A stretch of 64,000 nucleotides of DNA from Candidatus Aphodoplasma sp. (GCA_045592745.1 JAZNVH010000011.1:21864-85863); one strand, 5' to 3'. Counted from the first letter of the stretch, positions 1 through 64,000 are shown. The notes: generated by a model not told the origin, from the letters alone. Translations and numbers: made by a program.

Positions 1-174
1 CTCGTCGCGTGCACGCGCGGCTTTGTATTCAGAGTCTATATTCGGAATTACAAGCGAGTCCATAAACCTTTTTATAAACGTAGATTTTCCGGTTCTTACA
101 GGCCCCACAACCCCAATGTAAATATCGCCGTCGGTTCTTGTGGCAATATCTTTGTAAATTTCTGATCCGGTCAT
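1..174 (-). CDS. spoIVA: Stage IV sporulation protein A, N-terminal 58 codons only (gene runs off the window start)
   Basis: Not in the ORF track because it is truncated. Own reverse translation from the ATG at 172-174: MTGSEIYKDIATRTDGDIYIGVVGPVRTGKSTFIKRFMDSLVIPNIDSEYKAARARDE. The Walker-A GPVRTGKST and flanking residues match the conserved SpoIVA N-terminus. A GAGGGGGA RBS lies about 6 nt upstream. Confidence 0.8.
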   Translation of the reverse strand, partial: MTGSEIYKDIATRTDGDIYIGVVGPVRTGKSTFIKRFMDSLVIPNIDSEYKAARARDE

Positions 175-222
175 TTATTATCCCCCTCAAAATAATTTTA
201 TTTATGTTAAAGATGTTACTAC

Positions 223-251
223 ATTATACGAAGGCATGTTTACTTTTATTC
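223..251 (-). promoter_or_regulatory. Candidate mother-cell (sigma-E-like) promoter of spoIVA
   Basis: On the minus strand: GAATAAA (245-251), a 14-nt spacer, then CGTATAAT (223-230). This loosely resembles the sigma-E -35 ATATT / -10 CATACAAT consensus; spoIVA is sigma-E dependent in Bacillus. Weak match. Confidence 0.25.
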
Positions 252-544
252 CGTCATGACAAATATTGTTGAGTTTTTTGTCGGCGTGGCCGTAAAAAAG
301 TACGTGTTACTATTAAATTGCACACATTAGCTATACCTAAATTGGTTATTATTAACACTTAAAAATACAAAAATGAAAAATATTTACAATGGAAAAATAA
401 AACAACCTGAAATAAGTTGACTTTTATGCTATATTATAATAAGATATAAATAATAATGGGTTTTTTGTACCCTTGTTATAAAAAACGTTTAAATATGGTG
501 ATTTGATTTGTAATTTTTGAAAAATTTATCATGGAGGGATAGTG

Positions 545-1603
545 ATGAAACCGCTTATTACGATTATTGTTCCTGTTTATAATACTGAGAAATATTTAGA
601 AGAGTGTCTTAACAGTATTTTTAATCAGACACTTAAAGATATTGAGGTAATATGTGTAAATGACGAAAGTCCAGATAATTCCCGCGAGATATTGCAAAGA
701 TTTTATGAAAAACATGATAATATGAGAATAATAGACCAGAAAAACAGTGGCGTTTCGATTGCGAGAAATAATGCGTTAAAACTAGCAAAAGCTCCATATA
801 TAATGTTTGTAGACAGCGATGATACAATTGGTACAAGGATATGTGAAACGGCGTATAAAAAAATGCAGGAGCATAATGCCGATGTGGTAATGTATTCCCA
901 TTCGCTTGTATACAATAATGCTATTCATCCTAGACAAGAACTTGGTGAACAGGAAAAGATATTTGAAGAGCAAGAGTGTCACAGTATTTTATACAGACGA
1001 TTTTTTGGGCTTTCAAGCAAGGAAATGGATATTATTGAACGACAGGATGCCCTAAGCCCGATATGGTCTAAGCTTTACAAAAAAAGCATTATTGAAGAAA
1101 ACAATATAGAGTTTTATGATATCAGAAAAATTGGCAGCTTTGAGGACGGACTTTTTAATCTTCAGTATTTTGGCTTTTGTAAAAAAGCAGTTTATCTTCC
1201 TGATTGTTTGTATTTTTACAGACGGGACAATCAAAACTCGGTTACTACTAAATACAGAGAAAATCTGCCTAAGCAATGGGACACGCTTTTTGAGTTAATA
1301 GGAGAAGAAATTGATAAAAACAACCTTGGCGATATGTTTCAAGAGGCTTTAAGCAACAGAATAGCGATATCATCAATCGGACTCGGACTAAACGCGATAG
1401 CAAAAAAATGCAATGTTTTTGCTCATATATCAATGCTTCATAACATTATTTCTAAAAAAGAATACCAAGAGTCAATAAAAAAAATGCGTTATAAGAATAT
1501 GCCTATTCATTGGAAACTTTTCTTCATATGTTGCAGATACAAGCTTTCGCTGTTTGTGGTTTTGCTTTTGTATGCGATGAATTATTTGAGAAGAATACGA
1601 TAA
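545..1603 (+). CDS. Glycosyltransferase family 2 (GT-A fold)
   Basis: ORF track 542-1603; the ATG at 545 lies 6 nt after GGAGGG (533-538). Motifs IIVPVYNTEKYLEECLNSIFNQT, NDESPD and the FVDSDD DxD are typical of GT2. Confidence 0.85.
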   Translation: MKPLITIIVPVYNTEKYLEECLNSIFNQTLKDIEVICVNDESPDNSREILQRFYEKHDNMRIIDQKNSGVSIARNNALKLAKAPYIMFVDSDDTIGTRICETAYKKMQEHNADVVMYSHSLVYNNAIHPRQELGEQEKIFEEQECHSILYRRFFGLSSKEMDIIERQDALSPIWSKLYKKSIIEENNIEFYDIRKIGSFEDGLFNLQYFGFCKKAVYLPDCLYFYRRDNQNSVTTKYRENLPKQWDTLFELIGEEIDKNNLGDMFQEALSNRIAISSIGLGLNAIAKKCNVFAHISMLHNIISKKEYQESIKKMRYKNMPIHWKLFFICCRYKLSLFVVLLLYAMNYLRRIR

Positions 1604-1626
1604 AAAACAGAAGGGACTATGCTATA

Positions 1627-2589
1627 ATGGAAAATATTTTGGTTTCAATAGTAATACCTGTTTACAATGGGGCAAATTATCTTGGTGAAGCGATTGACAG
1701 TGCGCTTGCCCAGACATATAAAAATATTGAGATAATAGTAGTAAATGACGGCTCAACAGATGATGGTGCAACCGAAAAGGTGGCACTTTCGTATGGCGAT
1801 AAAATTCGTTATTTTCACAAGGAAAACGGCGGTGTGTCATCGGCGCTTAATCTGGGTATCCGTGAAATGAAGGGAGAATATCTTTCGTGGCTTTCGCATG
1901 ATGACTTATATACTCCCGATAAAGTAGAAACGCAAATTAAGGATGTTCAGAAGTTAAAGGCTGACAACCCTGAAGAATATAAGCGCACAATGTTTTACTG
2001 TGGTGGTGGCTTTATAAATTCTAAAGGTGAGCACATAGAAAGAAAAACAAGGACCCTTCCAGATGGTTTTTATAAAGGCAATGATATGCTTTTGAAATTT
2101 TTTAAGGGTTATGGCATAGGTGGATGTGGGCTTCTTATACCGCGCGTTATGTTTGATGAAGTAGGGTATTTTAATGAGGATATGCGTTATATGCAGGATG
2201 TGTTTATGTGGGAGAAAGCATTTATCGCAGGATATAGCATATTTATAAACAACAAGGTTATGTCCATAACCCGCATCCATAATATGCAGACATCAACAAC
2301 GGGTAAAGCGTATGGTTTAAAAGACCGCGAAACTGTTGGTAAGTATCTTGCAGAGCATCTTAGAGGCATAAAATCTTCGGATGGCCAAAGCGTACTTACG
2401 CAGTATATGTTTTTATGCATGCGAAATAATTCCACAAACATAGGGAAGATGATATATAAAGATCTTGTTTTGCACAAAGATATCACATTAGCAGAAAAGA
2501 TAAAAACATATTTGATATATGCATATGGTTTTATGCGTAAGCGGTTGAGCAGCCTATACTATAAAGTAAGATTTGGCACAAAGAGGTGA
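1627..2589 (+). CDS. Glycosyltransferase family 2
   Basis: ORF track 1510-2589, but the ATG at 1627 gives the canonical GT2 N-terminus MENILVSIVIPVYNGANYLGEAIDSALAQTY. VNDGSTDD and SHDD motifs are present. The upstream extension overlaps the previous gene. Confidence 0.85.
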   Translation: MENILVSIVIPVYNGANYLGEAIDSALAQTYKNIEIIVVNDGSTDDGATEKVALSYGDKIRYFHKENGGVSSALNLGIREMKGEYLSWLSHDDLYTPDKVETQIKDVQKLKADNPEEYKRTMFYCGGGFINSKGEHIERKTRTLPDGFYKGNDMLLKFFKGYGIGGCGLLIPRVMFDEVGYFNEDMRYMQDVFMWEKAFIAGYSIFINNKVMSITRIHNMQTSTTGKAYGLKDRETVGKYLAEHLRGIKSSDGQSVLTQYMFLCMRNNSTNIGKMIYKDLVLHKDITLAEKIKTYLIYAYGFMRKRLSSLYYKVRFGTKR

Positions 2590-2595
2590 TTTTTT

Positions 2596-3699
2596 GTGAA
2601 AAAAATAGGGATACTCACTATTCATCATAACCAGAATTACGGAGCGGTTTTGCAGGCGTATGCTTTGCAGAAAAAACTTGAAACACTTGGTTATGATAGC
2701 GAGCTTATCAATTTTATTCCGACGAGCAGTGCACGTTCTATGCGCTTGTTTTCTACATCGCTTATAGAGAACATACGCACGGTATTGTTTTTGAAAAAAC
2801 GTATAATACGCCGCCAACGGTTTGTAGATTTTTTAAAAAAAAAGCACAAGTTGTCCAAAGAACCAATATATGATTATAATAACTTAAAAGAAGATGCTTT
2901 TGACTATGATGTTTATATAACCGGTAGCGATCAGACTTTTAATTTACTTTTGCGTGGAATGGAGCAGGAGCGAAAAATGTACTTCCTTCCGTTTGTAAAG
3001 GAGCACAAAAAAATATCGTATGCACCGAGTATGGGAGAAAGAATAGCTGCGCTCGACGAGCAAAAGATACTTTGGATAAAAAATGCGCTAAGCTCGTATG
3101 ATTCCCTTCTTGTAAGAGAAAAGGCGGCAGCGGATTTTATAGCAGGTCTAAATATCACGCCAAAGGCTCCCGAGGTGGTTTTAGATCCCACGCTGCTTCT
3201 TGACAGAAGTGATTATGATAAAATAGAAAAAAGAACAAAATACGAAAAAGGAAAATATATATTATTTTACAGCGTGTTGTCTGATTCGTGGGTTGTAAAA
3301 AAGGTGCAGAAAATTGCAAAGCAGCTTAATATGAAGGTTGTTACGCCTCATTGCATGAATCAGTTTGAGCTGTCTGCGGGATTTGTACGTGCAGAGGAGT
3401 GTGGACCCGAAGAGTTTATTTCTCTGGTAAAAAATGCGGCATTTGTATGTACGTCGTCCTTTCATGGAACGGTGTTTTCGCTCATTTATAATAAGCCGTT
3501 TGTGTCTTTTTTAATAGGAGAAGGAAACCGAATAGGCAGCTTGCTTGATACCGTAAATATGAGAAGCAGAGCAGTGCGTCAAAATGACGATGTTGATGCC
3601 TTAAAGCTTTTGGATATAGATTATACCGAGGCAAACAAACTGCTTGAAGATGCAAGAGAGCGTTCAAAAAATTTGCTTATAGAAGCAATAGGAGATTAA
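2596..3699 (+). CDS. Polysaccharide pyruvyl transferase family protein (paralog 1)
   Basis: GTG start after AGAGGTGA. Motifs shared with the 3702 and 10333 paralogs: NxNYGxxLQAYAL near the N-terminus, GSDQxFN, DPTLLL, SSFHGTVFS. This pattern is typical of the PF04230 pyruvyltransferase family. Confidence 0.8.
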   Translation: MKKIGILTIHHNQNYGAVLQAYALQKKLETLGYDSELINFIPTSSARSMRLFSTSLIENIRTVLFLKKRIIRRQRFVDFLKKKHKLSKEPIYDYNNLKEDAFDYDVYITGSDQTFNLLLRGMEQERKMYFLPFVKEHKKISYAPSMGERIAALDEQKILWIKNALSSYDSLLVREKAAADFIAGLNITPKAPEVVLDPTLLLDRSDYDKIEKRTKYEKGKYILFYSVLSDSWVVKKVQKIAKQLNMKVVTPHCMNQFELSAGFVRAEECGPEEFISLVKNAAFVCTSSFHGTVFSLIYNKPFVSFLIGEGNRIGSLLDTVNMRSRAVRQNDDVDALKLLDIDYTEANKLLEDARERSKNLLIEAIGD

Positions 3700-3701
3700 T
3701 A

Positions 3702-4823
3702 ATGAAAAAAGTAGCGATAATAACATTTCATGCGGCACATAATTATGGTTCTATGCTTCAGGCGTATGCTTTGCAGACGACAGTTGAAGGATTGGGTTGT
3801 GAATGTGACGTTATTAATTTCAGAACAGACAGACAAAAAGACTTATATACTGTGTTTACCAAGAGAAAAGGGATAAAGTATCTGTTAAAAAATGCATCGC
3901 ATTTACTATATTACAAATTATTAAAAGGCAAATATGACAAATTCGAAAGTTTTTTGGATAAACACATTAAACTGACAGATGCGCAGTATCAGTCATTAGA
4001 AGGGCTTGAGAGTGCTGATTTTGACTATGATTACTATATCTCGGGCAGCGACCAGATATGGAATCCTGTTCCCGCTGATTTTGACTGGGCATATTATCTG
4101 CCGTTTGTAAAAAATGCAAAACGCATAGCGTATGCGCCAAGCTTTGGACCATTCTCGAGTGTAGGTGATGAGAAAACAAAAGAGCAGCTTTCTAAGTATT
4201 TGCGCGATTATGATTATATAAGCGTGCGAGAGAAAGGCTCGAAAAAAAATGTTAAAGAGCTGATAAACAAAGATGTACAAGTTGTTTTAGACCCGACATT
4301 ATTATTGGAAAAAGAAAAATATGATGATCTGGTATGCAAAGAAACGCTTGTCAATGGAGAATTTATATTTTTATATACTTTGTTTGCTACGCCGGAAATT
4401 ATTCAGGTCGCGAAATATTTTTCGAAACAGTTAAAGCTTCCGATAGTTGTATCAAATTTTTCAAATCAATATGATTGCATCAATCCTTTTACGAAATGTT
4501 TTTCAAGCGGACCAAAAGAAATGCTGTGGTTTATAAAAAATGCCAAGCTTGTGTTGGCATCATCATTTCACGGCACGGTGTTTTCTATTATATATAATAA
4601 ACCATTTTATGCTATAGGCGGAAATAGGGATGCAAGAATATCTACACTGCTTGATATTACGGAGCTTAGCGAGAGAAGTGTTGACAAAAACAATATGCAA
4701 AGAAAAACAAACAATGTTTTTGACATAAACTTTCATGAAGCAATGCAAAAGCTTGACAAGGAAAGACAAAAAAGCATGGATTATTTACGAAAGGCGCTTG
4801 ATATAGATGGAGATTTGCGTTAA
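3702..4823 (+). CDS. Polysaccharide pyruvyl transferase family protein (paralog 2)
   Basis: MKKVAIITFHAAHNYGSMLQAYALQ, GSDQIWN, DPTLLL, SSFHGTVFS. It starts 2 nt after the previous stop. Confidence 0.8.
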   Translation: MKKVAIITFHAAHNYGSMLQAYALQTTVEGLGCECDVINFRTDRQKDLYTVFTKRKGIKYLLKNASHLLYYKLLKGKYDKFESFLDKHIKLTDAQYQSLEGLESADFDYDYYISGSDQIWNPVPADFDWAYYLPFVKNAKRIAYAPSFGPFSSVGDEKTKEQLSKYLRDYDYISVREKGSKKNVKELINKDVQVVLDPTLLLEKEKYDDLVCKETLVNGEFIFLYTLFATPEIIQVAKYFSKQLKLPIVVSNFSNQYDCINPFTKCFSSGPKEMLWFIKNAKLVLASSFHGTVFSIIYNKPFYAIGGNRDARISTLLDITELSERSVDKNNMQRKTNNVFDINFHEAMQKLDKERQKSMDYLRKALDIDGDLR

Positions 4824-5919
4824 AGAAAAATGTACAGGATGCAGTGCATGTGCAACTGTGTGCCCGAACGCCTGTATCACAATGGCAGAAGATGAAATCG
4901 GACATTTTATACCTGTTATAGATGAAGAAAAGTGCACAAATTGCGGTGCGTGTCAAAAGATGTGTCCAAACAATAAACAAATAGAAAGAAACGAGTCTGC
5001 TGCGGCTTATGCTGCGGCAAGTGCTGATGACAAGGATTATCAGACAAGCAGCTCGGGTGGTGCGGCATCGGTCTTTTCGAGATATATTATTGAAAATGGC
5101 GGTGTGGTGTATGGCTGTACAGGAACAAAGGGCTATGATATATGCCATATAAGAGTCGATAATATAGATGAGCTTGCAAAACTGAAGGGGTCAAAGTATG
5201 TTGAAAGCAGAATGGGCAACACTTTTGAGCTTATAAAAAATGATTTACAAGACGACAAAACAGTCTTGTTTATAGGAACGCCTTGTCAGTGCGCAGGTGC
5301 AAAGAGTCTTTTTTCAAAATATGATAACTTTTATGCGGTTGATTTAATCTGTCACGGTGTACCGCCTCAAAAGCTTCTAAAAGAGCATTTGTCAGGAAAA
5401 ATAAAGCAAGAGCCTGATGAGATAAGATTCAGAGAAGGGGCAGATTTTTGTTTTAAGGCAATAAAAAATGGCAAGGTTATAAACCAATACAGTAATTTGT
5501 TTGATTTGTATTATATAGGTTTTTTCAAAAGCCTTTACTATAGAAACTCCTGTTACAATTGTAGCTATGCCAACAGCAAAAGATGCTCTGACATAACGAT
5601 AGGAGATTTTTGGGGGCTTGGAAAGAGTGAAATTGCTCAAAAGCATAAAAATGGTGTGTCAGTAATTTTGATAAATACAAAAAAAGGCGAGCAGCTTTTT
5701 GAAAACTGCCAAAATGAGTTTTTGTATGAACAGCGTGATGTTGACGAAGCTGTGAATGGAAATGCTCAACTGAGGCGTCCAAGCTTTAAGCATAAAAACA
5801 CGGAAAAGTTTCGAAGAATTTATCCAAAGCTCGGTTTTAAAAAAGCTGCGGGAAGATGTCTTATTATAAACAGAATAAAATATTTGATATTGGCAGTATA
5901 TAACAAAGTCAGAAACTGA
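4807..5919 (+). CDS. Coenzyme F420 hydrogenase/dehydrogenase beta-subunit-like Fe-S flavoprotein (FrhB/FdhB family), copy 1
   Basis: Two ferredoxin motifs, CTGCSACATVCP and CTNCGACQKMCP, then SSSGG, GTPCQ, DLICHGVPP and GDFWG blocks shared with ORF 12991. Overlaps the upstream pyruvyltransferase by 17 nt. Confidence 0.75.
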   Translation: MEICVKEKCTGCSACATVCPNACITMAEDEIGHFIPVIDEEKCTNCGACQKMCPNNKQIERNESAAAYAAASADDKDYQTSSSGGAASVFSRYIIENGGVVYGCTGTKGYDICHIRVDNIDELAKLKGSKYVESRMGNTFELIKNDLQDDKTVLFIGTPCQCAGAKSLFSKYDNFYAVDLICHGVPPQKLLKEHLSGKIKQEPDEIRFREGADFCFKAIKNGKVINQYSNLFDLYYIGFFKSLYYRNSCYNCSYANSKRCSDITIGDFWGLGKSEIAQKHKNGVSVILINTKKGEQLFENCQNEFLYEQRDVDEAVNGNAQLRRPSFKHKNTEKFRRIYPKLGFKKAAGRCLIINRIKYLILAVYNKVRN

Positions 5920-5929
5920 GGTTTTATAA

Positions 5930-7024
5930 ATGGCGTTAGCGATAACTTATTTATTATTTGTGTTTATTTGTTATCTTATGGATAATAACACAAACCAAAA
6001 ATACAATTTAATACAGCGTGACAGAAAGCTATATTTGACGTTTCATTTTTTGTTTATTATCTTTTTCACGCTTGTTTTTGCACTGCGGGCAGAGTCGGTA
6101 GGTTCTGATACACAGCGTTATGTTGTGGGATTTAAGACATCGCCATATAGAACATACGAGAGCATATTTAATGCCGACGGAGAAAAAAAAGAGTATTTAT
6201 ATCTTGTGCTTACAAAGATTATAGCTACATATACAGATAGCATTATTGTATTTTTCGGTGTTTACGGTGCGTTGTTTACTTTTTCTTATGGGAACATGGT
6301 CCATAAGCATTCGGATAATTATTTTGTAAGCTATATTATGCTTGTTGCGATGTATTTTTCGTTTATTATATCAGGAATGCGTCAGCTTGCAGCGATGAGT
6401 ATACTTTTGATGTCATACGGATTTATAGTAAGAAAGAAGCTTGTGCCATTTTTGTTATGCGTAGCGGTGGCGTACTATTTTCATAATTCAGCTATTATAT
6501 TTTTGCTTGCATATCCTGTGGCGCATATGAAATGGGGCAAAGGACAGTTTGTTATTTTAGCGGTATGTATCATTATGGCGTATTTAATGCCGGGGGTAGC
6601 TACCAAGGTGGTTTTTGAGTGGCTTGCGTGGGACAGATTTGAGACGTATGAAGCTCACAGCGCTACTTTGACGTCGAGTGGATTTATTATTAAAATAGCC
6701 ATATTGGCATTTAATCTGTTTCACTACAAAGGAACGGTTGAAAAAAACAGTGAAAATCTTAAGTTTTATAACTTGTCAATATTTGGTACCTCGCTTCAGG
6801 CTTTTACTGTCGTAATGTCACAGGCGTTTAGAATGAGTATGTATTTTAGTATCTTTGATACTATTCTTACGGCAAATGTGCTTGCAGCTTTAAGAACTGA
6901 TACAAATTTTAAAGCAAAGAATAAAGCTTTTGTATATATTGGCGTTATATCACTTTTGATAGTGTATTATTTGTTTATTTCAACGCCTGTTGATTATAAA
7001 ATGAGTATATCTTTTTGGGAATAA
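5930..7024 (+). CDS. EpsG-family polytopic membrane protein (Wzy-type repeat-unit polymerase candidate)
   Basis: About 10 hydrophobic segments. It has the VGSDTQRY motif characteristic of the EpsG family and sits in a glycan locus. Confidence 0.7.
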   Translation: MALAITYLLFVFICYLMDNNTNQKYNLIQRDRKLYLTFHFLFIIFFTLVFALRAESVGSDTQRYVVGFKTSPYRTYESIFNADGEKKEYLYLVLTKIIATYTDSIIVFFGVYGALFTFSYGNMVHKHSDNYFVSYIMLVAMYFSFIISGMRQLAAMSILLMSYGFIVRKKLVPFLLCVAVAYYFHNSAIIFLLAYPVAHMKWGKGQFVILAVCIIMAYLMPGVATKVVFEWLAWDRFETYEAHSATLTSSGFIIKIAILAFNLFHYKGTVEKNSENLKFYNLSIFGTSLQAFTVVMSQAFRMSMYFSIFDTILTANVLAALRTDTNFKAKNKAFVYIGVISLLIVYYLFISTPVDYKMSISFWE

Positions 7025-7041
7025 GGAGGCGATGTATAGCA

Positions 7042-8175
7042 ATGAAGGCGGCAATGATTGCGGGAAGCGGCGGAAGCGGCGGCTATATGGCATATATAAA
7101 GGGCTTGCTCGGCGAAATGAGTGAGCACGATGTTGTTTTGTTTTGCACAAAAGAGCTTGAAGAAAAAGTTAAGGACAATTGTAAAAACGTGAAAATTTAT
7201 ACAACGCCGTATGCAAAAGAGCGGGGCATAGATATATTTTTAAACAAACCTCTGTCAAAACAGATGATTGACGCTGTTAATGAATTTGAGCCGGATGTTG
7301 TGTTTTTTACACCAGGCTGGATACGAAAAGGGCTTGAGAAATATCCTAACATCATGGTTTTACATAATCAGCTGTATGTTGATGATAAGACGCTGTTTAA
7401 AACTATCAGCAAAAAAACCTTTTTAACTATGATGGGTTTTCGTCACAGTGTGCGCCGCTCGATGAAAAAAGCGGACGGGGTAATATTTTTAAGCGATAAG
7501 TCAAAATTATGTGCAGACAAAAACAATATTTCTTACAAAAAAGGGTGTGTTATTCCCTTCGGTTTACCAAGCGAGAGCTTTTGTGCTCCGGCTAAGAGAG
7601 CAGAAAGTACAGGCGAGATAAAGCTTTTATATGTATCTGCATTTTTTGAATATAAAAAGCATGATGGAGTATTTTATGCAATAAGCAATTTAAAGAAAAA
7701 AGGATATGATTTGAAGATTACACTGATTGGCAAGGGGCCGTCTTACAGAGAAGAATTTTTAAAAAATCTTTCAAAAGAACTTGACATAGAAGAAAATATT
7801 GAATTTACAGGGTGGAAAAATCACGATGAGGTGCTTTTGGCAATAGATGATACAGACATATTTGTATATCCAAGTTCGATTGAGTCAACGGGGCTTGGTG
7901 TTATGGAGGCGATGGCGAGGGGGGCGTGTATTGCAAGCTCGGACATGTCATGCATGAGCGAGGTTTTAGAGGATGCGGGCGTTTACTTTAACCCCGATGA
8001 TTACAAACAGATAGAACAGACGCTTGAAAAGCTCATAAACGACAAAACCCTTAGAGAAATGCTTTCTCATAAAGCCTTTGAATACTCGAAAAAGTACTCG
8101 TGGGAAGTGGCAGCAAAAAAGCATTATGATTTCTTTGAATCTTTCGCACATCAGGGAAGGAGTTACAAAAAATGA
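7042..8175 (+). CDS. Glycosyltransferase family 4 (GT-B fold)
   Basis: ORF track 7015-8175; the ATG at 7042 follows AAGGAGG (7023-7029). C-terminal block FVYPSSIESTGLGVMEAMARGACIASSD is a typical GT4 E-x7-E region. Confidence 0.8.
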   Translation: MKAAMIAGSGGSGGYMAYIKGLLGEMSEHDVVLFCTKELEEKVKDNCKNVKIYTTPYAKERGIDIFLNKPLSKQMIDAVNEFEPDVVFFTPGWIRKGLEKYPNIMVLHNQLYVDDKTLFKTISKKTFLTMMGFRHSVRRSMKKADGVIFLSDKSKLCADKNNISYKKGCVIPFGLPSESFCAPAKRAESTGEIKLLYVSAFFEYKKHDGVFYAISNLKKKGYDLKITLIGKGPSYREEFLKNLSKELDIEENIEFTGWKNHDEVLLAIDDTDIFVYPSSIESTGLGVMEAMARGACIASSDMSCMSEVLEDAGVYFNPDDYKQIEQTLEKLINDKTLREMLSHKAFEYSKKYSWEVAAKKHYDFFESFAHQGRSYKK

Positions 8176-9290
8176 GATATATAGCCCACTATGATACTAA
8201 ACCTAACAGGAGAGGCATTAGCCTTGCGGCTGTTAATAAAATTAATTATATTTGTGAGGCGCTTAATAAAAACGGAATAGATGTTGAGGTTGTCTCTGCC
8301 GGAATGGATGCGCAAGATGAGTTTTCAGCAGAAAGAGAAAAAATAAATTCAAAATTAGAAGTTAAATATTTTAAAACATGCAAAATTCGCAAGAATTTGA
8401 TCAATAAAATATATCGTCTTCTAAGAAGAAATATAATTCTTTTTTCCTATTTAATAAAAAACATAAAAAAAGATGAGCAAATAATAGTTTATCATTCTCT
8501 AGCATTAATGCGTTGCATATATTGGGCAAAAAAAATTAAAAAATTTAAGTTGATATTAGAAACTGAAGAGATATATAATGATGTATCTTCCAGATCTAAA
8601 ATATCTCGCAGGTTTGAGGAAAAATTTATTTCCTGTGCGGACAAATATATTTTTTCAACAGAACTGCTTAATGCAAAAAATAATATGTTAAGTAAGCCTT
8701 ATAGTGTAATTTATGGAACTTATCGCGTTGAACACGACAGGGGGGTATCTTTTAACGACGATAAGATACACGTTGTATATGCAGGAACATTTGATCCAAG
8801 AAAAGGTGGAGTAACGGCAGCAGCAGCAGCGCAGTGGCTTCCTCAAAATTTTCATGTTCATATTTTAGGCTTTGGAAGTGAAAGAGAGATAGAAAATATC
8901 AAAAAAGTTGTTCGTGATACAAATGAAAAAGCTCAGGCAACCGTTACATATGATGGTTTACTTTCGGGAGAGGAATATCTGCAGTTTTTACAAAAGTGTC
9001 AAATAGGTCTTAGTACACAAAATCCGGATGCGGATTTTAATGCGACGTCATTTCCGTCAAAAATATTGTCATATATGTCAAATGGATTAAGGGTTGTTAC
9101 GATTCGAATTCCTGCAATTGAGGGGGCTGCCGTAGGACAAGAGTTGTATTATTATGACGTTCAGACGCCAAAGGAAATCGCGAAGGCAATTATGAGCATT
9201 GATTTGAATGACGGATATGATGGACGAGAAAAAATTGCGAAGCTTGATGAGGAGTTTACTAAGGATTTAAAAATTTTATTGCAAAAATAG
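8172..9290 (+). CDS. Glycosyltransferase, GT-B fold (GT4/GT1-like)
   Basis: ATGA start/stop overlap with the previous gene. HVVYAGTFDPRKGG and FPSKILSYMSNGLRVV blocks resemble the GT-B donor-binding half. Family assignment is less certain. Confidence 0.6.
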   Translation: MRYIAHYDTKPNRRGISLAAVNKINYICEALNKNGIDVEVVSAGMDAQDEFSAEREKINSKLEVKYFKTCKIRKNLINKIYRLLRRNIILFSYLIKNIKKDEQIIVYHSLALMRCIYWAKKIKKFKLILETEEIYNDVSSRSKISRRFEEKFISCADKYIFSTELLNAKNNMLSKPYSVIYGTYRVEHDRGVSFNDDKIHVVYAGTFDPRKGGVTAAAAAQWLPQNFHVHILGFGSEREIENIKKVVRDTNEKAQATVTYDGLLSGEEYLQFLQKCQIGLSTQNPDADFNATSFPSKILSYMSNGLRVVTIRIPAIEGAAVGQELYYYDVQTPKEIAKAIMSIDLNDGYDGREKIAKLDEEFTKDLKILLQK

Positions 9291-9323
9291 GAAAATATTA
9301 AAAATTGAAGGAGGTTGAAAAAT

Positions 9324-10328
9324 ATGCCTCAGATTAGCGTTATTGTTCCAGTTTATAATGTGGAAAAATATCTAAGTAGATGCATAGACAGCATATTGAA
9401 TCAAACATTTTCTGATTTTGAGCTGATACTTGTTGATGATGGCTCGCCTGACCAAAGCGGAAAAATATGTGATGAATATGCACTTAAAGATAGCAGAGTG
9501 AAAGTAATACATAAAAAAAATGGCGGTGTAAGTGCGGCAAGAAACACGGGCATTGATGAAGCTGTCGGAGAATATATAATGTTCGTTGACAGCGATGACT
9601 ATATTGATGAAAATATGCTCTCGGATATGATGATCCATAATGGCGTCGATGCAATTTTTTGCGGATTCACATATGTCGATAAGATGGGGAATAAAATAAA
9701 AAAATGTAGCGTAAAAGATTTTTGCGCAATAGAAAAGCCGCTTTTCATAGAGAAACATTATATGAAGTGCAAAAAAAATTATATTATTAGTGGTCCATGC
9801 AACAAAATATTCAAGACGGAAGTCATAAAGAGAAACAATGTAAAATTTGATGAAACGATTTCGATATGTGAAGACGGGTCCTTTGTAATGAATGCCTTGC
9901 AATATTGTAAAACATTTTCGAATATAGGCGCGTCATATTATAACTATGTTCAATATGGAGAAAATACGTTGATGCACAAATATAATGCAAATGCGATTGA
10001 GAGTGCGGAAATATTATACAGTGCACATATTAATTTTTTTAGAGGAGATAAGAACGAGGATGTGTTAAAGTTGGAGTTGAACAAAGATAGCTTGACGCTT
10101 TTCATGAACTTTTTTTCCCAAATATACTCTCGTTCCCAAATGAGTAATAAAGACAAATATATTGCTGCAAAAGCAGCGTTTAAAAACAAAACTTTTAAAG
10201 AGTTATTAAACAGTAGCGGTAAAAAAACATTAAAAATGATATTGATGAAAGTAGCAGCAAAAAGCAAGTGGGTTTTTCCTGTTCATGCGTTGTGTAGTTT
10301 ATATTGGGCAAGAAAGTTAAAGGGGTGA
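9324..10328 (+). CDS. Glycosyltransferase family 2
   Basis: ORF track 9315-10328; the ATG at 9324 follows GGAGG. Motifs MPQISVIVPVYNVEKYLSRCIDSILNQT, VDDGSPD and the FVDSDD DxD. Confidence 0.85.
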   Translation: MPQISVIVPVYNVEKYLSRCIDSILNQTFSDFELILVDDGSPDQSGKICDEYALKDSRVKVIHKKNGGVSAARNTGIDEAVGEYIMFVDSDDYIDENMLSDMMIHNGVDAIFCGFTYVDKMGNKIKKCSVKDFCAIEKPLFIEKHYMKCKKNYIISGPCNKIFKTEVIKRNNVKFDETISICEDGSFVMNALQYCKTFSNIGASYYNYVQYGENTLMHKYNANAIESAEILYSAHINFFRGDKNEDVLKLELNKDSLTLFMNFFSQIYSRSQMSNKDKYIAAKAAFKNKTFKELLNSSGKKTLKMILMKVAAKSKWVFPVHALCSLYWARKLKG

Positions 10329-10332
10329 AACG

Positions 10333-11487
10333 ATGAAAAAAATAGGAATTGTTTCATTGTATTATAAAAATAGAAATTACGGCGGACTGTTGCAGGCATA
10401 TGCACTAACCAAATTTATTTCAAAAACTGGATACGATGTTGAGCAACTGTGCTGGGAGTTTTTTGCGCCAAAATTTGTTGCAGAAAAAAGAATATTTAAA
10501 TTAAAAAAAATATTTAGATATATAAAAACTATTATCAATATTTATTTTATGAAGTGGTGTCACTTTTATTATGACAAAAAATTTGCTTTGAGGAATTGCG
10601 CGTTTGAAGAATTCCAAAATAAAATTTCACATTCGAAGAAGATATATAATAAAAATAATGTTGCAGATGTTTCAAATGACTATGATGCAATTATAATTGG
10701 AAGTGATCAGGTTTGGAATATAAGCTGGTATAATGATGAGTATTTTTTAAATGATGTTTCGTCATCTGTGTACAAGTTTTCGTATGCGGCAAGTATGCCT
10801 GATATCAATATAACAGAAGAACAAAAGGAAATGGTTCGCGCCAGTTTGAAAAATTTTTCGGATATTTCTGTAAGAGAGCAATCAACGGCAGATTTTTTAT
10901 CAGAGTTGATAGGGGAAAATATAAAATGTGTTGTTGATCCTACGATGCTATTGGAGCGTGAAGATTGGGATAACATAAGCAGCGAACGGTTGATTAAAGA
11001 GAAGTATATTTTCTGCTATTTTCTTGGTAAGGACAGAAATATCAGGAAGCAAGCTAAAATTTTTGCAAAAAAAGTAGGATTAAAAATTGTGACGTTGCCA
11101 CATGTGGGTGGAATTAATCGTGAGGACATGACTTTTGGAGATTACAAGTTATTTGATATAGGTCCGCAAGATTTTGTAGCACTGATTAAACATTCAGAAT
11201 ATGTTCTGACAGATAGTTTTCACGCAGCAGTTTTTTCGAATATATACGAAACAAAATACTTTGTTTTTGATAGAAAAGGCATAAGCATGAACGAAAGAAT
11301 TATTACTTTGCTGAATATGTTTAATTCAAGGGAAAGGTTTTTAAAGCCCGATGCAAAAAAAATGTATGAAATGAAAGATATTCCTGTGACGGATAATATC
11401 GACAAATATAAAATTGTGCGCGATGACTCTATTAAGTTTTTGCTTGGCAATTTGGGAAAATGGGAGAAAGTGACAAATGGCAATTAA
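10333..11487 (+). CDS. Polysaccharide pyruvyl transferase family protein (paralog 3)
   Basis: MKKIGIVSLYYKNRNYGGLLQAYAL, GSDQVWN, DPTMLL, DSFHAAVFS. Same motif set as paralogs 1 and 2, but more divergent. Confidence 0.75.
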   Translation: MKKIGIVSLYYKNRNYGGLLQAYALTKFISKTGYDVEQLCWEFFAPKFVAEKRIFKLKKIFRYIKTIINIYFMKWCHFYYDKKFALRNCAFEEFQNKISHSKKIYNKNNVADVSNDYDAIIIGSDQVWNISWYNDEYFLNDVSSSVYKFSYAASMPDINITEEQKEMVRASLKNFSDISVREQSTADFLSELIGENIKCVVDPTMLLEREDWDNISSERLIKEKYIFCYFLGKDRNIRKQAKIFAKKVGLKIVTLPHVGGINREDMTFGDYKLFDIGPQDFVALIKHSEYVLTDSFHAAVFSNIYETKYFVFDRKGISMNERIITLLNMFNSRERFLKPDAKKMYEMKDIPVTDNIDKYKIVRDDSIKFLLGNLGKWEKVTNGN

Positions 11488-13003
11488 CCAATTAAAATCA
11501 GGAGTCATAATATCATATGCGACGCAGGCAGTTCACATTTTAAGCGGCATAATATATACCCCTGTAATGCTGAGACTTTTGGGGCAAAGTGAATATGGGC
11601 TTTATCAGCTGGTTGGCTCTGTAATATCTTATTTAAGTCTTTTAACATTTGGTTTTGGTGCAAGCTATGTAAGATTTTATTCAAGGTATAAAGTTAATAA
11701 TGATGAAACAGGTATAGCCAAGTTAAATGGCATGTTTTTTGTGATTTTTTCTGTCATAACCTTGATATGTTTGATATGTGGTGCATTTTTAACCTTTAAC
11801 GTTAAAAATATTTTTGGAAATGGCTTAACAATTGCCGAGCTTGAAAAATCCAAAATTTTGATGGCAATGATGGCTTTTAATATGGCGGTTGTTTTGCTTG
11901 GAAATGTTTTCACCAATATCATAACTGCTAACGAAAGATTTTTCTTTCCAAGAGTCTTGACTTTGCTGACTGCCCTGCTTGATCCAATTCTTACACTTCC
12001 AGTATTGTTTTTTGGTTTTGGTTCGGTTGGATTGGTATGCATAAAGACATTGTTGACAGTAGCGGTATTTATTATGAATGTTGTTTTCTGTTTGAGAAAA
12101 TTAGAGACAAAATTTTCTTTTCAGAGTTTTGATTTCTCGCTATTAAAGGAAATGTCTGTATTTACTGCTATTATATTTATAAATTTGATTGTGGATCAGA
12201 TCAATTGGAGTGTGGACAAATTTTTGCTTGGGAGAATAATAGGCACAACCGCTGTTGCATTGTATGGAGTGGCAGGCAATCTTAATACTATGTACATGAG
12301 CTTTTCAACCGCGGTGATGAGTGTTTTTGTTCCAAAAGTAAATATGCTTGTTGCCAAAGAAAAAGATAATAAAGATCTGACATATCTTTTTACAAGAGTA
12401 GGACGAATTCAGTTTATTATTATAGGATTAATACTATCAGGTTATGTATTGTTTGGCCGTGAATTTATAGCTGTATGGGCAGGCAACGGTTATGAAGAGT
12501 CATATATTATAGGCTTGTTTTTGATGATTCCGATTACTATCCCTCTCATACAAAATCTTGGGGTAGAAATACAAAGGGCAAAAAACAAACACCAAGTGCG
12601 TTCGGTAGTATATTTATTTGTTGCGCTGTCAAATATTTTTCTTAGCATCTTTTGTATAAAAAAATGGGGTGCTTCTGGTGCAGCTGTAGGTACAATGATA
12701 TCACTTTTATTGGGCAACGGATTGTTTATGAATGTATACTACCACAAAAAAATTGGCCTTGATATAATTTATTTCTGGAAACAAATTGCAAGGGTTATGC
12801 CTGCGCTCTCAATTACGGTTGTATTAGGAATTGCCATAAAGGCATTTATCGGCTGTAATAGCATTATACAGCTTGGGGTAAATATAGTTTTGTATTCTGT
12901 CATTTATATTGTGTCGTTTTGGTTTATGGGTATGAATAAAGAGGAGAAAGCGCTTATAGAAGGACCGCTTAATTCGATAGGAGCAAAAATATGCAAAAGA
13001 TAA
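11477..13003 (+). CDS. Wzx-type oligosaccharide flippase (MOP superfamily polysaccharide biosynthesis protein)
   Basis: 508 aa and highly hydrophobic (about 12-14 TM segments). The N-terminus LKSGVIISYATQAVHILSGIIYTPVMLRLLGQSEYGLY is typical of the Wzx/PST family. Overlaps both neighbours. Confidence 0.8.
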   Translation: MAINQLKSGVIISYATQAVHILSGIIYTPVMLRLLGQSEYGLYQLVGSVISYLSLLTFGFGASYVRFYSRYKVNNDETGIAKLNGMFFVIFSVITLICLICGAFLTFNVKNIFGNGLTIAELEKSKILMAMMAFNMAVVLLGNVFTNIITANERFFFPRVLTLLTALLDPILTLPVLFFGFGSVGLVCIKTLLTVAVFIMNVVFCLRKLETKFSFQSFDFSLLKEMSVFTAIIFINLIVDQINWSVDKFLLGRIIGTTAVALYGVAGNLNTMYMSFSTAVMSVFVPKVNMLVAKEKDNKDLTYLFTRVGRIQFIIIGLILSGYVLFGREFIAVWAGNGYEESYIIGLFLMIPITIPLIQNLGVEIQRAKNKHQVRSVVYLFVALSNIFLSIFCIKKWGASGAAVGTMISLLLGNGLFMNVYYHKKIGLDIIYFWKQIARVMPALSITVVLGIAIKAFIGCNSIIQLGVNIVLYSVIYIVSFWFMGMNKEEKALIEGPLNSIGAKICKR

Positions 13004-14145
13004 CACAGTTAAAAAATTGCAGTGGCTGTCATGCGTGCTATAATGCATGTCCAGTAGGGTGCATTAGTATGGAGTATGACGGCGAAGGATTTTTATATCC
13101 AAAGATAGACAAAGAAAAATGCATTAACTGCGGCAAATGTGAAAAGGTATGCCCTGTTATAAACGAGTATAAAGATGGCAAAAAAGGCACAGCATATGCG
13201 TGTATAAACAAGGATGAGTCTGTTCGCGAAAAAAGCTCGTCAGGTGGGGTTTTCACTTTGATTGCTGAGTATGTACTTGATAATGGCGGTGTTGTGTTTG
13301 GTGCGGCATTTGATGAAGAGTTTAATGTGGTGCACACAAAGGTTGACAACAAAGAAGATTTGGACAAGTTAAGAGGTTCAAAATATGTTCAAAGCAGTAT
13401 TGGCAGCGCGTTTAAACAGGCAAAAGATTGTCTTGAAGAAGGCAGATTGGTGCTATTTACGGCAACGCCTTGTCAGATAAGTGGTTTAAAAGCATTTTTG
13501 GGGTGTGAGTATGACAATCTTATAACGCAGGATATAATTTGTCATGGCGTACCTTCTCCAAAGGTGTGGCAAAAATACATAGCTTTTCGGGAGAAAAGTG
13601 CCGGGGCGAAAACCCGGAGAATATTTTTCAGACATAAAAGATATGGCTGGAAAATATTCTCCGTATTATTTGAATTTTCAAATAATACGGAGTATATAAA
13701 AATCCTTTATGATGATTTTTACATAAGGGGATTTTTAGCCAATCTGTACCTTAGACCATCATGCTATGATTGTCATTCAAAATCTGTCTTTCGCCAAAGC
13801 GATATAACCTTAGCAGATTTTTGGGGAATAGAAAATGTTATGAGTCAAATGGATGATAACAAGGGCACGTCGCTTGTGCTTGTAAATTCGTCCAAAGGCA
13901 AACAAGTTTTTGAAAAAATATTTGAGAAGATGAATTATAAGATGGTTGATATTGATGAGGCTTTAAAATACAATTCTTCGGCATATAAAAGTGTAGATAT
14001 GCCGAAAAAGCGAAGTGTGTTTATGAAACTTATAGATAAATATGAGTTTGATGTACTTATAAAAAAATGTATACCATCAAGGCCTTTTCGAAAGGTTTTT
14101 CGCAAGATAAAAAACATAGTTAAAAGGATGTGTTCACATGTTTAA
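12991..14145 (+). CDS. Coenzyme F420 hydrogenase/dehydrogenase beta-subunit-like Fe-S flavoprotein, copy 2
   Basis: CSGCHACYNACP and CINCGKCEKVCP motifs, then SSSGG, ATPCQ, DIICHGVPSP and ADFWG. Paralogous to 4807-5919. Confidence 0.75.
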   Translation: MQKITQLKNCSGCHACYNACPVGCISMEYDGEGFLYPKIDKEKCINCGKCEKVCPVINEYKDGKKGTAYACINKDESVREKSSSGGVFTLIAEYVLDNGGVVFGAAFDEEFNVVHTKVDNKEDLDKLRGSKYVQSSIGSAFKQAKDCLEEGRLVLFTATPCQISGLKAFLGCEYDNLITQDIICHGVPSPKVWQKYIAFREKSAGAKTRRIFFRHKRYGWKIFSVLFEFSNNTEYIKILYDDFYIRGFLANLYLRPSCYDCHSKSVFRQSDITLADFWGIENVMSQMDDNKGTSLVLVNSSKGKQVFEKIFEKMNYKMVDIDEALKYNSSAYKSVDMPKKRSVFMKLIDKYEFDVLIKKCIPSRPFRKVFRKIKNIVKRMCSHV

Positions 14146-15172
14146 AAACAAAACATTATTAATCACAGGCGGAACGGGTTCGTTTGGAAATGCGGTGCTA
14201 AACAGATTTTTAGATACCGATATAGCCGAGATACGAATTTTTTCGCGCGATGAAAAAAAACAAGACGATATGCGTCACGAATATCAGGTAAGGTTCCCTG
14301 AGCTTAGTGGTAAAATCAAGTTTTATATAGGTGACGTGCGTGACTTACAAAGCGTAAAGAATGCTATGCACGGTGTTGATTATATTTTCCATGCGGCAGC
14401 ACTTAAGCAGGTGCCCTCGTGCGAGTTTTTTCCGATGGAAGCGGTAAAAACAAATGTAATTGGAACAGATAACGTGCTTACAGCAGCCATTGATACGGGT
14501 GTTAAAAAGGTTATCTGCCTTTCAACAGACAAGGCGGCATATCCTGTAAACGCAATGGGTACGGCAAAGGCGATGATGGAAAAGGTTGCCGTTGCAAAAT
14601 CGAGAACTGTATCGCCCGATAAGACAACTATATCCTGCACACGCTATGGTAATGTTATGTGTTCAAGAGGTTCGGTAATTCCACTCTGGATTGAGCAGAT
14701 AAGAGAAGGTAAGCCAATAACTATCACAGAGCCGTCGATGACACGCTTTATTATGTCGCTTGAAGAGGCGGTTGAGCTTGTTTTATTCGCTTTTGAAAAT
14801 GCCGAAAGCGGCGATATTATGGTGCAAAAAGCGCCTGCTTGTACGATTGAGGTTTTGGCGCAGGCTGTAAAGGAATTGTTTGATAAAGAAAGCAAGAGCG
14901 AAATAAAGGTGATAGGAATTCGTCACGGAGAAAAGCTTTATGAAACGCTTCTTACAAATGAAGAGTGTGCAAACGCAATTGATATGGGGGACTTTTATCG
15001 CGTTCCTGCAGACAAGCGTGACCTTAATTATGATAAATATTTTAAAACAGGCGATACCGAGAGAAATAAGTTAACGGAATTTAATTCTAATAACACAGAC
15101 TTGCTCTGCGTAGAAGCGGTTAAAGCAAAAATGCTTGAGCTTGAATATATCCGAAATGAACTGGAGAAATAA
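14138..15172 (+). CDS. fnlA: UDP-N-acetylglucosamine 4,6-dehydratase/5-epimerase (FnlA/CapE type)
   Basis: MFKNKTLLITGGTGSFGNAVLNRFLDTDIAEIRIFSRDEKKQDDMRHEY closely matches the CapE/FnlA/WbjB N-terminus. It is followed by capF- and capG-type genes. Confidence 0.9.
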   Translation: MFKNKTLLITGGTGSFGNAVLNRFLDTDIAEIRIFSRDEKKQDDMRHEYQVRFPELSGKIKFYIGDVRDLQSVKNAMHGVDYIFHAAALKQVPSCEFFPMEAVKTNVIGTDNVLTAAIDTGVKKVICLSTDKAAYPVNAMGTAKAMMEKVAVAKSRTVSPDKTTISCTRYGNVMCSRGSVIPLWIEQIREGKPITITEPSMTRFIMSLEEAVELVLFAFENAESGDIMVQKAPACTIEVLAQAVKELFDKESKSEIKVIGIRHGEKLYETLLTNEECANAIDMGDFYRVPADKRDLNYDKYFKTGDTERNKLTEFNSNNTDLLCVEAVKAKMLELEYIRNELEK

Positions 15173-15173
15173 A

Positions 15174-16322
15174 ATGAATATTCTTGTAACGGGTGCCAAG
15201 GGTTTTGTTGGCAGAAATCTTATTGAAAATTTAAAAAATATACGCGATGGAAAGGATAAGACGAGAGAAAATCTGCCTGATATCGAGATAATGGGTTACG
15301 ACATAGATTCCACGCCAGAGCAGCTTGACGAATTTTGTAAAAAAGCCGACTTTGTATTTCATCTTGCGGGCGTTAACCGCCCCGAAAATGAAGAGGAGTT
15401 TATGAAGGGCAATTTTGGCTTTACGTCGCTTCTTCTTGATACGCTAAAAAAATATAATAATAAAGCTCCGGTTATGATTTCTTCGTCAATTCAGGCAGCG
15501 CTTGACAATCCATATGGCCGCTCGAAAAAAGCGGGAGAGGATTTGATATTTGATTATGGCAAAGAAAACGGAGTAAAAACGCTCGTTTATCGTTTCCCGA
15601 ATGTATTTGGAAAATGGTGCAGACCAAATTATAACAGTGCAGTTGCGACATTTTGCTATAACATTTCTCACGATTTGCCAATTACGGTCAATGATGAAAG
15701 TTATATGATGACACTTGTTTACATAGACGATGTTGTGTGTGAGCTTTTAAACGCACTTGAAGGAAAAGAAAACGCAGATGGCGAATATTGCAAGGTAGCA
15801 GTAGAGCATAAAATCACTCTTGGCGAGATTGTACGGCTTCTTTATTCTTTCAAAGAGTCAAGACAAACGCTAAAAGTGCCTGATATGACAAAAAATTCTT
15901 TTTCCAAAAAGTTATATTCAACCTATCTTTCATACCTTGAGCCTTGTGATTTTTCGTACAAGCTTAAAATGAACGTTGATAACAGAGGAAGCTTTACCGA
16001 AATATTAAGAACTATAAATGCGGGACAATTCAGCGTTAATATTTCAAAGCCCGGCATAACGAAAGGACAGCACTGGCACAACACAAAGAATGAAAAGTTT
16101 TTGGTTGTTTCGGGAAAAGGCCTTATTCAGCTCAGAAAAATCGGTACAAATGAAGTCATAAACTATGAGGTAAGCGGAGAAGAGCTGACAGTTATTGATA
16201 TGATTCCGGGTTATACGCATAATATAATAAATTTATCCAAGACAGAGGATCTGGTTACATTTATGTGGTGTAATGAATGCTTTGACCCGCAAAAACCAGA
16301 CACATTTTTTGAAGAGGTGTAG
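15174..16322 (+). CDS. fnlB: UDP-2-acetamido-2,6-dideoxy-hexose epimerase/reductase (FnlB/CapF type, SDR + C-terminal cupin)
   Basis: ORF track 15135-16322; the ATG at 15174 gives MNILVTGAKGFVGRNL (Rossmann fold) one nt after the fnlA stop. The C-terminal HWHNTKNEKFLVVSG is a cupin block as in CapF. Confidence 0.85.
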   Translation: MNILVTGAKGFVGRNLIENLKNIRDGKDKTRENLPDIEIMGYDIDSTPEQLDEFCKKADFVFHLAGVNRPENEEEFMKGNFGFTSLLLDTLKKYNNKAPVMISSSIQAALDNPYGRSKKAGEDLIFDYGKENGVKTLVYRFPNVFGKWCRPNYNSAVATFCYNISHDLPITVNDESYMMTLVYIDDVVCELLNALEGKENADGEYCKVAVEHKITLGEIVRLLYSFKESRQTLKVPDMTKNSFSKKLYSTYLSYLEPCDFSYKLKMNVDNRGSFTEILRTINAGQFSVNISKPGITKGQHWHNTKNEKFLVVSGKGLIQLRKIGTNEVINYEVSGEELTVIDMIPGYTHNIINLSKTEDLVTFMWCNECFDPQKPDTFFEEV

Positions 16323-16325
16323 AAA

Positions 16326-17471
16326 ATGAGCAAAATAAAACTTATGACAATAGTTGGAACAAGGCCGGAGATAATCCGTTTATCCGAGGTTATCAAGGCG
16401 TGTGACAAATATTTTGACCAAATTTTAGTGCATACAGGGCAAAATTATGACTATACACTAAATCAGGTGTTCTTTGACGATCTGGGACTTCGAGAGCCTG
16501 ATTATTATCTTGATGCTGTAGGAAACAGCCTTGGCGAAACAATTGGAAACATTATTGCAAAGTCATATGATTTGATGGAAGTAACAAAGCCTGACGCACT
16601 TCTTATTTTGGGAGATACAAACTCATGCCTAAGCGCAATTGGCGCAAAGCGTCTACATATTCCGATTTTTCATATGGAGGCGGGTAACCGCTGTAAAGAT
16701 GAGTGTCTTCCGGAGGAAACAAACAGAAGAATCGTCGATATTATATCGGATGTCAACCTTGCATATTCGGAGCATGCGCGCCGTTATCTTCATGAGTGCG
16801 GACTTCCAAAGGAGCGCACATATGTAACGGGTTCGCCGATGGCAGAGGTTTTAAGAGCTAATCTTGAAAGCATAAAGGCGAGCGATATTTTAACAAGACT
16901 GGGTCTTGAGAAAAAGAAGTATATTCTTTTGTCTGCCCACAGAGAAGAAAATATAGACAACGAAAAGAACTTTTTCTCGCTTATGAACGCCGTAAATGCG
17001 ATGGCGCAAAAATATGATATGCCCATACTTTATTCGTGTCATCCGAGAAGCAAAAAGCATATCGAGGCAAGAGGTTTTGAGTTTGACAAAAGAGTTATTC
17101 GTCATGAGCCGCTCGGCTTTCACGACTACAATAATCTGCAGATGAATGCTTTTTGTGTCGTTTCTGACAGCGGAACTCTTCCTGAGGAAAGCAGCTTCTT
17201 TTTATCAATAGAAAACCCAATCCCTGCTGTATGTATAAGAACATCGACCGAGCGCCCTGAGGCTCTTGATAAGGGTAATTTTGTTCTTGCCGGAATAACA
17301 ACCAAGCAGGTGCTTGGGTCGGTTGATATTGCAGTTAAGATGAACGAAAATGGCGAGCTTGGTGTGCCGACTCCTGACTACACAGATGAAAATGTATCTA
17401 CAAAGGTCGTAAAGCTTATTCAAAGCTATACCGGAATCGTAAACAGAATGGTATGGAGGAAAGATATATAA
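16326..17471 (+). CDS. fnlC: UDP-N-acetylglucosamine 2-epimerase, non-hydrolysing (FnlC/CapG type)
   Basis: LMTIVGTRPEIIRLSEVIKACDKYFDQILVHTGQNYDY matches the CapG/WbjD/FnlC family. It is the third gene of the UDP-L-FucNAc triad. Confidence 0.9.
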   Translation: MSKIKLMTIVGTRPEIIRLSEVIKACDKYFDQILVHTGQNYDYTLNQVFFDDLGLREPDYYLDAVGNSLGETIGNIIAKSYDLMEVTKPDALLILGDTNSCLSAIGAKRLHIPIFHMEAGNRCKDECLPEETNRRIVDIISDVNLAYSEHARRYLHECGLPKERTYVTGSPMAEVLRANLESIKASDILTRLGLEKKKYILLSAHREENIDNEKNFFSLMNAVNAMAQKYDMPILYSCHPRSKKHIEARGFEFDKRVIRHEPLGFHDYNNLQMNAFCVVSDSGTLPEESSFFLSIENPIPAVCIRTSTERPEALDKGNFVLAGITTKQVLGSVDIAVKMNENGELGVPTPDYTDENVSTKVVKLIQSYTGIVNRMVWRKDI

Positions 17472-17477
17472 ACAACA

Positions 17478-18650
17478 ATGGATATCTATATTAACTATCT
17501 TATAAGTCTTTTAAAAAGCGCAATTCTTGGCACAGAGCCTTCAAAAATACCTGAGGAAACAGAACTTGAAGAGCTTTTTAAAACGGCAAAAAGACATTCG
17601 GTTGCAAATGTTTTATATAATTCTCTTGCAAAGCTTGACATAGCTGACAAAAAGAAGCTTTCCTCGTTTGAACAGGAGTATGCAAGAGCGTTGTATCTTG
17701 AGGTAAAGCAGCAGTACTATCTTGAAATGCTTTGTGAGGCACTTGAAAAGAATAAAATACGTCACGTTCTTATGAAGGGCATAGTTATAAAGCCGTTATA
17801 TCCATCGCCTGACATGAGGCTTTCTGGCGACCTTGATATATTTGTTGACGAAGAAAACTGCCCGAGAGTTAAAAAGATAATGGATGAGCTTGGCTATGCG
17901 ACAGAGCTCTTTAATGAAAGTGTGGGACATGATGAGTATCTTATAGATAACGCTGTCAGAGTGGAGATACACAGAAGGCTTGTCTCAAACAAATGCCCGT
18001 GGGATAAAAAATGTCAGGAGATTACACAAAGAGTTGTTTTGGATGAGCCGTATCAGTACAGATACAAAATGAGTAATGAGGATTATTATCTGTATATGAT
18101 CGCGCATATTGCAAAGCACATGAAATACTCCGGCGCAGGTATAAAAATGGTGCTTGATGTGTGGGTGTTTTTGCGCCATTATGCCGATAAGCTTGATATG
18201 GATATTTTGAATGAACGCTTAAAATACTGTGGTCTTGACAAATTTGATGCAAATGTAAGAGCCCTTGTTGATTATTGGTTTAATGATAAAGAGGCAGATA
18301 AGCTTACAAAAAAGCTTGCCGATTACATTGTGCAAAGCGGCAGCTTCGGAACGCATAAGCAACTTGTTGCAGGTGAAATGGCAAAAAATGCTGCAGGAAC
18401 TCAAAGCCGCGTTATAGGTACACTAAGTTATTATGTACAAATATTTTTTATGCCGTATAATCAAATGAAGGAAAGCTATCCTGTTTTGAAAAAGATGCCT
18501 GTACTTTTGCCGTTTTTGTGGGTATACAGGGCGTGCAGAACAATATTTTTCAAAAAAGAAAAAGCAGAAAAAATAAAAAACAGATACAAAGATGTCGACA
18601 TGCAATATGGAAAAGAGCTTGTTGACTTTAAAAAACAAATAGGATTATAA
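17478..18650 (+). CDS. Uncharacterised nucleotidyltransferase-fold protein (NTP_transf_5 / PF14907-like)
   Basis: 390 aa. The RLSGDLDIFVDEEN motif (G-x-x-D-x-D, pol-beta-like nucleotidyltransferase signature) and the downstream helical region resemble the uncharacterised PF14907 family. It is the last gene of the locus. Confidence 0.6.
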   Translation: MDIYINYLISLLKSAILGTEPSKIPEETELEELFKTAKRHSVANVLYNSLAKLDIADKKKLSSFEQEYARALYLEVKQQYYLEMLCEALEKNKIRHVLMKGIVIKPLYPSPDMRLSGDLDIFVDEENCPRVKKIMDELGYATELFNESVGHDEYLIDNAVRVEIHRRLVSNKCPWDKKCQEITQRVVLDEPYQYRYKMSNEDYYLYMIAHIAKHMKYSGAGIKMVLDVWVFLRHYADKLDMDILNERLKYCGLDKFDANVRALVDYWFNDKEADKLTKKLADYIVQSGSFGTHKQLVAGEMAKNAAGTQSRVIGTLSYYVQIFFMPYNQMKESYPVLKKMPVLLPFLWVYRACRTIFFKKEKAEKIKNRYKDVDMQYGKELVDFKKQIGL

Positions 18651-18659
18651 ATAATAAAA

Positions 18660-18688
18660 AAGAAGTGTATCAAACTGATACACTTCTT
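18660..18688. terminator. Bidirectional rho-independent terminator between the glycan locus and the Toprim gene
   Basis: Perfect 13-bp stem AAGAAGTGTATCA / TGATACACTTCTT with loop AAC, an A-run upstream and T-rich sequence downstream. Confidence 0.8.
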
Positions 18689-18700
18689 TAATTTACATTA

Positions 18701-19318
18701 TTACACATTTTCGATTTCTTTAACAATCTCTTTATATTCGTCATAGCTTAAAAGAGAGTTAAGAGCACCTATAAGCATATTTGCCGATATGCGCTCGGGC
18801 AGATTTAGATGTTTTAAAAGCGTGCGCCGCTTTTGCGCACTGTTGGCTGTACCCGAAAAACCGTCATTATATAAATCAAGCTTTGTAATTGCTCTGGTTT
18901 TTGGCGCTTGTGCGGAGTTATCAACTTGACCAACTACACTTGCGCCCGCAGCTATAAGCGCGTCGAGTATAATTTGTTTATCTATTCCCTCTACCCCAAG
19001 CTTGCCCTCTTTTGAAGGTGCGCTTTTGCGTTTTTCTTTGCCAAATATATCGGGAATATATGCGTGCTTTATATCCGACTCGCTTATACCCTGCTTTATA
19101 TAATTTCGTATTATAAAGCCTGCGCGGTCGGAATCTGTCAAAACGATAATTCCCCGTTTCTCAGCCAAAGTGCGTATAAAGTCAATTTTTTGTTTGTCTG
19201 AAAAAATTTTAAAGCCGTCTGTCGTAACAATAAGTGTGTCAACGATAGAATCAAGCTTTATTTTATCGTAAGTCCCTTCTACAATAAGGGCTTGTTTTAT
19301 TTTAAGCAAGCATATCAC
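18701..19318 (-). CDS. Toprim-domain protein, RNase M5-like (DUF4093-type)
   Basis: LIVEGTYDKIKL ... IIVLTDSDRAGFIIRNYI shows the Toprim E...DxD pattern and a length like RNase M5. The GTG at 19318 or the TTG at 19309 could be the start. Confidence 0.6.
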   Translation of the reverse strand: MICLLKIKQALIVEGTYDKIKLDSIVDTLIVTTDGFKIFSDKQKIDFIRTLAEKRGIIVLTDSDRAGFIIRNYIKQGISESDIKHAYIPDIFGKEKRKSAPSKEGKLGVEGIDKQIILDALIAAGASVVGQVDNSAQAPKTRAITKLDLYNDGFSGTANSAQKRRTLLKHLNLPERISANMLIGALNSLLSYDEYKEIVKEIENV

Positions 19319-19422
19319 GTCCCATTATATTTTCAATTTACATTTTACATCATTTATACAGCTTGTGCAAGTGTTGCTGAGTGATTTTAAAATCTTTGAA
19401 AGGCGGTGCGGGTTTTAAGCTA

Positions 19423-19450
19423 TTGACAAAAGCTATAAATAGTATATAAT
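19423..19450 (+). promoter_or_regulatory. Sigma-A type promoter upstream of mreB
   Basis: TTGACA (19423-19428), 16-nt spacer, TATAAT (19445-19450). Confidence 0.55.
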
Positions 19451-19522
19451 AAAAGGTAACATATAAGTTTTTTCATATAAAAATTTTAGATAAAACCTGT
19501 GAACAGGAAGGGGTTTATAAAT

Positions 19523-20572
19523 ATGAAACTGTTGGACAAATTTTTTGATATGTTTAATGCGCAGCAGGATGTGGGTATCGACCTTGGTACTGCGTCGGTA
19601 CTTGTGCACGTAAAGGACAAGGGCATTGTTTTGTGCGAGCCATCAGTTGTAGCCATTGATAAAGGAACCGGTAAACCGTATGCAGTCGGAGCGGAAGCGC
19701 AGAAAATGCTTGGCCGTACGCCGGGGAACATTGTTGCAATACGTCCTATGCGTGAGGGTGTTATTTCGGATTATTCAACAACTGAAATGATGCTTAAATA
19801 TTTTATACGCAGAGTTACAAAAAACCGCCTTTTCAAGCCAAGGATTATGATTTGCGTTCCGAGTGGCGTAACCGAGGTTGAAGAACGTGCGGTAATAGAC
19901 GCTGCAATGCAGGCGGGCGGCAGACAGGTATATCTTATAGAAGAGCCTATTGCAGCGGCAATTGGTGCAGGGCTTGACATTGCCAAAGCGTGTGGTCGCA
20001 TGGTGGTAGATATTGGCGGCGGCACAAGTGATATTGCAGTAATTTCTCTTGGTGGTATCGTTGTTAGCAATTCAATCAAGGTTGCAGGCGATAAGTTTGA
20101 CGATGCAATTATAAAGTACATAAGAAAGAAGTTTAATGCAATAATTGGTGACAGAACAGCCGAGGAAATGAAAAAGGAAATCGGAAGTGTGTATCCGATG
20201 GAAGAGGAAAAAAGTATGCAGATACGCGGACGTAGCCTTGTAACGGGACTTCCGCAGAGCATAGAGGTTTCTTCTGAGGAAATAAGAGAGGCTCTTGAGG
20301 AAGTCTCATCACAGATTGTTGATGCTGTTCATTCTGTTTTGGAGCGTACACCCCCTGAACTTGTAGGTGATATTTCTGAAAACGGAATTATTATGACGGG
20401 TGGCGGAGCAATGATTTACGGACTTGACAAGCTTTTGTCAGAAAAAACTGGCATTGATGTATTTTTAGCAGATGATCCGCTTTCGTGTGTTGCAAAGGGT
20501 ACGGGCGCATCGCTTGACAATATAGGCATATTGCGTGATAAGTCATCGTATATGTATGATATGGAGTCGTAA
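19523..20572 (+). CDS. mreB: Rod shape-determining actin homolog MreB/Mbl
   Basis: ORF track 19499-20572; the ATG at 19523 follows GGAAGGGG. Motifs GIDLGTASVLVHV, EPSVVAI, MVVDIGGGTSD and IIMTGGGA are MreB hallmarks. Confidence 0.9.
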   Translation: MKLLDKFFDMFNAQQDVGIDLGTASVLVHVKDKGIVLCEPSVVAIDKGTGKPYAVGAEAQKMLGRTPGNIVAIRPMREGVISDYSTTEMMLKYFIRRVTKNRLFKPRIMICVPSGVTEVEERAVIDAAMQAGGRQVYLIEEPIAAAIGAGLDIAKACGRMVVDIGGGTSDIAVISLGGIVVSNSIKVAGDKFDDAIIKYIRKKFNAIIGDRTAEEMKKEIGSVYPMEEEKSMQIRGRSLVTGLPQSIEVSSEEIREALEEVSSQIVDAVHSVLERTPPELVGDISENGIIMTGGGAMIYGLDKLLSEKTGIDVFLADDPLSCVAKGTGASLDNIGILRDKSSYMYDMES

Positions 20573-20590
20573 CAGGTTAAGGAGAAATTT

Positions 20591-21019
20591 ATGCTTGATA
20601 ATAAACAAATACAGGAAATTATACCTCACAGATATCCGTTTTTGCTTGTGGACAAGGTGACAGAGCTTACAGAAGATAAGGTTGTGGGAATCAAAAATGT
20701 AACAGTGAATGAACCGTTTTTTCAGGGGCACTTTCCTTCAAATCCTATAATGCCTGGCGTGCTTATAGTTGAGGCGCTTGCGCAGGTGGGAGCGGTTTTG
20801 GCACTGTCCATGGAAGAAAACAAAGGAAAGCTTGCTGTTTTTACAGGGATGAATAATTTTAAATTCCGCAGACAAGTAAAACCCGGAGATACTCTTGTGC
20901 TCGAGGCACAGCTTGGCTCGTTTCGTCATGGAATGGGCAAAGCGACGGTTAAGGCAACAGTAGATGGTGAAATGGCGGCAAGCGGAGAAATCGGTTTTGC
21001 CATTGTGGAGAACAAATAA
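20591..21019 (+). CDS. fabZ: 3-hydroxyacyl-[acyl-carrier-protein] dehydratase
   Basis: [35 protein letters not shown] (catalytic His, hot-dog fold), 142 aa. Confidence 0.9.
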
Positions 21020-21040
21020 ATTATAATCAGAGTAAAAAAA

Positions 21041-21071
21041 GCGCATCACAGTGTGATGCGCTTAAATTTTT
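21041..21071 (+). terminator. Rho-independent terminator after fabZ
   Basis: GCGCATCAC / GTGATGCGC 9-bp stem (21041-21061) with loop AGT, followed by TTAAATTTTTT. Confidence 0.7.
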
Positions 21072-21131
21072 TGTCAGGACGTAGAAAAACATGTAATTTT
21101 TGAAAAAACAAGAAAAATTTTCAAAAACATC

Positions 21132-21160
21132 TTGACAGCTTTTGATATGTATGATAACAT
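21132..21160 (+). promoter_or_regulatory. Candidate extended -10 promoter for rpoBC
   Basis: TTGACA (21132-21137), 17-nt spacer ending in TGa, then TAACAT (21155-21160). This implies a leader of about 320 nt. Confidence 0.4.
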
Positions 21161-21488
21161 TGTATATTGCATTATAAGCTAAAATGAGCGTAAAGTGCCC
21201 GCTGACAAGGTGTTAGCTTATTTGCATTGTAACATAGCGGAATAAAAAAAGCAATAGGTGTTTATAATATTTTAAATACTTAGGCGATTTTATTCACTTT
21301 TTATTTCTATGTAATTGTGAAAGTTTTTATACATCCTGCGCGGTGGAGGATTTTTCCGAAAGCAGACGGAAGCCTTCAAGCGTGCTTCGCCACCTTTATA
21401 AAGATGAGCTCAGGACTCTTTCACACCTGACAGACTATCCTATAAGGAAGCGCAGCGTTAAATCTGCACAATTTTTTAACGAGGTGAT

Positions 21489-24400
21489 ATGCTGATGCCA
21501 CATGAGATAACACTTGGCAAAAACAAACGCATGAGTTACTCCAAAATCAAAGAGCCTCTCGATATGCCAAACCTTATCGAAATCCAGAAAAAATCGTATG
21601 ACTGGTTTTTGGAAGCAGGTCTTAAAGAGGTTTTCGAGGATGTTTCCCCGATTTGTGATTACACGGGCAATCTTGTTTTGGAATTTATCGACTACAAACT
21701 CGACGAAACTCCAAAGTATCCCGTTGAGGAGTGCAAGGAGCGTGACGCGAACTATTCTGCGCCCCTTCGTGTAAAGGTAAGACTTATTAATAAGGAAACA
21801 GGCGAAGTAAAAGAACAGGACATTTTTATGGGCGAATTTCCGCTTATGACAGAGCAGGGCACATTTATTATAAATGGTGCTGAGCGTGTTGTTGTAAGCC
21901 AGCTTGTACGTTCGCCGGGAATGTATTATGGAATGGAGCACGACAAGTCGGGTAAGGAGCTTTATAACGCTACCGTTATCCCCTACCGTGGTGCATGGCT
22001 TGAGTATGACATTGACGTAAACGATGTTTTCTCTGTTCGTATAGACAGAACAAGAAAGCTTCCCGTAACAATGCTTTTGCGTGCTATGGGCGTTGAGACC
22101 AATGCTCAGATTTATGAAATGTTCGGTGATGATGAAAGAATCAGAGCCACACTTGAAAAGGACAATACAAACAGTGAAGAAGCACTTATAGAAATTTATA
22201 AAAAACTTCGTCCGGGCGAGCCGGCAAACGCTGAAAGCGCAAAATCGCTTGTTACAGATATGTTCTTTGACCCCAAACGTTATGATCTTGCAAAGGTTGG
22301 CCGTTTTAAGTACAATCAGAAAATGGCAATTGGCAAGCGCATAAAAGGACAAAAGCTTGCTATGGATGTTGTCGATCCTTCGACAGGTGAGATTTTAGCA
22401 TCGGCAGGCGATGTAGTAAGCGAGCAGACTGCTTTTGAAATCGAAAATGCAGGCGTTAACGCAGTTACTGTTTTGGTTGATGAAAAAGAAGTAAAGATTT
22501 TCTCAAACGGAATGGTAAAGCTTGCAAACTATGTAGATATTGATGAAGAAGAGCTAAAAGAGCTTGGATTCCACACCACTGTAAGACGCAGTATTCTTGA
22601 TGAAATCTTAGAATCACTCGAAGTTGAGGGCAAGAGTGATGATAAAGAAGAAATGAAGCGTGTTCTTGTAAGCCGCAGAGATGAGCTTATGCCAAAGCAT
22701 ATTGTTGTTGAAGATATGTTTGCTTCAATAAACTATTTTAACAACCTTTGTTGTGGAATTGGTTCGCTTGACGATATCGACCACCTTGGCAACCGTCGTT
22801 TGCGCTGTGTTGGTGAGCTTTTGCAAAACCAGTTCAGAATCGGTCTTTCACGTATGGAAAGAGTAGTTCGTGAGAGAATGAACATACAAGACCTCGATGT
22901 TGTAACACCGCAGACACTTATAAATATACGTCCTGTTGCGTCTACAATTAAAGAGTTCTTTGGTTCATCACAGCTTTCGCAGTTTATGGACCAGACAAAC
23001 CCGCTTGCAGAGCTTACACATAAAAGAAGACTTTCAGCACTCGGTCCGGGCGGTCTTTCAAGAGAGAGAGCAGGCTTTGAGGTGCGTGACGTTCACTATA
23101 CACACTATGGCCGTATGTGCCCGATTGAGTCGCCTGAAGGACCTAACATCGGTCTTATCAGCTCGCTTTCGTCGTTTGCGCGCATAAATGAGTACGGCTT
23201 TATTGAGTCACCTTACAGAAAGGTTGACAAAAAGACAGGCACAGTGCTTGACGAGGTTGTTTATATGACAGCTGATGTCGAGGACGGTTTTACAATTGCA
23301 CAGGCAAATGAGCCGCTTGATGAAAACAACAGATTTATTGATAAAAAGATTACAGCACGTCGCCTTCGTGACTTCGTCGAAGTTCCGCCAAGCGACATTG
23401 ATTACATGGACGTATCACCGCGCCAGCTTGTTTCGGTTGCTACATCTATGATACCATTCCTTGAAAACGACGACGCTAACCGTGCGCTCATGGGTTCGAA
23501 CATGCAGCGTCAGGCGGTTCCGCTTATAAGAACAGAGTCGCCTATCGTAGGTACAGGTATGGAGTACAAGGCAGCAAAGGATTCGGGCGTTGTTGTACTT
23601 GCAAAGCGTGATGGTGTTGTTACAAAGGTAAGCGCAAAGGAAATCGTTATAAAGGCTGATGAAGATGGCACACTTGACACTTACAGACTTTTAAAATTCC
23701 TTCGTTCAAACCAGGGAACATGTATAAATCAGCGTCCGATTGTATCAGAGGGCGAAGTTGTTAAAAAAGATGATATTATTGCGGACGGCCCTTCCACAAG
23801 CAATGGTGAAATTGCACTTGGTAAGAACGTGCTCATCGGCTTTATGACTTGGGAAGGTTATAACTACGAGGATGCTGTTCTCTTAAATGAAAGACTTGTA
23901 CGCGATGACGTATATACCTCAATCCATATTGAAGAGTATGAAGCAGATTCGCGTGATACAAAGCTTGGACCGGAGGAAATTACACGCGACATTCCAAATG
24001 TCGGCGAGGATGCTCTTCGTGACCTTGACGAGCGCGGAATTATCCGCATTGGTGCAGAGGTACATTCGGGCGATATACTTGTTGGTAAGGTTACACCTAA
24101 GGGTGAAACAGAGCTTACCGCAGAGGAAAGACTTCTTCGTGCAATTTTCGGCGAAAAAGCACGTGAGGTTCGTGATACATCGCTTCGTGTACCGCACGGT
24201 GAAGCAGGTGTAATTGTTGACGTAAAGGTGTTTACACGTGAAAACGGTGACGAGCTTGCACCGGGAGTTAACCAGCTTGTACGCTGCTATATAGCACAGA
24301 GAAGAAAAATCTCTGTCGGCGACAAAATGGCAGGTCGTCATGGTAACAAGGGTGTTATTTCAAGAATTCTTCCGGAAGAGGATATGCCGTTCCTTCCCGA

Positions 24401-25331
24401 TGGTACACCGCTTGATATCGTGCTTAATCCGTTGGGCGTGCCGTCGCGTATGAACATTGGTCAGGTGCTTGAAGTGCATCTTGGCTATGCGGCAAAGAAG
24501 CTTGGTTATAAAATTGCAACGCCGGTATTTGACGGCGCAAACGAGGAAGATATTGCAAAGGCGCTTGTTGCGGCAGGTTATGACGAGGACGGTAAGACTG
24601 TGCTCTATGACGGACGCACAGGTGAGCCGTTTGATAACCGTGTAACTGTTGGTTATATGTATTATTTGAAGCTTCATCACCTTGTTGATGACAAAATTCA
24701 TGCCCGTTCAACCGGTCCATACTCGCTTGTTACACAGCAGCCGCTCGGTGGTAAAGCGCAGTTTGGTGGACAGCGTTTCGGTGAAATGGAAGTTTGGGCG
24801 CTTGAAGCTTACGGCGCAGCATATACATTGCAGGAAATTTTGACAGTAAAATCGGACGACGTTGTCGGACGTGTTAAGACATACGAGTCAATCGTAAAGG
24901 GTGAAAACGTACCTGAACCGGGTGTGCCGGAGTCGTTTAAGGTGCTTATTAAAGAGCTTCAGAGCCTTGCGCTTGATGTCAAAGTACTTGACAAGGATGG
25001 CGAAGAGGTAGAGCTTGGTGAGTATTCCGACGAAAATGATATTGTAAATCCGCTCTCTGTCAATATTGAGGGCAGCGAAGACAGCATTAATCCGAATGAG
25101 GCATCGCAGGGAGTATATTCAAGCGAAAGCTTTGATCTTGATGAAGAGTCGGCATTTGAGTTTGAAGAAGCAGATGACGACGACCAGTCATACGGTCTTG
25201 ACGATTTTGATGATGATCTTGATGCGTTTGATGATTTGGATGATTATGACGAAATTGAAGCGCCGGAGGAACCCGATGATTTTGATGATGTTATCGAGGA
25301 CCTTGACGCGTTGCCGGATGATGACGAATAA
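21489..25331 (+). CDS. rpoB: DNA-directed RNA polymerase subunit beta, with an extended acidic C-terminal tail
   Basis: 1280 aa with unmistakable RpoB blocks ([40 protein letters not shown]). The ATG at 21495 has better spacing to GAGGTG (21481-21486) than the ATG at 21489. Confidence 0.97.
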
Positions 25332-25423
25332 ATCGCAGCGTTACAGATAAATTTTATATAATGCATGCGAAGCAGTTGTTATGAAACTAACAGCTTGCAC
25401 TATCTTATGAGGAGGTTTTTACG

Positions 25424-28400
25424 TTGGAATTTACAACTTTTGACGCCATAAAAATAGGCCTGGCCTCTCCCGAGAAAATCCGAGAATGGTCACATGGTGA
25501 GGTCAAAAAGCCTGAAACCATAAATTATAGAACACTAAAGCCCGAACGTGACGGACTCTTTTGCGAAAGAATCTTCGGGCCCCAGCGTGACTGGGAATGT
25601 CACTGCGGAAAGTACAAAAAGATTCGATACAAGGGTATAGTATGTGACCGTTGCGGCGTTGAGGTTACACGCTCGAAGGTGCGCCGTGAAAGAATGGGTC
25701 ACATAGAGCTTGCCACACCGGTTTCTCATATCTGGTACTTTAAAGGTATACCGTCAAGAATGGGACTTCTTCTTGATATGTCGCCGAAGGTACTTGAACA
25801 GGTGTTGTACTTTGCTGCACACGTTGTTATTGATGCAGGTAATACAGGGCTTCCGGAAAAGTCGGTTTTGTCTGAGAAAGATTATCGCGAATGTGTTGAA
25901 AAATACGGCGATAACTTTAAGGCGGGAATGGGCGCAGAGTCTATTAAAGAGCTTTTGCAGAAGATTGACCTTGAAGAACTTTCAAAAGAACTTAAAGAAC
26001 AGCTTGAAAGCGCACAGGGACAAAAGAAAATCCGCATTGTTAAACGTCTTGAAGCTGTTGAGGCTTTCAGACTTTCGAAAAACAAGCCTGAGTGGATGAT
26101 TATGGATGTTATCCCGGTAATTCCGCCAGAACTAAGACCTATGGTACAGCTCGACGGCGGACGTTTTGCGACGAGCGATTTAAATGATTTGTATCGTCGT
26201 GTTATAAACAGAAACAATCGTCTTAAAAGACTTCTTGATTTGCACGCTCCTGATATCATTGTAAGAAATGAAAAGAGAATGCTTCAGGAGGCTGTTGACG
26301 CACTTATTGATAACGGCAGACGCGGCCGTCCCGTTACAGGACCCGGAAACCGTGCGCTCAAGTCACTTTCCGATATGCTTAAAGGTAAGCAGGGACGCTT
26401 CAGACAGAATCTTCTTGGTAAGCGTGTTGACTATTCAGGACGTAGCGTTATCGTTGTGGGTCCGGAACTTAAGCTTTATCAGTGCGGTCTTCCGAAGGAA
26501 ATGGCAATTGAGTTATTCAAGCCATTTGTTATGAAAAAACTTGTCGCTGATGGTCTTGCACACAACATAAAGAGCGCTAAACGTATGGTTGAAAGACTTC
26601 GTCCTGAGGTTTGGGACGTGCTTGAGGATGTTATCAAGGAGCATCCGGTACTGCTAAACCGTGCTCCTACACTTCACAGACTTGGTATTCAGGCGTTTGA
26701 GCCGGTGCTTGTTGAAGGCAGAGCGCTAAAGCTTCATCCGCTCGTATGTACAGCATACAACGCCGACTTCGACGGCGACCAGATGGCTGTTCACGTTCCG
26801 CTCTCTCCCGAGGCACAGGCAGAGGCAAGATTCCTTATGCTTTCAGCAAACAACCTTCTAAAGCCACAGGACGGAAAGCCTGTTACTGTTCCGACACAGG
26901 ATATGGTACTTGGAAGCTACTACTTGACACTTGTCAAGGATGGCGACAAGGGTGAAGGCAAGGTGTTTTCCGATGTTGATGAAGCTATGATGGCGTACAG
27001 AAATGGAATAATTACGCTTCATGCACGCATCAAGGTTCGTATGAAGAAGGAAATTGACGGCGTAATGCAGCAGCGCACAATAAATGCTACAATGGGTCAG
27101 ATTATCTTTAACGAGCACATTCCTCAGGATTTGGGCTTTGTTGACAGAAGTGATCCAGCAAAGGCATTTGACCTTGAGTTTACGAAGCTTGCTACTAAAA
27201 AGCAGCTTGGAATTATTATAGACAGATGTATCCGTGTTCACGGCTTTACTGAAACAGCTGATGTTCTTGACAATATTAAAGCGCTTGGCTTTAAGTATTC
27301 AACACAGGGCGCTGTTACAGTTAGCGTGTCTGATATCAAAGTGCCTGAGGTTAAAGGACAGCTTCTTGCAGAAGCAGAAGAAAAGGTTGATAAAATTACA
27401 AAACAGTTTAGACGTGGTATGCTTGATGATAACGAGCGTTACGATGCAGTTATCAAGGTTTGGACAGAAACAAACGACAAGCTCACAAAAGAACTTATGG
27501 ATAACATGGATGCACTTAACCCGATTTACATGATGGCAAACTCCGGTGCACGTGGTAGCGTAAATCAGATTCGTCAGCTTGCAGGTATGCGCGGTCTTAT
27601 GGCTAACACATCCGGTAAAGCGGTCGAGATTCCGATTCGTGCTAATTTCCGTGAAGGTCTTAACGTACTTGAGTACTTTATTTCAACTCACGGTGCAAGA
27701 AAAGGTCTTGCAGATACGGCTCTTCGTACAGCTGACTCGGGTTACCTTACAAGACGTCTTGTTGATGTCAGCCAGGATGTAATTATCCGCGAGGATGACT
27801 GTGGTACAACAGAGGGCTTGGTTGTAAGCGCAATAAAGGACGGCAACGAGGTTATCGAGCCGCTTAAAGACAGACTTTTGGGTCGTTATGCTTGCGGCGA
27901 TGTTGTTGATCCGTCAACAGGCGAGGTCTTGGTTGCGGATGGCGTTATGATGGGCGACGAAGAAATCGCAAAAATCGAAAACGCAGGCGTTGAGGAAGTT
28001 AAGATAAGAAGCATACTCACATGTAAGTGTGCTGTAGGTGTGTGCTCGCACTGCTATGGTTCAAACCTTGCAAGCGGTGAGCCTGTACCGGTGGGCGAGG
28101 CTGTTGGTATTATCGCAGCTCAGTCAATCGGTGAGCCTGGTACACAGCTTACAATGCGTACGTTCCACTCGGGCGGTGTTGCCGGCGACGATATCACACA
28201 GGGTCTTCCCCGTGTCGAAGAATTGTTCGAGGCAAGAAAGCCAAAGGGCGTTGCAATCATATCAGAAATCGGTGGCAGCGTTGCAGTTTCAGAAACAAAG
28301 AAGCGTCGTGAAATTGTGGTTACTGATGATGAAACAAAGGAAAGCATCACATATGTAATTCCTTATGATGCTCGCATACGTGTTAAAGATGGCGATATTA

Positions 28401-28981
28401 TCAAAAAGGGTGCGCCGCTTACAAGTGGTTCGCTCAATCCTCAGGATATACTCAGAATTCTTGGTGAGAGAGCTGTTCAAAGCTATCTTACACAAGAGGT
28501 TCAGAGAGTTTATCGTATGCAGGGTGTTGATATTTCCGATAAGCATATCGAAGTTATTGTTCGCCAGATGATGCGTAAAGTTAAGATTGATGAATCCGGT
28601 GATACAAATCTTTTGATGGGAAGCCTTGTAGATGTATTTGAGTTTGAGAAGGCAAACGAGGAGGCGGTAAACAACGGTGGCAAACCTGCCAGCGCAACAA
28701 TCAACCTTCTTGGTATTACAAAGGCGGCTCTTGCTACAGATTCGTTCTTGTCAGCGGCTTCGTTCCAGGAAACAACGAGAGTTCTTACAGAAGCAGCTAT
28801 TAAGGGCAAGGTTGACCCGCTTCTCGGTCTTAAGGAAAACGTTATTATTGGTAAGCTTGTTCCTGCAGGTACGGGTATGAGCTTGTATCGTGACGTTGAC
28901 TTAAATATCGAGGGTGCAGAGAAAACTGCGCTTGAAGATGCACTTGATGCTGCAATGGCACAGAGTGATTTGATAGGCTAA
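25424..28981 (+). CDS. rpoC: DNA-directed RNA polymerase subunit beta'
   Basis: 1185 aa. TTG start after GAGGAGG. It has the catalytic [12 protein letters not shown] motif and the N-terminal zinc-binding region [20 protein letters not shown]. Confidence 0.97.
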
Positions 28982-28995
28982 ATTAAATAAAAATA

Positions 28996-29036
28996 AAAAG
29001 TGCGGGCAGCTTGCTCGCACTTTTTGCGTTTTTTTT
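28996..29036. terminator. Terminator after rpoC, shared with the convergent XRE gene
   Basis: AAAAGTGCGGG / CTCGCACTTTT stem (one G-U pair) with loop CAGCTTG, followed by TTTTTGCGTTTTTTTT. Confidence 0.75.
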
Positions 29037-29037
29037 G

Positions 29038-29262
29038 TTATATTTTTTTACGTTTGGGCGGTGTTGGGTCATCTGTTAAATTTAAAATATAATCTGTGCT
29101 GACATTGTATAAAAGTGCGAGTTTAATTAATATATCTACGGGAAGAGATACCTCGCCGCGTTCGTAATTGCTATAAATTCTTTGGCTACAATTAAGACGT
29201 TTTGCTAAATCAGTTTGTGTAAAATCGTTATCTTCGCGCAAATCTTTTAAACGTGTAAACAT
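29038..29262 (-). CDS. XRE-family helix-turn-helix transcriptional regulator (74 aa)
   Basis: LKDLREDNDFTQTDLAKRLNCSQRIYSNYERGEVSLPVDILIKLALLYNVSTDYIL is a classic HTH_3 / Cro-CI fold. The ATG at 29262 sits 5 nt after GGGGTGA; the ORF-track start at 29271 is a GTG inside that RBS. Confidence 0.85.
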   Translation of the reverse strand: MFTRLKDLREDNDFTQTDLAKRLNCSQRIYSNYERGEVSLPVDILIKLALLYNVSTDYILNLTDDPTPPKRKKI

Positions 29263-29289
29263 TTTATTCACCCCGATTAAAGTATATAT

Positions 29290-29331
29290 TAGCGAAATAA
29301 TCGCTATTGATTTTTAGCGAAAAATTCGCTA
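29290..29331. promoter_or_regulatory. Two perfect 17-bp palindromic operators, TAGCGA-N5-TCGCTA
   Basis: TAGCGAAATAATCGCTA (29290-29306) and TAGCGAAAAATTCGCTA (29315-29331), centres 25 bp apart, lie in the divergent XRE/unknown-ORF intergenic region. The second lies within the -35/-10 spacer of the plus-strand promoter. Confidence 0.7.
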
Positions 29332-29335
29332 AAAT
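29307..29335 (+). promoter_or_regulatory. Promoter of the unknown ORF 29355-29645
   Basis: TTGATT (29307-29312), 17-nt spacer, TAAAAT (29330-29335). It is overlapped by the operator palindromes. Confidence 0.5.
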
Positions 29336-29354
29336 ATATTTTGAGGTGATTATT

Positions 29355-29645
29355 ATGAAAATAAAAAAAGAATTTGAAATTAATTTTTACCGTTTGAGTA
29401 GATTTATGGGAGAAGATTTGTATAAAGAGGTTACGAGTGCACAATTTTGGGAGCTTGACAAATTTGAGCCGGCCCTTTGCACATGGATTGAAAATGAAGT
29501 TATTGCAAAAGTGCCGGCAATGGATAAATATTTTAGAGGTATTGGACTCTATAGAAGGGATTTACAGGCACAGATGTTTCTCAGATTATATTATGCGACT
29601 GAATGCGAAAAAATAGAACAGACGCAACAAGGCTTTTATGGATAA
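29355..29645 (+). CDS. Hypothetical protein, 96 aa, no family recognised
   Basis: ORF track 29307-29645; the ATG at 29355 follows GAGGTGA (29343-29349). The sequence MKIKKEFEINFYRLSRFMGEDLYKEVTSAQFWELDKFEP... has no signal peptide or TM segment. Confidence 0.55.
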   Translation: MKIKKEFEINFYRLSRFMGEDLYKEVTSAQFWELDKFEPALCTWIENEVIAKVPAMDKYFRGIGLYRRDLQAQMFLRLYYATECEKIEQTQQGFYG

Positions 29646-29812
29646 GAAGGTTTTCTTTTAAACCGCTCATTTTCAGTATGAATTTTAATATAAGAAACAA
29701 GTGAATTTTATTTAACAGTATTAATTTGTAAAGTTTTTGTGTTTATTTGCGAAATTGCAGAGCAAGATAATAAAAAAACAATAAATAATTTGACGAATTA
29801 TCAAAAAAATCC

Positions 29813-29841
29813 TTGACATTGGCGCTATAAAAGTATAAAAT
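29813..29841 (+). promoter_or_regulatory. Sigma-A type promoter upstream of pyrG
   Basis: TTGACA (29813-29818), 17-nt spacer, TAAAAT (29836-29841). Confidence 0.5.
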
Positions 29842-29906
29842 AAATTAGGTATTTTATTTAAACAAATAGATTATACAGATATTCTAAGAAAAAAGGATTG
29901 GTAACT

Positions 29907-31499
29907 GTGGCAGTAAAGTACATTTTTGTAACAGGCGGTGTTGTTTCCGGCCTTGGCAAAGGAATTACCGTTGCTTCGATTGGCAGACTTTTAAAAGCAA
30001 GAGGTCTGCGAGTTACAATGCAAAAGTTTGATCCATACATTAATATAGGTCCCGGTCGTATGAGCCCCATACAGCACGGTGAGGTTTTTATCACCGATGA
30101 TGGTCACGAAACCGACCTTGATATTGGTCACTATGAGCGTTTTGCTGATGAGAGTCTTACAAGAAACTCAAATACTTCGGCAGGACGCATTTACTGGAAT
30201 GTTATTTCCAACGAGCGTGAAGGCGCTTATGGTGGCGGTACTGTGCAGATTATCCCGCACATTACTGACGAAATTAAAAGAAAGATTTTCAGTGCAGGCA
30301 ACGAGTCAAATGCCGATGTTGTTATTACTGAAATCGGTGGTACTGTCGGCGATATAGAGAGTATGCCTTTCTTGGAGGCTATACGCCAGGTTGCAAGTGA
30401 TGTCGGCCGTGAAAACTGTGTTTATGTTCAGGTGGCGCTCATTCCGTATCTTACTGCTTCGGGCGAGCTTAAGACAAAGCCTGTTCAGCACAGCGTTAAA
30501 GAGCTTTTAAACGTAGGCATACAGCCTGATGTAATCGTATGCCGTACGGAAATGCCTATAAATGATGAAATAAAGAAAAAAATCGGTTTGTTCTGCAATG
30601 TGTCAAGTGACGCTGTTATTCAGAATATTACCGCACCTACTATATATGAAATTCCGCTTATATTTGAGCAGGAGGGACTTTCAAAGGTTATATGTGACAA
30701 ATTATCACTTGGCTGTGGCGAGCCTGACCTTGCAGAGTGGCGTGAGCTTGTTAATACCTTTAAATATCCTGAAAAGGAAACTACCGTTGCCATTGTCGGC
30801 AAGGATGCAGAGCTTCATGACTCATATCTTAGCGTATATGAATCGCTCTTGCATGCAGGTATTGCAAACAAGTGCCGTGTAAATATCAGATGGATTGATG
30901 CACATGACATCAACGAGTCAAATGCTAATGAGCTTCTTGACGGCGTTGACGGCATTTTGAGTCCCGGCGGTTATGGAGCTGACGGTGCTCATGGACAGGT
31001 TGTTGCTTCTGAGTATGCAAGAACTCATAAAATTGCTTTTCTCGGAATCGGACTTGGCATGGAGTTGGCTGTTTTGGGATTTGCACGTAATGCGTGTGGC
31101 CTTTCTGATGCTCAGTCAAAGGAATTTAACAAAGACGCTTCGTGTGATGTGATCTTTGCTCCCGAAAAGGGAACTACCTCGGCAGAGGAGGACGGCGTTA
31201 AACGCGGCGCAAGAGAAACTTTGGTATCAAAGGGTACAAAGCTCTATGATATATATAAGGAAGAAAAAATTTCGGAAAGACACTGGAATGCATATGAGGT
31301 TAATCCGAAATACTATGACGTGCTTGAGAAAAACGGTCTTGTTATATCAGGCAAGTCAACAGACTGCGGCTTTGCAGATGTAATCGAGCTTGCAGACCAC
31401 GGATTTTTTGTGGGTGTAATTTTCCATCCGCAATTTAAATCGCGTCCCAACCGCCCGCACAAGCTTATCAAAGAGTTTGTCGGCGCGTGTTTAAAATAA
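29907..31499 (+). CDS. pyrG: CTP synthase
   Basis: KYIFVTGGVVSGLGKG, the DPYINIGPGRMSP-type block and a C-terminal glutamine amidotransferase half. The GTG at 29907 has better spacing to AAAGGA than the TTG at 29898. Confidence 0.95.
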   Translation: MAVKYIFVTGGVVSGLGKGITVASIGRLLKARGLRVTMQKFDPYINIGPGRMSPIQHGEVFITDDGHETDLDIGHYERFADESLTRNSNTSAGRIYWNVISNEREGAYGGGTVQIIPHITDEIKRKIFSAGNESNADVVITEIGGTVGDIESMPFLEAIRQVASDVGRENCVYVQVALIPYLTASGELKTKPVQHSVKELLNVGIQPDVIVCRTEMPINDEIKKKIGLFCNVSSDAVIQNITAPTIYEIPLIFEQEGLSKVICDKLSLGCGEPDLAEWRELVNTFKYPEKETTVAIVGKDAELHDSYLSVYESLLHAGIANKCRVNIRWIDAHDINESNANELLDGVDGILSPGGYGADGAHGQVVASEYARTHKIAFLGIGLGMELAVLGFARNACGLSDAQSKEFNKDASCDVIFAPEKGTTSAEEDGVKRGARETLVSKGTKLYDIYKEEKISERHWNAYEVNPKYYDVLEKNGLVISGKSTDCGFADVIELADHGFFVGVIFHPQFKSRPNRPHKLIKEFVGACLK

Positions 31500-31566
31500 A
31501 ACTATAGCAGATGTGATACAACAATGTTACTTATTTTACAGTTATATTACATCTGTTAAAACTGCA

Positions 31567-31595
31567 TTGACGAGTTTGATTTGGGATGGTATAAT
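31567..31595 (+). promoter_or_regulatory. Strong extended -10 sigma-A promoter of the first SLH protein gene
   Basis: TTGACG (31567-31572), 17-nt spacer ending in TGg, then TATAAT (31590-31595). Confidence 0.65.
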
Positions 31596-31599
31596 CAAT

Positions 31600-31671
31600 G
31601 CAGGAAGGTGGTTAAGTGTCTTTAATCACCACCGGGCGGGTCGCATATGAAAGAGGGTGACCGCGGCCTGC
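31600..31671 (+). other. Structured 5'-UTR element (Y-shaped fold) in the SLH-1 leader
   Basis: Outer helix GCAGG (31600-31604) / CCTGC (31667-31671) encloses hairpin GGTGGT (31607-31612) / ACCACC (31628-31633) and hairpin GCGGGTC (31636-31642) / GACCGC (31659-31664). Hand-folded; no known riboswitch class recognised. Confidence 0.35.
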
Positions 31672-31729
31672 TACATATTTTAACTCTTTCGACAACCTAA
31701 AAAATTATTATAAGGGAGGATTTGAGACT

Positions 31730-34700
31730 ATGAAAAATCTCAAAAAGGTTTTGGCACTAGTTTTGGCGTGTGTAATGGTATTCGGTACTGTTGCAATGGC
31801 AGGTTCGGTTTATCCGGACGTTGCTGACGACGCTATCTATGCTGAATCAGTAAAAGCATTGTCAGCTCTTGGTATCATCAAGGGTGACGAAAATGGTAAC
31901 TTTAATCCTGACGCTACTATCACTAGAGCGGAAATGGCAAAGATTCTTTGCACAATGCTCGGAACAGGCGATATCGCTCCGGCAAACACAATCTTTAGTG
32001 ATGTTCCGTCATCACACTGGGCTTCCGGTTATGTTAACTACGCTCAGCAGTATGGTTGCATCGCTGGTTATGGCGACGGCACATTCGGTCCTGAGGATCC
32101 GGTTACATACGAGCAGGTTATCAAACTTATAATGGCAGCTCTTGGTTATACACCTATGGCTGAGGAAAACGGCGGTTATCCGACAGGTTACCTCTATGTT
32201 GCTGCTGATATGGAAGTAACAGAGCGTGCAGTAGGTAACGGTCCTGAACCGGCTCCGAGAGGCACAGTTGCAATTCTTGTTTGCAACGCAATGAACACTC
32301 CTGTAATGGAGAGAGTAAGCTATGGTACAGAAGCTGTTTGGGACATCCTTGATGGTGGTTCATACAACGGTATCTACGGTGTACAGAGCCGTGAGTTCAA
32401 GACACTTCTTACTTCAAAGCACAAGGTATACAAGGTAGCTGGTAAGGTAGTAGATTCTTACAAGGGCGAGGCATCATTGAAGGATGGCATTGTAAACACA
32501 GAGATTTGGGATAGAATGAAGATCGGTGTTGATAAGCTTCTTGGTGCTACAGGCCAGAACATGCAACCAAACGGTGAATATCAGTATTATGAACTCAACA
32601 ACATCAACGCTGAAGGCACAGACGCTGCTGAATACGTTGGTTATGAGTCATACCTTTACTTCAAGGTTTCTCTTACAGGTGATATCAACCTTATCTGTGT
32701 AACACCTAAGAGTGCAAGAAATAAGTCAATCGTTATCGAAGATGTTGCTAACGTTTACGATTCTTCAATAGATACTGTTAGAGATGCTGATAAGATTCAG
32801 CTTGTAACAGCTAGTCCTTCACCGGCTCCTGTTAAGTATGTATTCTCATACTGGAATGACAGAGAGACAGAGAACAGAATCACAGCTGTTGACCTTGATC
32901 TTGGTGTAAAAATCTACAAGAACAACAAAAAGGTTACATCAATAGATAACACAAGCGGTGATACAATAAAGGCTTCTATCGTTCCTGCTTCAGGAAAGGG
33001 TAGCATCACATTGGTGGATACAGACAACGATGGTGACTATGACCTTATCAAGACAACAGAGATTATAACAGCTGTTGTTAATACAATTAACGCAAAAGCA
33101 AATGCAATTTATTTAAAGCAGGATGGTAAGAGCAGTGCTCTTATTTATAACAACCTTACAAACTTTAAGCTCAATGCAGATTCTTCACCGGATCTCAGAG
33201 AGTATAAAATCACAATCGATGGCGCTGAAGCTGATGTAGCAGACCTTAAAGAGTATGACGTACTCAGCATCGTAACAAATGATTACGCAAACCCGATTTT
33301 TGTTTACATTGATGTTACAAGAAATGTAATCGAGGGTAAGGTTACAGCTAAGAGAGATGTATTAGGTACTGTAAATGATTATGTTGTAATCGGCGGCGAG
33401 AAATACAAAGCTGCTGCTGTAACAAACATCACTACAGCTGGTATCAATATCGATGAGGAAGGCAAGTTCTACCTCAACGCTGACGGCGAAATCGTATTGA
33501 AGGATACAACTTCAGTTCTCGGCGGTGACTATGCATACCTTTACAGCACAGGCGATGGTAACTTCGCAGGCGAGACTTATGTAAGAATGTTTACAAAAGA
33601 CGGCGCTGACGTTACATACAAAGTTGCTGATAAGATTAAGATTAATGGTGTTCAGGCTGAAAATGCAACAACAGCATTTACAACAGATCAGTTGATAAAG
33701 ATGTTTAGAAACAATACATTCGTACCATCTACTGCACCTGCAGCTGTTGTTAGCGATTTGTTTGCTGCACCTACACCTATTCCGACTGCTACTGGAACAC
33801 CGATTCCGGTTGTAGCTAATAGTGCAGTACCAACGAGTGCAAATTTGACAGCTTCTACATTGATCAAGTGTCTTGTTGATGGTTACAATGATGTTGACAG
33901 AACAGCTTATGAGTTGATTCCGTATACAACTTCTCCGAGTCCAGCAGGTTATGGTGCTGCAGGTTTGAACAGAGATATTGCTAAGTTTGTAAAATATAAG
34001 GTAAATAGCAATGGCGAAATCACAGAGCTTAATATAGCTGCTCATTGGGCAACTGCTGATGGTCAGTTCGGTTACGAAGGATTTGATTCAGATGTACAGT
34101 GGAAAGAATCACTTGCTAAATTTGACGGTGGCGAAGCTATTCCGGATAATGCTGTAGTATTCTTTGTTCCTGCTGTTGGTTCAATTGCTGACTACTCAGT
34201 AAAGACAGTTGCTGATTTGGTTGATGGTACAACGTATACACCTTACTATTTCACAAAAACAGAAGATGGTCCGGCTGCAGTATTGATGTTCGGTTCAAGA
34301 GCTTCAATGGATACAAAGAGCCCGTTTGCAATCTTTGCTGGTGCTTCAAGCATCAAGGTTGACGGTGATGACGCTTACAGCGTTACATACTGGAAAGATG
34401 GCGCTAAGGTTGAAGAAACTCTTACAGTAGTAGATGGTGAGTACGGCGCTTTGGCTAAGGTTGCTGCTATGAATATCGGTGATGCATTTATCTACAGCAT
34501 GAATGATAACGGTCAGGCTGACGATATCCACGTAATCTTCAGTGCTGGTACTGCTCCAGTATACAACGCAGCTTCTCCGTCAGCAACTCCGGTTATTACA
34601 CACGTTCCGACCCTCAGAGCATACATCAGCACACCTGCTGGTTCACCTGCTCCATTCCAGTTCTATGGTGACGCTAATAACACAGCAGACAACGAGCTTA

Positions 34701-35041
34701 TCTTTGGTATCGTTGCTAAGACAAAGTCAATCGAGGGTGGCGTAAGACTTACACTTGCTAACGCAGATGGTGATGTTACTACTGCTGAAACAATCAACGT
34801 TCCGAACACAGCTAAGGTTGTTTACTACAACGCAGCTGCAAATGATGCAAGAAAGCTTGCAGAAGCTGCTGTAACAGATATCATAGAATCACCTATTGCT
34901 TATAAACTTGCAAATGGTAACTATGATTATGCGGATCCTGATTTTGTTAGTCAAATTCAGCACCTCAACTATGCATTCATCAGAGTTTACAAAGACGTTG
35001 TAACAGAAGTTATCTTCGTACGTTACGCTAGCGATCTTTAA
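31730..35041 (+). CDS. S-layer homology (SLH) domain cell-wall protein, 1103 aa (paralog 1)
   Basis: Signal peptide MKNLKKVLALVLACVMVFGTVAMA, then three SLH repeats (YPDVADD...ITRAEMAKIL; FSDVPSSHWASGYVNYA...VTYEQVIKLI; a degenerate third). The rest of the protein is collinear with the 35207 and 56637 proteins. Confidence 0.9.
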   Translation: MKNLKKVLALVLACVMVFGTVAMAGSVYPDVADDAIYAESVKALSALGIIKGDENGNFNPDATITRAEMAKILCTMLGTGDIAPANTIFSDVPSSHWASGYVNYAQQYGCIAGYGDGTFGPEDPVTYEQVIKLIMAALGYTPMAEENGGYPTGYLYVAADMEVTERAVGNGPEPAPRGTVAILVCNAMNTPVMERVSYGTEAVWDILDGGSYNGIYGVQSREFKTLLTSKHKVYKVAGKVVDSYKGEASLKDGIVNTEIWDRMKIGVDKLLGATGQNMQPNGEYQYYELNNINAEGTDAAEYVGYESYLYFKVSLTGDINLICVTPKSARNKSIVIEDVANVYDSSIDTVRDADKIQLVTASPSPAPVKYVFSYWNDRETENRITAVDLDLGVKIYKNNKKVTSIDNTSGDTIKASIVPASGKGSITLVDTDNDGDYDLIKTTEIITAVVNTINAKANAIYLKQDGKSSALIYNNLTNFKLNADSSPDLREYKITIDGAEADVADLKEYDVLSIVTNDYANPIFVYIDVTRNVIEGKVTAKRDVLGTVNDYVVIGGEKYKAAAVTNITTAGINIDEEGKFYLNADGEIVLKDTTSVLGGDYAYLYSTGDGNFAGETYVRMFTKDGADVTYKVADKIKINGVQAENATTAFTTDQLIKMFRNNTFVPSTAPAAVVSDLFAAPTPIPTATGTPIPVVANSAVPTSANLTASTLIKCLVDGYNDVDRTAYELIPYTTSPSPAGYGAAGLNRDIAKFVKYKVNSNGEITELNIAAHWATADGQFGYEGFDSDVQWKESLAKFDGGEAIPDNAVVFFVPAVGSIADYSVKTVADLVDGTTYTPYYFTKTEDGPAAVLMFGSRASMDTKSPFAIFAGASSIKVDGDDAYSVTYWKDGAKVEETLTVVDGEYGALAKVAAMNIGDAFIYSMNDNGQADDIHVIFSAGTAPVYNAASPSATPVITHVPTLRAYISTPAGSPAPFQFYGDANNTADNELIFGIVAKTKSIEGGVRLTLANADGDVTTAETINVPNTAKVVYYNAAANDARKLAEAAVTDIIESPIAYKLANGNYDYADPDFVSQIQHLNYAFIRVYKDVVTEVIFVRYASDL

Positions 35042-35063
35042 TCGTAAATAAGTAATAAAATTA

Positions 35064-35093
35064 AATCGGTGCCGAAAGGCACCGATTTTTTTA
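35064..35093 (+). terminator. Rho-independent terminator after SLH-1
   Basis: AATCGGTGCC GAAA GGCACCGATT followed by TTTTTT. Confidence 0.85.
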
Positions 35094-35131
35094 TGTATTG
35101 AAAATGTAACATATATAACAAATGATATCGC

Positions 35132-35160
35132 TTGACTGGATACAATTTTGGTGATATTAT
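35132..35160 (+). promoter_or_regulatory. Sigma-A promoter of the second SLH protein gene
   Basis: TTGACT (35132-35137), 17-nt spacer, TATTAT (35155-35160). Confidence 0.55.
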
Positions 35161-35206
35161 ATTATTAGGGTTAATGTCCACTTTAATTACACAGGAGGGA
35201 TTTGTT

Positions 35207-38035
35207 ATGCGAGTTACAAAAAAGATTATGGCGCTGGCGCTTTCGCTTGTAATGCTTGTTTCAACAATGATTACAGGCTCTGCGCTTACGTTTAGCGATG
35301 TTACGGACAATACGCGCTATTCAGATGCAATAAATTCGATGGTTGCGTTGGGGCTTTTGGCGGGATATCCTGACGGAACGTTCGGACCGGACAGAACAAT
35401 TACAAGAGCTGAATTTGCAGCGGTTATGACGCGAGCAATTGGCATGGAAGCTTTGGTTGGAGGAGCATCAAGCTCAGCGATATTTACTGATATGGAAGGT
35501 CATTGGGCAACTGGATATGTAAAAATAGCCTACGATAGAGGAATAATTCTCGGAATGGGCGACGGAACATTCGCACCTGATTCTCCTGTTACATATGAGC
35601 AGGTAGTTAAAATGATAGTGTGTGCACTTGGACGTGAGCAGGCAGCGATTAACAAAGGTGGTTGGCCAAATGGATATCTTGCAGATGCGAGTGACATAGA
35701 GCTTACAGTGGGAGCTATTCAGGGATCGACAAATACACCTGCATCTCGCGGAATAGTGGCACAGCTTGTATTCAATTCGCTCGAGATAAGAATAATGGAG
35801 TCTTCTAAGAACGGCAATATGGTGCAGACCAATAAAACCTTGTTAAACGACATGTTAAAAGTAACGAAATTTACAAACATGTTGGTAAGCGAGGTTGATG
35901 GTGTATTATCTATCAATGCAGGCCAAAACAAGGCGAGGGAAGGCGAAATTGTTCTTGAGTCAGGACTTAATGTAGGAGTATATGATTATAAGAATGTTAT
36001 AACATCACCCGAGGCGAGAGATTTTTTAGGATTGTACGTTAGTGGATATTACAAGCAAGACAAATTAAACGACAAAAATGTGCTTTTGAGCATAAGTTCA
36101 CAAACAAAGAATAATACAGAGCTAATATTAGCGTCAGAGGATATAGAAAGATTATCATCTTTTACACTTCGTTATTGGAAGGATAAAGAAAGCAGCAATA
36201 GAACAGAAAGCATTACAATATCGCCTACGGCAAAGCTTATATATAATGGCGTAGCGTATGCATATCTTTCGTCGGGCGATTCGACAAAAAGGGACTTGAC
36301 ATATTGGCTGGACCCGTCGGGCGCAGGATTTATAAACGGCGAGGTAAGAATGCTTGATTCGGGTGCTGATGGTGTGTATGATTCATTGTTTATAGACGAT
36401 TATGAGACATACGTTGTAAAGTCAGCAGTAACAACAAACGATTCTACATATTCGAACAATTATGTTATTTATGATTATTATCAAACGGGCAAAAATATAC
36501 AGATAGATCCGTACGACAGAAATATTACAGTAGATATATACAACGCAAAGACGAATAAAGAGGTTAAAATTGAAAGCTTGAAAGCTATGGATATACTGTC
36601 TGTAGCAGCAAGCAGTGACCATTCAATAATAAAGTGCTATGTATCGACAGATGTATTTAGTGGTTCAATAATTTCGACAAAAGGTTCGAACCCGAAATTG
36701 TATTGCATAAACAATGAGTATTATGAGCTTACGAGAGAATTTGAGCAGGTAGTAAACGCGGGCAAGGTTTCAATGGAGATTGGTTCTTCGGGTAGATTCT
36801 ACCTTGACAAAACTGGCAAAATAGCTGCAGCTTCAATTACAGAAGCGCAGACAGGAAATTATGTATATATCACAGCTGCAGGAAAGCATGATATCATAGG
36901 AGAGAATGCAGCAATTGAAATGATAGCTCTTAGCGGTTCTCCTTCAACACCTACAAAGTATAAGGTATCAAACAGCGCAAGAATTAATAACAGAACATGC
37001 ACAAGTACCACAGAGATTCTTGATGCACTTCAAAATTCTGCAGCACTTCTTGCGTCAAACTCTTCGTCGGGAACAAGTAATTCAATGTATTCACAGCTTG
37101 CAAAGGTTGTAATAAACTCAAGCGGTGAAGTTTCTGCGATTACAACCGTGGCAACAAATGAATCAGGCAATCTTGATGTAGGCAATAATGTAAGTAGTGG
37201 TAAACTAAAAATCGGTCAGACAAACAGACAGTACAGATATTCAGACAACAGCGGTTTTGAAAGTCAGGTATTTATTGATTCATCGACACAGGTGCTTGTA
37301 GTGCCGTCTAACAGACGTGATGCTGATAAATATAAGCGTTCAACAGGCAGCAGATATTTCACAGCGGGCAGAGATTATACAATAGAAGCGTTTGATATGA
37401 ACAGCTCTGCAACTGCAAAGGTGGTTATCGTCTATGGTGATGAAGCTGATATAGCAATTACAAGCGATACACCGGCAAGCCTTGTAATAAGCTGTGTAGA
37501 AATAATCAGCGAAATTACAGGTAGCCGTGCATATAGTCTTGAAGTATATGAGAATGGTGAAATAAAGACATACGAAACAGAAGATTCTTCTTCTACATAC
37601 GCATTAGATGTCGGTGACGTTGCAAGATTTGGATTTAACTCAAGTGGACAGATAAATTCAGTATCGGCTCAGGTTGACGCATCCAATCTTGTGCCTGCGA
37701 CAATGAACGGAACGTTAACAGATGAAAATGGTGAATACAGATTTAAGGCAATTCTTGGAACAGTTGTTTCGCTCGTGCCTGATAGAATTATAATAGCACC
37801 AGCATTTGTTGACGATACAGCAACACCGCCGCTTGTTCAGGATAACAGAGAGGGTTATGCGATAAATCAAGCAGTAAAGGTTTATAGAGTAAATACTAAC
37901 ACAGGCAACATAGAATCCAATGTTGATATTAATAGCATTTTTGAATTTGGTGATATGGCTATTAATTTGAATGCATCAAAGGTTTATGCATACGCTTTGT
38001 CAGGAGATTTGAAGATGGTAGTAATTTATCAATAA
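35207..38035 (+). CDS. SLH domain cell-wall protein, 942 aa (paralog 2)
   Basis: ORF track 35132-38035; the ATG at 35207 follows CAGGAGGGA and gives the signal peptide MRVTKKIMALALSLVMLVSTMITGSA. Three SLH repeats follow (FSDVTDNTRY...ITRAEFAAVM; FTDMEGHWATGYV...VTYEQVVKMI; a third). Confidence 0.9.
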   Translation: MRVTKKIMALALSLVMLVSTMITGSALTFSDVTDNTRYSDAINSMVALGLLAGYPDGTFGPDRTITRAEFAAVMTRAIGMEALVGGASSSAIFTDMEGHWATGYVKIAYDRGIILGMGDGTFAPDSPVTYEQVVKMIVCALGREQAAINKGGWPNGYLADASDIELTVGAIQGSTNTPASRGIVAQLVFNSLEIRIMESSKNGNMVQTNKTLLNDMLKVTKFTNMLVSEVDGVLSINAGQNKAREGEIVLESGLNVGVYDYKNVITSPEARDFLGLYVSGYYKQDKLNDKNVLLSISSQTKNNTELILASEDIERLSSFTLRYWKDKESSNRTESITISPTAKLIYNGVAYAYLSSGDSTKRDLTYWLDPSGAGFINGEVRMLDSGADGVYDSLFIDDYETYVVKSAVTTNDSTYSNNYVIYDYYQTGKNIQIDPYDRNITVDIYNAKTNKEVKIESLKAMDILSVAASSDHSIIKCYVSTDVFSGSIISTKGSNPKLYCINNEYYELTREFEQVVNAGKVSMEIGSSGRFYLDKTGKIAAASITEAQTGNYVYITAAGKHDIIGENAAIEMIALSGSPSTPTKYKVSNSARINNRTCTSTTEILDALQNSAALLASNSSSGTSNSMYSQLAKVVINSSGEVSAITTVATNESGNLDVGNNVSSGKLKIGQTNRQYRYSDNSGFESQVFIDSSTQVLVVPSNRRDADKYKRSTGSRYFTAGRDYTIEAFDMNSSATAKVVIVYGDEADIAITSDTPASLVISCVEIISEITGSRAYSLEVYENGEIKTYETEDSSSTYALDVGDVARFGFNSSGQINSVSAQVDASNLVPATMNGTLTDENGEYRFKAILGTVVSLVPDRIIIAPAFVDDTATPPLVQDNREGYAINQAVKVYRVNTNTGNIESNVDINSIFEFGDMAINLNASKVYAYALSGDLKMVVIYQ

Positions 38036-38083
38036 GACGGTTGATGAAGGACATAAAAGTTATAAATAACAAATAATAAAAAG

Positions 38084-38110
38084 CCCTGATGAGCTTAGTG
38101 CTCATCAGGG
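38084..38110. terminator. Bidirectional terminator between SLH-2 and the convergent repeat protein
   Basis: CCCTGATGAGC / GCTCATCAGGG 11-bp stem with a 5-nt loop, A-run before and TAACTTTTTT after. Confidence 0.8.
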
Positions 38111-38143
38111 TAACTTTTTTAATTGAGTTTTGAAGGAAAGAAT

Positions 38144-39283
38144 TTAATTTAATGTTGCATTTACTACATCACTGTAAATTATATTGCTTACGCCGTCTTT
38201 TAGGTAAATCATATATGCTCTGGCGTACCACACACTACCTGCGGATACAGAATGTTTAGTTATGCTAAATTGTCCCGAGGGTTTTTGTGAGATTGCTTTT
38301 ACTTTGGCAACACCACCTGTGGAAAGATCAAAGTTCTTGCCTGTGTGCACCAAAATTCCTGTTTCAACAAATTCATAATCAAGAGGCAATGATCTTTCTG
38401 CAAGGAAAGCGATTTTGTTTGTAGATGTATTTATATCTGCCACGACAATAGAAAGCGTGGGTTGTTTTTGAATGGGCTGTACATCTTCATATACGGCAGA
38501 TATATTAGTGTTAGTTCCAACATGGAAGCTATATGTTTTATCATAGCTTAATATATTTTTGCCGTTTGACCAATATGCAAATACTTTTCCTTGGGGAATC
38601 AAACTTTCATCAAGGTTAACCACAACTTTTGTATTATATATATATTTACCGCTTCCGGTTCCGCCGGAAACATTTACATCATAAAGCGTGGTTTTTGGGG
38701 TATAACTTGCAATATAGATGCTGTCACCGCTAAGCTCGCTTACATTTATTGTGTTGTTATTAAATGTCTGAGCGATTCCGTTCAGTGTCCATGAATCAAA
38801 AACGTATCCGTGTACAGATGGAGTTGATGGCACATCAATAGTTTTGCTGTCAGCTGCATATGTTAATGAAATTACATGTCCGTTGCTGTTTTGGAACGTT
38901 ACAAGTTTGTTTGGTGTAGTTGGACGAAAAACAGCATTTATTGTTGTGTTGGTGCCGGCCGTTATCACGCATGTTTTATCACGGGTAATAATTCTGCGTG
39001 AATCTACATCTTGCCAATAAAGAAACTCGCAGCCTGTTTCGCTTGCTGTAAGAACAAATTTTGTGCCACTAGCATAATTGCCTGTTATGCCATATTTTCT
39101 GAGAGTTTCATTTGGCATACCAGCATTTTCAATGATTTGACCACTACCACCGCTTGTAGTTATATTTACTTGCACAATAGGTTCCGTAGATGCTAAATCT
39201 TGTGCATACGTACATGGCGCTATCGTCATAAGTAAAAGTGTTGGCAAAACAAGAAATAATATAAATTTTATACGCATATACAT
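38144..39283 (-). CDS. Exported protein with three Listeria-Bacteroides (InlB B-repeat, Flg_new-like) repeats
   Basis: Signal peptide MYMRIKFILFLVLPTLLLMTIAPCTYA. The repeats each carry the aromatic-x-F-x-x-W core: CEFLYWQD..., GYVFDSWTLNG..., GKVFAYWSNG... Confidence 0.6.
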   Translation of the reverse strand: MYMRIKFILFLVLPTLLLMTIAPCTYAQDLASTEPIVQVNITTSGGSGQIIENAGMPNETLRKYGITGNYASGTKFVLTASETGCEFLYWQDVDSRRIITRDKTCVITAGTNTTINAVFRPTTPNKLVTFQNSNGHVISLTYAADSKTIDVPSTPSVHGYVFDSWTLNGIAQTFNNNTINVSELSGDSIYIASYTPKTTLYDVNVSGGTGSGKYIYNTKVVVNLDESLIPQGKVFAYWSNGKNILSYDKTYSFHVGTNTNISAVYEDVQPIQKQPTLSIVVADINTSTNKIAFLAERSLPLDYEFVETGILVHTGKNFDLSTGGVAKVKAISQKPSGQFSITKHSVSAGSVWYARAYMIYLKDGVSNIIYSDVVNATLN

Positions 39284-39405
39284 ACAAATGCTCCATTCTG
39301 TCGGGATATGGACCGACTAAAATTTTTATAATCAGAAATATACAGATAAGCATAGGAGGACGTTTTGCTCTCCTATTTTGCTTTATTATGTCAATTAAGA
39401 ACTGA

Positions 39406-40044
39406 TTAGTCTAAAATGGATTTTATATATCCTGCAATTTCATCACACTGACAGTTTGCAAAGAATAATTCTTTGAATTTTTTGCCGCTTACAGCACCTT
39501 TTAAAAGTTCTTGGTCAATGTTTTTAAGAATAGTCATCATATCAGTGTGTGTAACTTTTTTAACCTCATTAAGAATTTTTGCATTTCTCTGTTCGGGAAC
39601 GGCTCTCTCTTTTGGATAGCCACCGCCCCACTCTTCTACAAAAAGCTTTTCAAAAACATACTGAAGATTTAGCTCTGCACCCCATCCCCAACCTTTTGCG
39701 AATGGAAGAGCAATACAGTTACCGTTGTTTACTTGTGTAAACTGGTAAGCATCTGTGGGGTCAACAATATGTCCGCAAAGCACGCCCGGAAAAGCATTAC
39801 AAGCAAGCATTGCGCCTTCGCCTGTACCACAACCTGTTATTACAAGGTCAGCAGCCTTTGAGTTTAAAAGAATAGCTGACAAAATACCAATTTGCACATA
39901 TGTAAGCTATGATTCGTCTTCTGCCGAATACATACCATAGTTAAAAACGGTGTGTCCCATAGGCTCAACAACTTTTTTAAGAGTATCAACAATTACTGCG
40001 TTTTTAGCCGCTTGACTATTTTCGTTGATAAGTGCGATTTTCAT
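39406..40044 (-). pseudogene. RpiB/LacA/LacB-family sugar-phosphate isomerase interrupted by one in-frame TAG (codon 46)
   Basis: Own translation from the ATG at 40042-40044 (RBS AAGAGGTGA): MKIALINENSQAAKNAVIVDTLKKVVEPMGHTVFNYGMYSAEDES, then TAG (39907-39909), then LTYVQIGILSAILLNSKAADLVITGCGTGEGAM... in the same frame. The total is 213 codons, the normal length for this family. Confidence 0.75.
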
Positions 40045-40143
40045 CTTTTTCACCTCTTTTTATTAAATTTTTTGTAAAAAACCTTTGTATAATCATTATA
40101 ATATATGGGATTAAAAAAATCAATACTAAATTGCATCGGCGTA

Positions 40144-40172
40144 TTGACGCAGACTAAAAAGAAGAGTATTAT
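40144..40172 (+). promoter_or_regulatory. Sigma-A promoter upstream of the deacetylase gene
   Basis: TTGACG (40144-40149), 17-nt spacer, TATTAT (40167-40172). Confidence 0.45.
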
Positions 40173-40200
40173 ATATTTAAGTCCAAAGGAGGAGATATTT

Positions 40201-41058
40201 ATGAAATTTGTAATGAGATACCCTGGCGGTAAAAATTTGGCACTTACATTAAGTTATGATGACGGAGTAGAGCAAGATATTCGCCTCGTTGATATTATGT
40301 CAAAGCATGGCCTTAAAGGCACATTTAATATAAATGCAGCTTTATTTAATACCTATGGAACTTCTGTTCATAGGAGAATGAGCGGGCCTGAGGCAGCTAA
40401 GCTTTACAAAGAAAGCGGAAACGAGGTTGCGGTTCATACATATGAGCATATTTATATGTCAGAGCCACCTGTGGAAAACCTGACATATCAGATTTTAAAA
40501 GACCGCGTAGAGCTTGAAAAGCTTACGGGCACGATTATTCGCGGAATGGCGTATCCTTATGGTTTTTACTGTACAGACAATGCAGATAATGTTATAAACA
40601 GCCTCAAAGCTTGTGGTATAGCATATTCAAGAATGACGGGAGCTTCGGAAAAATTCAGTCTGCCTGAAGACTGGCTAAAGCTTAAGCCGACGTGTCATCA
40701 CAATCATCCAAGACTTATGGAGCTTTTTGATGCGTTTTTAGAAAACAGAATCCCGTCCGATGCCAAAAACAGAATTATAAATCCGTGCAAGATGTTTTAT
40801 CTGTGGGGACACAGCTATGAGTTTGATAATGACAACAACTGGGATGTTATTGAAAATTTTGCAAAACTTGCGGGTGGACACAATGATATATGGTATGCTA
40901 CAAACATTGAGATATATGACTATGTTATGGTGTATCGTCAGCTTCGTTTCAATGCCGAGGCTACACTTGTGCATAACCCGACAGCGACGGATATATGGAT
41001 TGCAACAGAGTCAAATGATTATGTTGTTAAAGCGGGAGAAACAATATCGTTAGAATAG
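40201..41058 (+). CDS. Polysaccharide deacetylase family protein (NodB homology domain)
   Basis: ORF track 40105-41058; the ATG at 40201 follows AAGGAGGAG. The LALTLSYDDGVEQD motif (NodB motif 1, DD) and downstream His-containing blocks (VHTYEH) are present. Confidence 0.7.
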   Translation: MKFVMRYPGGKNLALTLSYDDGVEQDIRLVDIMSKHGLKGTFNINAALFNTYGTSVHRRMSGPEAAKLYKESGNEVAVHTYEHIYMSEPPVENLTYQILKDRVELEKLTGTIIRGMAYPYGFYCTDNADNVINSLKACGIAYSRMTGASEKFSLPEDWLKLKPTCHHNHPRLMELFDAFLENRIPSDAKNRIINPCKMFYLWGHSYEFDNDNNWDVIENFAKLAGGHNDIWYATNIEIYDYVMVYRQLRFNAEATLVHNPTATDIWIATESNDYVVKAGETISLE

Positions 41059-41076
41059 TTAAAAAGTTTAATAAAA

Positions 41077-41107
41077 AACAGCGGTTTATATTACCGCTGT
41101 TTTTTTA
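41077..41107. terminator. Bidirectional terminator between the deacetylase gene and mutS2
   Basis: AACAGCGGT / ACCGCTGTT stem with loop TTATATT, flanked by AAAAAA and TTTTTT. Confidence 0.8.
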
Positions 41108-41115
41108 CATAAAAA

Positions 41116-43494
41116 CTACTTTAGCTCTGCAATTGTAACGCCGTCCTCGCCTTCGCCGTACATACCGAGGCGGTGCGATTTCACAAGGCGATGGCGTTTT
41201 AGCATATCAGATATCCCCGAACGAAGAATTCCTGTGCCTTTGCCGTGAATTATACTTATCTGTGTAAGACCCGCCATATATGCATCGTCAATAAATCTGT
41301 CAGTTTCCATCATAGCTTCTTCAAGGTTCATTCCCCGAAGGTCAATCTCTGTTTTTATGTTTGCCTTTTTTGAAATGTATCCAACATATGCTTTGGATTC
41401 TTGTTTTTTATTTTTCTTTTCGTTATCTTTTTTTGCAAGACGCAAATCAGACAGCTTTACCGTTACTTTAAGAACGCCGATTTGTACCTGAACGTTTTTG
41501 TCGGCGTCTGGCTCTTTTATAACCTCGCCCACTTGCCCGAATGATACCACCTCGACACTTTCGCCCACCTTTACGGTTTTTGGTGCACTTTGTGAAGATT
41601 TTTTCTTTAATACATCCGAAAAGCTTTCATCAAGCGCGTCCTCTTTTTTGCGAAGACGTGAGCGTGCATCATCGACGGATTTATCAATGTTTAATTTAGA
41701 TGCGTTTTTCTTTAGCTTATTAAGTTCTTTTATAACAGCGCTGCTTTCTTCTTTTGCATCAAGAATTATGCGTTTTGCCTCACGCCGAGCCTCATCAAGC
41801 ATTTTTTGACGCCTGTCTTCAAGAATTTGCTTTTGCGAGCTGATTTTATCACGCAGTTCGTCTGCCTCTTGGCGAAGAAGAATGGCTTTTTTTGCTTCTT
41901 CATCAGCAATTTTTTTACTTTCATGAAGGTCGGTTATCAAGTCTTCAAAACGCACATTGTCTTCACTCATAAGCGACTTTGCACGCTCGATAATATTCAT
42001 ATCAAGACCAAGCTTTGACGATATTGCAAAGGCATTTGATTTTCCCGGAATACCAATAAGCAGTTTATATGTGGGTTTTAGCGTTTTTACATCAAATTCG
42101 CACGATGCATTACACACACCCGGAGTTGAAATTGCAAACAGTTTAAGCTCGCTGTAATGTGTTGTAGCCGCGGTGGTTGCACCTACAAGGCGAAGATATT
42201 CCAAAATTGCAACAGCAAGCGCTGCGCCTTCGATAGGGTCTGTTCCTGCGCCAAGCTCGTCGAAAAGTACAAGCGAATTTTTGCCAGCCTTATTTACTAT
42301 ATTTACAATATTTGTCATATGAGAAGAAAAGGTCGAAAGGCTTTGCTCAATGCTTTGTTCATCGCCAATATCTGCCCATATGCTGTCAAAAATTGCTACT
42401 GATGAATTGTCATTTGCGGGAATGTGCAGACCGCACGCTGCCATAATACAAAATAGCCCTATTGTTTTAAGTGTTACTGTTTTTCCGCCCGTATTGGGGC
42501 CGGTGATAACAAGAGTATCAAAATCGCCGCCAAGAGTTATATCGTTTGCAACAACATTTCTGTGTGCAATAAGTGGGTGGCGTGCCTTTTTTAGCTGTAT
42601 AAAGCCTTTGTTATTTAGTTTTGGCTCGCTACCACCGTATTTTGCCGAAAGCCTTGCTTTGCAGAAGATAAAATCAAGCTCACATATTGTTTTATAATTT
42701 GCCAAAAGAGCATCTTTGTATTCAGATACCTCGGCCGAAAGTGCGGCAAGTATGCGCCCGATTTCCGCCTGCTCTTTTGCCTTTAAATCACGAATTTCGT
42801 TGTTGGCATTTACAACGCTCATCGGCTCTATAAAAAGCGTTGCACCCGATGAGGATGTATCGTGAACAATACCGTTTACCTCGCTTCGGTACTCGGCGCG
42901 CACGGGTATTACGTATCTGTCGTCGCGCATTGTAACTATCGGGTCCTGAAGATATTTTTTATATCTCTCGGAACGGATGACGGAGTCGAGCATTTCCTTG
43001 ATTTTGTCCTGAAGATTTCGTATTTTTCTTCGTATAGACGAAAGCTCTGCGCTTGCATTATCGGCAATTTCCTCTTCTGAAAGGATACACATATATATCT
43101 GCTCTTCAAGCGGCTTTACGACCGTAAGTGCATTTCTGATTTCGCCAAGGATTTCGAGTTCTTCGCCGCCGTTTTCAAGGTAGCGCTTGGCATTCCGCGC
43201 GACGTATAAGACGCGTGCAATGTCCAAAAGCTCCTTTGGTGTTAAGACAGAGCCCATTGCGCAGCGCTTGAGTGCGGCTGTTATGTCTGCTATGGTAAGA
43301 TTTTGTATCTCACCATATTTTAACAGCATGGATGTGGCTTCATTTGTCTGATTTTGTAAAAACTGTGCCTCTTTTAAATCAGAGGTAGGAATGAGGTTTA
43401 AAATACGTTTTTTCACACTCTCATTACCCGTAAAATCTGCCAGTGTATTTAAAATTTTATCAAATTCAAGTATGCGTAATGCCTTGTTTCCCAT
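41116..43494 (-). CDS. mutS2: Endonuclease MutS2
   Basis: 792 aa. Walker A ITGPNTGGKT, MutS domain V blocks (LVLFDELGAGTDP) and a C-terminal Smr domain (IDLRGMNLEEAM...IIHGKGTGILR). Confidence 0.93.
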   Translation of the reverse strand: MGNKALRILEFDKILNTLADFTGNESVKKRILNLIPTSDLKEAQFLQNQTNEATSMLLKYGEIQNLTIADITAALKRCAMGSVLTPKELLDIARVLYVARNAKRYLENGGEELEILGEIRNALTVVKPLEEQIYMCILSEEEIADNASAELSSIRRKIRNLQDKIKEMLDSVIRSERYKKYLQDPIVTMRDDRYVIPVRAEYRSEVNGIVHDTSSSGATLFIEPMSVVNANNEIRDLKAKEQAEIGRILAALSAEVSEYKDALLANYKTICELDFIFCKARLSAKYGGSEPKLNNKGFIQLKKARHPLIAHRNVVANDITLGGDFDTLVITGPNTGGKTVTLKTIGLFCIMAACGLHIPANDNSSVAIFDSIWADIGDEQSIEQSLSTFSSHMTNIVNIVNKAGKNSLVLFDELGAGTDPIEGAALAVAILEYLRLVGATTAATTHYSELKLFAISTPGVCNASCEFDVKTLKPTYKLLIGIPGKSNAFAISSKLGLDMNIIERAKSLMSEDNVRFEDLITDLHESKKIADEEAKKAILLRQEADELRDKISSQKQILEDRRQKMLDEARREAKRIILDAKEESSAVIKELNKLKKNASKLNIDKSVDDARSRLRKKEDALDESFSDVLKKKSSQSAPKTVKVGESVEVVSFGQVGEVIKEPDADKNVQVQIGVLKVTVKLSDLRLAKKDNEKKNKKQESKAYVGYISKKANIKTEIDLRGMNLEEAMMETDRFIDDAYMAGLTQISIIHGKGTGILRSGISDMLKRHRLVKSHRLGMYGEGEDGVTIAELK

Positions 43495-43588
43495 TGGCTT
43501 TTCTCCTAAACAATTCTTTTGTGTATTAAGTATAACACACTTACAAAAAAATTACAATTAATATAATCATTTAAAGTGTGAAAAACAG

Positions 43589-43617
43589 TTGATAAAATAT
43601 ATTTTATTTGGTATAAT
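43589..43617 (+). promoter_or_regulatory. Sigma-A promoter upstream of the DD-carboxypeptidase gene
   Basis: TTGATA (43589-43594), 17-nt spacer ending in TGg, then TATAAT (43612-43617). Confidence 0.6.
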
Positions 43618-43771
43618 TGACATATACAGTATTTTATTACATAAAATACTGAAAGTCCGGCGGCTTTTCACACTCTGTAAAGTGTGAATGTCAATTGACG
43701 GCGGTTTGAAAATATGCAGTTAACTATGAGATATCTAATATTATATGCTAGTATATAAGGAGATAATTTTG

Positions 43772-45070
43772 ATGAAAAAACGTTTTTTGCCAATTGTTAT
43801 AATTTTCGTTATACTTATAAATCTGTTTTGCACAAGCGCCGTGTTCGCAGCGCAGCCGCCACAGACTATCAGTGAGGCGGTAATACTTATTGACCAGGGA
43901 ACAGGCAGAGTTTTATATGAAAAAAATGCTGATAAACGACTTTATCCTGCAAGCACCACAAAAATAATGACGGCAATTTTGGCTCTTGAAAATTTACAGC
44001 TCGATTCTGTTGCAGTTGCAAGCTATGATGCTGTTATGTCAATACCTGTGGGTGGCAGCAATATGGGTATCCTTGAGGGAGAGCAGCTTACGGTTGAAGA
44101 GCTTTTGTATGGTGCGCTTGTAGCTTCTGCAAATGAGGCGTGCAACGTGCTTGCAGAGTATATGTGCGGCGATGTTGACAGCTTTGTTGTGCGCATGAAT
44201 GAAAAGGCAGCCGAGCTTGGTATGGTAAATACGAAATTTTTAAACCCGCACGGACTCCATTCGCCCGAGCACTATACAACAGCGCGCGATATGGCGATTT
44301 TAGCCCGTTATGCTATGCAAAATGAGAAATTTAGAATTATGGTTTCCACACCGCAGTATTTTATTGAGCCTACAAATAAGTATTCTCAAAAGAGAATTCT
44401 CACGTCGACCAATCATTTGATAAGCAGAATACAAAACGGCTCTTACTATTATTCAAAGGCTACGGGAATAAAGACCGGCTATACAAGTCAGGCGGGTAAT
44501 TGCCTTGTATCGTCTGCGTCAAAGACGGGAACGAACTTTATAGCGGTTACACTTAATGCAAAGCCACAGTCAGACGCAATATATTCATTTATTGATTCAA
44601 AGGCGCTTTTTGAGTATGGCTTTACAAATTATGAAACGCGCTCACTTGCAAAACCGGGTGAGTTGATTGCCGAGGCAAAGGTTAAAGAAGGACGCGGAAA
44701 AGATTTTGCAACTCTTGAGGTTAGCGAGGAGGTTTCGGGTCTTTTGCCTGCAGATGCGGATATAAACAACGTGCAAAAAACAATAACGCTAAAAGAAAAC
44801 ATACTTGCGCCGATTGCGGTGGGAGATGTTTTGGGTGAGGTTGCTTACACATACGAAGGTTATGAGCTTGGACGAGCCGCACTTGTGTCAAATGTAGAGG
44901 TAAAACGTGATTTCTTTATATTTATAATGAACAGAATTTTCGGCTTTTTTAATCTGTTGTGGGTAAAGATTCCGCTTATCATAATTATCGCATTTATTCT
45001 GTATAACATCATTTCGCGCAAGCTTAAGCGCAGAAAAAGAAGAAAATATCTTCGTTCGAGAAGATACTAA
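43772..45070 (+). CDS. D-alanyl-D-alanine carboxypeptidase (peptidase S11, PBP5/DacB-like) with a C-terminal membrane anchor
   Basis: ORF track 43745-45070; the ATG at 43772 follows AAGGAG. Signal peptide, SxxK (ASTTKIMT), SxN (SANEA), KTG (IKTGYT), then a terminal TM segment and a basic tail RKLKRRKRRKYLRSRRY. Confidence 0.85.
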   Translation: MKKRFLPIVIIFVILINLFCTSAVFAAQPPQTISEAVILIDQGTGRVLYEKNADKRLYPASTTKIMTAILALENLQLDSVAVASYDAVMSIPVGGSNMGILEGEQLTVEELLYGALVASANEACNVLAEYMCGDVDSFVVRMNEKAAELGMVNTKFLNPHGLHSPEHYTTARDMAILARYAMQNEKFRIMVSTPQYFIEPTNKYSQKRILTSTNHLISRIQNGSYYYSKATGIKTGYTSQAGNCLVSSASKTGTNFIAVTLNAKPQSDAIYSFIDSKALFEYGFTNYETRSLAKPGELIAEAKVKEGRGKDFATLEVSEEVSGLLPADADINNVQKTITLKENILAPIAVGDVLGEVAYTYEGYELGRAALVSNVEVKRDFFIFIMNRIFGFFNLLWVKIPLIIIIAFILYNIISRKLKRRKRRKYLRSRRY

Positions 45071-45080
45071 AAGTATAAAA

Positions 45081-45107
45081 AAGGAAACGAGTTTCGTTTC
45101 CTTTTTT
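45081..45107 (+). terminator. Rho-independent terminator after the carboxypeptidase gene
   Basis: AAGGAAACGA / TCGTTTCCTT 10-bp stem with loop GTT, then TTTT. Confidence 0.85.
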
Positions 45108-45131
45108 ATAGAGTAACTAAGGAGAATTTTT

Positions 45132-45971
45132 ATGGGTAAATATGACAACGTTTTAATATGCTCAGACCTTGACGGCACACTTTTGAGAAGCGATGGTACA
45201 CTATCAGATGAAAATCGTGAAGCGATTGACCGTTTTTGTGATGAGGGCGGAAAGTTTTGTATATCTACTGGAAGACTTCCTTCTCACCTGTTAAAGTTTT
45301 TTCCAAAGGAGTTTTTCAAAAGCCCTGTTATTTGTTGTAATGGTGCATGTATATATGATTATATGGAAGATAGGGTTCTTTATTCTCGTCCGCTTTCGGA
45401 CAAAAAGCATGAAATTTATAATTTTCTTGAAAAAAATTCTTCTCATATAATCCGTACAACAATATTTGTAGAACTAAAGCTTAATGCGTGCGAAGGTTTT
45501 AAAGAGAATGCAGCGTGGATAAAAGATACACTGTGCAATACAGTTTATAAAATGGTGCTCAGTATAGACAGCCCTGAAGCTGCCATAGAGCTTCGTGATA
45601 AGCTGACACAAAAATTTGGTGAATTTTTTAATTTTTCAAGAAGCTGGGATACGGGCGTGGAAATACTTGATATAAGTGCAACAAAAGGGCACACAATAAA
45701 TCATTTGAAAAATATCCTTGGCGGCAGCTGTACAACAATCTGCGTAGGCGATTATGAAAACGATATCACGATGATACAGGCAGCGGATATAGGATGTGCG
45801 GTTAAAAATGCGGTGCCACAGCTTAAAGAGGCGGCCGACCGTATAATATGCTCAAACGATGAACACGCCATAAAATATATTGTAGAAAATATATGTGATG
45901 AATTGGGCCGTAGCAAAATGCGTACACCACCCAAGGCAAAAAACGCAGAGCAAAACGTTTTGATTAATTAA
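45132..45971 (+). CDS. Cof-type HAD-IIB family hydrolase
   Basis: Motif I CSDLDGTLL, a cap region, and the C-terminal GDYENDITM (GDxxND) motif. Confidence 0.8.
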   Translation: MGKYDNVLICSDLDGTLLRSDGTLSDENREAIDRFCDEGGKFCISTGRLPSHLLKFFPKEFFKSPVICCNGACIYDYMEDRVLYSRPLSDKKHEIYNFLEKNSSHIIRTTIFVELKLNACEGFKENAAWIKDTLCNTVYKMVLSIDSPEAAIELRDKLTQKFGEFFNFSRSWDTGVEILDISATKGHTINHLKNILGGSCTTICVGDYENDITMIQAADIGCAVKNAVPQLKEAADRIICSNDEHAIKYIVENICDELGRSKMRTPPKAKNAEQNVLIN

Positions 45972-46000
45972 TATAACCAAAACAACATAAAGCTTAAAGA

Positions 46001-46029
46001 AGAAATTCGCCATTCGGCGAATTTCTTTT
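46001..46029 (+). terminator. Rho-independent terminator after the HAD hydrolase gene
   Basis: AGAAATTCGCC / GGCGAATTTCT 11-bp stem with loop ATTC, then TTTA. Confidence 0.7.
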
Positions 46030-46047
46030 ATATATGCCTTGTGTTTT

Positions 46048-46114
46048 GAACAAACCTTGCCTCTTGTCGTACCCGCGTACGACTTCGGGTAACCCCTACG
46101 GGCTCGGTTTGTCC
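46048..46114. other. GC-rich structured intergenic element (candidate small RNA or repeat element)
   Basis: GAACAAACC (46048-46056) pairs with GGTTTGTCC (46106-46114); the helix is perfect only as a minus-strand transcript, through a G-U pair. An inner 7-bp hairpin is GTCGTAC (46066-46072) / GTACGAC (46077-46083). The element is boxed between two terminators. Confidence 0.25.
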
Positions 46115-46143
46115 AATCTACGCTATTTTTCGTCCAGCCCCAA

Positions 46144-46184
46144 AAAGAGGTTGTAGCAAAAAGGTATTTTGCTACAACCTCTTT
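46144..46184. terminator. Strong bidirectional terminator downstream of the GerM-like gene
   Basis: Perfect 18-bp stem AAAGAGGTTGTAGCAAAA / TTTTGCTACAACCTCTTT with loop AGGTA, and T-runs on both strands. Confidence 0.85.
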
Positions 46185-46192
46185 TGATTTTT

Positions 46193-47140
46193 TTATTGTT
46201 TAATAAGCTCTTCGTTCTTCACAAAAGGTTCGTCAAAAACTATTTCTCCGTATGTTTCCACCTTTTGTCCTTCGATTAAAAACTGTACTTTATCTATATT
46301 TTCAAGCTCTGTAAGTGTGTTGACAATAGAGTATATCGTCAACAGTTCACTGCTTGAACCGGCAACGCGCTTGTCTGTAAATTCTTTTGAAAAATTGACA
46401 AAACATACGCCGTCCTTAATCTCTGTCGAGATAAGCTTTGCTTCGGCAGGAATAAGCTTTAGTCCTGATGATAATGAGCCACGCATAAGCTCGTTTATAA
46501 CGATTTTTTCAACAGGCTCTTTATCGTTTTGAACTACGCTGCGACGCTCAAGCTGAAGCTTTGCAGCGTCTTTGTCTGCAAAGTAGAGAGATATCACAAG
46601 AGAGTTGTTTTTTGCCTGTGAGCTGTCGATGATATCTTCGCTGCCGAGCGCTCCATACGCGACTTTATCCGAATTTATAAGCTCGTTTCCTTCAACCAGA
46701 ATTTTAACCTTTGTAACATAACTTGTTTCGCAAAGTGTTTTTACAATTGTTGCAGCAGCAAGACTGTTGTCTATGTCACTTTCACCATAAAAAGCCGAAG
46801 AAAAATTGACAGTTGCAATACTGGCGTCACAGTCAAGCGACAAAAGCTGCGTGCTCTCGGGAATTGCACGTTTTTTTTCAACACTGTCTTTAGGACCTTT
46901 TATAAGAATATTTGTAAGCGCACAAAGGGTGTCAATTTCGCTCATAGGCTCCACAGATGCTGTTTCAGATACGAGTTTTGTTTTTGTACTGTCTAAAAAA
47001 TATACAGAGTACGACTTAGTTGTCTTGTTTGCGACCTCTCCGAAATCATTTGTCGAGTACACAATGTAGCCAAGTGCACACAAAAGAGCAAAAGATATAA
47101 GGCAGGCCATAATTACCATTATTGATTTACTTTTCTTCAA
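46193..47140 (-). CDS. GerM-like (GerMN domain) sporulation/germination protein
   Basis: N-terminal membrane or lipoprotein-like anchor MKKSKSIMVIMACLISFALLCALG, then two similar ~120-aa modules (VYFLDSTKTKLVSE...; ISLYFADKDAAKLQLERR...LMRG). The assignment is from remembered family features. Confidence 0.5.
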   Translation of the reverse strand: MKKSKSIMVIMACLISFALLCALGYIVYSTNDFGEVANKTTKSYSVYFLDSTKTKLVSETASVEPMSEIDTLCALTNILIKGPKDSVEKKRAIPESTQLLSLDCDASIATVNFSSAFYGESDIDNSLAAATIVKTLCETSYVTKVKILVEGNELINSDKVAYGALGSEDIIDSSQAKNNSLVISLYFADKDAAKLQLERRSVVQNDKEPVEKIVINELMRGSLSSGLKLIPAEAKLISTEIKDGVCFVNFSKEFTDKRVAGSSSELLTIYSIVNTLTELENIDKVQFLIEGQKVETYGEIVFDEPFVKNEELIKQ

Positions 47141-47262
47141 AACATCACCACCGAACTTGTGTATATGGATTAATTATAAGTAACCCTATATATAGAATTA
47201 TACAATATAATCATTACAAAACTGTTAAAAAAACAACAAAAATTACAAAAAACTTATAAAAT

Positions 47263-48648
47263 TTACTTTCCCGAGTATGGAAGTATGATAATAAACTTGC
47301 TTCCAACGCCCTCTTCACTTATAACTTCTATATGTCCGCCGTGCATGGAAACGGCATCCTGTGCAATCGCAAGACCGAGTCCCGTTCCGCCTGTTTCTCT
47401 TGCACGCGCTTTGTCGACACGATAAAAACGGTCAAAAATTGAAGGCGCATCTTCCTTTGGAATACCTATTCCATCATCTTCAATTTCAATAATGGTTTTT
47501 GTTATATCCGAAGAAAGTGTCATTTTAACATTTCCGCCGTTGTCGGTGTATTTTATGCTGTTATCTACAATGTTGTATATCGCTTCATAAATTTTATCGC
47601 GGTCAAGAAGCATTTCGGTATGCGGCTTTTCTGAATCGTATGAAAAACTCAGCTTGATATTTTTTGAACGTGCAAGAGGCAAAAGCTTTTTGACAATTCT
47701 GGTTAAAAGCGTAGTCAAATCAACGGTTTCAAGCTGTGCAACCGACTTTTGAGAGTCGTTTTTAGTAAGGTCTAAAAGCCTTTCAACAATTCTGGTAAGT
47801 CTGTCAACCTCGTTTGACATATCCTCTAAAAACTCACGCACCATTTCAGGGTCGGGATTGGGCGCTTGAAGGATTGATTCTGACAAAAGCTTTAGCGTTG
47901 CAAGCGGTGTTTTAAGCTCGTGTGATGCGTCCGATACGAACATGCGACGTTTTTCTTCGATAAACTGAAGCTGTTTTATCATCTGATTAAACGCTTCTCC
48001 AAGCGATGCAATTTCGTCATGTCCATGTACAGGAACTGTCTGATTAAAGTTTCCTTCTGAAATTTCACTTGCAGCTGCGGTAAGCTTTATAAGAGGTGTT
48101 GTAAATATGTTTGCCAAAAGCGCACTTAAAAGAGCAATGAGCGCGCTTACAATTATTGAAAGAGTCAAAAGCGATGAGGTAATATCGCCAAGAAAATGGT
48201 CTGATTCACTCATAAGCTGACTAAGGTAAATTACACCTGTAATTTTTGAGCCTTGTCTTATGGGCGTTGCAACGTCCATGCTGCTTTGGGAGCGTTCGTT
48301 TTCGTATACGCTGTTAGAGTCCTCGCCCAAAAGTGCTTTTTTTACTGTTTCATTCATAAACATTTTTCCGCGAAGGCTGTTGTCCTGATCGTTATCATAG
48401 GTAACAATCGCCTGAGTGTCCAAAATGATAAGACGCATAGGCTTGTCCGAGAAAAGCTCTTTTGAAGCTTCGGACAGTGCCATCGGATTTTGCGCACCTG
48501 CTTCCAAAATGATGTTTGAAACAATGTTTGCTTTTGTAAACATTGAAACCTTTTCTTTGCTGTAAAAATAGTCCTGAAGAGATGAAATAATATATACACT
48601 CATCAAAATAAGCGCAAGAAGGCTGACAGAAAGGTATGCCAGCGCCAT
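47263..48648 (-). CDS. Sensor histidine kinase (two TM segments, HAMP, HisKA, HATPase_c)
   Basis: H-box SHELKTPLATL, N-box IVDNSIKYT, G-boxes DDGIGIP and GTGLGLAI. Start uncertain: the ATG at 48648 lies downstream of the RR stop, while the ORF-track TTG at 48756 would overlap the RR gene by 74 nt. Confidence 0.85.
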   Translation of the reverse strand: MALAYLSVSLLALILMSVYIISSLQDYFYSKEKVSMFTKANIVSNIILEAGAQNPMALSEASKELFSDKPMRLIILDTQAIVTYDNDQDNSLRGKMFMNETVKKALLGEDSNSVYENERSQSSMDVATPIRQGSKITGVIYLSQLMSESDHFLGDITSSLLTLSIIVSALIALLSALLANIFTTPLIKLTAAASEISEGNFNQTVPVHGHDEIASLGEAFNQMIKQLQFIEEKRRMFVSDASHELKTPLATLKLLSESILQAPNPDPEMVREFLEDMSNEVDRLTRIVERLLDLTKNDSQKSVAQLETVDLTTLLTRIVKKLLPLARSKNIKLSFSYDSEKPHTEMLLDRDKIYEAIYNIVDNSIKYTDNGGNVKMTLSSDITKTIIEIEDDGIGIPKEDAPSIFDRFYRVDKARARETGGTGLGLAIAQDAVSMHGGHIEVISEEGVGSKFIIILPYSGK

Positions 48649-48682
48649 CTTCCAGCGAAGTGATGAGCGGGAAACCTTGAAA

Positions 48683-49366
48683 TTAAACTTCCTTGTAATA
48701 GTAACCAACTCCCCATTTAGTGTGTATAAATGACGGCTGTGCCGGATTTGGTTCAATTTTTTCGCGCAGACGGCGAACGTGAACGTCTACGGTGCGGATA
48801 TCGCCCGGATAGTCATAGCCCCATACAATATCCAAAAGGTTTTCTCTGCTGTATACTTTGCCCGGATTCGATATAAAAAGGTCAATAAGGTCAAATTCCT
48901 TTGCAGTAAGCTCGATTGTTTTCCCATCTATTATCACGCGGCGGAAATTATAGTCAAGCGATACCAAGCCAACGGTAACATTTTTGTCAGAAGCTTTTTT
49001 GTCAGCATGAGAAACACGTCTTAAAATCGCCTTTACTCTCGCTTTAAGCTCAAGGATGTTAAACGGCTTTGTAAGATAGTCATCAGCACCATATTCAAGC
49101 CCCATAATTTTATCCATATCCTCGTTTTTTGCCGTAAGCATTACAATCGGAACGGTTGAAAACTCGCGGATTTTCTGGCATGCAGAAAGACCGTCAATTT
49201 TTGGGAGCATAAGGTCAAGGATTATCAAGTCTATTGATTTATCCTTTGCCATTTTAACGGCTTCCTCTCCGTCGTATGCCGCTTCGCAGATATATCCGTC
49301 CTGTTCAAAATTGAATTTTATTCCTTTGACAAGCAATTTTTCATCATCAACAATTAATATTTTCAT
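48683..49366 (-). CDS. OmpR/PhoB-family response regulator
   Basis: MKILIVDDE, phospho-acceptor context LIILDLMLPKIDG, and a C-terminal winged helix (TVDVHVRRLREKIE). Confidence 0.9.
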   Translation of the reverse strand: MKILIVDDEKLLVKGIKFNFEQDGYICEAAYDGEEAVKMAKDKSIDLIILDLMLPKIDGLSACQKIREFSTVPIVMLTAKNEDMDKIMGLEYGADDYLTKPFNILELKARVKAILRRVSHADKKASDKNVTVGLVSLDYNFRRVIIDGKTIELTAKEFDLIDLFISNPGKVYSRENLLDIVWGYDYPGDIRTVDVHVRRLREKIEPNPAQPSFIHTKWGVGYYYKEV

Positions 49367-49605
49367 GAAAAAATTACCCTCCTTAAATCATTACATATAT
49401 AATGTATTTTATCATAAAAAACAAGCCTTAGGCAATACATATTTAAAAAAAGCTTTGCAAAAAGCAAAACTTATTTATTAAAAAGGTTATACGGGCATAT
49501 CATGTCCGCAAATTATGCATTTTGTCATATAAGGTAGCCAGAAAAAATATAAATATTTATGCGACAGATACGCAAAAAACTCAAAGTTATAAAGGGGGAG
49601 AATAT

Positions 49606-49995
49606 ATGGCGTCAAAGGGGTACATTTCGGCGCAGATATTCACGGCAAGACAAGTGATTCCCGTAAGTGGGGCGTCGGTTATGATTACAAAAAGAAATGG
49701 CAGTGCAAATGAGCTTATCGGTTTTCGCACTACAAATGAAGATGGAAGAACGGGTTTGGTTGAAGTGGATACTCCGGACGAAACTCTCTCACAGGAGCCT
49801 GGAAACAACGCACCATTTGAAGTTTTTGATATACACGTAGAGCATCCTGGATATTATCCTGTAACGGTAGTTGATGCGCAGGTTTTTGGCGGTGTTACAA
49901 CAGAACAGAGAGTCGAGCTTATTCCTGTGGCAGATAATACAAATTCTGCAAGTGACAATCTTGAAAGAATATATGTAACGCCGCAAAATCTTTGA
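49606..49995 (+). CDS. Carboxypeptidase-regulatory-like beta-sandwich protein resembling the N-terminal prepeptide region of the spore cortex-lytic enzyme SleC
   Basis: ORF track 49522-49995; the ATG at 49606 follows AAAGGGGGAG. MASKGYISAQIFTARQVIPVSGASVMITKRNG...EDGRTGLVEVDTP...FDIHVEHPGYYPVTVVDAQVF parallels, from memory, the first ~110 aa of clostridial SleC precursors. Confidence 0.55.
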   Translation: MASKGYISAQIFTARQVIPVSGASVMITKRNGSANELIGFRTTNEDGRTGLVEVDTPDETLSQEPGNNAPFEVFDIHVEHPGYYPVTVVDAQVFGGVTTEQRVELIPVADNTNSASDNLERIYVTPQNL

Positions 49996-50030
49996 TGTGT
50001 TAGCTGTGTAAAGGAAAGGAGGAAAGATAA

Positions 50031-51470
50031 ATGGCAACACCAATTATACCCTATATTCCGCAAACGATAACAGTTCATCTTGGCTCGCCGGAATCAAACG
50101 CGCAAAATGTAGTTGTAAGCTTTGAAGACTATATAAAGAACGTAGCATCAAGCGAAATATATCCTACGTGGAATGAGTCGGCGATTTATGCCAATATTTA
50201 TGCGCAGATATCATACGCATTAAACAGAGTATATACAGAGTTTTACCCAAGTAAAGGATATAATTTTGAAATCACAAATTCTACTGCGATTGACCAGAAA
50301 TTTATATATGGAAGAAATATTTTTGCCAATATAGACCGCATTGTGAGCGAAATTTTTAATGATTATATCAGAAGACAAGGCTTTGCGGAGCCTTTGGCGG
50401 CAAAATACTGCAACGGCACAACCGTAACGTGCGAGGGACTTTCGCAGTGGGGCAGTGAATACCTTGCAAGACAGGGCTATTCCTCGCTTGATATATTGTA
50501 TAATTATTACGGCTACGATATTGAGCTTGTTATAGATGCACCGATTCGTAATATTGTGCGCTCATATCCGGGATATGCAATAAGCCGCGGCGACAGAGGC
50601 GAAAACGTTGCGACAATACAGACCGCGATAAACAGAATATCAACAAATTATCCGTCTATACCAAAAATGTATCCTGTCGACGGAATTTTTGGCGAAGCGA
50701 CCGAGCGTTCCGTAAAGGCATTTCAGCGGATTTTTAACCTCACTCCCGACGGAATTGTAGGAAAGGCAACATGGTATAAAATGATTAGTCTGTATACAGG
50801 AATTACGCGCCTTTCGGAGCTTAATTCAGAAGGACAGACCATTTTTGGGAGAAGCCTTGAGTATCCCGATGCAATTTCTGAAGGAAACGTCGGCGAGAAG
50901 GTTACAATATTACAGTTTTTTATAAATGTAATTTCGAGCGTAAACCCGTTTGTGCCAGGAGTGCCGATAACCGGCACTTTTGGAGAAGAGACAAAAAATG
51001 CCGTAATTGCTTTTCAGCAAAATAACGGCCTTGTTACTGACGGCATTGTAGGGGCAAAAACGTGGGGTGCAATGTATGAAGATTTTAAGGGCATTGTAGA
51101 TGAGGTTTTCTTAGGCAATACTGTGCTTGACATACGAACAGAGCCTTATCCGGGAACGGTACTTCAGGCTGGCTCTGAAGGAGATGATGTGCGTGTTTTG
51201 CAGCAGTATTTAAATGCGATATCTGTTACGAATGAGGGACTTTTAGCTGTTCCGGTTACGGGGGTGTTTGATGCGCAAACACGCCGTGCGGTGACACAGT
51301 ATCAGCAGGCATTTGATTTGCCTGTGACGGGAAACGTTGACGAACAGACGTGGAATTCAATAGCAAACACATATAAAAACGTAGTTTCAGCAACCCTTAC
51401 CCACCCGACACAGTTTCCGGGAAGAACTCTTCGTCAGGGAGAGAGTGATGCGGATAATGCAAGTGCATAG
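50031..51470 (+). CDS. SleC-like spore cortex-lytic enzyme core with three PG_binding_1 repeats
   Basis: RBS AAGGAAAGGAGG. ITVHLGSPESNAQNVVVSFEDYIKNVASSEIYPTWNESAIYANIYAQISYALNRVYTEFYPSKGYNFEITNSTAIDQKF closely parallels the SleC catalytic region as I recall it. Three repeats of the G-x-x-V-x-x-(I/L)Q...DGI(F/V)G...T...A(V/I)..FQ type follow. Confidence 0.65.
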   Translation: MATPIIPYIPQTITVHLGSPESNAQNVVVSFEDYIKNVASSEIYPTWNESAIYANIYAQISYALNRVYTEFYPSKGYNFEITNSTAIDQKFIYGRNIFANIDRIVSEIFNDYIRRQGFAEPLAAKYCNGTTVTCEGLSQWGSEYLARQGYSSLDILYNYYGYDIELVIDAPIRNIVRSYPGYAISRGDRGENVATIQTAINRISTNYPSIPKMYPVDGIFGEATERSVKAFQRIFNLTPDGIVGKATWYKMISLYTGITRLSELNSEGQTIFGRSLEYPDAISEGNVGEKVTILQFFINVISSVNPFVPGVPITGTFGEETKNAVIAFQQNNGLVTDGIVGAKTWGAMYEDFKGIVDEVFLGNTVLDIRTEPYPGTVLQAGSEGDDVRVLQQYLNAISVTNEGLLAVPVTGVFDAQTRRAVTQYQQAFDLPVTGNVDEQTWNSIANTYKNVVSATLTHPTQFPGRTLRQGESDADNASA

Positions 51471-51485
51471 AAGGAGGTATATATA

Positions 51486-52673
51486 ATGCAGGATTTTCAG
51501 GTAGAAAACGGAAAACCAATATATAATTTGCAGCAATTTTTAAGAATTATAGCACAGGCAAACGGCAGAGAGCTGCCACTTATTCCCGATGGAATATACG
51601 GGGTGCAAACCGAGGCAGCGGTAATTGAATTTCAGCGTGCAAATGGTCTTTCGCCTACGGGAGAAGTAGACAATGATACATGGGATAAAATTATAGAGGA
51701 GTATTCAAGGGTTGTTGTTTATACGCTGCCCCCTCCGTGCACATCGTTGTTCCCATCGGGAAGTCACGTTATACGTGTGGGTGACAGAGCCACTTTTCAC
51801 TATCCCATACAGGCTGTTATACTGGCAATAGCTAAAAAGCTTGACAACATAGACGAATTTGAAATATCCGACACACATACAGGCGGTGTTGTAGAAACTA
51901 CAAGGCAGCTTCAAAGGCTTTTGGAAAGCGACTGTGACGGCGAAATTGATGTAAACTGCTGGAGAGAGTTGTCAAGGCTGTATGAAAACCTTGTATCAAA
52001 AGATACATTCAGACTTGACGATGCAAATAAAGATAATCGCGCAAGAAACGCCGGTCAAAACCAAAGAAATATGCAGATGCCGATGACACAATTTCCTGAG
52101 AGGTTTATAGGTGGGCAGGAGCTTTTACAGGATATAAGACGTAATCAGGATATGTACGCTTCGCCTTCTGCAGAAAGAGAAGCTGCGTTCTCGCCAAGAC
52201 TTGAGCCATACAATATACGAGGTGAGGGGGCAAATGAAACTACTCTTCCTACAATGCCACAAGCTCAAACACAAATGCCGATGATGCCTGATGGGGTGCA
52301 AACGGATATGCAGCCCTCAACCAATTTTCAACAACAACCGATGAACGTGCAGCCACCTCTGATGATGATGCGTCAGCAAACAGAAAATATGCAAATGCAA
52401 AATTTTGCGCGTCCGATAATGCCTTCGCAAATGCAAAATACTACGGGGCAATTTAGACAAAATGCACCTCAGATTCCTACGGTGGAGGAGCAGAATATCA
52501 AGCGTAGTGAGAGTGACAGAGTAAACAACGCTACTGATATGGGAAATAATGTAGTTCCCAATAAGGTAAACATGGAAAACAATAATACCAAAGCACCAAC
52601 GGGACGCACAGATACAGTGCAAAATCAAAACAACAGAACAAAAAAAGAACCGCTAAGATGGGATTTTAGATAA
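51486..52673 (+). CDS. Peptidoglycan-binding-domain protein with a Gln/Met/Pro-rich low-complexity C-terminal half
   Basis: N-terminal PG_binding_1 pattern (LQQFLRIIAQ...PDGIYGVQTEAAVIEFQRANGLSPTGEVD..TW). The C-terminal region includes QMPMMPDGVQTDMQPSTNFQQQPMNVQPPLMMMRQQTENMQMQNF. Confidence 0.6.
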   Translation: MQDFQVENGKPIYNLQQFLRIIAQANGRELPLIPDGIYGVQTEAAVIEFQRANGLSPTGEVDNDTWDKIIEEYSRVVVYTLPPPCTSLFPSGSHVIRVGDRATFHYPIQAVILAIAKKLDNIDEFEISDTHTGGVVETTRQLQRLLESDCDGEIDVNCWRELSRLYENLVSKDTFRLDDANKDNRARNAGQNQRNMQMPMTQFPERFIGGQELLQDIRRNQDMYASPSAEREAAFSPRLEPYNIRGEGANETTLPTMPQAQTQMPMMPDGVQTDMQPSTNFQQQPMNVQPPLMMMRQQTENMQMQNFARPIMPSQMQNTTGQFRQNAPQIPTVEEQNIKRSESDRVNNATDMGNNVVPNKVNMENNNTKAPTGRTDTVQNQNNRTKKEPLRWDFR

Positions 52674-52684
52674 AATATATTTTA

Positions 52685-52713
52685 AAAGGTCGCAGAATTT
52701 TTCTGCGACCTTT
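52685..52713. terminator. Bidirectional terminator between the PG-binding gene and dut
   Basis: AAAGGTCGCAGAA / TTCTGCGACCTTT 13-bp stem with loop TTT. Confidence 0.85.
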
Positions 52714-52718
52714 GTAAT

Positions 52719-53210
52719 TTATTTTGTTGTGCTGCCAAAACCACCATTTCGAATTTCGCAAACATCATCATCATACGTTATGCCATATTCAACAAATATG
52801 CCTTGACAAAAAGCCTCGCCGCTTTTTAGTGTAACGGTTTTACCCTCGTTTGAATCGTTTGTAATTTTTATAAAAATGTGTCCCTCATTATCCGAGTTAT
52901 AGTAATCGCTGTCAATAATGCCTACGGTGTTATTAAGCTGAAGTCTGAACTTAAAACCAAGGCCACTTCTGGGATAGAGTTTTAATACCCAGCCTTCGTC
53001 GATTTTTACGCGTATGCCTGTTGGGATTTTAATCGTTTCACCCGGAGAGAGCGAAAAGTCAATAGGCGAAAAAATATCATAGCCTGCCGAGCCTGTCGTT
53101 GCACGTCTTGGTAGCTTGATCCCATCATATATCTCCAAAGCGTTTTCTGTTTCGCAGTCTTTTATGTACTGCTCTTTGCTGACTTTATAAAAATTTGCTA
53201 TTTTTTTCAT
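52719..53210 (-). CDS. dut: dUTP diphosphatase
   Basis: Motifs RRATTGSAGYDIFSP and the C-terminal RNGGFGSTTK. The ATG at 53210 follows AAGAGGTG; the ORF-track GTG at 53219 lies inside that RBS. Confidence 0.85.
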   Translation of the reverse strand: MKKIANFYKVSKEQYIKDCETENALEIYDGIKLPRRATTGSAGYDIFSPIDFSLSPGETIKIPTGIRVKIDEGWVLKLYPRSGLGFKFRLQLNNTVGIIDSDYYNSDNEGHIFIKITNDSNEGKTVTLKSGEAFCQGIFVEYGITYDDDVCEIRNGGFGSTTK

Positions 53211-53234
53211 ATTACGCACCTCTTCTTTAAATAA

Positions 53235-53729
53235 TCATCCGCAGTAAAGAACGATTTTTCCTTCCGAAATAGTTTTTTTGATATCTATGACACGCTGATT
53301 TGCGCTGCCGCGCCAGTGAAGCTTTGTATCGCGAAGCTCCTCGTCATAGCGTCCGTCAACGAGTACATCAATCTTATCTATAAAATCGAGTGTCCATATA
53401 TTATCATAATTATATCCTGTATAAAGCCAAATTGTCTTTTTGGGAAACTTCTCTTTTATTTCGCAGATAAGAGCTCCGACTTCTTCGCGGTTTTGCGTAT
53501 GTAGTGGGTCACCACCGCTAAACGTGATGCCCGATATATATGATTTTTCAAGCTCTGAAAAAAGCTCGGTCTTTGCTGCGTCGTCAAACACAAGCCCGTC
53601 ATTTATATCCCACGTGATCTGATTGTGGCATCCGGGGCATCTGTGCTCGCACCCTGACACCCACAAAACAACGCGAAGTCCGCTGCCGTTTTTCATATCA
53701 TCAGTCGTTATATTATGATAGCGCATCAC
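53235..53729 (-). CDS. nrdG: Anaerobic ribonucleoside-triphosphate reductase activating protein (radical SAM)
   Basis: VSGCEHRCPGCHN is a CxxxCxxC cluster in NrdG context. The start (GTG 53729 or ATG 53726) overlaps the nrdD stop. Confidence 0.9.
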   Translation of the reverse strand: MMRYHNITTDDMKNGSGLRVVLWVSGCEHRCPGCHNQITWDINDGLVFDDAAKTELFSELEKSYISGITFSGGDPLHTQNREEVGALICEIKEKFPKKTIWLYTGYNYDNIWTLDFIDKIDVLVDGRYDEELRDTKLHWRGSANQRVIDIKKTISEGKIVLYCG

Positions 53730-55846
53730 ATGCTCTTCCTTTCTGCAATTTCTGCCATTTTTGCCGCATTAAGACGCGTATCACCTTTTACACGCGAGTA
53801 TGATAAATAGCCATTCATACGGTCAATCTTTGTAAGATTGCGGCTTCCGCACTTTGGACAAACATCCATTTCAAGCTCTTTGTAGCCACAGTCATCACAG
53901 TACGCAAGTGACAGATTTACACCCTCATAAAAGCCCATATCCATTGCACGATGTATAAGGGTGCGCACCGCATCAATGTTATAATCAATCGGATATTTTA
54001 CATATTGAATTTTGCCGCCGTTTAACAAATCCCAGAAACGTTTTTCAAGATTTTGTTTTTGTATCGGCGTAATATCTTCTGCAACGTGACAGTGGAAGCT
54101 GTTTGATACATATTCTCTGTCAGATACATTTTCAATTATGCCGTATTTTTTACGGAATTGTGTAACCTGAAGCCCGCACAGATTTTCAGCAGGTGTTCCG
54201 TAAATTGCGTAAAGCTTGCCATCCTCTTTTTTAAACTGGGCAATTTTTTTGTTAATGTATTCCATAACCTCGACTGCAAACGTGCCGTCTTCAACGAGCG
54301 ATTTTTTGTTGTGAAGTTGCTGAAGCTCGTTTAGAGCGGTTATGCCAAAAGATGCCGTTGCTGAATCAAGAAGCGGTCTGATTTTGTCATGTATGCCCAA
54401 GTGTCCACCGTAAAAACCGCCTTCGCAGTACGCGAGCGGATTTGTAGATGCGCGCATCTCGCTAAGATAGTCGTATGTTCTTAGATGAAGGCCGCGGATA
54501 AGCTCAAGATAATAGTCAAGAACCTCGTAAAAGTCCTTGCTTTCCTGTTTTGCCTTTGCATAAATCATAGGAAGGTGAAGACTTACTGCGCCGATGTTAA
54601 AGCGGCCAACAAAAACAGGCTTATCATTTTCGTCAGCAGGTTCTATTCCACCACGCTCATAATAGGGCGATAAAAACGCACGACAACCCATCGGGCTAAT
54701 AACCTCGCCGTATTTTTTATAAATGGATGCCACATATCCTTCGCCCGTAAGAGAGAGCCAGTCAGGATACATCGTCTTTGTGCTGCAAACTACGCCTGCT
54801 TCAAATACATCTTCAAGCTCACAGCCTTCGCCATGCAAATTCTTATCATATAAAAATACAATTTTGGGGAAGAGTACGGGTTTTTTGCAGCTTTTTTTGC
54901 CCTGACCGCCTGCGCGCACTTTCAAAATTGTTTTCGATGCAAGCTTCGAAAAACGCTCTTTGCCAAGTCCCATCGTTACGGTTATAAACGGATAGTCACC
55001 TCTGCTTGATGCGACTGTGTTAAACTTATATTCCCAGCCCTGAAAGCCTTGCTCAAAATCAACTGTAACATCGTTTAGAGCCTCTCTTTCGGCACTTTCA
55101 TCATCAAGTCCCATGTTCTTATATCGCTCAAACTGCATTTTGTATGTTTTTTCAGCGTATGGCTCAAGTATTTTATCCACCTGTGGCACAGTAAAACCGC
55201 CGTACTGCTGGCTTGCAGCAGAGAGCACAATATCTCCTATTACATCAAAAGCAACTGCGAGCGTTTTTGGCTCGTTATACCACAGGTTGCCCATTTCAAA
55301 GCCACCTTTGAGCACGCTTTGCACATCAAAAAGACAGCAGTTCATGGTATCTCGTCTTGCCGACATATCGTGTACATATATATATCCGTCGCGGCACGCC
55401 TGAAGCTCATCGGTTGTGAGGAAGAACTTCTGATAAAGCTCTTTATTAAGCTGATTAAATATAAGTGAGCGTTTTGTCGATACGAGTGCACTGTCCGAAT
55501 TTGAATTCTCTTTATCGCCAATATACATAATTGACTGACTCTTTTTATATACCTCGTCAAGCATATGGACAAAGTCCTGCTTGTAGTTTCGATAGTCCTT
55601 ATAGCTTTTTGCAACAACAGGATTTATTGCTTCAAGCGCGCTTTCAACAATGTTATGCATCTCGGCAATATAAACCTCGTCTTTATTCATTTCTTTAACG
55701 CGGTTTTCTACAAAATTACATATAAATTTTATATCTTCATCGCTGAATTTTACAAGCGCACGATAAGCCGATTTGTTTACTGCAACAACAACCTTTTGCA
55801 CATTGAATTTTTCACGTGTGTTATCTTTTTTTATAACGTGTACCAT
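53726..55846 (-). CDS. nrdD: Anaerobic ribonucleoside-triphosphate reductase (class III)
   Basis: ORF track to 55906; the ATG at 55846 follows GGAGGAAAT and gives MVHVIKKDNTREKFNVQKV (ATP-cone). It has the C-terminal Zn ribbon CDDCGY...CPKCGS and a glycyl-radical region. Confidence 0.93.
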   Translation of the reverse strand: MVHVIKKDNTREKFNVQKVVVAVNKSAYRALVKFSDEDIKFICNFVENRVKEMNKDEVYIAEMHNIVESALEAINPVVAKSYKDYRNYKQDFVHMLDEVYKKSQSIMYIGDKENSNSDSALVSTKRSLIFNQLNKELYQKFFLTTDELQACRDGYIYVHDMSARRDTMNCCLFDVQSVLKGGFEMGNLWYNEPKTLAVAFDVIGDIVLSAASQQYGGFTVPQVDKILEPYAEKTYKMQFERYKNMGLDDESAEREALNDVTVDFEQGFQGWEYKFNTVASSRGDYPFITVTMGLGKERFSKLASKTILKVRAGGQGKKSCKKPVLFPKIVFLYDKNLHGEGCELEDVFEAGVVCSTKTMYPDWLSLTGEGYVASIYKKYGEVISPMGCRAFLSPYYERGGIEPADENDKPVFVGRFNIGAVSLHLPMIYAKAKQESKDFYEVLDYYLELIRGLHLRTYDYLSEMRASTNPLAYCEGGFYGGHLGIHDKIRPLLDSATASFGITALNELQQLHNKKSLVEDGTFAVEVMEYINKKIAQFKKEDGKLYAIYGTPAENLCGLQVTQFRKKYGIIENVSDREYVSNSFHCHVAEDITPIQKQNLEKRFWDLLNGGKIQYVKYPIDYNIDAVRTLIHRAMDMGFYEGVNLSLAYCDDCGYKELEMDVCPKCGSRNLTKIDRMNGYLSYSRVKGDTRLNAAKMAEIAERKSM

Positions 55847-55889
55847 TATAAATTTCCTCCTTTTTGTATTTTTTTGCTCTTTTAGTAAA

Positions 55890-55937
55890 TTACAGTATAT
55901 TGTCATAAAAATATTTTGTTGATACTATATGTTGTAT
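55890..55937 (-). promoter_or_regulatory. Tandem NrdR-box-like sites upstream of nrdD
   Basis: TTACAGTATATTGTCA (55890-55905) and ATACTATATGTTGTAT (55922-55937) both resemble the 16-bp NrdR box acaCwAtATaTwGtgt. Their centres are 32 bp apart, the usual tandem spacing. Confidence 0.55.
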
Positions 55938-56037
55938 ATTATATCATTGTGATTGTACAAATGCAATAAGTTTTATATTATAAATTAAAAACGTTTTATC
56001 TTACAAATTCGCCATATCATTTTTGTCAACATTTCAC

Positions 56038-56069
56038 AAAAAAATCCGCACAGACAATGTCGGTGCGGA
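56038..56069 (-). terminator. Terminator after the small exported protein gene
   Basis: On the minus strand, TCCGCAC...GTGCGGA (extended by GTC/GAC pairs) is followed by TTTTTTTG. Confidence 0.75.
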
Positions 56070-56096
56070 AATGTTATTTTTAAAGTAGCATATCCT

Positions 56097-56492
56097 TTAA
56101 TAAATGTCTCCACCAAATTCAATATCGCCTTCTGATGCGGTAGTTTTATATATTACGTGACTTATTGGACTACATGTTCCGCTCCAGACAAACGCTTTTA
56201 ATTTATACGCTTTATTTACACACAGAACCTCGCTGACAATTTCGCCGGTTCCCGGAGCTAATGAGATGTTTTTACATACTATTCCCAAAATGGCACCATA
56301 TTCATCATATGCAGCAATATACAACAAGGCGTCAGCCTGACTTTGTGAAATATTTTTTATTGTTACATTTACATTTGTTGATGTAGCGCCAAGCGCGGAA
56401 AGCTCAAAATCATGTCCGTTTGCAAACGCACCTGTACAAAAAACAGACATAAGTATGCATATGATTAACAGGGCTGAAAAACATTTTTTCAT
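56097..56492 (-). CDS. Small exported hypothetical protein (131 aa)
   Basis: ORF track to 56507; the ATG at 56492 follows GGAGGA. Signal peptide MKKCFSALLIICILMSVFCTGAFA. The beta-rich body has no recognised family. Confidence 0.6.
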   Translation of the reverse strand: MKKCFSALLIICILMSVFCTGAFANGHDFELSALGATSTNVNVTIKNISQSQADALLYIAAYDEYGAILGIVCKNISLAPGTGEIVSEVLCVNKAYKLKAFVWSGTCSPISHVIYKTTASEGDIEFGGDIY

Positions 56493-56571
56493 GTTAATAT
56501 CCTCCAAAATGAAATATCGTATCTTTATTGTACCCTATTTAACTTTTAAAATCAACAAAAATTTTGCACAA

Positions 56572-56605
56572 AAAAGCAGATGCTTTTTTGTAGGCATCTG
56601 CTTTT
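56572..56605 (-). terminator. Terminator after the third SLH protein gene
   Basis: AAAAGCAGATGC / GCATCTGCTTTT 12-bp stem with a 10-nt loop. Confidence 0.75.
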
Positions 56606-56636
56606 TGTATTAAAATATTAAGAGAGGTATAACTTA

Positions 56637-59240
56637 TTAAAGTTTTATAACTATGATTTCCTGAACGACATCTTTGTAGATTTTTACGAATACCTGATAC
56701 GGATCAGCTTCGTCATATTTTTGGATGTCGCCTGTTGTACCTTCAGTTACGATGTTGTTCATCTTTGTGTTATCAACAACGTATATCTTTGCATCGCCAA
56801 ACACAATGTTGCGTTCTGCACCATCGTTTACCTTTATATTCATTGATGATGCAAACTTAGCATTTACGCGGCCGTAAATAATCTCCATATCTGTAGCCGG
56901 TGTAGCGTTAAACTGGGTGTTCTTTGCTGAGATATCGAGAAGAACTCTTATTGTGCTTATCTGACCGCTTGCGTTTGTCTTGTACTGGATGATATCACCC
57001 TTTTCAAGAGCCTTTTTGGGTTCGCCTTTTACGAGGAAGTCTTTTTCTGTTGCTTCAAGCTCAATTTTTTTGCCATCCTGAACGGCGTAGAGCTTGTCAA
57101 CAATTACGCCCTGCGCGTTTTTCATTGTCGTAATCTCTGTTACAACTGCTACAGATGACTCAGCGTTTGCCTTGTAATCTGTGTTTGTAACAATCATTGC
57201 TTTTGCAGTGTAATCTTCTGTCATATCGAATACGATAGCGTTATAAGGGGTATCATTTTCAAACATTTTGTGGTTTCTTATTGCAAAGTCTTCAGGATTC
57301 GTAGAACCTGCAGGAATATCAAATATGATTGTGTTTTCATTTACAGTAACATGTCCTACTTTGCCTGTAGCTGTTTTGTATACAGCGTTTTCAAGCACAA
57401 GGTTCTTTGTAAATGAGTTTTTATCTATACCGCCAGTTGCGGTATTGTCTTTTGCTGTGTTAATTGATACAACTTTACCGTCAGAATTTTTCTCGAAAGT
57501 GATAAGCTGTTTTACTACACTGCCTTCGTTTGAAAGTGCCGCGAGAACCTCGGCTGCAGTTTTGCCGCTTGCGCCGTTAAGACGAATTTTTTCTGCTGCG
57601 GTCAAAACAACTGTCTGACCATCTTTTGTAAAGAGGCGAAGCTGGAGTTCATCGCTTATATCACTTGCTTTTGCAGCGTTTAGAAGGTATGCATAGTTAG
57701 AGCTTATTGTGCTTGTAGCATCAACCGCTGCGATTTTGCCTTCTGCATCGAGATAGAATCTGCCTTCGTCTTCAAGAGATATTGTCTGCTTGTAGCTTGG
57801 TGAAATCTGATAAATTTTATCGCCTATTTTAACTTTGTTGCCCTGTTTTTCTGTTACTTTACCTTCAATGCTGTCGCGCACTACAATAATTCTGCAGATG
57901 CTCTTGTCTTTGCTCTGTGCAACACTGAGAACATCCCACTCGGCAAGGTCTGATACCTTGATAACCTCGCCTGCTTTTTCGATTCTGTAATCGAGATCGT
58001 CATCATCAGGGTCAAGTGTAATTGTAGGTGCGCCGTATTTGTCTATGATTTTGCCTGATGAAGGCATAACCTCTTCAACTACGACATTCTGATACTCTGT
58101 AACGAATACAAAGTCGTATTTGCTGTCACGGTCTGTGTCAAGAAGGTTTACCTTGCCGGCTTTATCTTTAAGATTTATAAGAGCGTTGTCAAGTGTTTCA
58201 TATTTTCCGTTGTAGATAAGCTTTGCATCTTTGTTTATATATGCTTCGCTTTCTCTTTTGTCATTTTCTTTGTCTTTCCAGAATGAAACTACTTTTTTGT
58301 CGTCTGTATCTGTAATCTTTTCAAAATTGTCTGCACTGATTGTAAGTGTGGAGTTTTTTGATTCTTCAGGTCTTATAAGAATGATTTTCTTATCGCCATA
58401 AGCATCTTCCTGGAGATAAAATACTACGTTGTAGCCAAGAAGGTTTGACGCATCAATACCTGCAAGCTCATATATAGTTTCGCCAATCTGAACCTTACCT
58501 TTTTTTAGAGCAGCTGAAGAATTTATCGAGCTCTGGCTTGTAGCGACTACCTGACCTGTAAGCTTCTGAGTCTTAAGCTTGTTTTCAAGAAGAGTCTTGT
58601 CAACGATAGTGTATTCAACGTTTGCGCCAAAGCCTGTCTGTTCCATCATTTTAACTGTAAGTGCGTTAAACATCATCTGCGCTACGAGTGAACGTGTTGC
58701 AGGCTCGCTTGCAGCTGCAACTGCATTACGGTTAATACCATTTTCTGTACCTACTACAAGATAACCTGCAGGGTATGCACCTTTTGTAAGTGCGCTCGGC
58801 TCATGACCGATTACACGAACAAGAATTGTCATAGCCTCTGCATAGGTGATTGTATCATCAGGTCTGAATGTGCCTGTGTCATCACCGATTACGAGCTTTT
58901 GGTTTGTTGCAACGTTGATATAGCCGTTTGCCCAGTGGTTAGCCGGTACGTCGGGATATTTTGTAGGATAATTTGAGCTTAGTGCAACATCAGCAAGGCC
59001 GAGAGCATTGACAGCAATTTTTGCAACCTCGCTACGTTTTATTGCATCGTTTGGTCTGAAAAGTCCTGTATCGGCATCACCGACCATTATGTTTAGTGCG
59101 CCAAGTACTTCGACAGCCTCTGCACGAGTGTTGTCCTGCATATCGGGAGCGAGTGCGGCCGATACACTGGCTGTGCTTACTACGCTAAAAAGCATTGCAA
59201 AAGCCAAAACGCTGCCGAGCAATTTTCTTAGTTTGTTCAT
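56637..59240 (-). CDS. SLH domain cell-wall protein, 867 aa (paralog 3)
   Basis: Signal peptide MNKLRKLLGSVLAFAMLFSVVSTASVSA, then three SLH repeats (APDMQDNTRAEAVEVLG...IKRSEVAKIA; YPDVPANHWANGYINVA...ITYAEAMTIL; a third). Collinear with the 31730 and 35207 proteins. Confidence 0.9.
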   Translation of the reverse strand: MNKLRKLLGSVLAFAMLFSVVSTASVSAALAPDMQDNTRAEAVEVLGALNIMVGDADTGLFRPNDAIKRSEVAKIAVNALGLADVALSSNYPTKYPDVPANHWANGYINVATNQKLVIGDDTGTFRPDDTITYAEAMTILVRVIGHEPSALTKGAYPAGYLVVGTENGINRNAVAAASEPATRSLVAQMMFNALTVKMMEQTGFGANVEYTIVDKTLLENKLKTQKLTGQVVATSQSSINSSAALKKGKVQIGETIYELAGIDASNLLGYNVVFYLQEDAYGDKKIILIRPEESKNSTLTISADNFEKITDTDDKKVVSFWKDKENDKRESEAYINKDAKLIYNGKYETLDNALINLKDKAGKVNLLDTDRDSKYDFVFVTEYQNVVVEEVMPSSGKIIDKYGAPTITLDPDDDDLDYRIEKAGEVIKVSDLAEWDVLSVAQSKDKSICRIIVVRDSIEGKVTEKQGNKVKIGDKIYQISPSYKQTISLEDEGRFYLDAEGKIAAVDATSTISSNYAYLLNAAKASDISDELQLRLFTKDGQTVVLTAAEKIRLNGASGKTAAEVLAALSNEGSVVKQLITFEKNSDGKVVSINTAKDNTATGGIDKNSFTKNLVLENAVYKTATGKVGHVTVNENTIIFDIPAGSTNPEDFAIRNHKMFENDTPYNAIVFDMTEDYTAKAMIVTNTDYKANAESSVAVVTEITTMKNAQGVIVDKLYAVQDGKKIELEATEKDFLVKGEPKKALEKGDIIQYKTNASGQISTIRVLLDISAKNTQFNATPATDMEIIYGRVNAKFASSMNIKVNDGAERNIVFGDAKIYVVDNTKMNNIVTEGTTGDIQKYDEADPYQVFVKIYKDVVQEIIVIKL

Positions 59241-59393
59241 TGAAAAGTTTCCTCCTTTGAGTTTTTAATGTTTTTTAGTTTACATAATTACGGCGACTGC
59301 GTATAAAAAATACGCATTTTCGCATCTGTGCCAAGGGATATGCGAAGTTATGCGCTTTATACGTTGCGCAGTGTTATGTCAACCACAGTTCAC

Positions 59394-59422
59394 ATTATAA
59401 AGTATCTTATACCTAATATCAA
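59394..59422 (-). promoter_or_regulatory. Sigma-A promoter of the third SLH gene
   Basis: On the minus strand: TTGATA (59422-59417), 17-nt spacer, TATAAT (59399-59394). A second candidate, TTGACA-N15-TATAAA, lies about 25 nt downstream. The leader is about 145 nt. Confidence 0.55.
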
Positions 59423-59452
59423 CCCTCAATATATGGAAACAAAGGAAATAAA

Positions 59453-59480
59453 ACAGGGCGCAAATTTTTCTGCGCCCTGT
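59453..59480 (-). terminator. Terminator after metY
   Basis: ACAGGGCGCA / TGCGCCCTGT 10-bp stem with an 8-nt loop, followed on the minus strand by TTTATTTCCTTT. Confidence 0.75.
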
Positions 59481-59516
59481 AACACAAAACAGATTGAGTT
59501 ATTATACTATATTATA

Positions 59517-60782
59517 TTATACGTTTGCAAGAGCTTGTTTTATATCATCTATAATGTCTTCCACATTTTCAAGTCCCACAGAAAGTCTTATAAGTCCGGG
59601 AGCAATGCCCGCAGCGCCAAGCTGCTCATCAGACATTTGACGGTGTGTAGAGCTTGCGGGGTGGAGTACACATGTGCGTATGTCTGCAACGTGAACAACC
59701 AAAGAAATGAGCTTTAAGCTGTCAATAAAGCGAATTCCTGCCTCGCGTCCGCCCTTTAAAGTAAATGCAATAACTCCGCTGCAGCCATCGGGCAAGTACT
59801 TTTTCGCCATATCGGCATACGCATCACCCTCGAGGGTGGGGTAGCTTACGGCTTCAACCTTATCCTGCTCATTTAAAAAGTGCGCTACAACGTCTGCGTT
59901 TTTGCAGTGACGCTCCATTCTTATGGGTAGTGTTTCCATACCCTGATTTATTAAAAATGCCCCCATAGCGCTCTGGCACACGCCCATATCACGCATAAGC
60001 TGTACCCTTGCTTTTGTTATATATGCTGCCTGACCAAAATCTTTTGTATATATAACGCCGTGATATGATTCGTCAGGCTGGGTCATTTCGGAGTAGTTTC
60101 CGTTTGTCCAGTCAAATTTACCCGAGTCAACTATTGCGCCACCCACCTGCAAAGCGTGTCCGTCAAGATATTTTGTGGTTGAGTGTGTTACTATGTCAGC
60201 ACCAAACTCTATCGGACGGCACAACACGGGAGTAGCAAAAGTGTTATCCACAATAAGCGGAACACCCTTTTCATGCGCAATCTTTGCAAAACGCTCTATA
60301 TCAAATATAGCAATTGTGGGATTTGATATTGTTTCGCCGAAAACTGCCTTTGTGTTTGGTTTGAATGCAGCGCGAATTTCATCGTCGCTTGCGTCATTAT
60401 CAATAAATGTAACCTCTATGCCAAGCTTTTTGAGTGTAACGGCAAAAAGATTAAAAGTTCCGCCATATATTGATGCTGAGCTTATAAAATGGTCACCACT
60501 GCCCAATATGTTTAAAAGTGCGAGCATATTTGCAGCCTGTCCCGATGAGGTTAAAATTGCACCAACACCACCTTCGAGCGAAGCAAGCTTCTTTTCAACG
60601 GCATCTACCGTCGGGTTTGCAAGACGCGAATAGAAAAATCCGCTTTCGGTAAGGTCAAAAAGCTTTGCAACCTGTTCGGTTGAATTATACTTAAATGTTG
60701 TGCTCTGATATATCGGAAGTGCACGGCTCTCACCGTTTTTTGGCTCATATCCTTCGTGTAAGCATTTTGTTTCTAATTTCAT
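59517..60782 (-). CDS. metY: O-acetylhomoserine (thiol)-lyase / O-acetylhomoserine sulfhydrylase, PLP-dependent
   Basis: 421 aa. N-terminus TKCLHEGYEP...ALPIYQSTTFKY, and the PLP-lysine block VTHSTTKYLDGH typical of the Cys/Met metabolism PLP family (MetY/CysD branch). Confidence 0.8.
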   Translation of the reverse strand: MKLETKCLHEGYEPKNGESRALPIYQSTTFKYNSTEQVAKLFDLTESGFFYSRLANPTVDAVEKKLASLEGGVGAILTSSGQAANMLALLNILGSGDHFISSASIYGGTFNLFAVTLKKLGIEVTFIDNDASDDEIRAAFKPNTKAVFGETISNPTIAIFDIERFAKIAHEKGVPLIVDNTFATPVLCRPIEFGADIVTHSTTKYLDGHALQVGGAIVDSGKFDWTNGNYSEMTQPDESYHGVIYTKDFGQAAYITKARVQLMRDMGVCQSAMGAFLINQGMETLPIRMERHCKNADVVAHFLNEQDKVEAVSYPTLEGDAYADMAKKYLPDGCSGVIAFTLKGGREAGIRFIDSLKLISLVVHVADIRTCVLHPASSTHRQMSDEQLGAAGIAPGLIRLSVGLENVEDIIDDIKQALANV

Positions 60783-60821
60783 ATTAACAGGACTCCTTTT
60801 TTGTTGTTTAATCTATGATTT

Positions 60822-60850
60822 ATGTTATCATAAAAACACAATTTCGTCAA
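60822..60850 (-). promoter_or_regulatory. Candidate extended -10 promoter of metY
   Basis: On the minus strand: TTGACG (60850-60845), 17-nt spacer ending in TGa, then TAACAT (60827-60822). The leader is only about 30 nt. Confidence 0.4.
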
Positions 60851-60876
60851 GAAAATTTGTCTATAGAAAAACAAAA

Positions 60877-60900
60877 GGGACGGATGAATTTATCCGTCCC
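60877..60900 (-). terminator. Terminator after the ABC exporter pair
   Basis: GGGACGGAT / ATCCGTCCC 9-bp stem, followed on the minus strand by TTTTGTTTTT. Confidence 0.8.
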
Positions 60901-60914
60901 AAATTTTTATAAAT

Positions 60915-62702
60915 TTACTCGGTAAGCTGTGACGTATAAAGTGAATAATAAAGTCCGTGAGCATCTAAAAGCTGCTGATGACTTCCTGCTTCGGCAATAT
61001 TTTTCTGGTCGATATACAAAATTCGGTCACAGTTTTTAATTGTGGACAGTCTATGAGCAATAATAAACGAGGTTCTGCCTTTTAAAAGACTTTGCAGGCC
61101 CTTTTGAACAAGAAGCTCTGTTTTTGTATCGATAGCCGATGTCGCCTCATCCAAGATAAGCACTTTTGGGTCTGCAAGCAGTGTGCGTGCAAAGCTTATA
61201 AGCTGCCTTTGCCCTGCTGAAAGTGAGCTGCCGCGCTCTGTAACGACTGTTTCGTACCCATTTGGAAGCGACATTATAAAGTCATGAGCAGATACAATTT
61301 TTGCCGCGTTTATTGCATCTTCGTCGGCTGCATCGAGGCGTCCGTATTTTATGTTATCCATTATTGTTCCGGTAAAGATAAAAGTGTCCTGAAGCATCAT
61401 GCCCATCTGTTTTCGAAGTGAGGTAAGTGTTACGTCGTGTATGCTGTGTCCGTCAATTGTTATGCGTCCTGATTTTATGTCATAAAATCTTGCCAAGAGA
61501 TTTACAATGGTTGTTTTTCCTGCTCCGGTAGGGCCTACGAGCGCAATTGATTCGCCGGGCTTTACACGGAAGGTAACGTCTTTTAAAATTGGCATATCTT
61601 TTTCGTATTCAAAAAATACGTGCTCAAATTTTACCTCGCCTTTTACATCTTCGAGCTCATACGCATTATCTGCATCGCTGATTGCCGGCTCAACATCCAT
61701 AACCTCAAATATTCTTTCAAGATATGCCGCGGTATCAATTACGCTGTTGTAAAGGTTTCCAAGGTTTTGTATAGGTCCCCAGAAGCGGCCGCAGTATGAA
61801 CCCATGGCAATAATTACACCTACACTGATGCTTTCGCCAAGACTTATGCCGATAAGATACACTGCAGCAGTCGAAAAAGCCGAAATTATCATTGCGGCGG
61901 GAAACATTGTGTGCACGATAAGTGAACGGCGCACAAACCATTTTGAACATTCTTTTGCCATTTTATAGGCAATTGAATAGTTTTTTTCTTCGCGGTCAAA
62001 AGATTGAGTAACCTTCATACCGTCGATGCTTTCCTGATAATATGCATTGATGTTTGAGTTTTTGTTTGAAAATATGCGGCTTGTTTTTCTTTGGGCGTTT
62101 TTTACGATTAATATGTACGTAGAAAACGGGACAAGTCCCACCAAAACAATAAGCGACAGACGCACATGTGTAAAAAACATAAAAAACAAAATAAACACAA
62201 GGCTTAAAAGCTCCAAAACAATGTTTATAAGTCCGTTTGAGAAAAAGTCCGCCACAGAGTTTACATAGTTTACAACGCGCACTAAAATCTTTCCGTGCGG
62301 GCGTGAGTCATAATAGTCAAATGGAAGCTTTTGCAAATGTTCAAACAAATCGTGGCGTATTTCCGATACGATTTGTTGTCCGGTGGTAGCGCTGATTTTC
62401 GCTCTTTTACGCTCGGCAAAAGCTATTGTCACAACAAGAAGATATCCGACAATTCCTGTTATAATAATGCCGGTTATATTTTTTTCGGGCACAAATTTGT
62501 CGGTAATAATTCTTAGCATTGATGGAAATGTAAGTCCTGCAAGAATAGCTATTATGCTGAAAATGAGTGCAAGTACCAGTTCTTTTGAATGGCTTTTTAT
62601 GTACTTTACACTTTTTGAAAAGTGCCTTAGGCTAAATGGTGAGTCAAGTGATTCGTCAACGTCATATTTGTTGCGTTTTTGCTTTGATGATGTATCAGCC
62701 AT
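60915..62702 (-). CDS. ABC transporter permease/ATP-binding protein (type I exporter half-transporter)
   Basis: N-terminal six-TM domain, then Walker A GPTGAGKTT, signature LSAGQRQ and Walker B VLILDEATS. Confidence 0.9.
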   Translation of the reverse strand: MADTSSKQKRNKYDVDESLDSPFSLRHFSKSVKYIKSHSKELVLALIFSIIAILAGLTFPSMLRIITDKFVPEKNITGIIITGIVGYLLVVTIAFAERKRAKISATTGQQIVSEIRHDLFEHLQKLPFDYYDSRPHGKILVRVVNYVNSVADFFSNGLINIVLELLSLVFILFFMFFTHVRLSLIVLVGLVPFSTYILIVKNAQRKTSRIFSNKNSNINAYYQESIDGMKVTQSFDREEKNYSIAYKMAKECSKWFVRRSLIVHTMFPAAMIISAFSTAAVYLIGISLGESISVGVIIAMGSYCGRFWGPIQNLGNLYNSVIDTAAYLERIFEVMDVEPAISDADNAYELEDVKGEVKFEHVFFEYEKDMPILKDVTFRVKPGESIALVGPTGAGKTTIVNLLARFYDIKSGRITIDGHSIHDVTLTSLRKQMGMMLQDTFIFTGTIMDNIKYGRLDAADEDAINAAKIVSAHDFIMSLPNGYETVVTERGSSLSAGQRQLISFARTLLADPKVLILDEATSAIDTKTELLVQKGLQSLLKGRTSFIIAHRLSTIKNCDRILYIDQKNIAEAGSHQQLLDAHGLYYSLYTSQLTE

Positions 62703-62703
62703 T

Positions 62704-64000
62704 TTAAAGCACCTCCTCTTTTTCGTTTGCTATGCCTTGTTGCAAACAATATATATCGTAGTAGTAGCCTTTGTTTTTAAGAAGCTCATCGTGTGTGCCA
62801 CTTTCTGAAATGGTACCGTTTTCAATTATGAAGATTTTGTCTGCGTTTTTAACTGAGGAAATACGCTGCGCAATTATAAATGTGGTATGTGTTCCTTTGC
62901 GTTTATTAAGCTGTGATTGTATATATTTTTCCGTTTCCATATCAACCGCTGAGGTCGTGTCGTCCAAAATAAGAATCGGCGTTTCATATGCAAGTGCACG
63001 GGCAAGTGCAATGCGTTGCTTCTGACCGCCCGAAAGACCAACGCCACGCTCTCCGACAATGGTGTCATAGCCGTCCGGTGTGCGTTTTATAAAACTGTCT
63101 GCATCAGCTGCTTTTGCATAATCAATAACACTTTCTTCGCTCATGTCGGGATTTCCGTAAGCTATGTTTGCATCGATTGTATTTGAGAACAAAAATACGT
63201 CCTGCATAGACATACCGATTCTTGCGCGAAGTGCGTTAAGGTCATAGTCGCGAACGTCTACACCGTCAATTTTTATGCTGCCGCCATTAACATCTGCAAA
63301 ACGAGGCATAAGCATTGCAAGTGTTGATTTGCCCGAGCCTGTGGGGCCCATTATGCCGATTGTCTGTCCCGGCTCGGCCGAGAGCGTTATATCTTTTAAA
63401 ATGTCGCTTTTTCCATATTTAAAGCTTACATTTTCAAATTCCACTTTTCCTGCGGGAGCATCTGTATCATCGCACGGTATGTAAGCATTTTCTTTGTTTT
63501 TAATATCGCAGCGCGCATAATAAAGCTGCATAACCTTTTGAGTAGATGAGAAAAAGCGCTGTGAGTCATTTATAACAATTCCTGCCTGGCGCATAGATTC
63601 GTTAACGAGCCAGTTTAGATTATAAAACAGCAAGAATTCGCCGATTGTTATCTTCTCATATACAAGCATGAGGCCGCCAACGATAAAAACTGTAATAAGT
63701 ACGCCGTTACCGAGTGCGCCGAAGATGGGCCCAAACTTTGCTGCCCATACGCAAGATGCGTCAACGGCTGCGTCACGGTATTTGGTGTTTAGATTATCAA
63801 AACGTGAAAGCTCGTGCTCTTCGCGCACAAAGGCTTTGACAACTCTGTTTGCAGCAATTGTTTCCTGCACACGTGCGTTTAAGTGGCTGTTTGTTTCACG
63901 AAGATGTGTGTGCAGCGGAGCAGAGGTTTTTCTTACCTTCAGTACAAGATATGTCATAAATGGCGATGCAACAAGCAGAATTGAAGCCAGAAGTGCGTTT
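62704..64000 (-). CDS. ABC transporter permease/ATP-binding protein, partner half-transporter (5' end beyond the window)
   Basis: Walker A GPTGSGKST, signature LSGGQKQR, Walker B ILILDDTTS. The reading frame stays open from 63957 to 64000 (own translation ...NALLASILLVASPFMTYLV), so the ORF-track Met at 63957 is internal. Confidence 0.9.
   Translation of the reverse strand, partial: NALLASILLVASPFMTYLVLKVRKTSAPLHTHLRETNSHLNARVQETIAANRVVKAFVREEHELSRFDNLNTKYRDAAVDASCVWAAKFGPIFGALGNGVLITVFIVGGLMLVYEKITIGEFLLFYNLNWLVNESMRQAGIVINDSQRFFSSTQKVMQLYYARCDIKNKENAYIPCDDTDAPAGKVEFENVSFKYGKSDILKDITLSAEPGQTIGIMGPTGSGKSTLAMLMPRFADVNGGSIKIDGVDVRDYDLNALRARIGMSMQDVFLFSNTIDANIAYGNPDMSEESVIDYAKAADADSFIKRTPDGYDTIVGERGVGLSGGQKQRIALARALAYETPILILDDTTSAVDMETEKYIQSQLNKRKGTHTTFIIAQRISSVKNADKIFIIENGTISESGTHDELLKNKGYYYDIYCLQQGIANEKEEVL

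Follow-up and report, generated by a model that had tools for sequence, protein, structure and literature searches.

Which polymer is built by the genes at positions 545-18650 of the window (the whole stretch of 64,000 nucleotides analysed), and what do the three polysaccharide pyruvyl-transferase family proteins encoded there (PvT1 to PvT3) add to it? The region is an uninterrupted series of 16 ORFs, all on the + strand as stated in the initial annotation, and its 15 junctions range from -17 to +33 nt when the best start codons are chosen. The junctions listed in that annotation (4807/4823, 8172/8175, 11477/11487, 12991/13003 and 14138/14145) match exactly, the second being an ATGA overlap that joins GT4a to GT4b. 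Its total of 17 genes does not hold: its own list sums to 16 and the remaining gaps are too short for another gene. Pfam HMMs bear out every family that it named. The genes are as follows.

545..1603, + strand: GT2 glycosyltransferase GT2a (PF00535, 117.7 bits)
1627..2589, + strand: GT2 glycosyltransferase GT2b (PF00535, 106 bits)
2596..3699, + strand: PvT1, without a reductase of its own (PF04230, 113.7 bits)
3702..4823, + strand: PvT2, overlapping the next gene by 17 nt; module 1 (PF04230, 134.2 bits)
4807..5919, + strand: FrhB-like1, inferred reductase of module 1 (PF04432, PF04422, Fer4 families)
5930..7024, + strand: EpsG-type (Wzy-like) repeat-unit polymerase (PF14897, 124.7 bits)
7042..8175, + strand: GT4 glycosyltransferase GT4a (PF00534, 100.1 bits)
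8172..9290, + strand: GT4-like glycosyltransferase GT4b, with a weak family signal (PF13692, 28.9 bits for a cut-off of 27)
9324..10328, + strand: GT2 glycosyltransferase GT2c (PF00535, 132.6 bits)
10333..11487, + strand: PvT3, opening a PvT-Wzx-FrhB cassette; module 2 (PF04230, 115.2 bits)
11477..13003, + strand: Wzx-type flippase, overlapping both PvT3 and FrhB-like2 (PF01943, PF13440)
12991..14145, + strand: FrhB-like2, inferred reductase of module 2 (PF04432, PF04422, Fer4 families)
14138..15172, + strand: FnlA-like UDP-GlcNAc 4,6-dehydratase/5-epimerase (PF02719, Polysacc_synt_2, 360.9 bits)
15174..16322, + strand: FnlB/WbjC/Cap5F-like reductase (PF14667, PF01370)
16326..17471, + strand: FnlC/WecB-type UDP-sugar 2-epimerase (PF02350, Epimerase_2, 267.8 bits)
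17478..18650, + strand: PF14907 (NTP_transf_5) protein, the final operon gene (161.5 bits)

The locus lies between spoIVA and rnmV-mreB-fabZ-rpoBC, and its borders show three features.

1-174, - strand: spoIVA N-terminus, identified by reading its translation
176..544, + strand: AT-rich divergent intergenic region, presumed promoter/leader of the operon from sequence reading
18659..18689, no strand: hairpin with a 14-bp stem, located where the PF14907 and RNase M5 genes converge (terminator scan)

A Shine-Dalgarno sequence, GGAGGG, is found upstream of the ATG at 545. The intergenic region has only weak sigma-70-like matches, such as 417-445 (9/12 positions), and its Rfam search gave no match. 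The hairpin is probably a bidirectional terminator that marks the operon end. The GC content is 0.32-0.37 in the locus versus 0.41-0.46 at rpoBC. A close relative of the same layout is present in metagenome ERZ15610166, with 92.5% identity over window positions 1-6287 and 97.9% over 13612-25568. Locus L165 is a mosaic syntenic counterpart with extra genes that code for a PglC-like PGT and PglD- and PglE-like proteins. Low in GC, mosaic and variable between strains, the locus is an island in the genome of an uncultured, spore-forming, gut-type Clostridium (Oscillospiraceae/Ruminococcaceae type).

Gene content and structure are those of an ordinary-looking surface-polysaccharide operon, supporting the initial reading as a single transcription unit for a Wzx/Wzy glycan, which includes the genes of an L-FucNAc-type sugar pathway and those for acidic decoration from PEP. 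Pfam assigns three of the five glycosyltransferases to GT2 and two to GT4. GT2b accompanies PvT genes in related loci, sharing 67%, 56% and 55% identity with the GT2 encoded immediately before a PvT in L165, L002 and L167, respectively. The flippase has 65% identity to the one that holds the same PvT-Wzx-FrhB position in L165, and the related loci L001 and L167/L168 likewise end in a PF14907 gene. The FnlABC-like genes have three families, their order and their tight packing in common with Cap5E/F/G of S. aureus and WbjB/C/D of P. aeruginosa (FnlABC, UDP-L-FucNAc), but the window FnlA and FnlB miss the NCBIfam equivalog cut-offs. The best model for the FnlA-like protein is TIGR04130 FnlA (524.7 bits, cut-off 730 bits), with PseB at 320.9 bits; the FnlB-like protein scores 395.9 bits with NF047837 (cut-off 500 bits). 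The FnlC-like protein passes TIGR00236 with 216.8 bits (cut-off 210.15). Because of the two scores below cut-off, the exact sugar is given as L-FucNAc or a related 6-deoxy-L-HexNAc. Profile searches of the window found neither an initiating transferase nor a chain-length regulator, and likewise no LCP ligase or O-oligosaccharyltransferase. Since the first two functions and a ligase are missing, the window covers only part of a complete pathway.

We favour, with a probability of roughly 0.55, one 16-gene Wzx/Wzy heteropolysaccharide operon in which PvT-FrhB pairs make O-lactyl ethers, each pathway step being deduced from family assignments. Undecaprenyl phosphate would be primed by a phosphoglycosyl transferase encoded elsewhere. 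The five glycosyltransferases would then assemble a repeat of about six sugars, among them an L-FucNAc-type residue supplied by the FnlABC-like genes. The three PF04230 enzymes would use PEP to decorate this unit, while it is lipid-linked and still in the cytoplasm, with acidic groups of three carbons. At PvT2 and PvT3, an enolpyruvyl ether would arise as intermediate, and the neighbouring FrhB-type Fe-S flavoproteins would reduce it, giving an O-lactyl (1-carboxyethyl) ether, with ferredoxin or another low-potential donor supplying the electrons. PvT1 could form a true ketal or share FrhB-like1. The decorated unit would be flipped by Wzx and then polymerised by EpsG. What we infer here is the lactyl chemistry, the source of its electrons, the sugars that accept the groups and where the polymer ends up (capsule, EPS or wall polymer).

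The initial annotation had proposed another product, a pyruvylated ligand or an S-layer glycan for the SLH proteins encoded in the same window, a proposal supported by none of the tests run. These proteins, at least three in number, are present at the positions it gave, the second with an alternative start, and have signal peptides and TRAE/TYEQ-type SLH motifs.

31730-35041: SLH protein
35132(35207)-38035: SLH protein
56637-59240, - strand: SLH protein

In the first version of this proposal, the locus makes a pyruvylated SCWP whose pyruvate ketals are bound non-covalently by SLH domains. The window shares with the CsaB/pyruvylated SCWP system of B. anthracis and P. alvei the PF04230 superfamily, the use of PEP to modify a lipid-linked unit, and a Firmicutes host with SLH proteins. 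That the operon has no initiating transferase would agree with a housekeeping TagO-type enzyme doing the priming, no reductase is dedicated to PvT1, and the FnlC-like protein, which passes the WecB cut-off, could in principle supply UDP-ManNAc. The PvTs themselves are, however, outside CsaB: with the equivalog model TIGR03609 (cut-off 213.1 bits) PvT1, PvT2 and PvT3 score 17.7, 38.6 and 24.5 bits, and NCBIfam has no other model that they match. The caveat in the initial annotation, that these enzymes are not obviously CsaB, was thus correct. Profile searches of the window also detected no tagO or tagA, adding to the missing LCP gene. A distance of 13 kb, with rnmV, mreB, fabZ, rpoB, rpoC and pyrG in between, separates the locus from the closest SLH gene, whereas csaB belongs to the SLH/S-layer gene cluster in P. 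alvei and B. anthracis (PMC6801904). Two of the three window enzymes are coupled to a reductase, in which case their product is probably not the 4,6-ketal recognised by SLH domains. Bacteroidales and other sampled lineages commonly have the PvT-FrhB module, which is therefore not specific to SLH-bearing Firmicutes. A low-GC, mosaic, strain-variable island is also easier to reconcile with a variable capsule or EPS than with an anchoring polymer that is essential. An SCWP role of the locus is accordingly unlikely.

The second version, an S-layer glycosylation locus making an O-glycan for S-layer or other SLH proteins, is very unlikely. The host is a Firmicute with large SLH proteins, and Wzx-dependent protein glycosylation is known in other bacteria. 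Neither locus nor window has, however, an O-oligosaccharyltransferase or a protein of the O-antigen-ligase type (Wzy_C), the EpsG polymerase points to a polymer and not to a defined short glycan, and the genetic distance to the SLH genes argues against this role as well.

Returning to the O-lactyl ether pathway, the new point is the pairing of PvT with FrhB-like proteins, which is widely conserved and sometimes takes the form of a fusion. FrhB-like1 and FrhB-like2 share 34% identity and each has a 2x[4Fe-4S] ferredoxin domain. In FrhB-like1, which has two CxxCxxCxxxC motifs and four additional invariant Cys, this domain is joined to an FrhB/FdhB flavin domain. The structural model of FrhB-like1 (pLDDT 90.7) has a confident FrhB-family fold with three predicted Fe-S sites. 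The top structural matches are F420-reducing subunits (8rja_E, 8riu_B), Fsr, FrhB and HCAR (5dqr), with 14-20% identity to solved members. Fold and Fe-S/flavin architecture are shared with the F420-reducing hydrogenase beta subunit, the N-terminal half of Fsr and HCAR. In contrast to these, proteins of the window type come from Clostridia and Bacteroidales, groups in which one would not expect F420, and they stand alone or fused to a PvT instead of being part of a hydrogenase/dehydrogenase complex. The family includes HCAR, whose substrate for reduction is organic, and the vinyl reductase BciB.

A survey covered 99 FrhB-like genes in 80 genome loci, chosen by the presence of such genes, from Clostridia, Bacteroidales, Erysipelotrichaceae, Collinsella, Elusimicrobia, Melainabacteria and Sphaerochaeta. 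A PvT lies within two genes in 83 cases (84%): 8 FrhB-like genes are fused to it, 62 lie directly next to it in the same direction, and in 13 cases a single gene intervenes, which is Wzx-like in six. In the same loci 10.6% of other genes neighbour a PvT. Fusions amount to 11 and occur in either domain order (8 PvT-FrhB, 3 FrhB-PvT). PvT2-FrhB1 and PvT3-Wzx-FrhB2 are members of this module, conserved in Clostridia, Bacteroidales and other anaerobes. Conversely, among 46 PvTs with full flanks sampled from PvT relatives, 31 are fused to an FrhB-like protein or encoded at most two genes away. About 3 of the 13 unlinked PvTs in this sample have another redox gene among the four nearest same-strand neighbours. 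Around a quarter of the PvTs of this group have no nearby reductase, which means that dependence on a reductase is not general in it. The three-gene order of module 2 also recurs as PvT-(500-aa unannotated gene)-FrhB on plasmid pNP95. The literature searched gave no biochemical or structural data on any member of a PvT-FrhB pair.

A phylogeny places PvT1-3 inside this PvT group and far from E. coli WcaK (11-16% identity, long branch between); CsaB was compared by model score. The nearest relative of PvT2 is the FrhB-adjacent PvT of L002, and that of PvT3 is a PvT separated by one gene from an FrhB gene. Orthologues of PvT1 occur within PvT-PvT-FrhB cassettes (L163, L165) and also far from any FrhB gene (L167/L168). 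The AlphaFold model of PvT2 (pLDDT 92.5) has a GT-B-type fold. WcaK (colanic acid), WcfO (B. fragilis PSA), GumL and EpsO share with the window PvTs the Pfam family and the kind of locus, with Wzx/Wzy and repeat-unit decoration. They are stand-alone ketal enzymes of EPS/CPS loci for which a review describes no redox partner (PMC6801904), whereas PvT2 and PvT3 are paired with reductase genes.

All three PvTs could alternatively be ordinary ketal pyruvyltransferases, with the FrhB-like proteins doing another job such as a sugar redox step or unrelated electron supply. The characterised PF04230 enzymes named in a review (CsaB, WcfO and Pvg1p) all make ketals (PMC6801904), and the PvTs lacking a nearby reductase are in line with this. 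Ketal formation requires no redox step, however. Repeated independent fusions in both orders, together with the 84% linkage, argue for one joint reaction. We consider the alternative rather doubtful; the products of PvT2 and PvT3 with their FrhB partners are probably lactyl (1-carboxyethyl) ethers, not pyruvate ketals.

Klebsiella capsules provide a correlation in the same direction. In Table 1 of PMC6856556, O-lactyl sugars occur only in K22, K37 and K66, and none of these three polymers has a pyruvate ketal. The supplement of PMC4616057 lists a "pyruvyl transferase" (wclZ) with a "nitroreductase" (HG127) in K22 and K37 only, and a "pyruvyltransferase" (wcqF) with a "coenzyme F420 hydrogenase" (HG203) in K66 only, their adjacency being deduced from consecutive homology-group numbers. 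In these tables, the three types are the sole ones to combine a type-specific "pyruvyl transferase" with a redox gene, which speaks against ketal formation, although the lactyl link is a correlation only and the consulted parts of the two papers state no gene-to-lactyl connection. These loci resemble the window, by annotation names alone, in having Wzx/Wzy and a PF04230-annotated "pyruvyl transferase" with a redox protein. They differ in being loci for group-1 capsules of Gram-negative bacteria and in having wza-wzb-wzc and wbaP/wcaJ, none of which is in the window, and the K22/K37 partner is of nitroreductase type versus FrhB type in the window.

The two steps proposed for the pair have analogues among unrelated proteins. 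MurA transfers enolpyruvyl to UDP-GlcNAc and MurB reduces it to the lactyl ether of MurNAc, while the enolpyruvyl group of dehydro-F420-0 is reduced by the nitroreductase-like domain of FbiB. The window pair would follow the MurA/MurB chemistry, a PEP-derived enolpyruvyl ether followed by flavin-dependent C=C reduction, by analogy and not by membership. GT-B-like PF04230 proteins do not have the MurA fold, nor is an FrhB-type Fe-S flavoprotein a MurB. The substrate is presumably lipid-linked in the window versus a UDP-sugar in MurA/MurB, and the electron donor is probably ferredoxin versus NADPH.

The initial annotation described a co-directional run of 17 genes from 545 to 18650 in the window. 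All ORFs of this glycan locus are on the + strand with no break, but 16 genes are counted, which is also the sum of that annotation's own itemised list. Its coordinates for five gene overlaps are exact and a Pfam profile search confirms every family it named:

from 545, +: GT2 glycosyltransferase
from 1627, +: GT2 glycosyltransferase
2596-3699, +: PF04230 protein PvT1
3702-4823, +: PF04230 protein PvT2
4807-5919, +: FrhB-like Fe-S protein FrhB1
5930-7024, +: EpsG, Wzy-type repeat-unit polymerase (PF14897, 124.7 bits)
from 7042, +: GT4 glycosyltransferase
from 8172, +: GT4 glycosyltransferase, weak match
from 9324, +: GT2 glycosyltransferase
10333-11487, +: PF04230 protein PvT3
11477-13003, +: Wzx-type flippase (PF01943, 52.7 bits; PF13440, 48.1 bits)
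12991-14145, +: FrhB-like Fe-S protein FrhB2
from 14138, +: FnlA-like protein
from 15174, +: FnlB-like protein
from 16326, +: FnlC-like protein
17478-18650, +: PF14907 protein, last gene of the locus

With starts chosen by domain boundaries and ribosome-binding sites, the 15 junctions range from a 17-nt overlap to a 33-nt gap. A hairpin with a 14-bp stem (18659-18689) lies 3' of the last stop codon, facing the convergent RNase M5 gene, while a 370-nt AT-rich spacer upstream of the locus separates it from a divergent gene that, judged from its N-terminus, reads as SpoIVA. Rfam gives no RNA element in the window. The gene content, assigned with high confidence, makes the locus an ordinary member of the Wzx/Wzy kind. 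The FnlABC-like trio is in order, the 2-epimerase directly downstream, with gaps of 1 and 3 nt. The FnlA-like product has TIGR04130 as best model with 524.7 bits, under the cut-off of 730, the FnlB-like reductase scores 395.9 bits on NF047837, under the cut-off of 500, and the FnlC-like 2-epimerase has 216.8 bits on TIGR00236 against a cut-off of 210.15. PF14907, an uncharacterised nucleotidyltransferase family, ends the window locus and two otherwise differing related loci (3869-5041 in metagenome locus L001, 18182-19342 in comparison loci L167/L168), each time near a FnlA-like gene. No initiating phosphoglycosyl transferase (PGT; PF02397 or PF00953) is found among window ORFs of at least 120 aa; the syntenic relative L165 and L167/L168 do have one, so the source genome presumably encodes it at another site. 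The window has no match either to a chain-length regulator/tyrosine kinase (Wzz, CapB-type) or to a LCP ligase (LytR_cpsA_psr).

PvT1, PvT2 and PvT3 score 113.7, 134.2 and 115.2 bits on PF04230 (cut-off 25.3) and their alignments have the GSDQ, R(E), DPT and (F)H motifs conserved, invariant or nearly so. The caution that they were not obviously CsaB, the pyruvyltransferase behind SLH-protein anchoring, was well placed: on the CsaB equivalog model TIGR03609 they reach 17.7, 38.6 and 24.5 bits, all far under the cut-off of 213.1, and they match no other curated pyruvyltransferase model of NCBIfam. Pairwise identity is 30-36% among the three and 11-16% to WcaK of E. coli. Phmmer gives no match of PvT2 to PDB sequences, and its predicted structure (pLDDT 92.5) has a generic GT-B-type fold.

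FrhB1 and FrhB2 give 74.9 and 75.9 bits on PF04432 and 26.5 and 42.5 bits on PF04422. FrhB1 carries two ferredoxin-type CxxCxxCxxxC motifs plus four more invariant cysteines. Foldseek relates its model (pLDDT 90.7), with E-values of 6e-15 to 1e-10, to F420-reducing subunits (8rja_E), the N-terminal half of Fsr and FrhB, as well as to the chlorophyll-pathway reductase HCAR. The FrhB-like proteins reach no curated equivalog model, those of F420 type included (FpoF 42-45 bits, cut-off 475), and coenzyme F420 is not expected in their hosts. The FrhB2 coding sequence contains, over residues 223-234, a perfect inverted repeat of 15 bp around a 4-nt loop (13659-13692; CTCCGTATTATTTGA ATTT TCAAATAATACGGAG), of which about 4e-4 would be expected by chance in a sequence the size of the window.

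The two families are tightly coupled in the window, where PvT2 and FrhB1 overlap by 17 nt and the PvT3-Wzx-FrhB2 junctions by 11 and 13 nt. We gathered, starting from FrhB-like proteins, 80 genome loci with 99 FrhB-like genes from Clostridia, Bacteroidales, Erysipelotrichaceae, Collinsella, Elusimicrobia, Melainabacteria, Sphaerochaeta and others, and defined a module as a PF04230 gene and a co-directional FrhB-like gene that are fused, adjacent or separated by one gene. This arrangement holds for 83 of the 99, with 8 fused, 62 adjacent and co-directional and 13 with one gene between; for other genes of the same loci a PvT neighbour occurs in 10.6%. The gene between is Wzx-like in 6 of the 13 cases, as in the window. 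Conversely, among PvT relatives from metagenomes with full flanks, 31 of 46 are fused to or at most two genes from a FrhB-like gene. A few of the 13 unlinked PvTs from this sample have another redox gene among their four nearest same-strand neighbours, with single cases of nitroreductase, FAD_binding_4 and divergent FrhB. Fusions exist in both domain orders (8 PvT-FrhB and 3 FrhB-PvT, 11 in total), which points to repeated independent fusion; comparison locus L063 has a natural fusion. The pairing is conserved, and our confidence in it is high.

Plasmid pNP95 of Pseudobutyrivibrio xylanivorans (PGAP annotation) has both window arrangements. The order PvT, flippase-sized gene, FrhB-like gene recurs in unrelated genomes (window 10333-14145; comparison loci L165 11629-15383 and L164 16211-19128; several of L016-L078), the intervening gene being Wzx-like in the window and L165 and an unannotated 500-aa gene on pNP95. 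The recurrence hints at flippases that are inherited together with the modified repeat unit and may be specific for it. Around lone PvTs (loci L092-L159), TPP_enzyme_N is found in 4 of 44 neighbour proteins and a HpcH/HpaI aldolase in one; this PvT group may have genes for further PEP- or pyruvate-derived decorations beside it.

Formation of a pyruvate ketal from PEP needs no redox step, yet a reductase is tightly coupled to these transferases, implying a different product. PF04230 enzymes of this group would move the enolpyruvyl moiety from PEP onto a sugar hydroxyl of a lipid-linked unit, and the partner Fe-S/flavoprotein would then reduce the C=C bond to a 1-carboxyethyl (O-lactyl) ether, a low-potential donor driving the reduction. 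PvT2-FrhB1 and PvT3-Wzx-FrhB2 would each add one lactyl ether in the window. The pair, if this reading is true, is a non-homologous counterpart of MurA/MurB. There are further precedents: the nitroreductase-like domain of FbiB reduces dehydro-F420-0, and BciB is a vinyl reductase of the FrhB family. Lactyl sugars occur in Butyrivibrio exopolysaccharides; the searched literature gave nothing useful on carboxyethyl groups in Butyrivibrio.

The proposal of enolpyruvyl transfer plus reduction stems from this coupling and from two Klebsiella tables read together. Among 77 capsule types listed in Table 1 of PMC6856556, O-lactyl sugars appear in three, on GlcA in K22 and K37 and on Glc in K66; the same table gives pyruvate ketal for 30 other types and for none of these three. 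The paper on the K22 structure specifies 4-O-[(S)-1-carboxyethyl]-GlcA in its title. PMC4616057 lists, in a supplementary gene table, the "pyruvyl transferase" wclZ and a "nitroreductase" together for K22 and K37 only, and the "pyruvyltransferase" wcqF for K66 only, with the sole "coenzyme F420 hydrogenase" among 79 loci. We consequently propose, at a probability of about one half, that the PF04230 and FrhB-like pair is a widespread, uncharacterised two-enzyme system of anaerobes adding O-lactyl ethers to lipid-linked repeat units; the odds on the lactyl-ether chemistry itself are likewise about even. A literature search, with subscription journals mostly outside it, found no paper linking a PvT-reductase pair to lactyl ethers, so that an earlier description is possible. 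Its sole pertinent hits were the survey of Klebsiella capsules and the 2019 review on pyruvylation (PMC6801904), which is silent on reductases, F420 and lactyl ethers.

PvT1 has no reductase partner of its own, and its orthologues are found both inside PvT-PvT-FrhB cassettes and apart from any FrhB gene. FrhB-linked and lone PvTs do not separate in a tree, so clade membership does not predict the chemistry of PvT1, which from its gene context may be a true ketal-forming enzyme or share FrhB1.

Several capsules, O-antigens and exopolysaccharides of bacteria are known to contain lactic-acid ether sugars, and the searched literature assigns no enzyme to these sugars outside peptidoglycan. Published lactyl-ether polysaccharides include those of E. 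coli O124, O164 and O58 and of Shigella dysenteriae types 3 and 5. If the lactyl-ether reading is true, many "pyruvyl transferase" genes of gut Clostridia and Bacteroidales make no pyruvate ketals, the polysaccharide loci of anaerobes from gut and rumen can be read more accurately with a carboxyethyl ether in place of the ketal, and "coenzyme F420 hydrogenase beta subunit" genes of non-methanogens gain a function. Klebsiella K66, which is genetically tractable, offers a direct test.

The initial annotation had instead connected the locus to three SLH proteins, which are present in the window with typical TRAE/TYEQ-type motifs:

31730: SLH protein, first of a tandem pair
35132/35207: SLH protein, second of the pair
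56637, -: third SLH protein

These proteins make it very likely that the host has a pyruvylated wall polymer. That the glycan locus makes this SLH-anchoring polymer retains a low probability on account of its lack of a PGT gene and the unpartnered PvT1. Other marks of the CsaB system are a 4,6-pyruvate ketal on beta-D-ManNAc in the polymer and release of SLH proteins upon loss of the gene. None of PvT1 to PvT3 is a CsaB equivalog, and neither PF00953/TagO- nor TagA-type proteins are found in the window, while in the CsaB paradigm TagO/TagA-type synthesis of the GlcNAc-ManNAc acceptor is encoded with csaB, which sits within the SLH/S-layer cluster of P. alvei and B. anthracis (PMC6801904). No SLH gene neighbours the locus: the nearest starts at 31730, 13 kb downstream, with rnmV, mreB, fabZ, rpoB, rpoC and pyrG between. 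Furthermore, PvT-FrhB modules abound in Bacteroidales and other sampled lineages, and the locus looks strain-variable. The SLH-ligand role is therefore unsupported, and proximity of SLH genes was rejected as evidence of function. Synthesis of an S-layer glycan is also unsupported, the window having no O-oligosaccharyl:protein transferase (Wzy_C/O-antigen ligase domain). Proximity of a PF04230 gene to SLH proteins is no evidence for an SLH ligand, and the CsaB test fails here; worth pursuing is the PvT-FrhB module, conserved and in some cases fused, with its probable lactyl-ether role. The tandem SLH proteins (31730-38035; 1103 and about 940 aa), encoded directly after pyrG, have no recognisable Pfam domain outside the SLH regions, and just downstream on the opposite strand (38144-39283) lies a gene for a protein with InlB B-repeat/Flg_new domains.

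Variability of the locus is apparent from its relatives. Exact-sequence look-ups of PvT3 and FnlA gave no record. A close relative with the same layout, found on two short contigs (L163, L001) of metagenome ERZ15610166 and reached via FabZ and via a relative of FrhB1 with 95% identity, has 92.5% identity to the window over 1-6287 and 97.9% over 13612-25568, the latter part comprising the 3' end of the glycan locus and rnmV-mreB-fabZ-rpoB. The 5' cassette of the locus hence diverges faster or was exchanged. The best-matching locus of the genome collection has 61% identity. L165 is a mosaic, syntenic relative with the order GT2, GT2b (a second GT2; 67% identity to the window), PvT1 (55%), PvT2 (55%), FrhB1 (61%), EpsG, GT4, PvT, Wzx (65%), FrhB2 (51%) and FnlA, preceded by genes absent from the window, for a PglC-like PGT and for PglD- and PglE-like proteins. 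Comparison locus L002 has GT2b-PvT2-FrhB1-EpsG-GT4a with PvT1 missing, and in L167/L168, which end with the PF14907 gene, GT2b-PvT1 stands apart from PvT2-FrhB. GC content is 0.32-0.37 in the glycan locus against 0.41-0.46 around rpoBC. This shuffling of cassettes and the low GC are as expected for a variable surface-polysaccharide island and, we infer, not for a wall polymer that is conserved and essential.

The rest of the window carries housekeeping genes (RNase M5, MreB, FabZ, RpoB, RpoC, PyrG) together with MutS2, a D,D-carboxypeptidase, a two-component system and the anaerobic ribonucleotide reductase NrdD with its activase. PyrG has 96% identity to a "Ruminococcaceae/Oscillospiraceae bacterium" MAG protein and about 57-58% to proteins of Acetivibrio and Ruminiclostridium. 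The host is an uncultured, spore-forming, anaerobic Clostridium. An RpiB-like ORF (39406-39897, -) matches only positions 46-105 of 138 of the LacAB_rpiB profile, plus DUF3666, and may be N-terminally truncated or mis-started. Two adjoining proteins encoded at 50031-52673 have three copies and one copy of PG_binding_1 and no other recognised domain.
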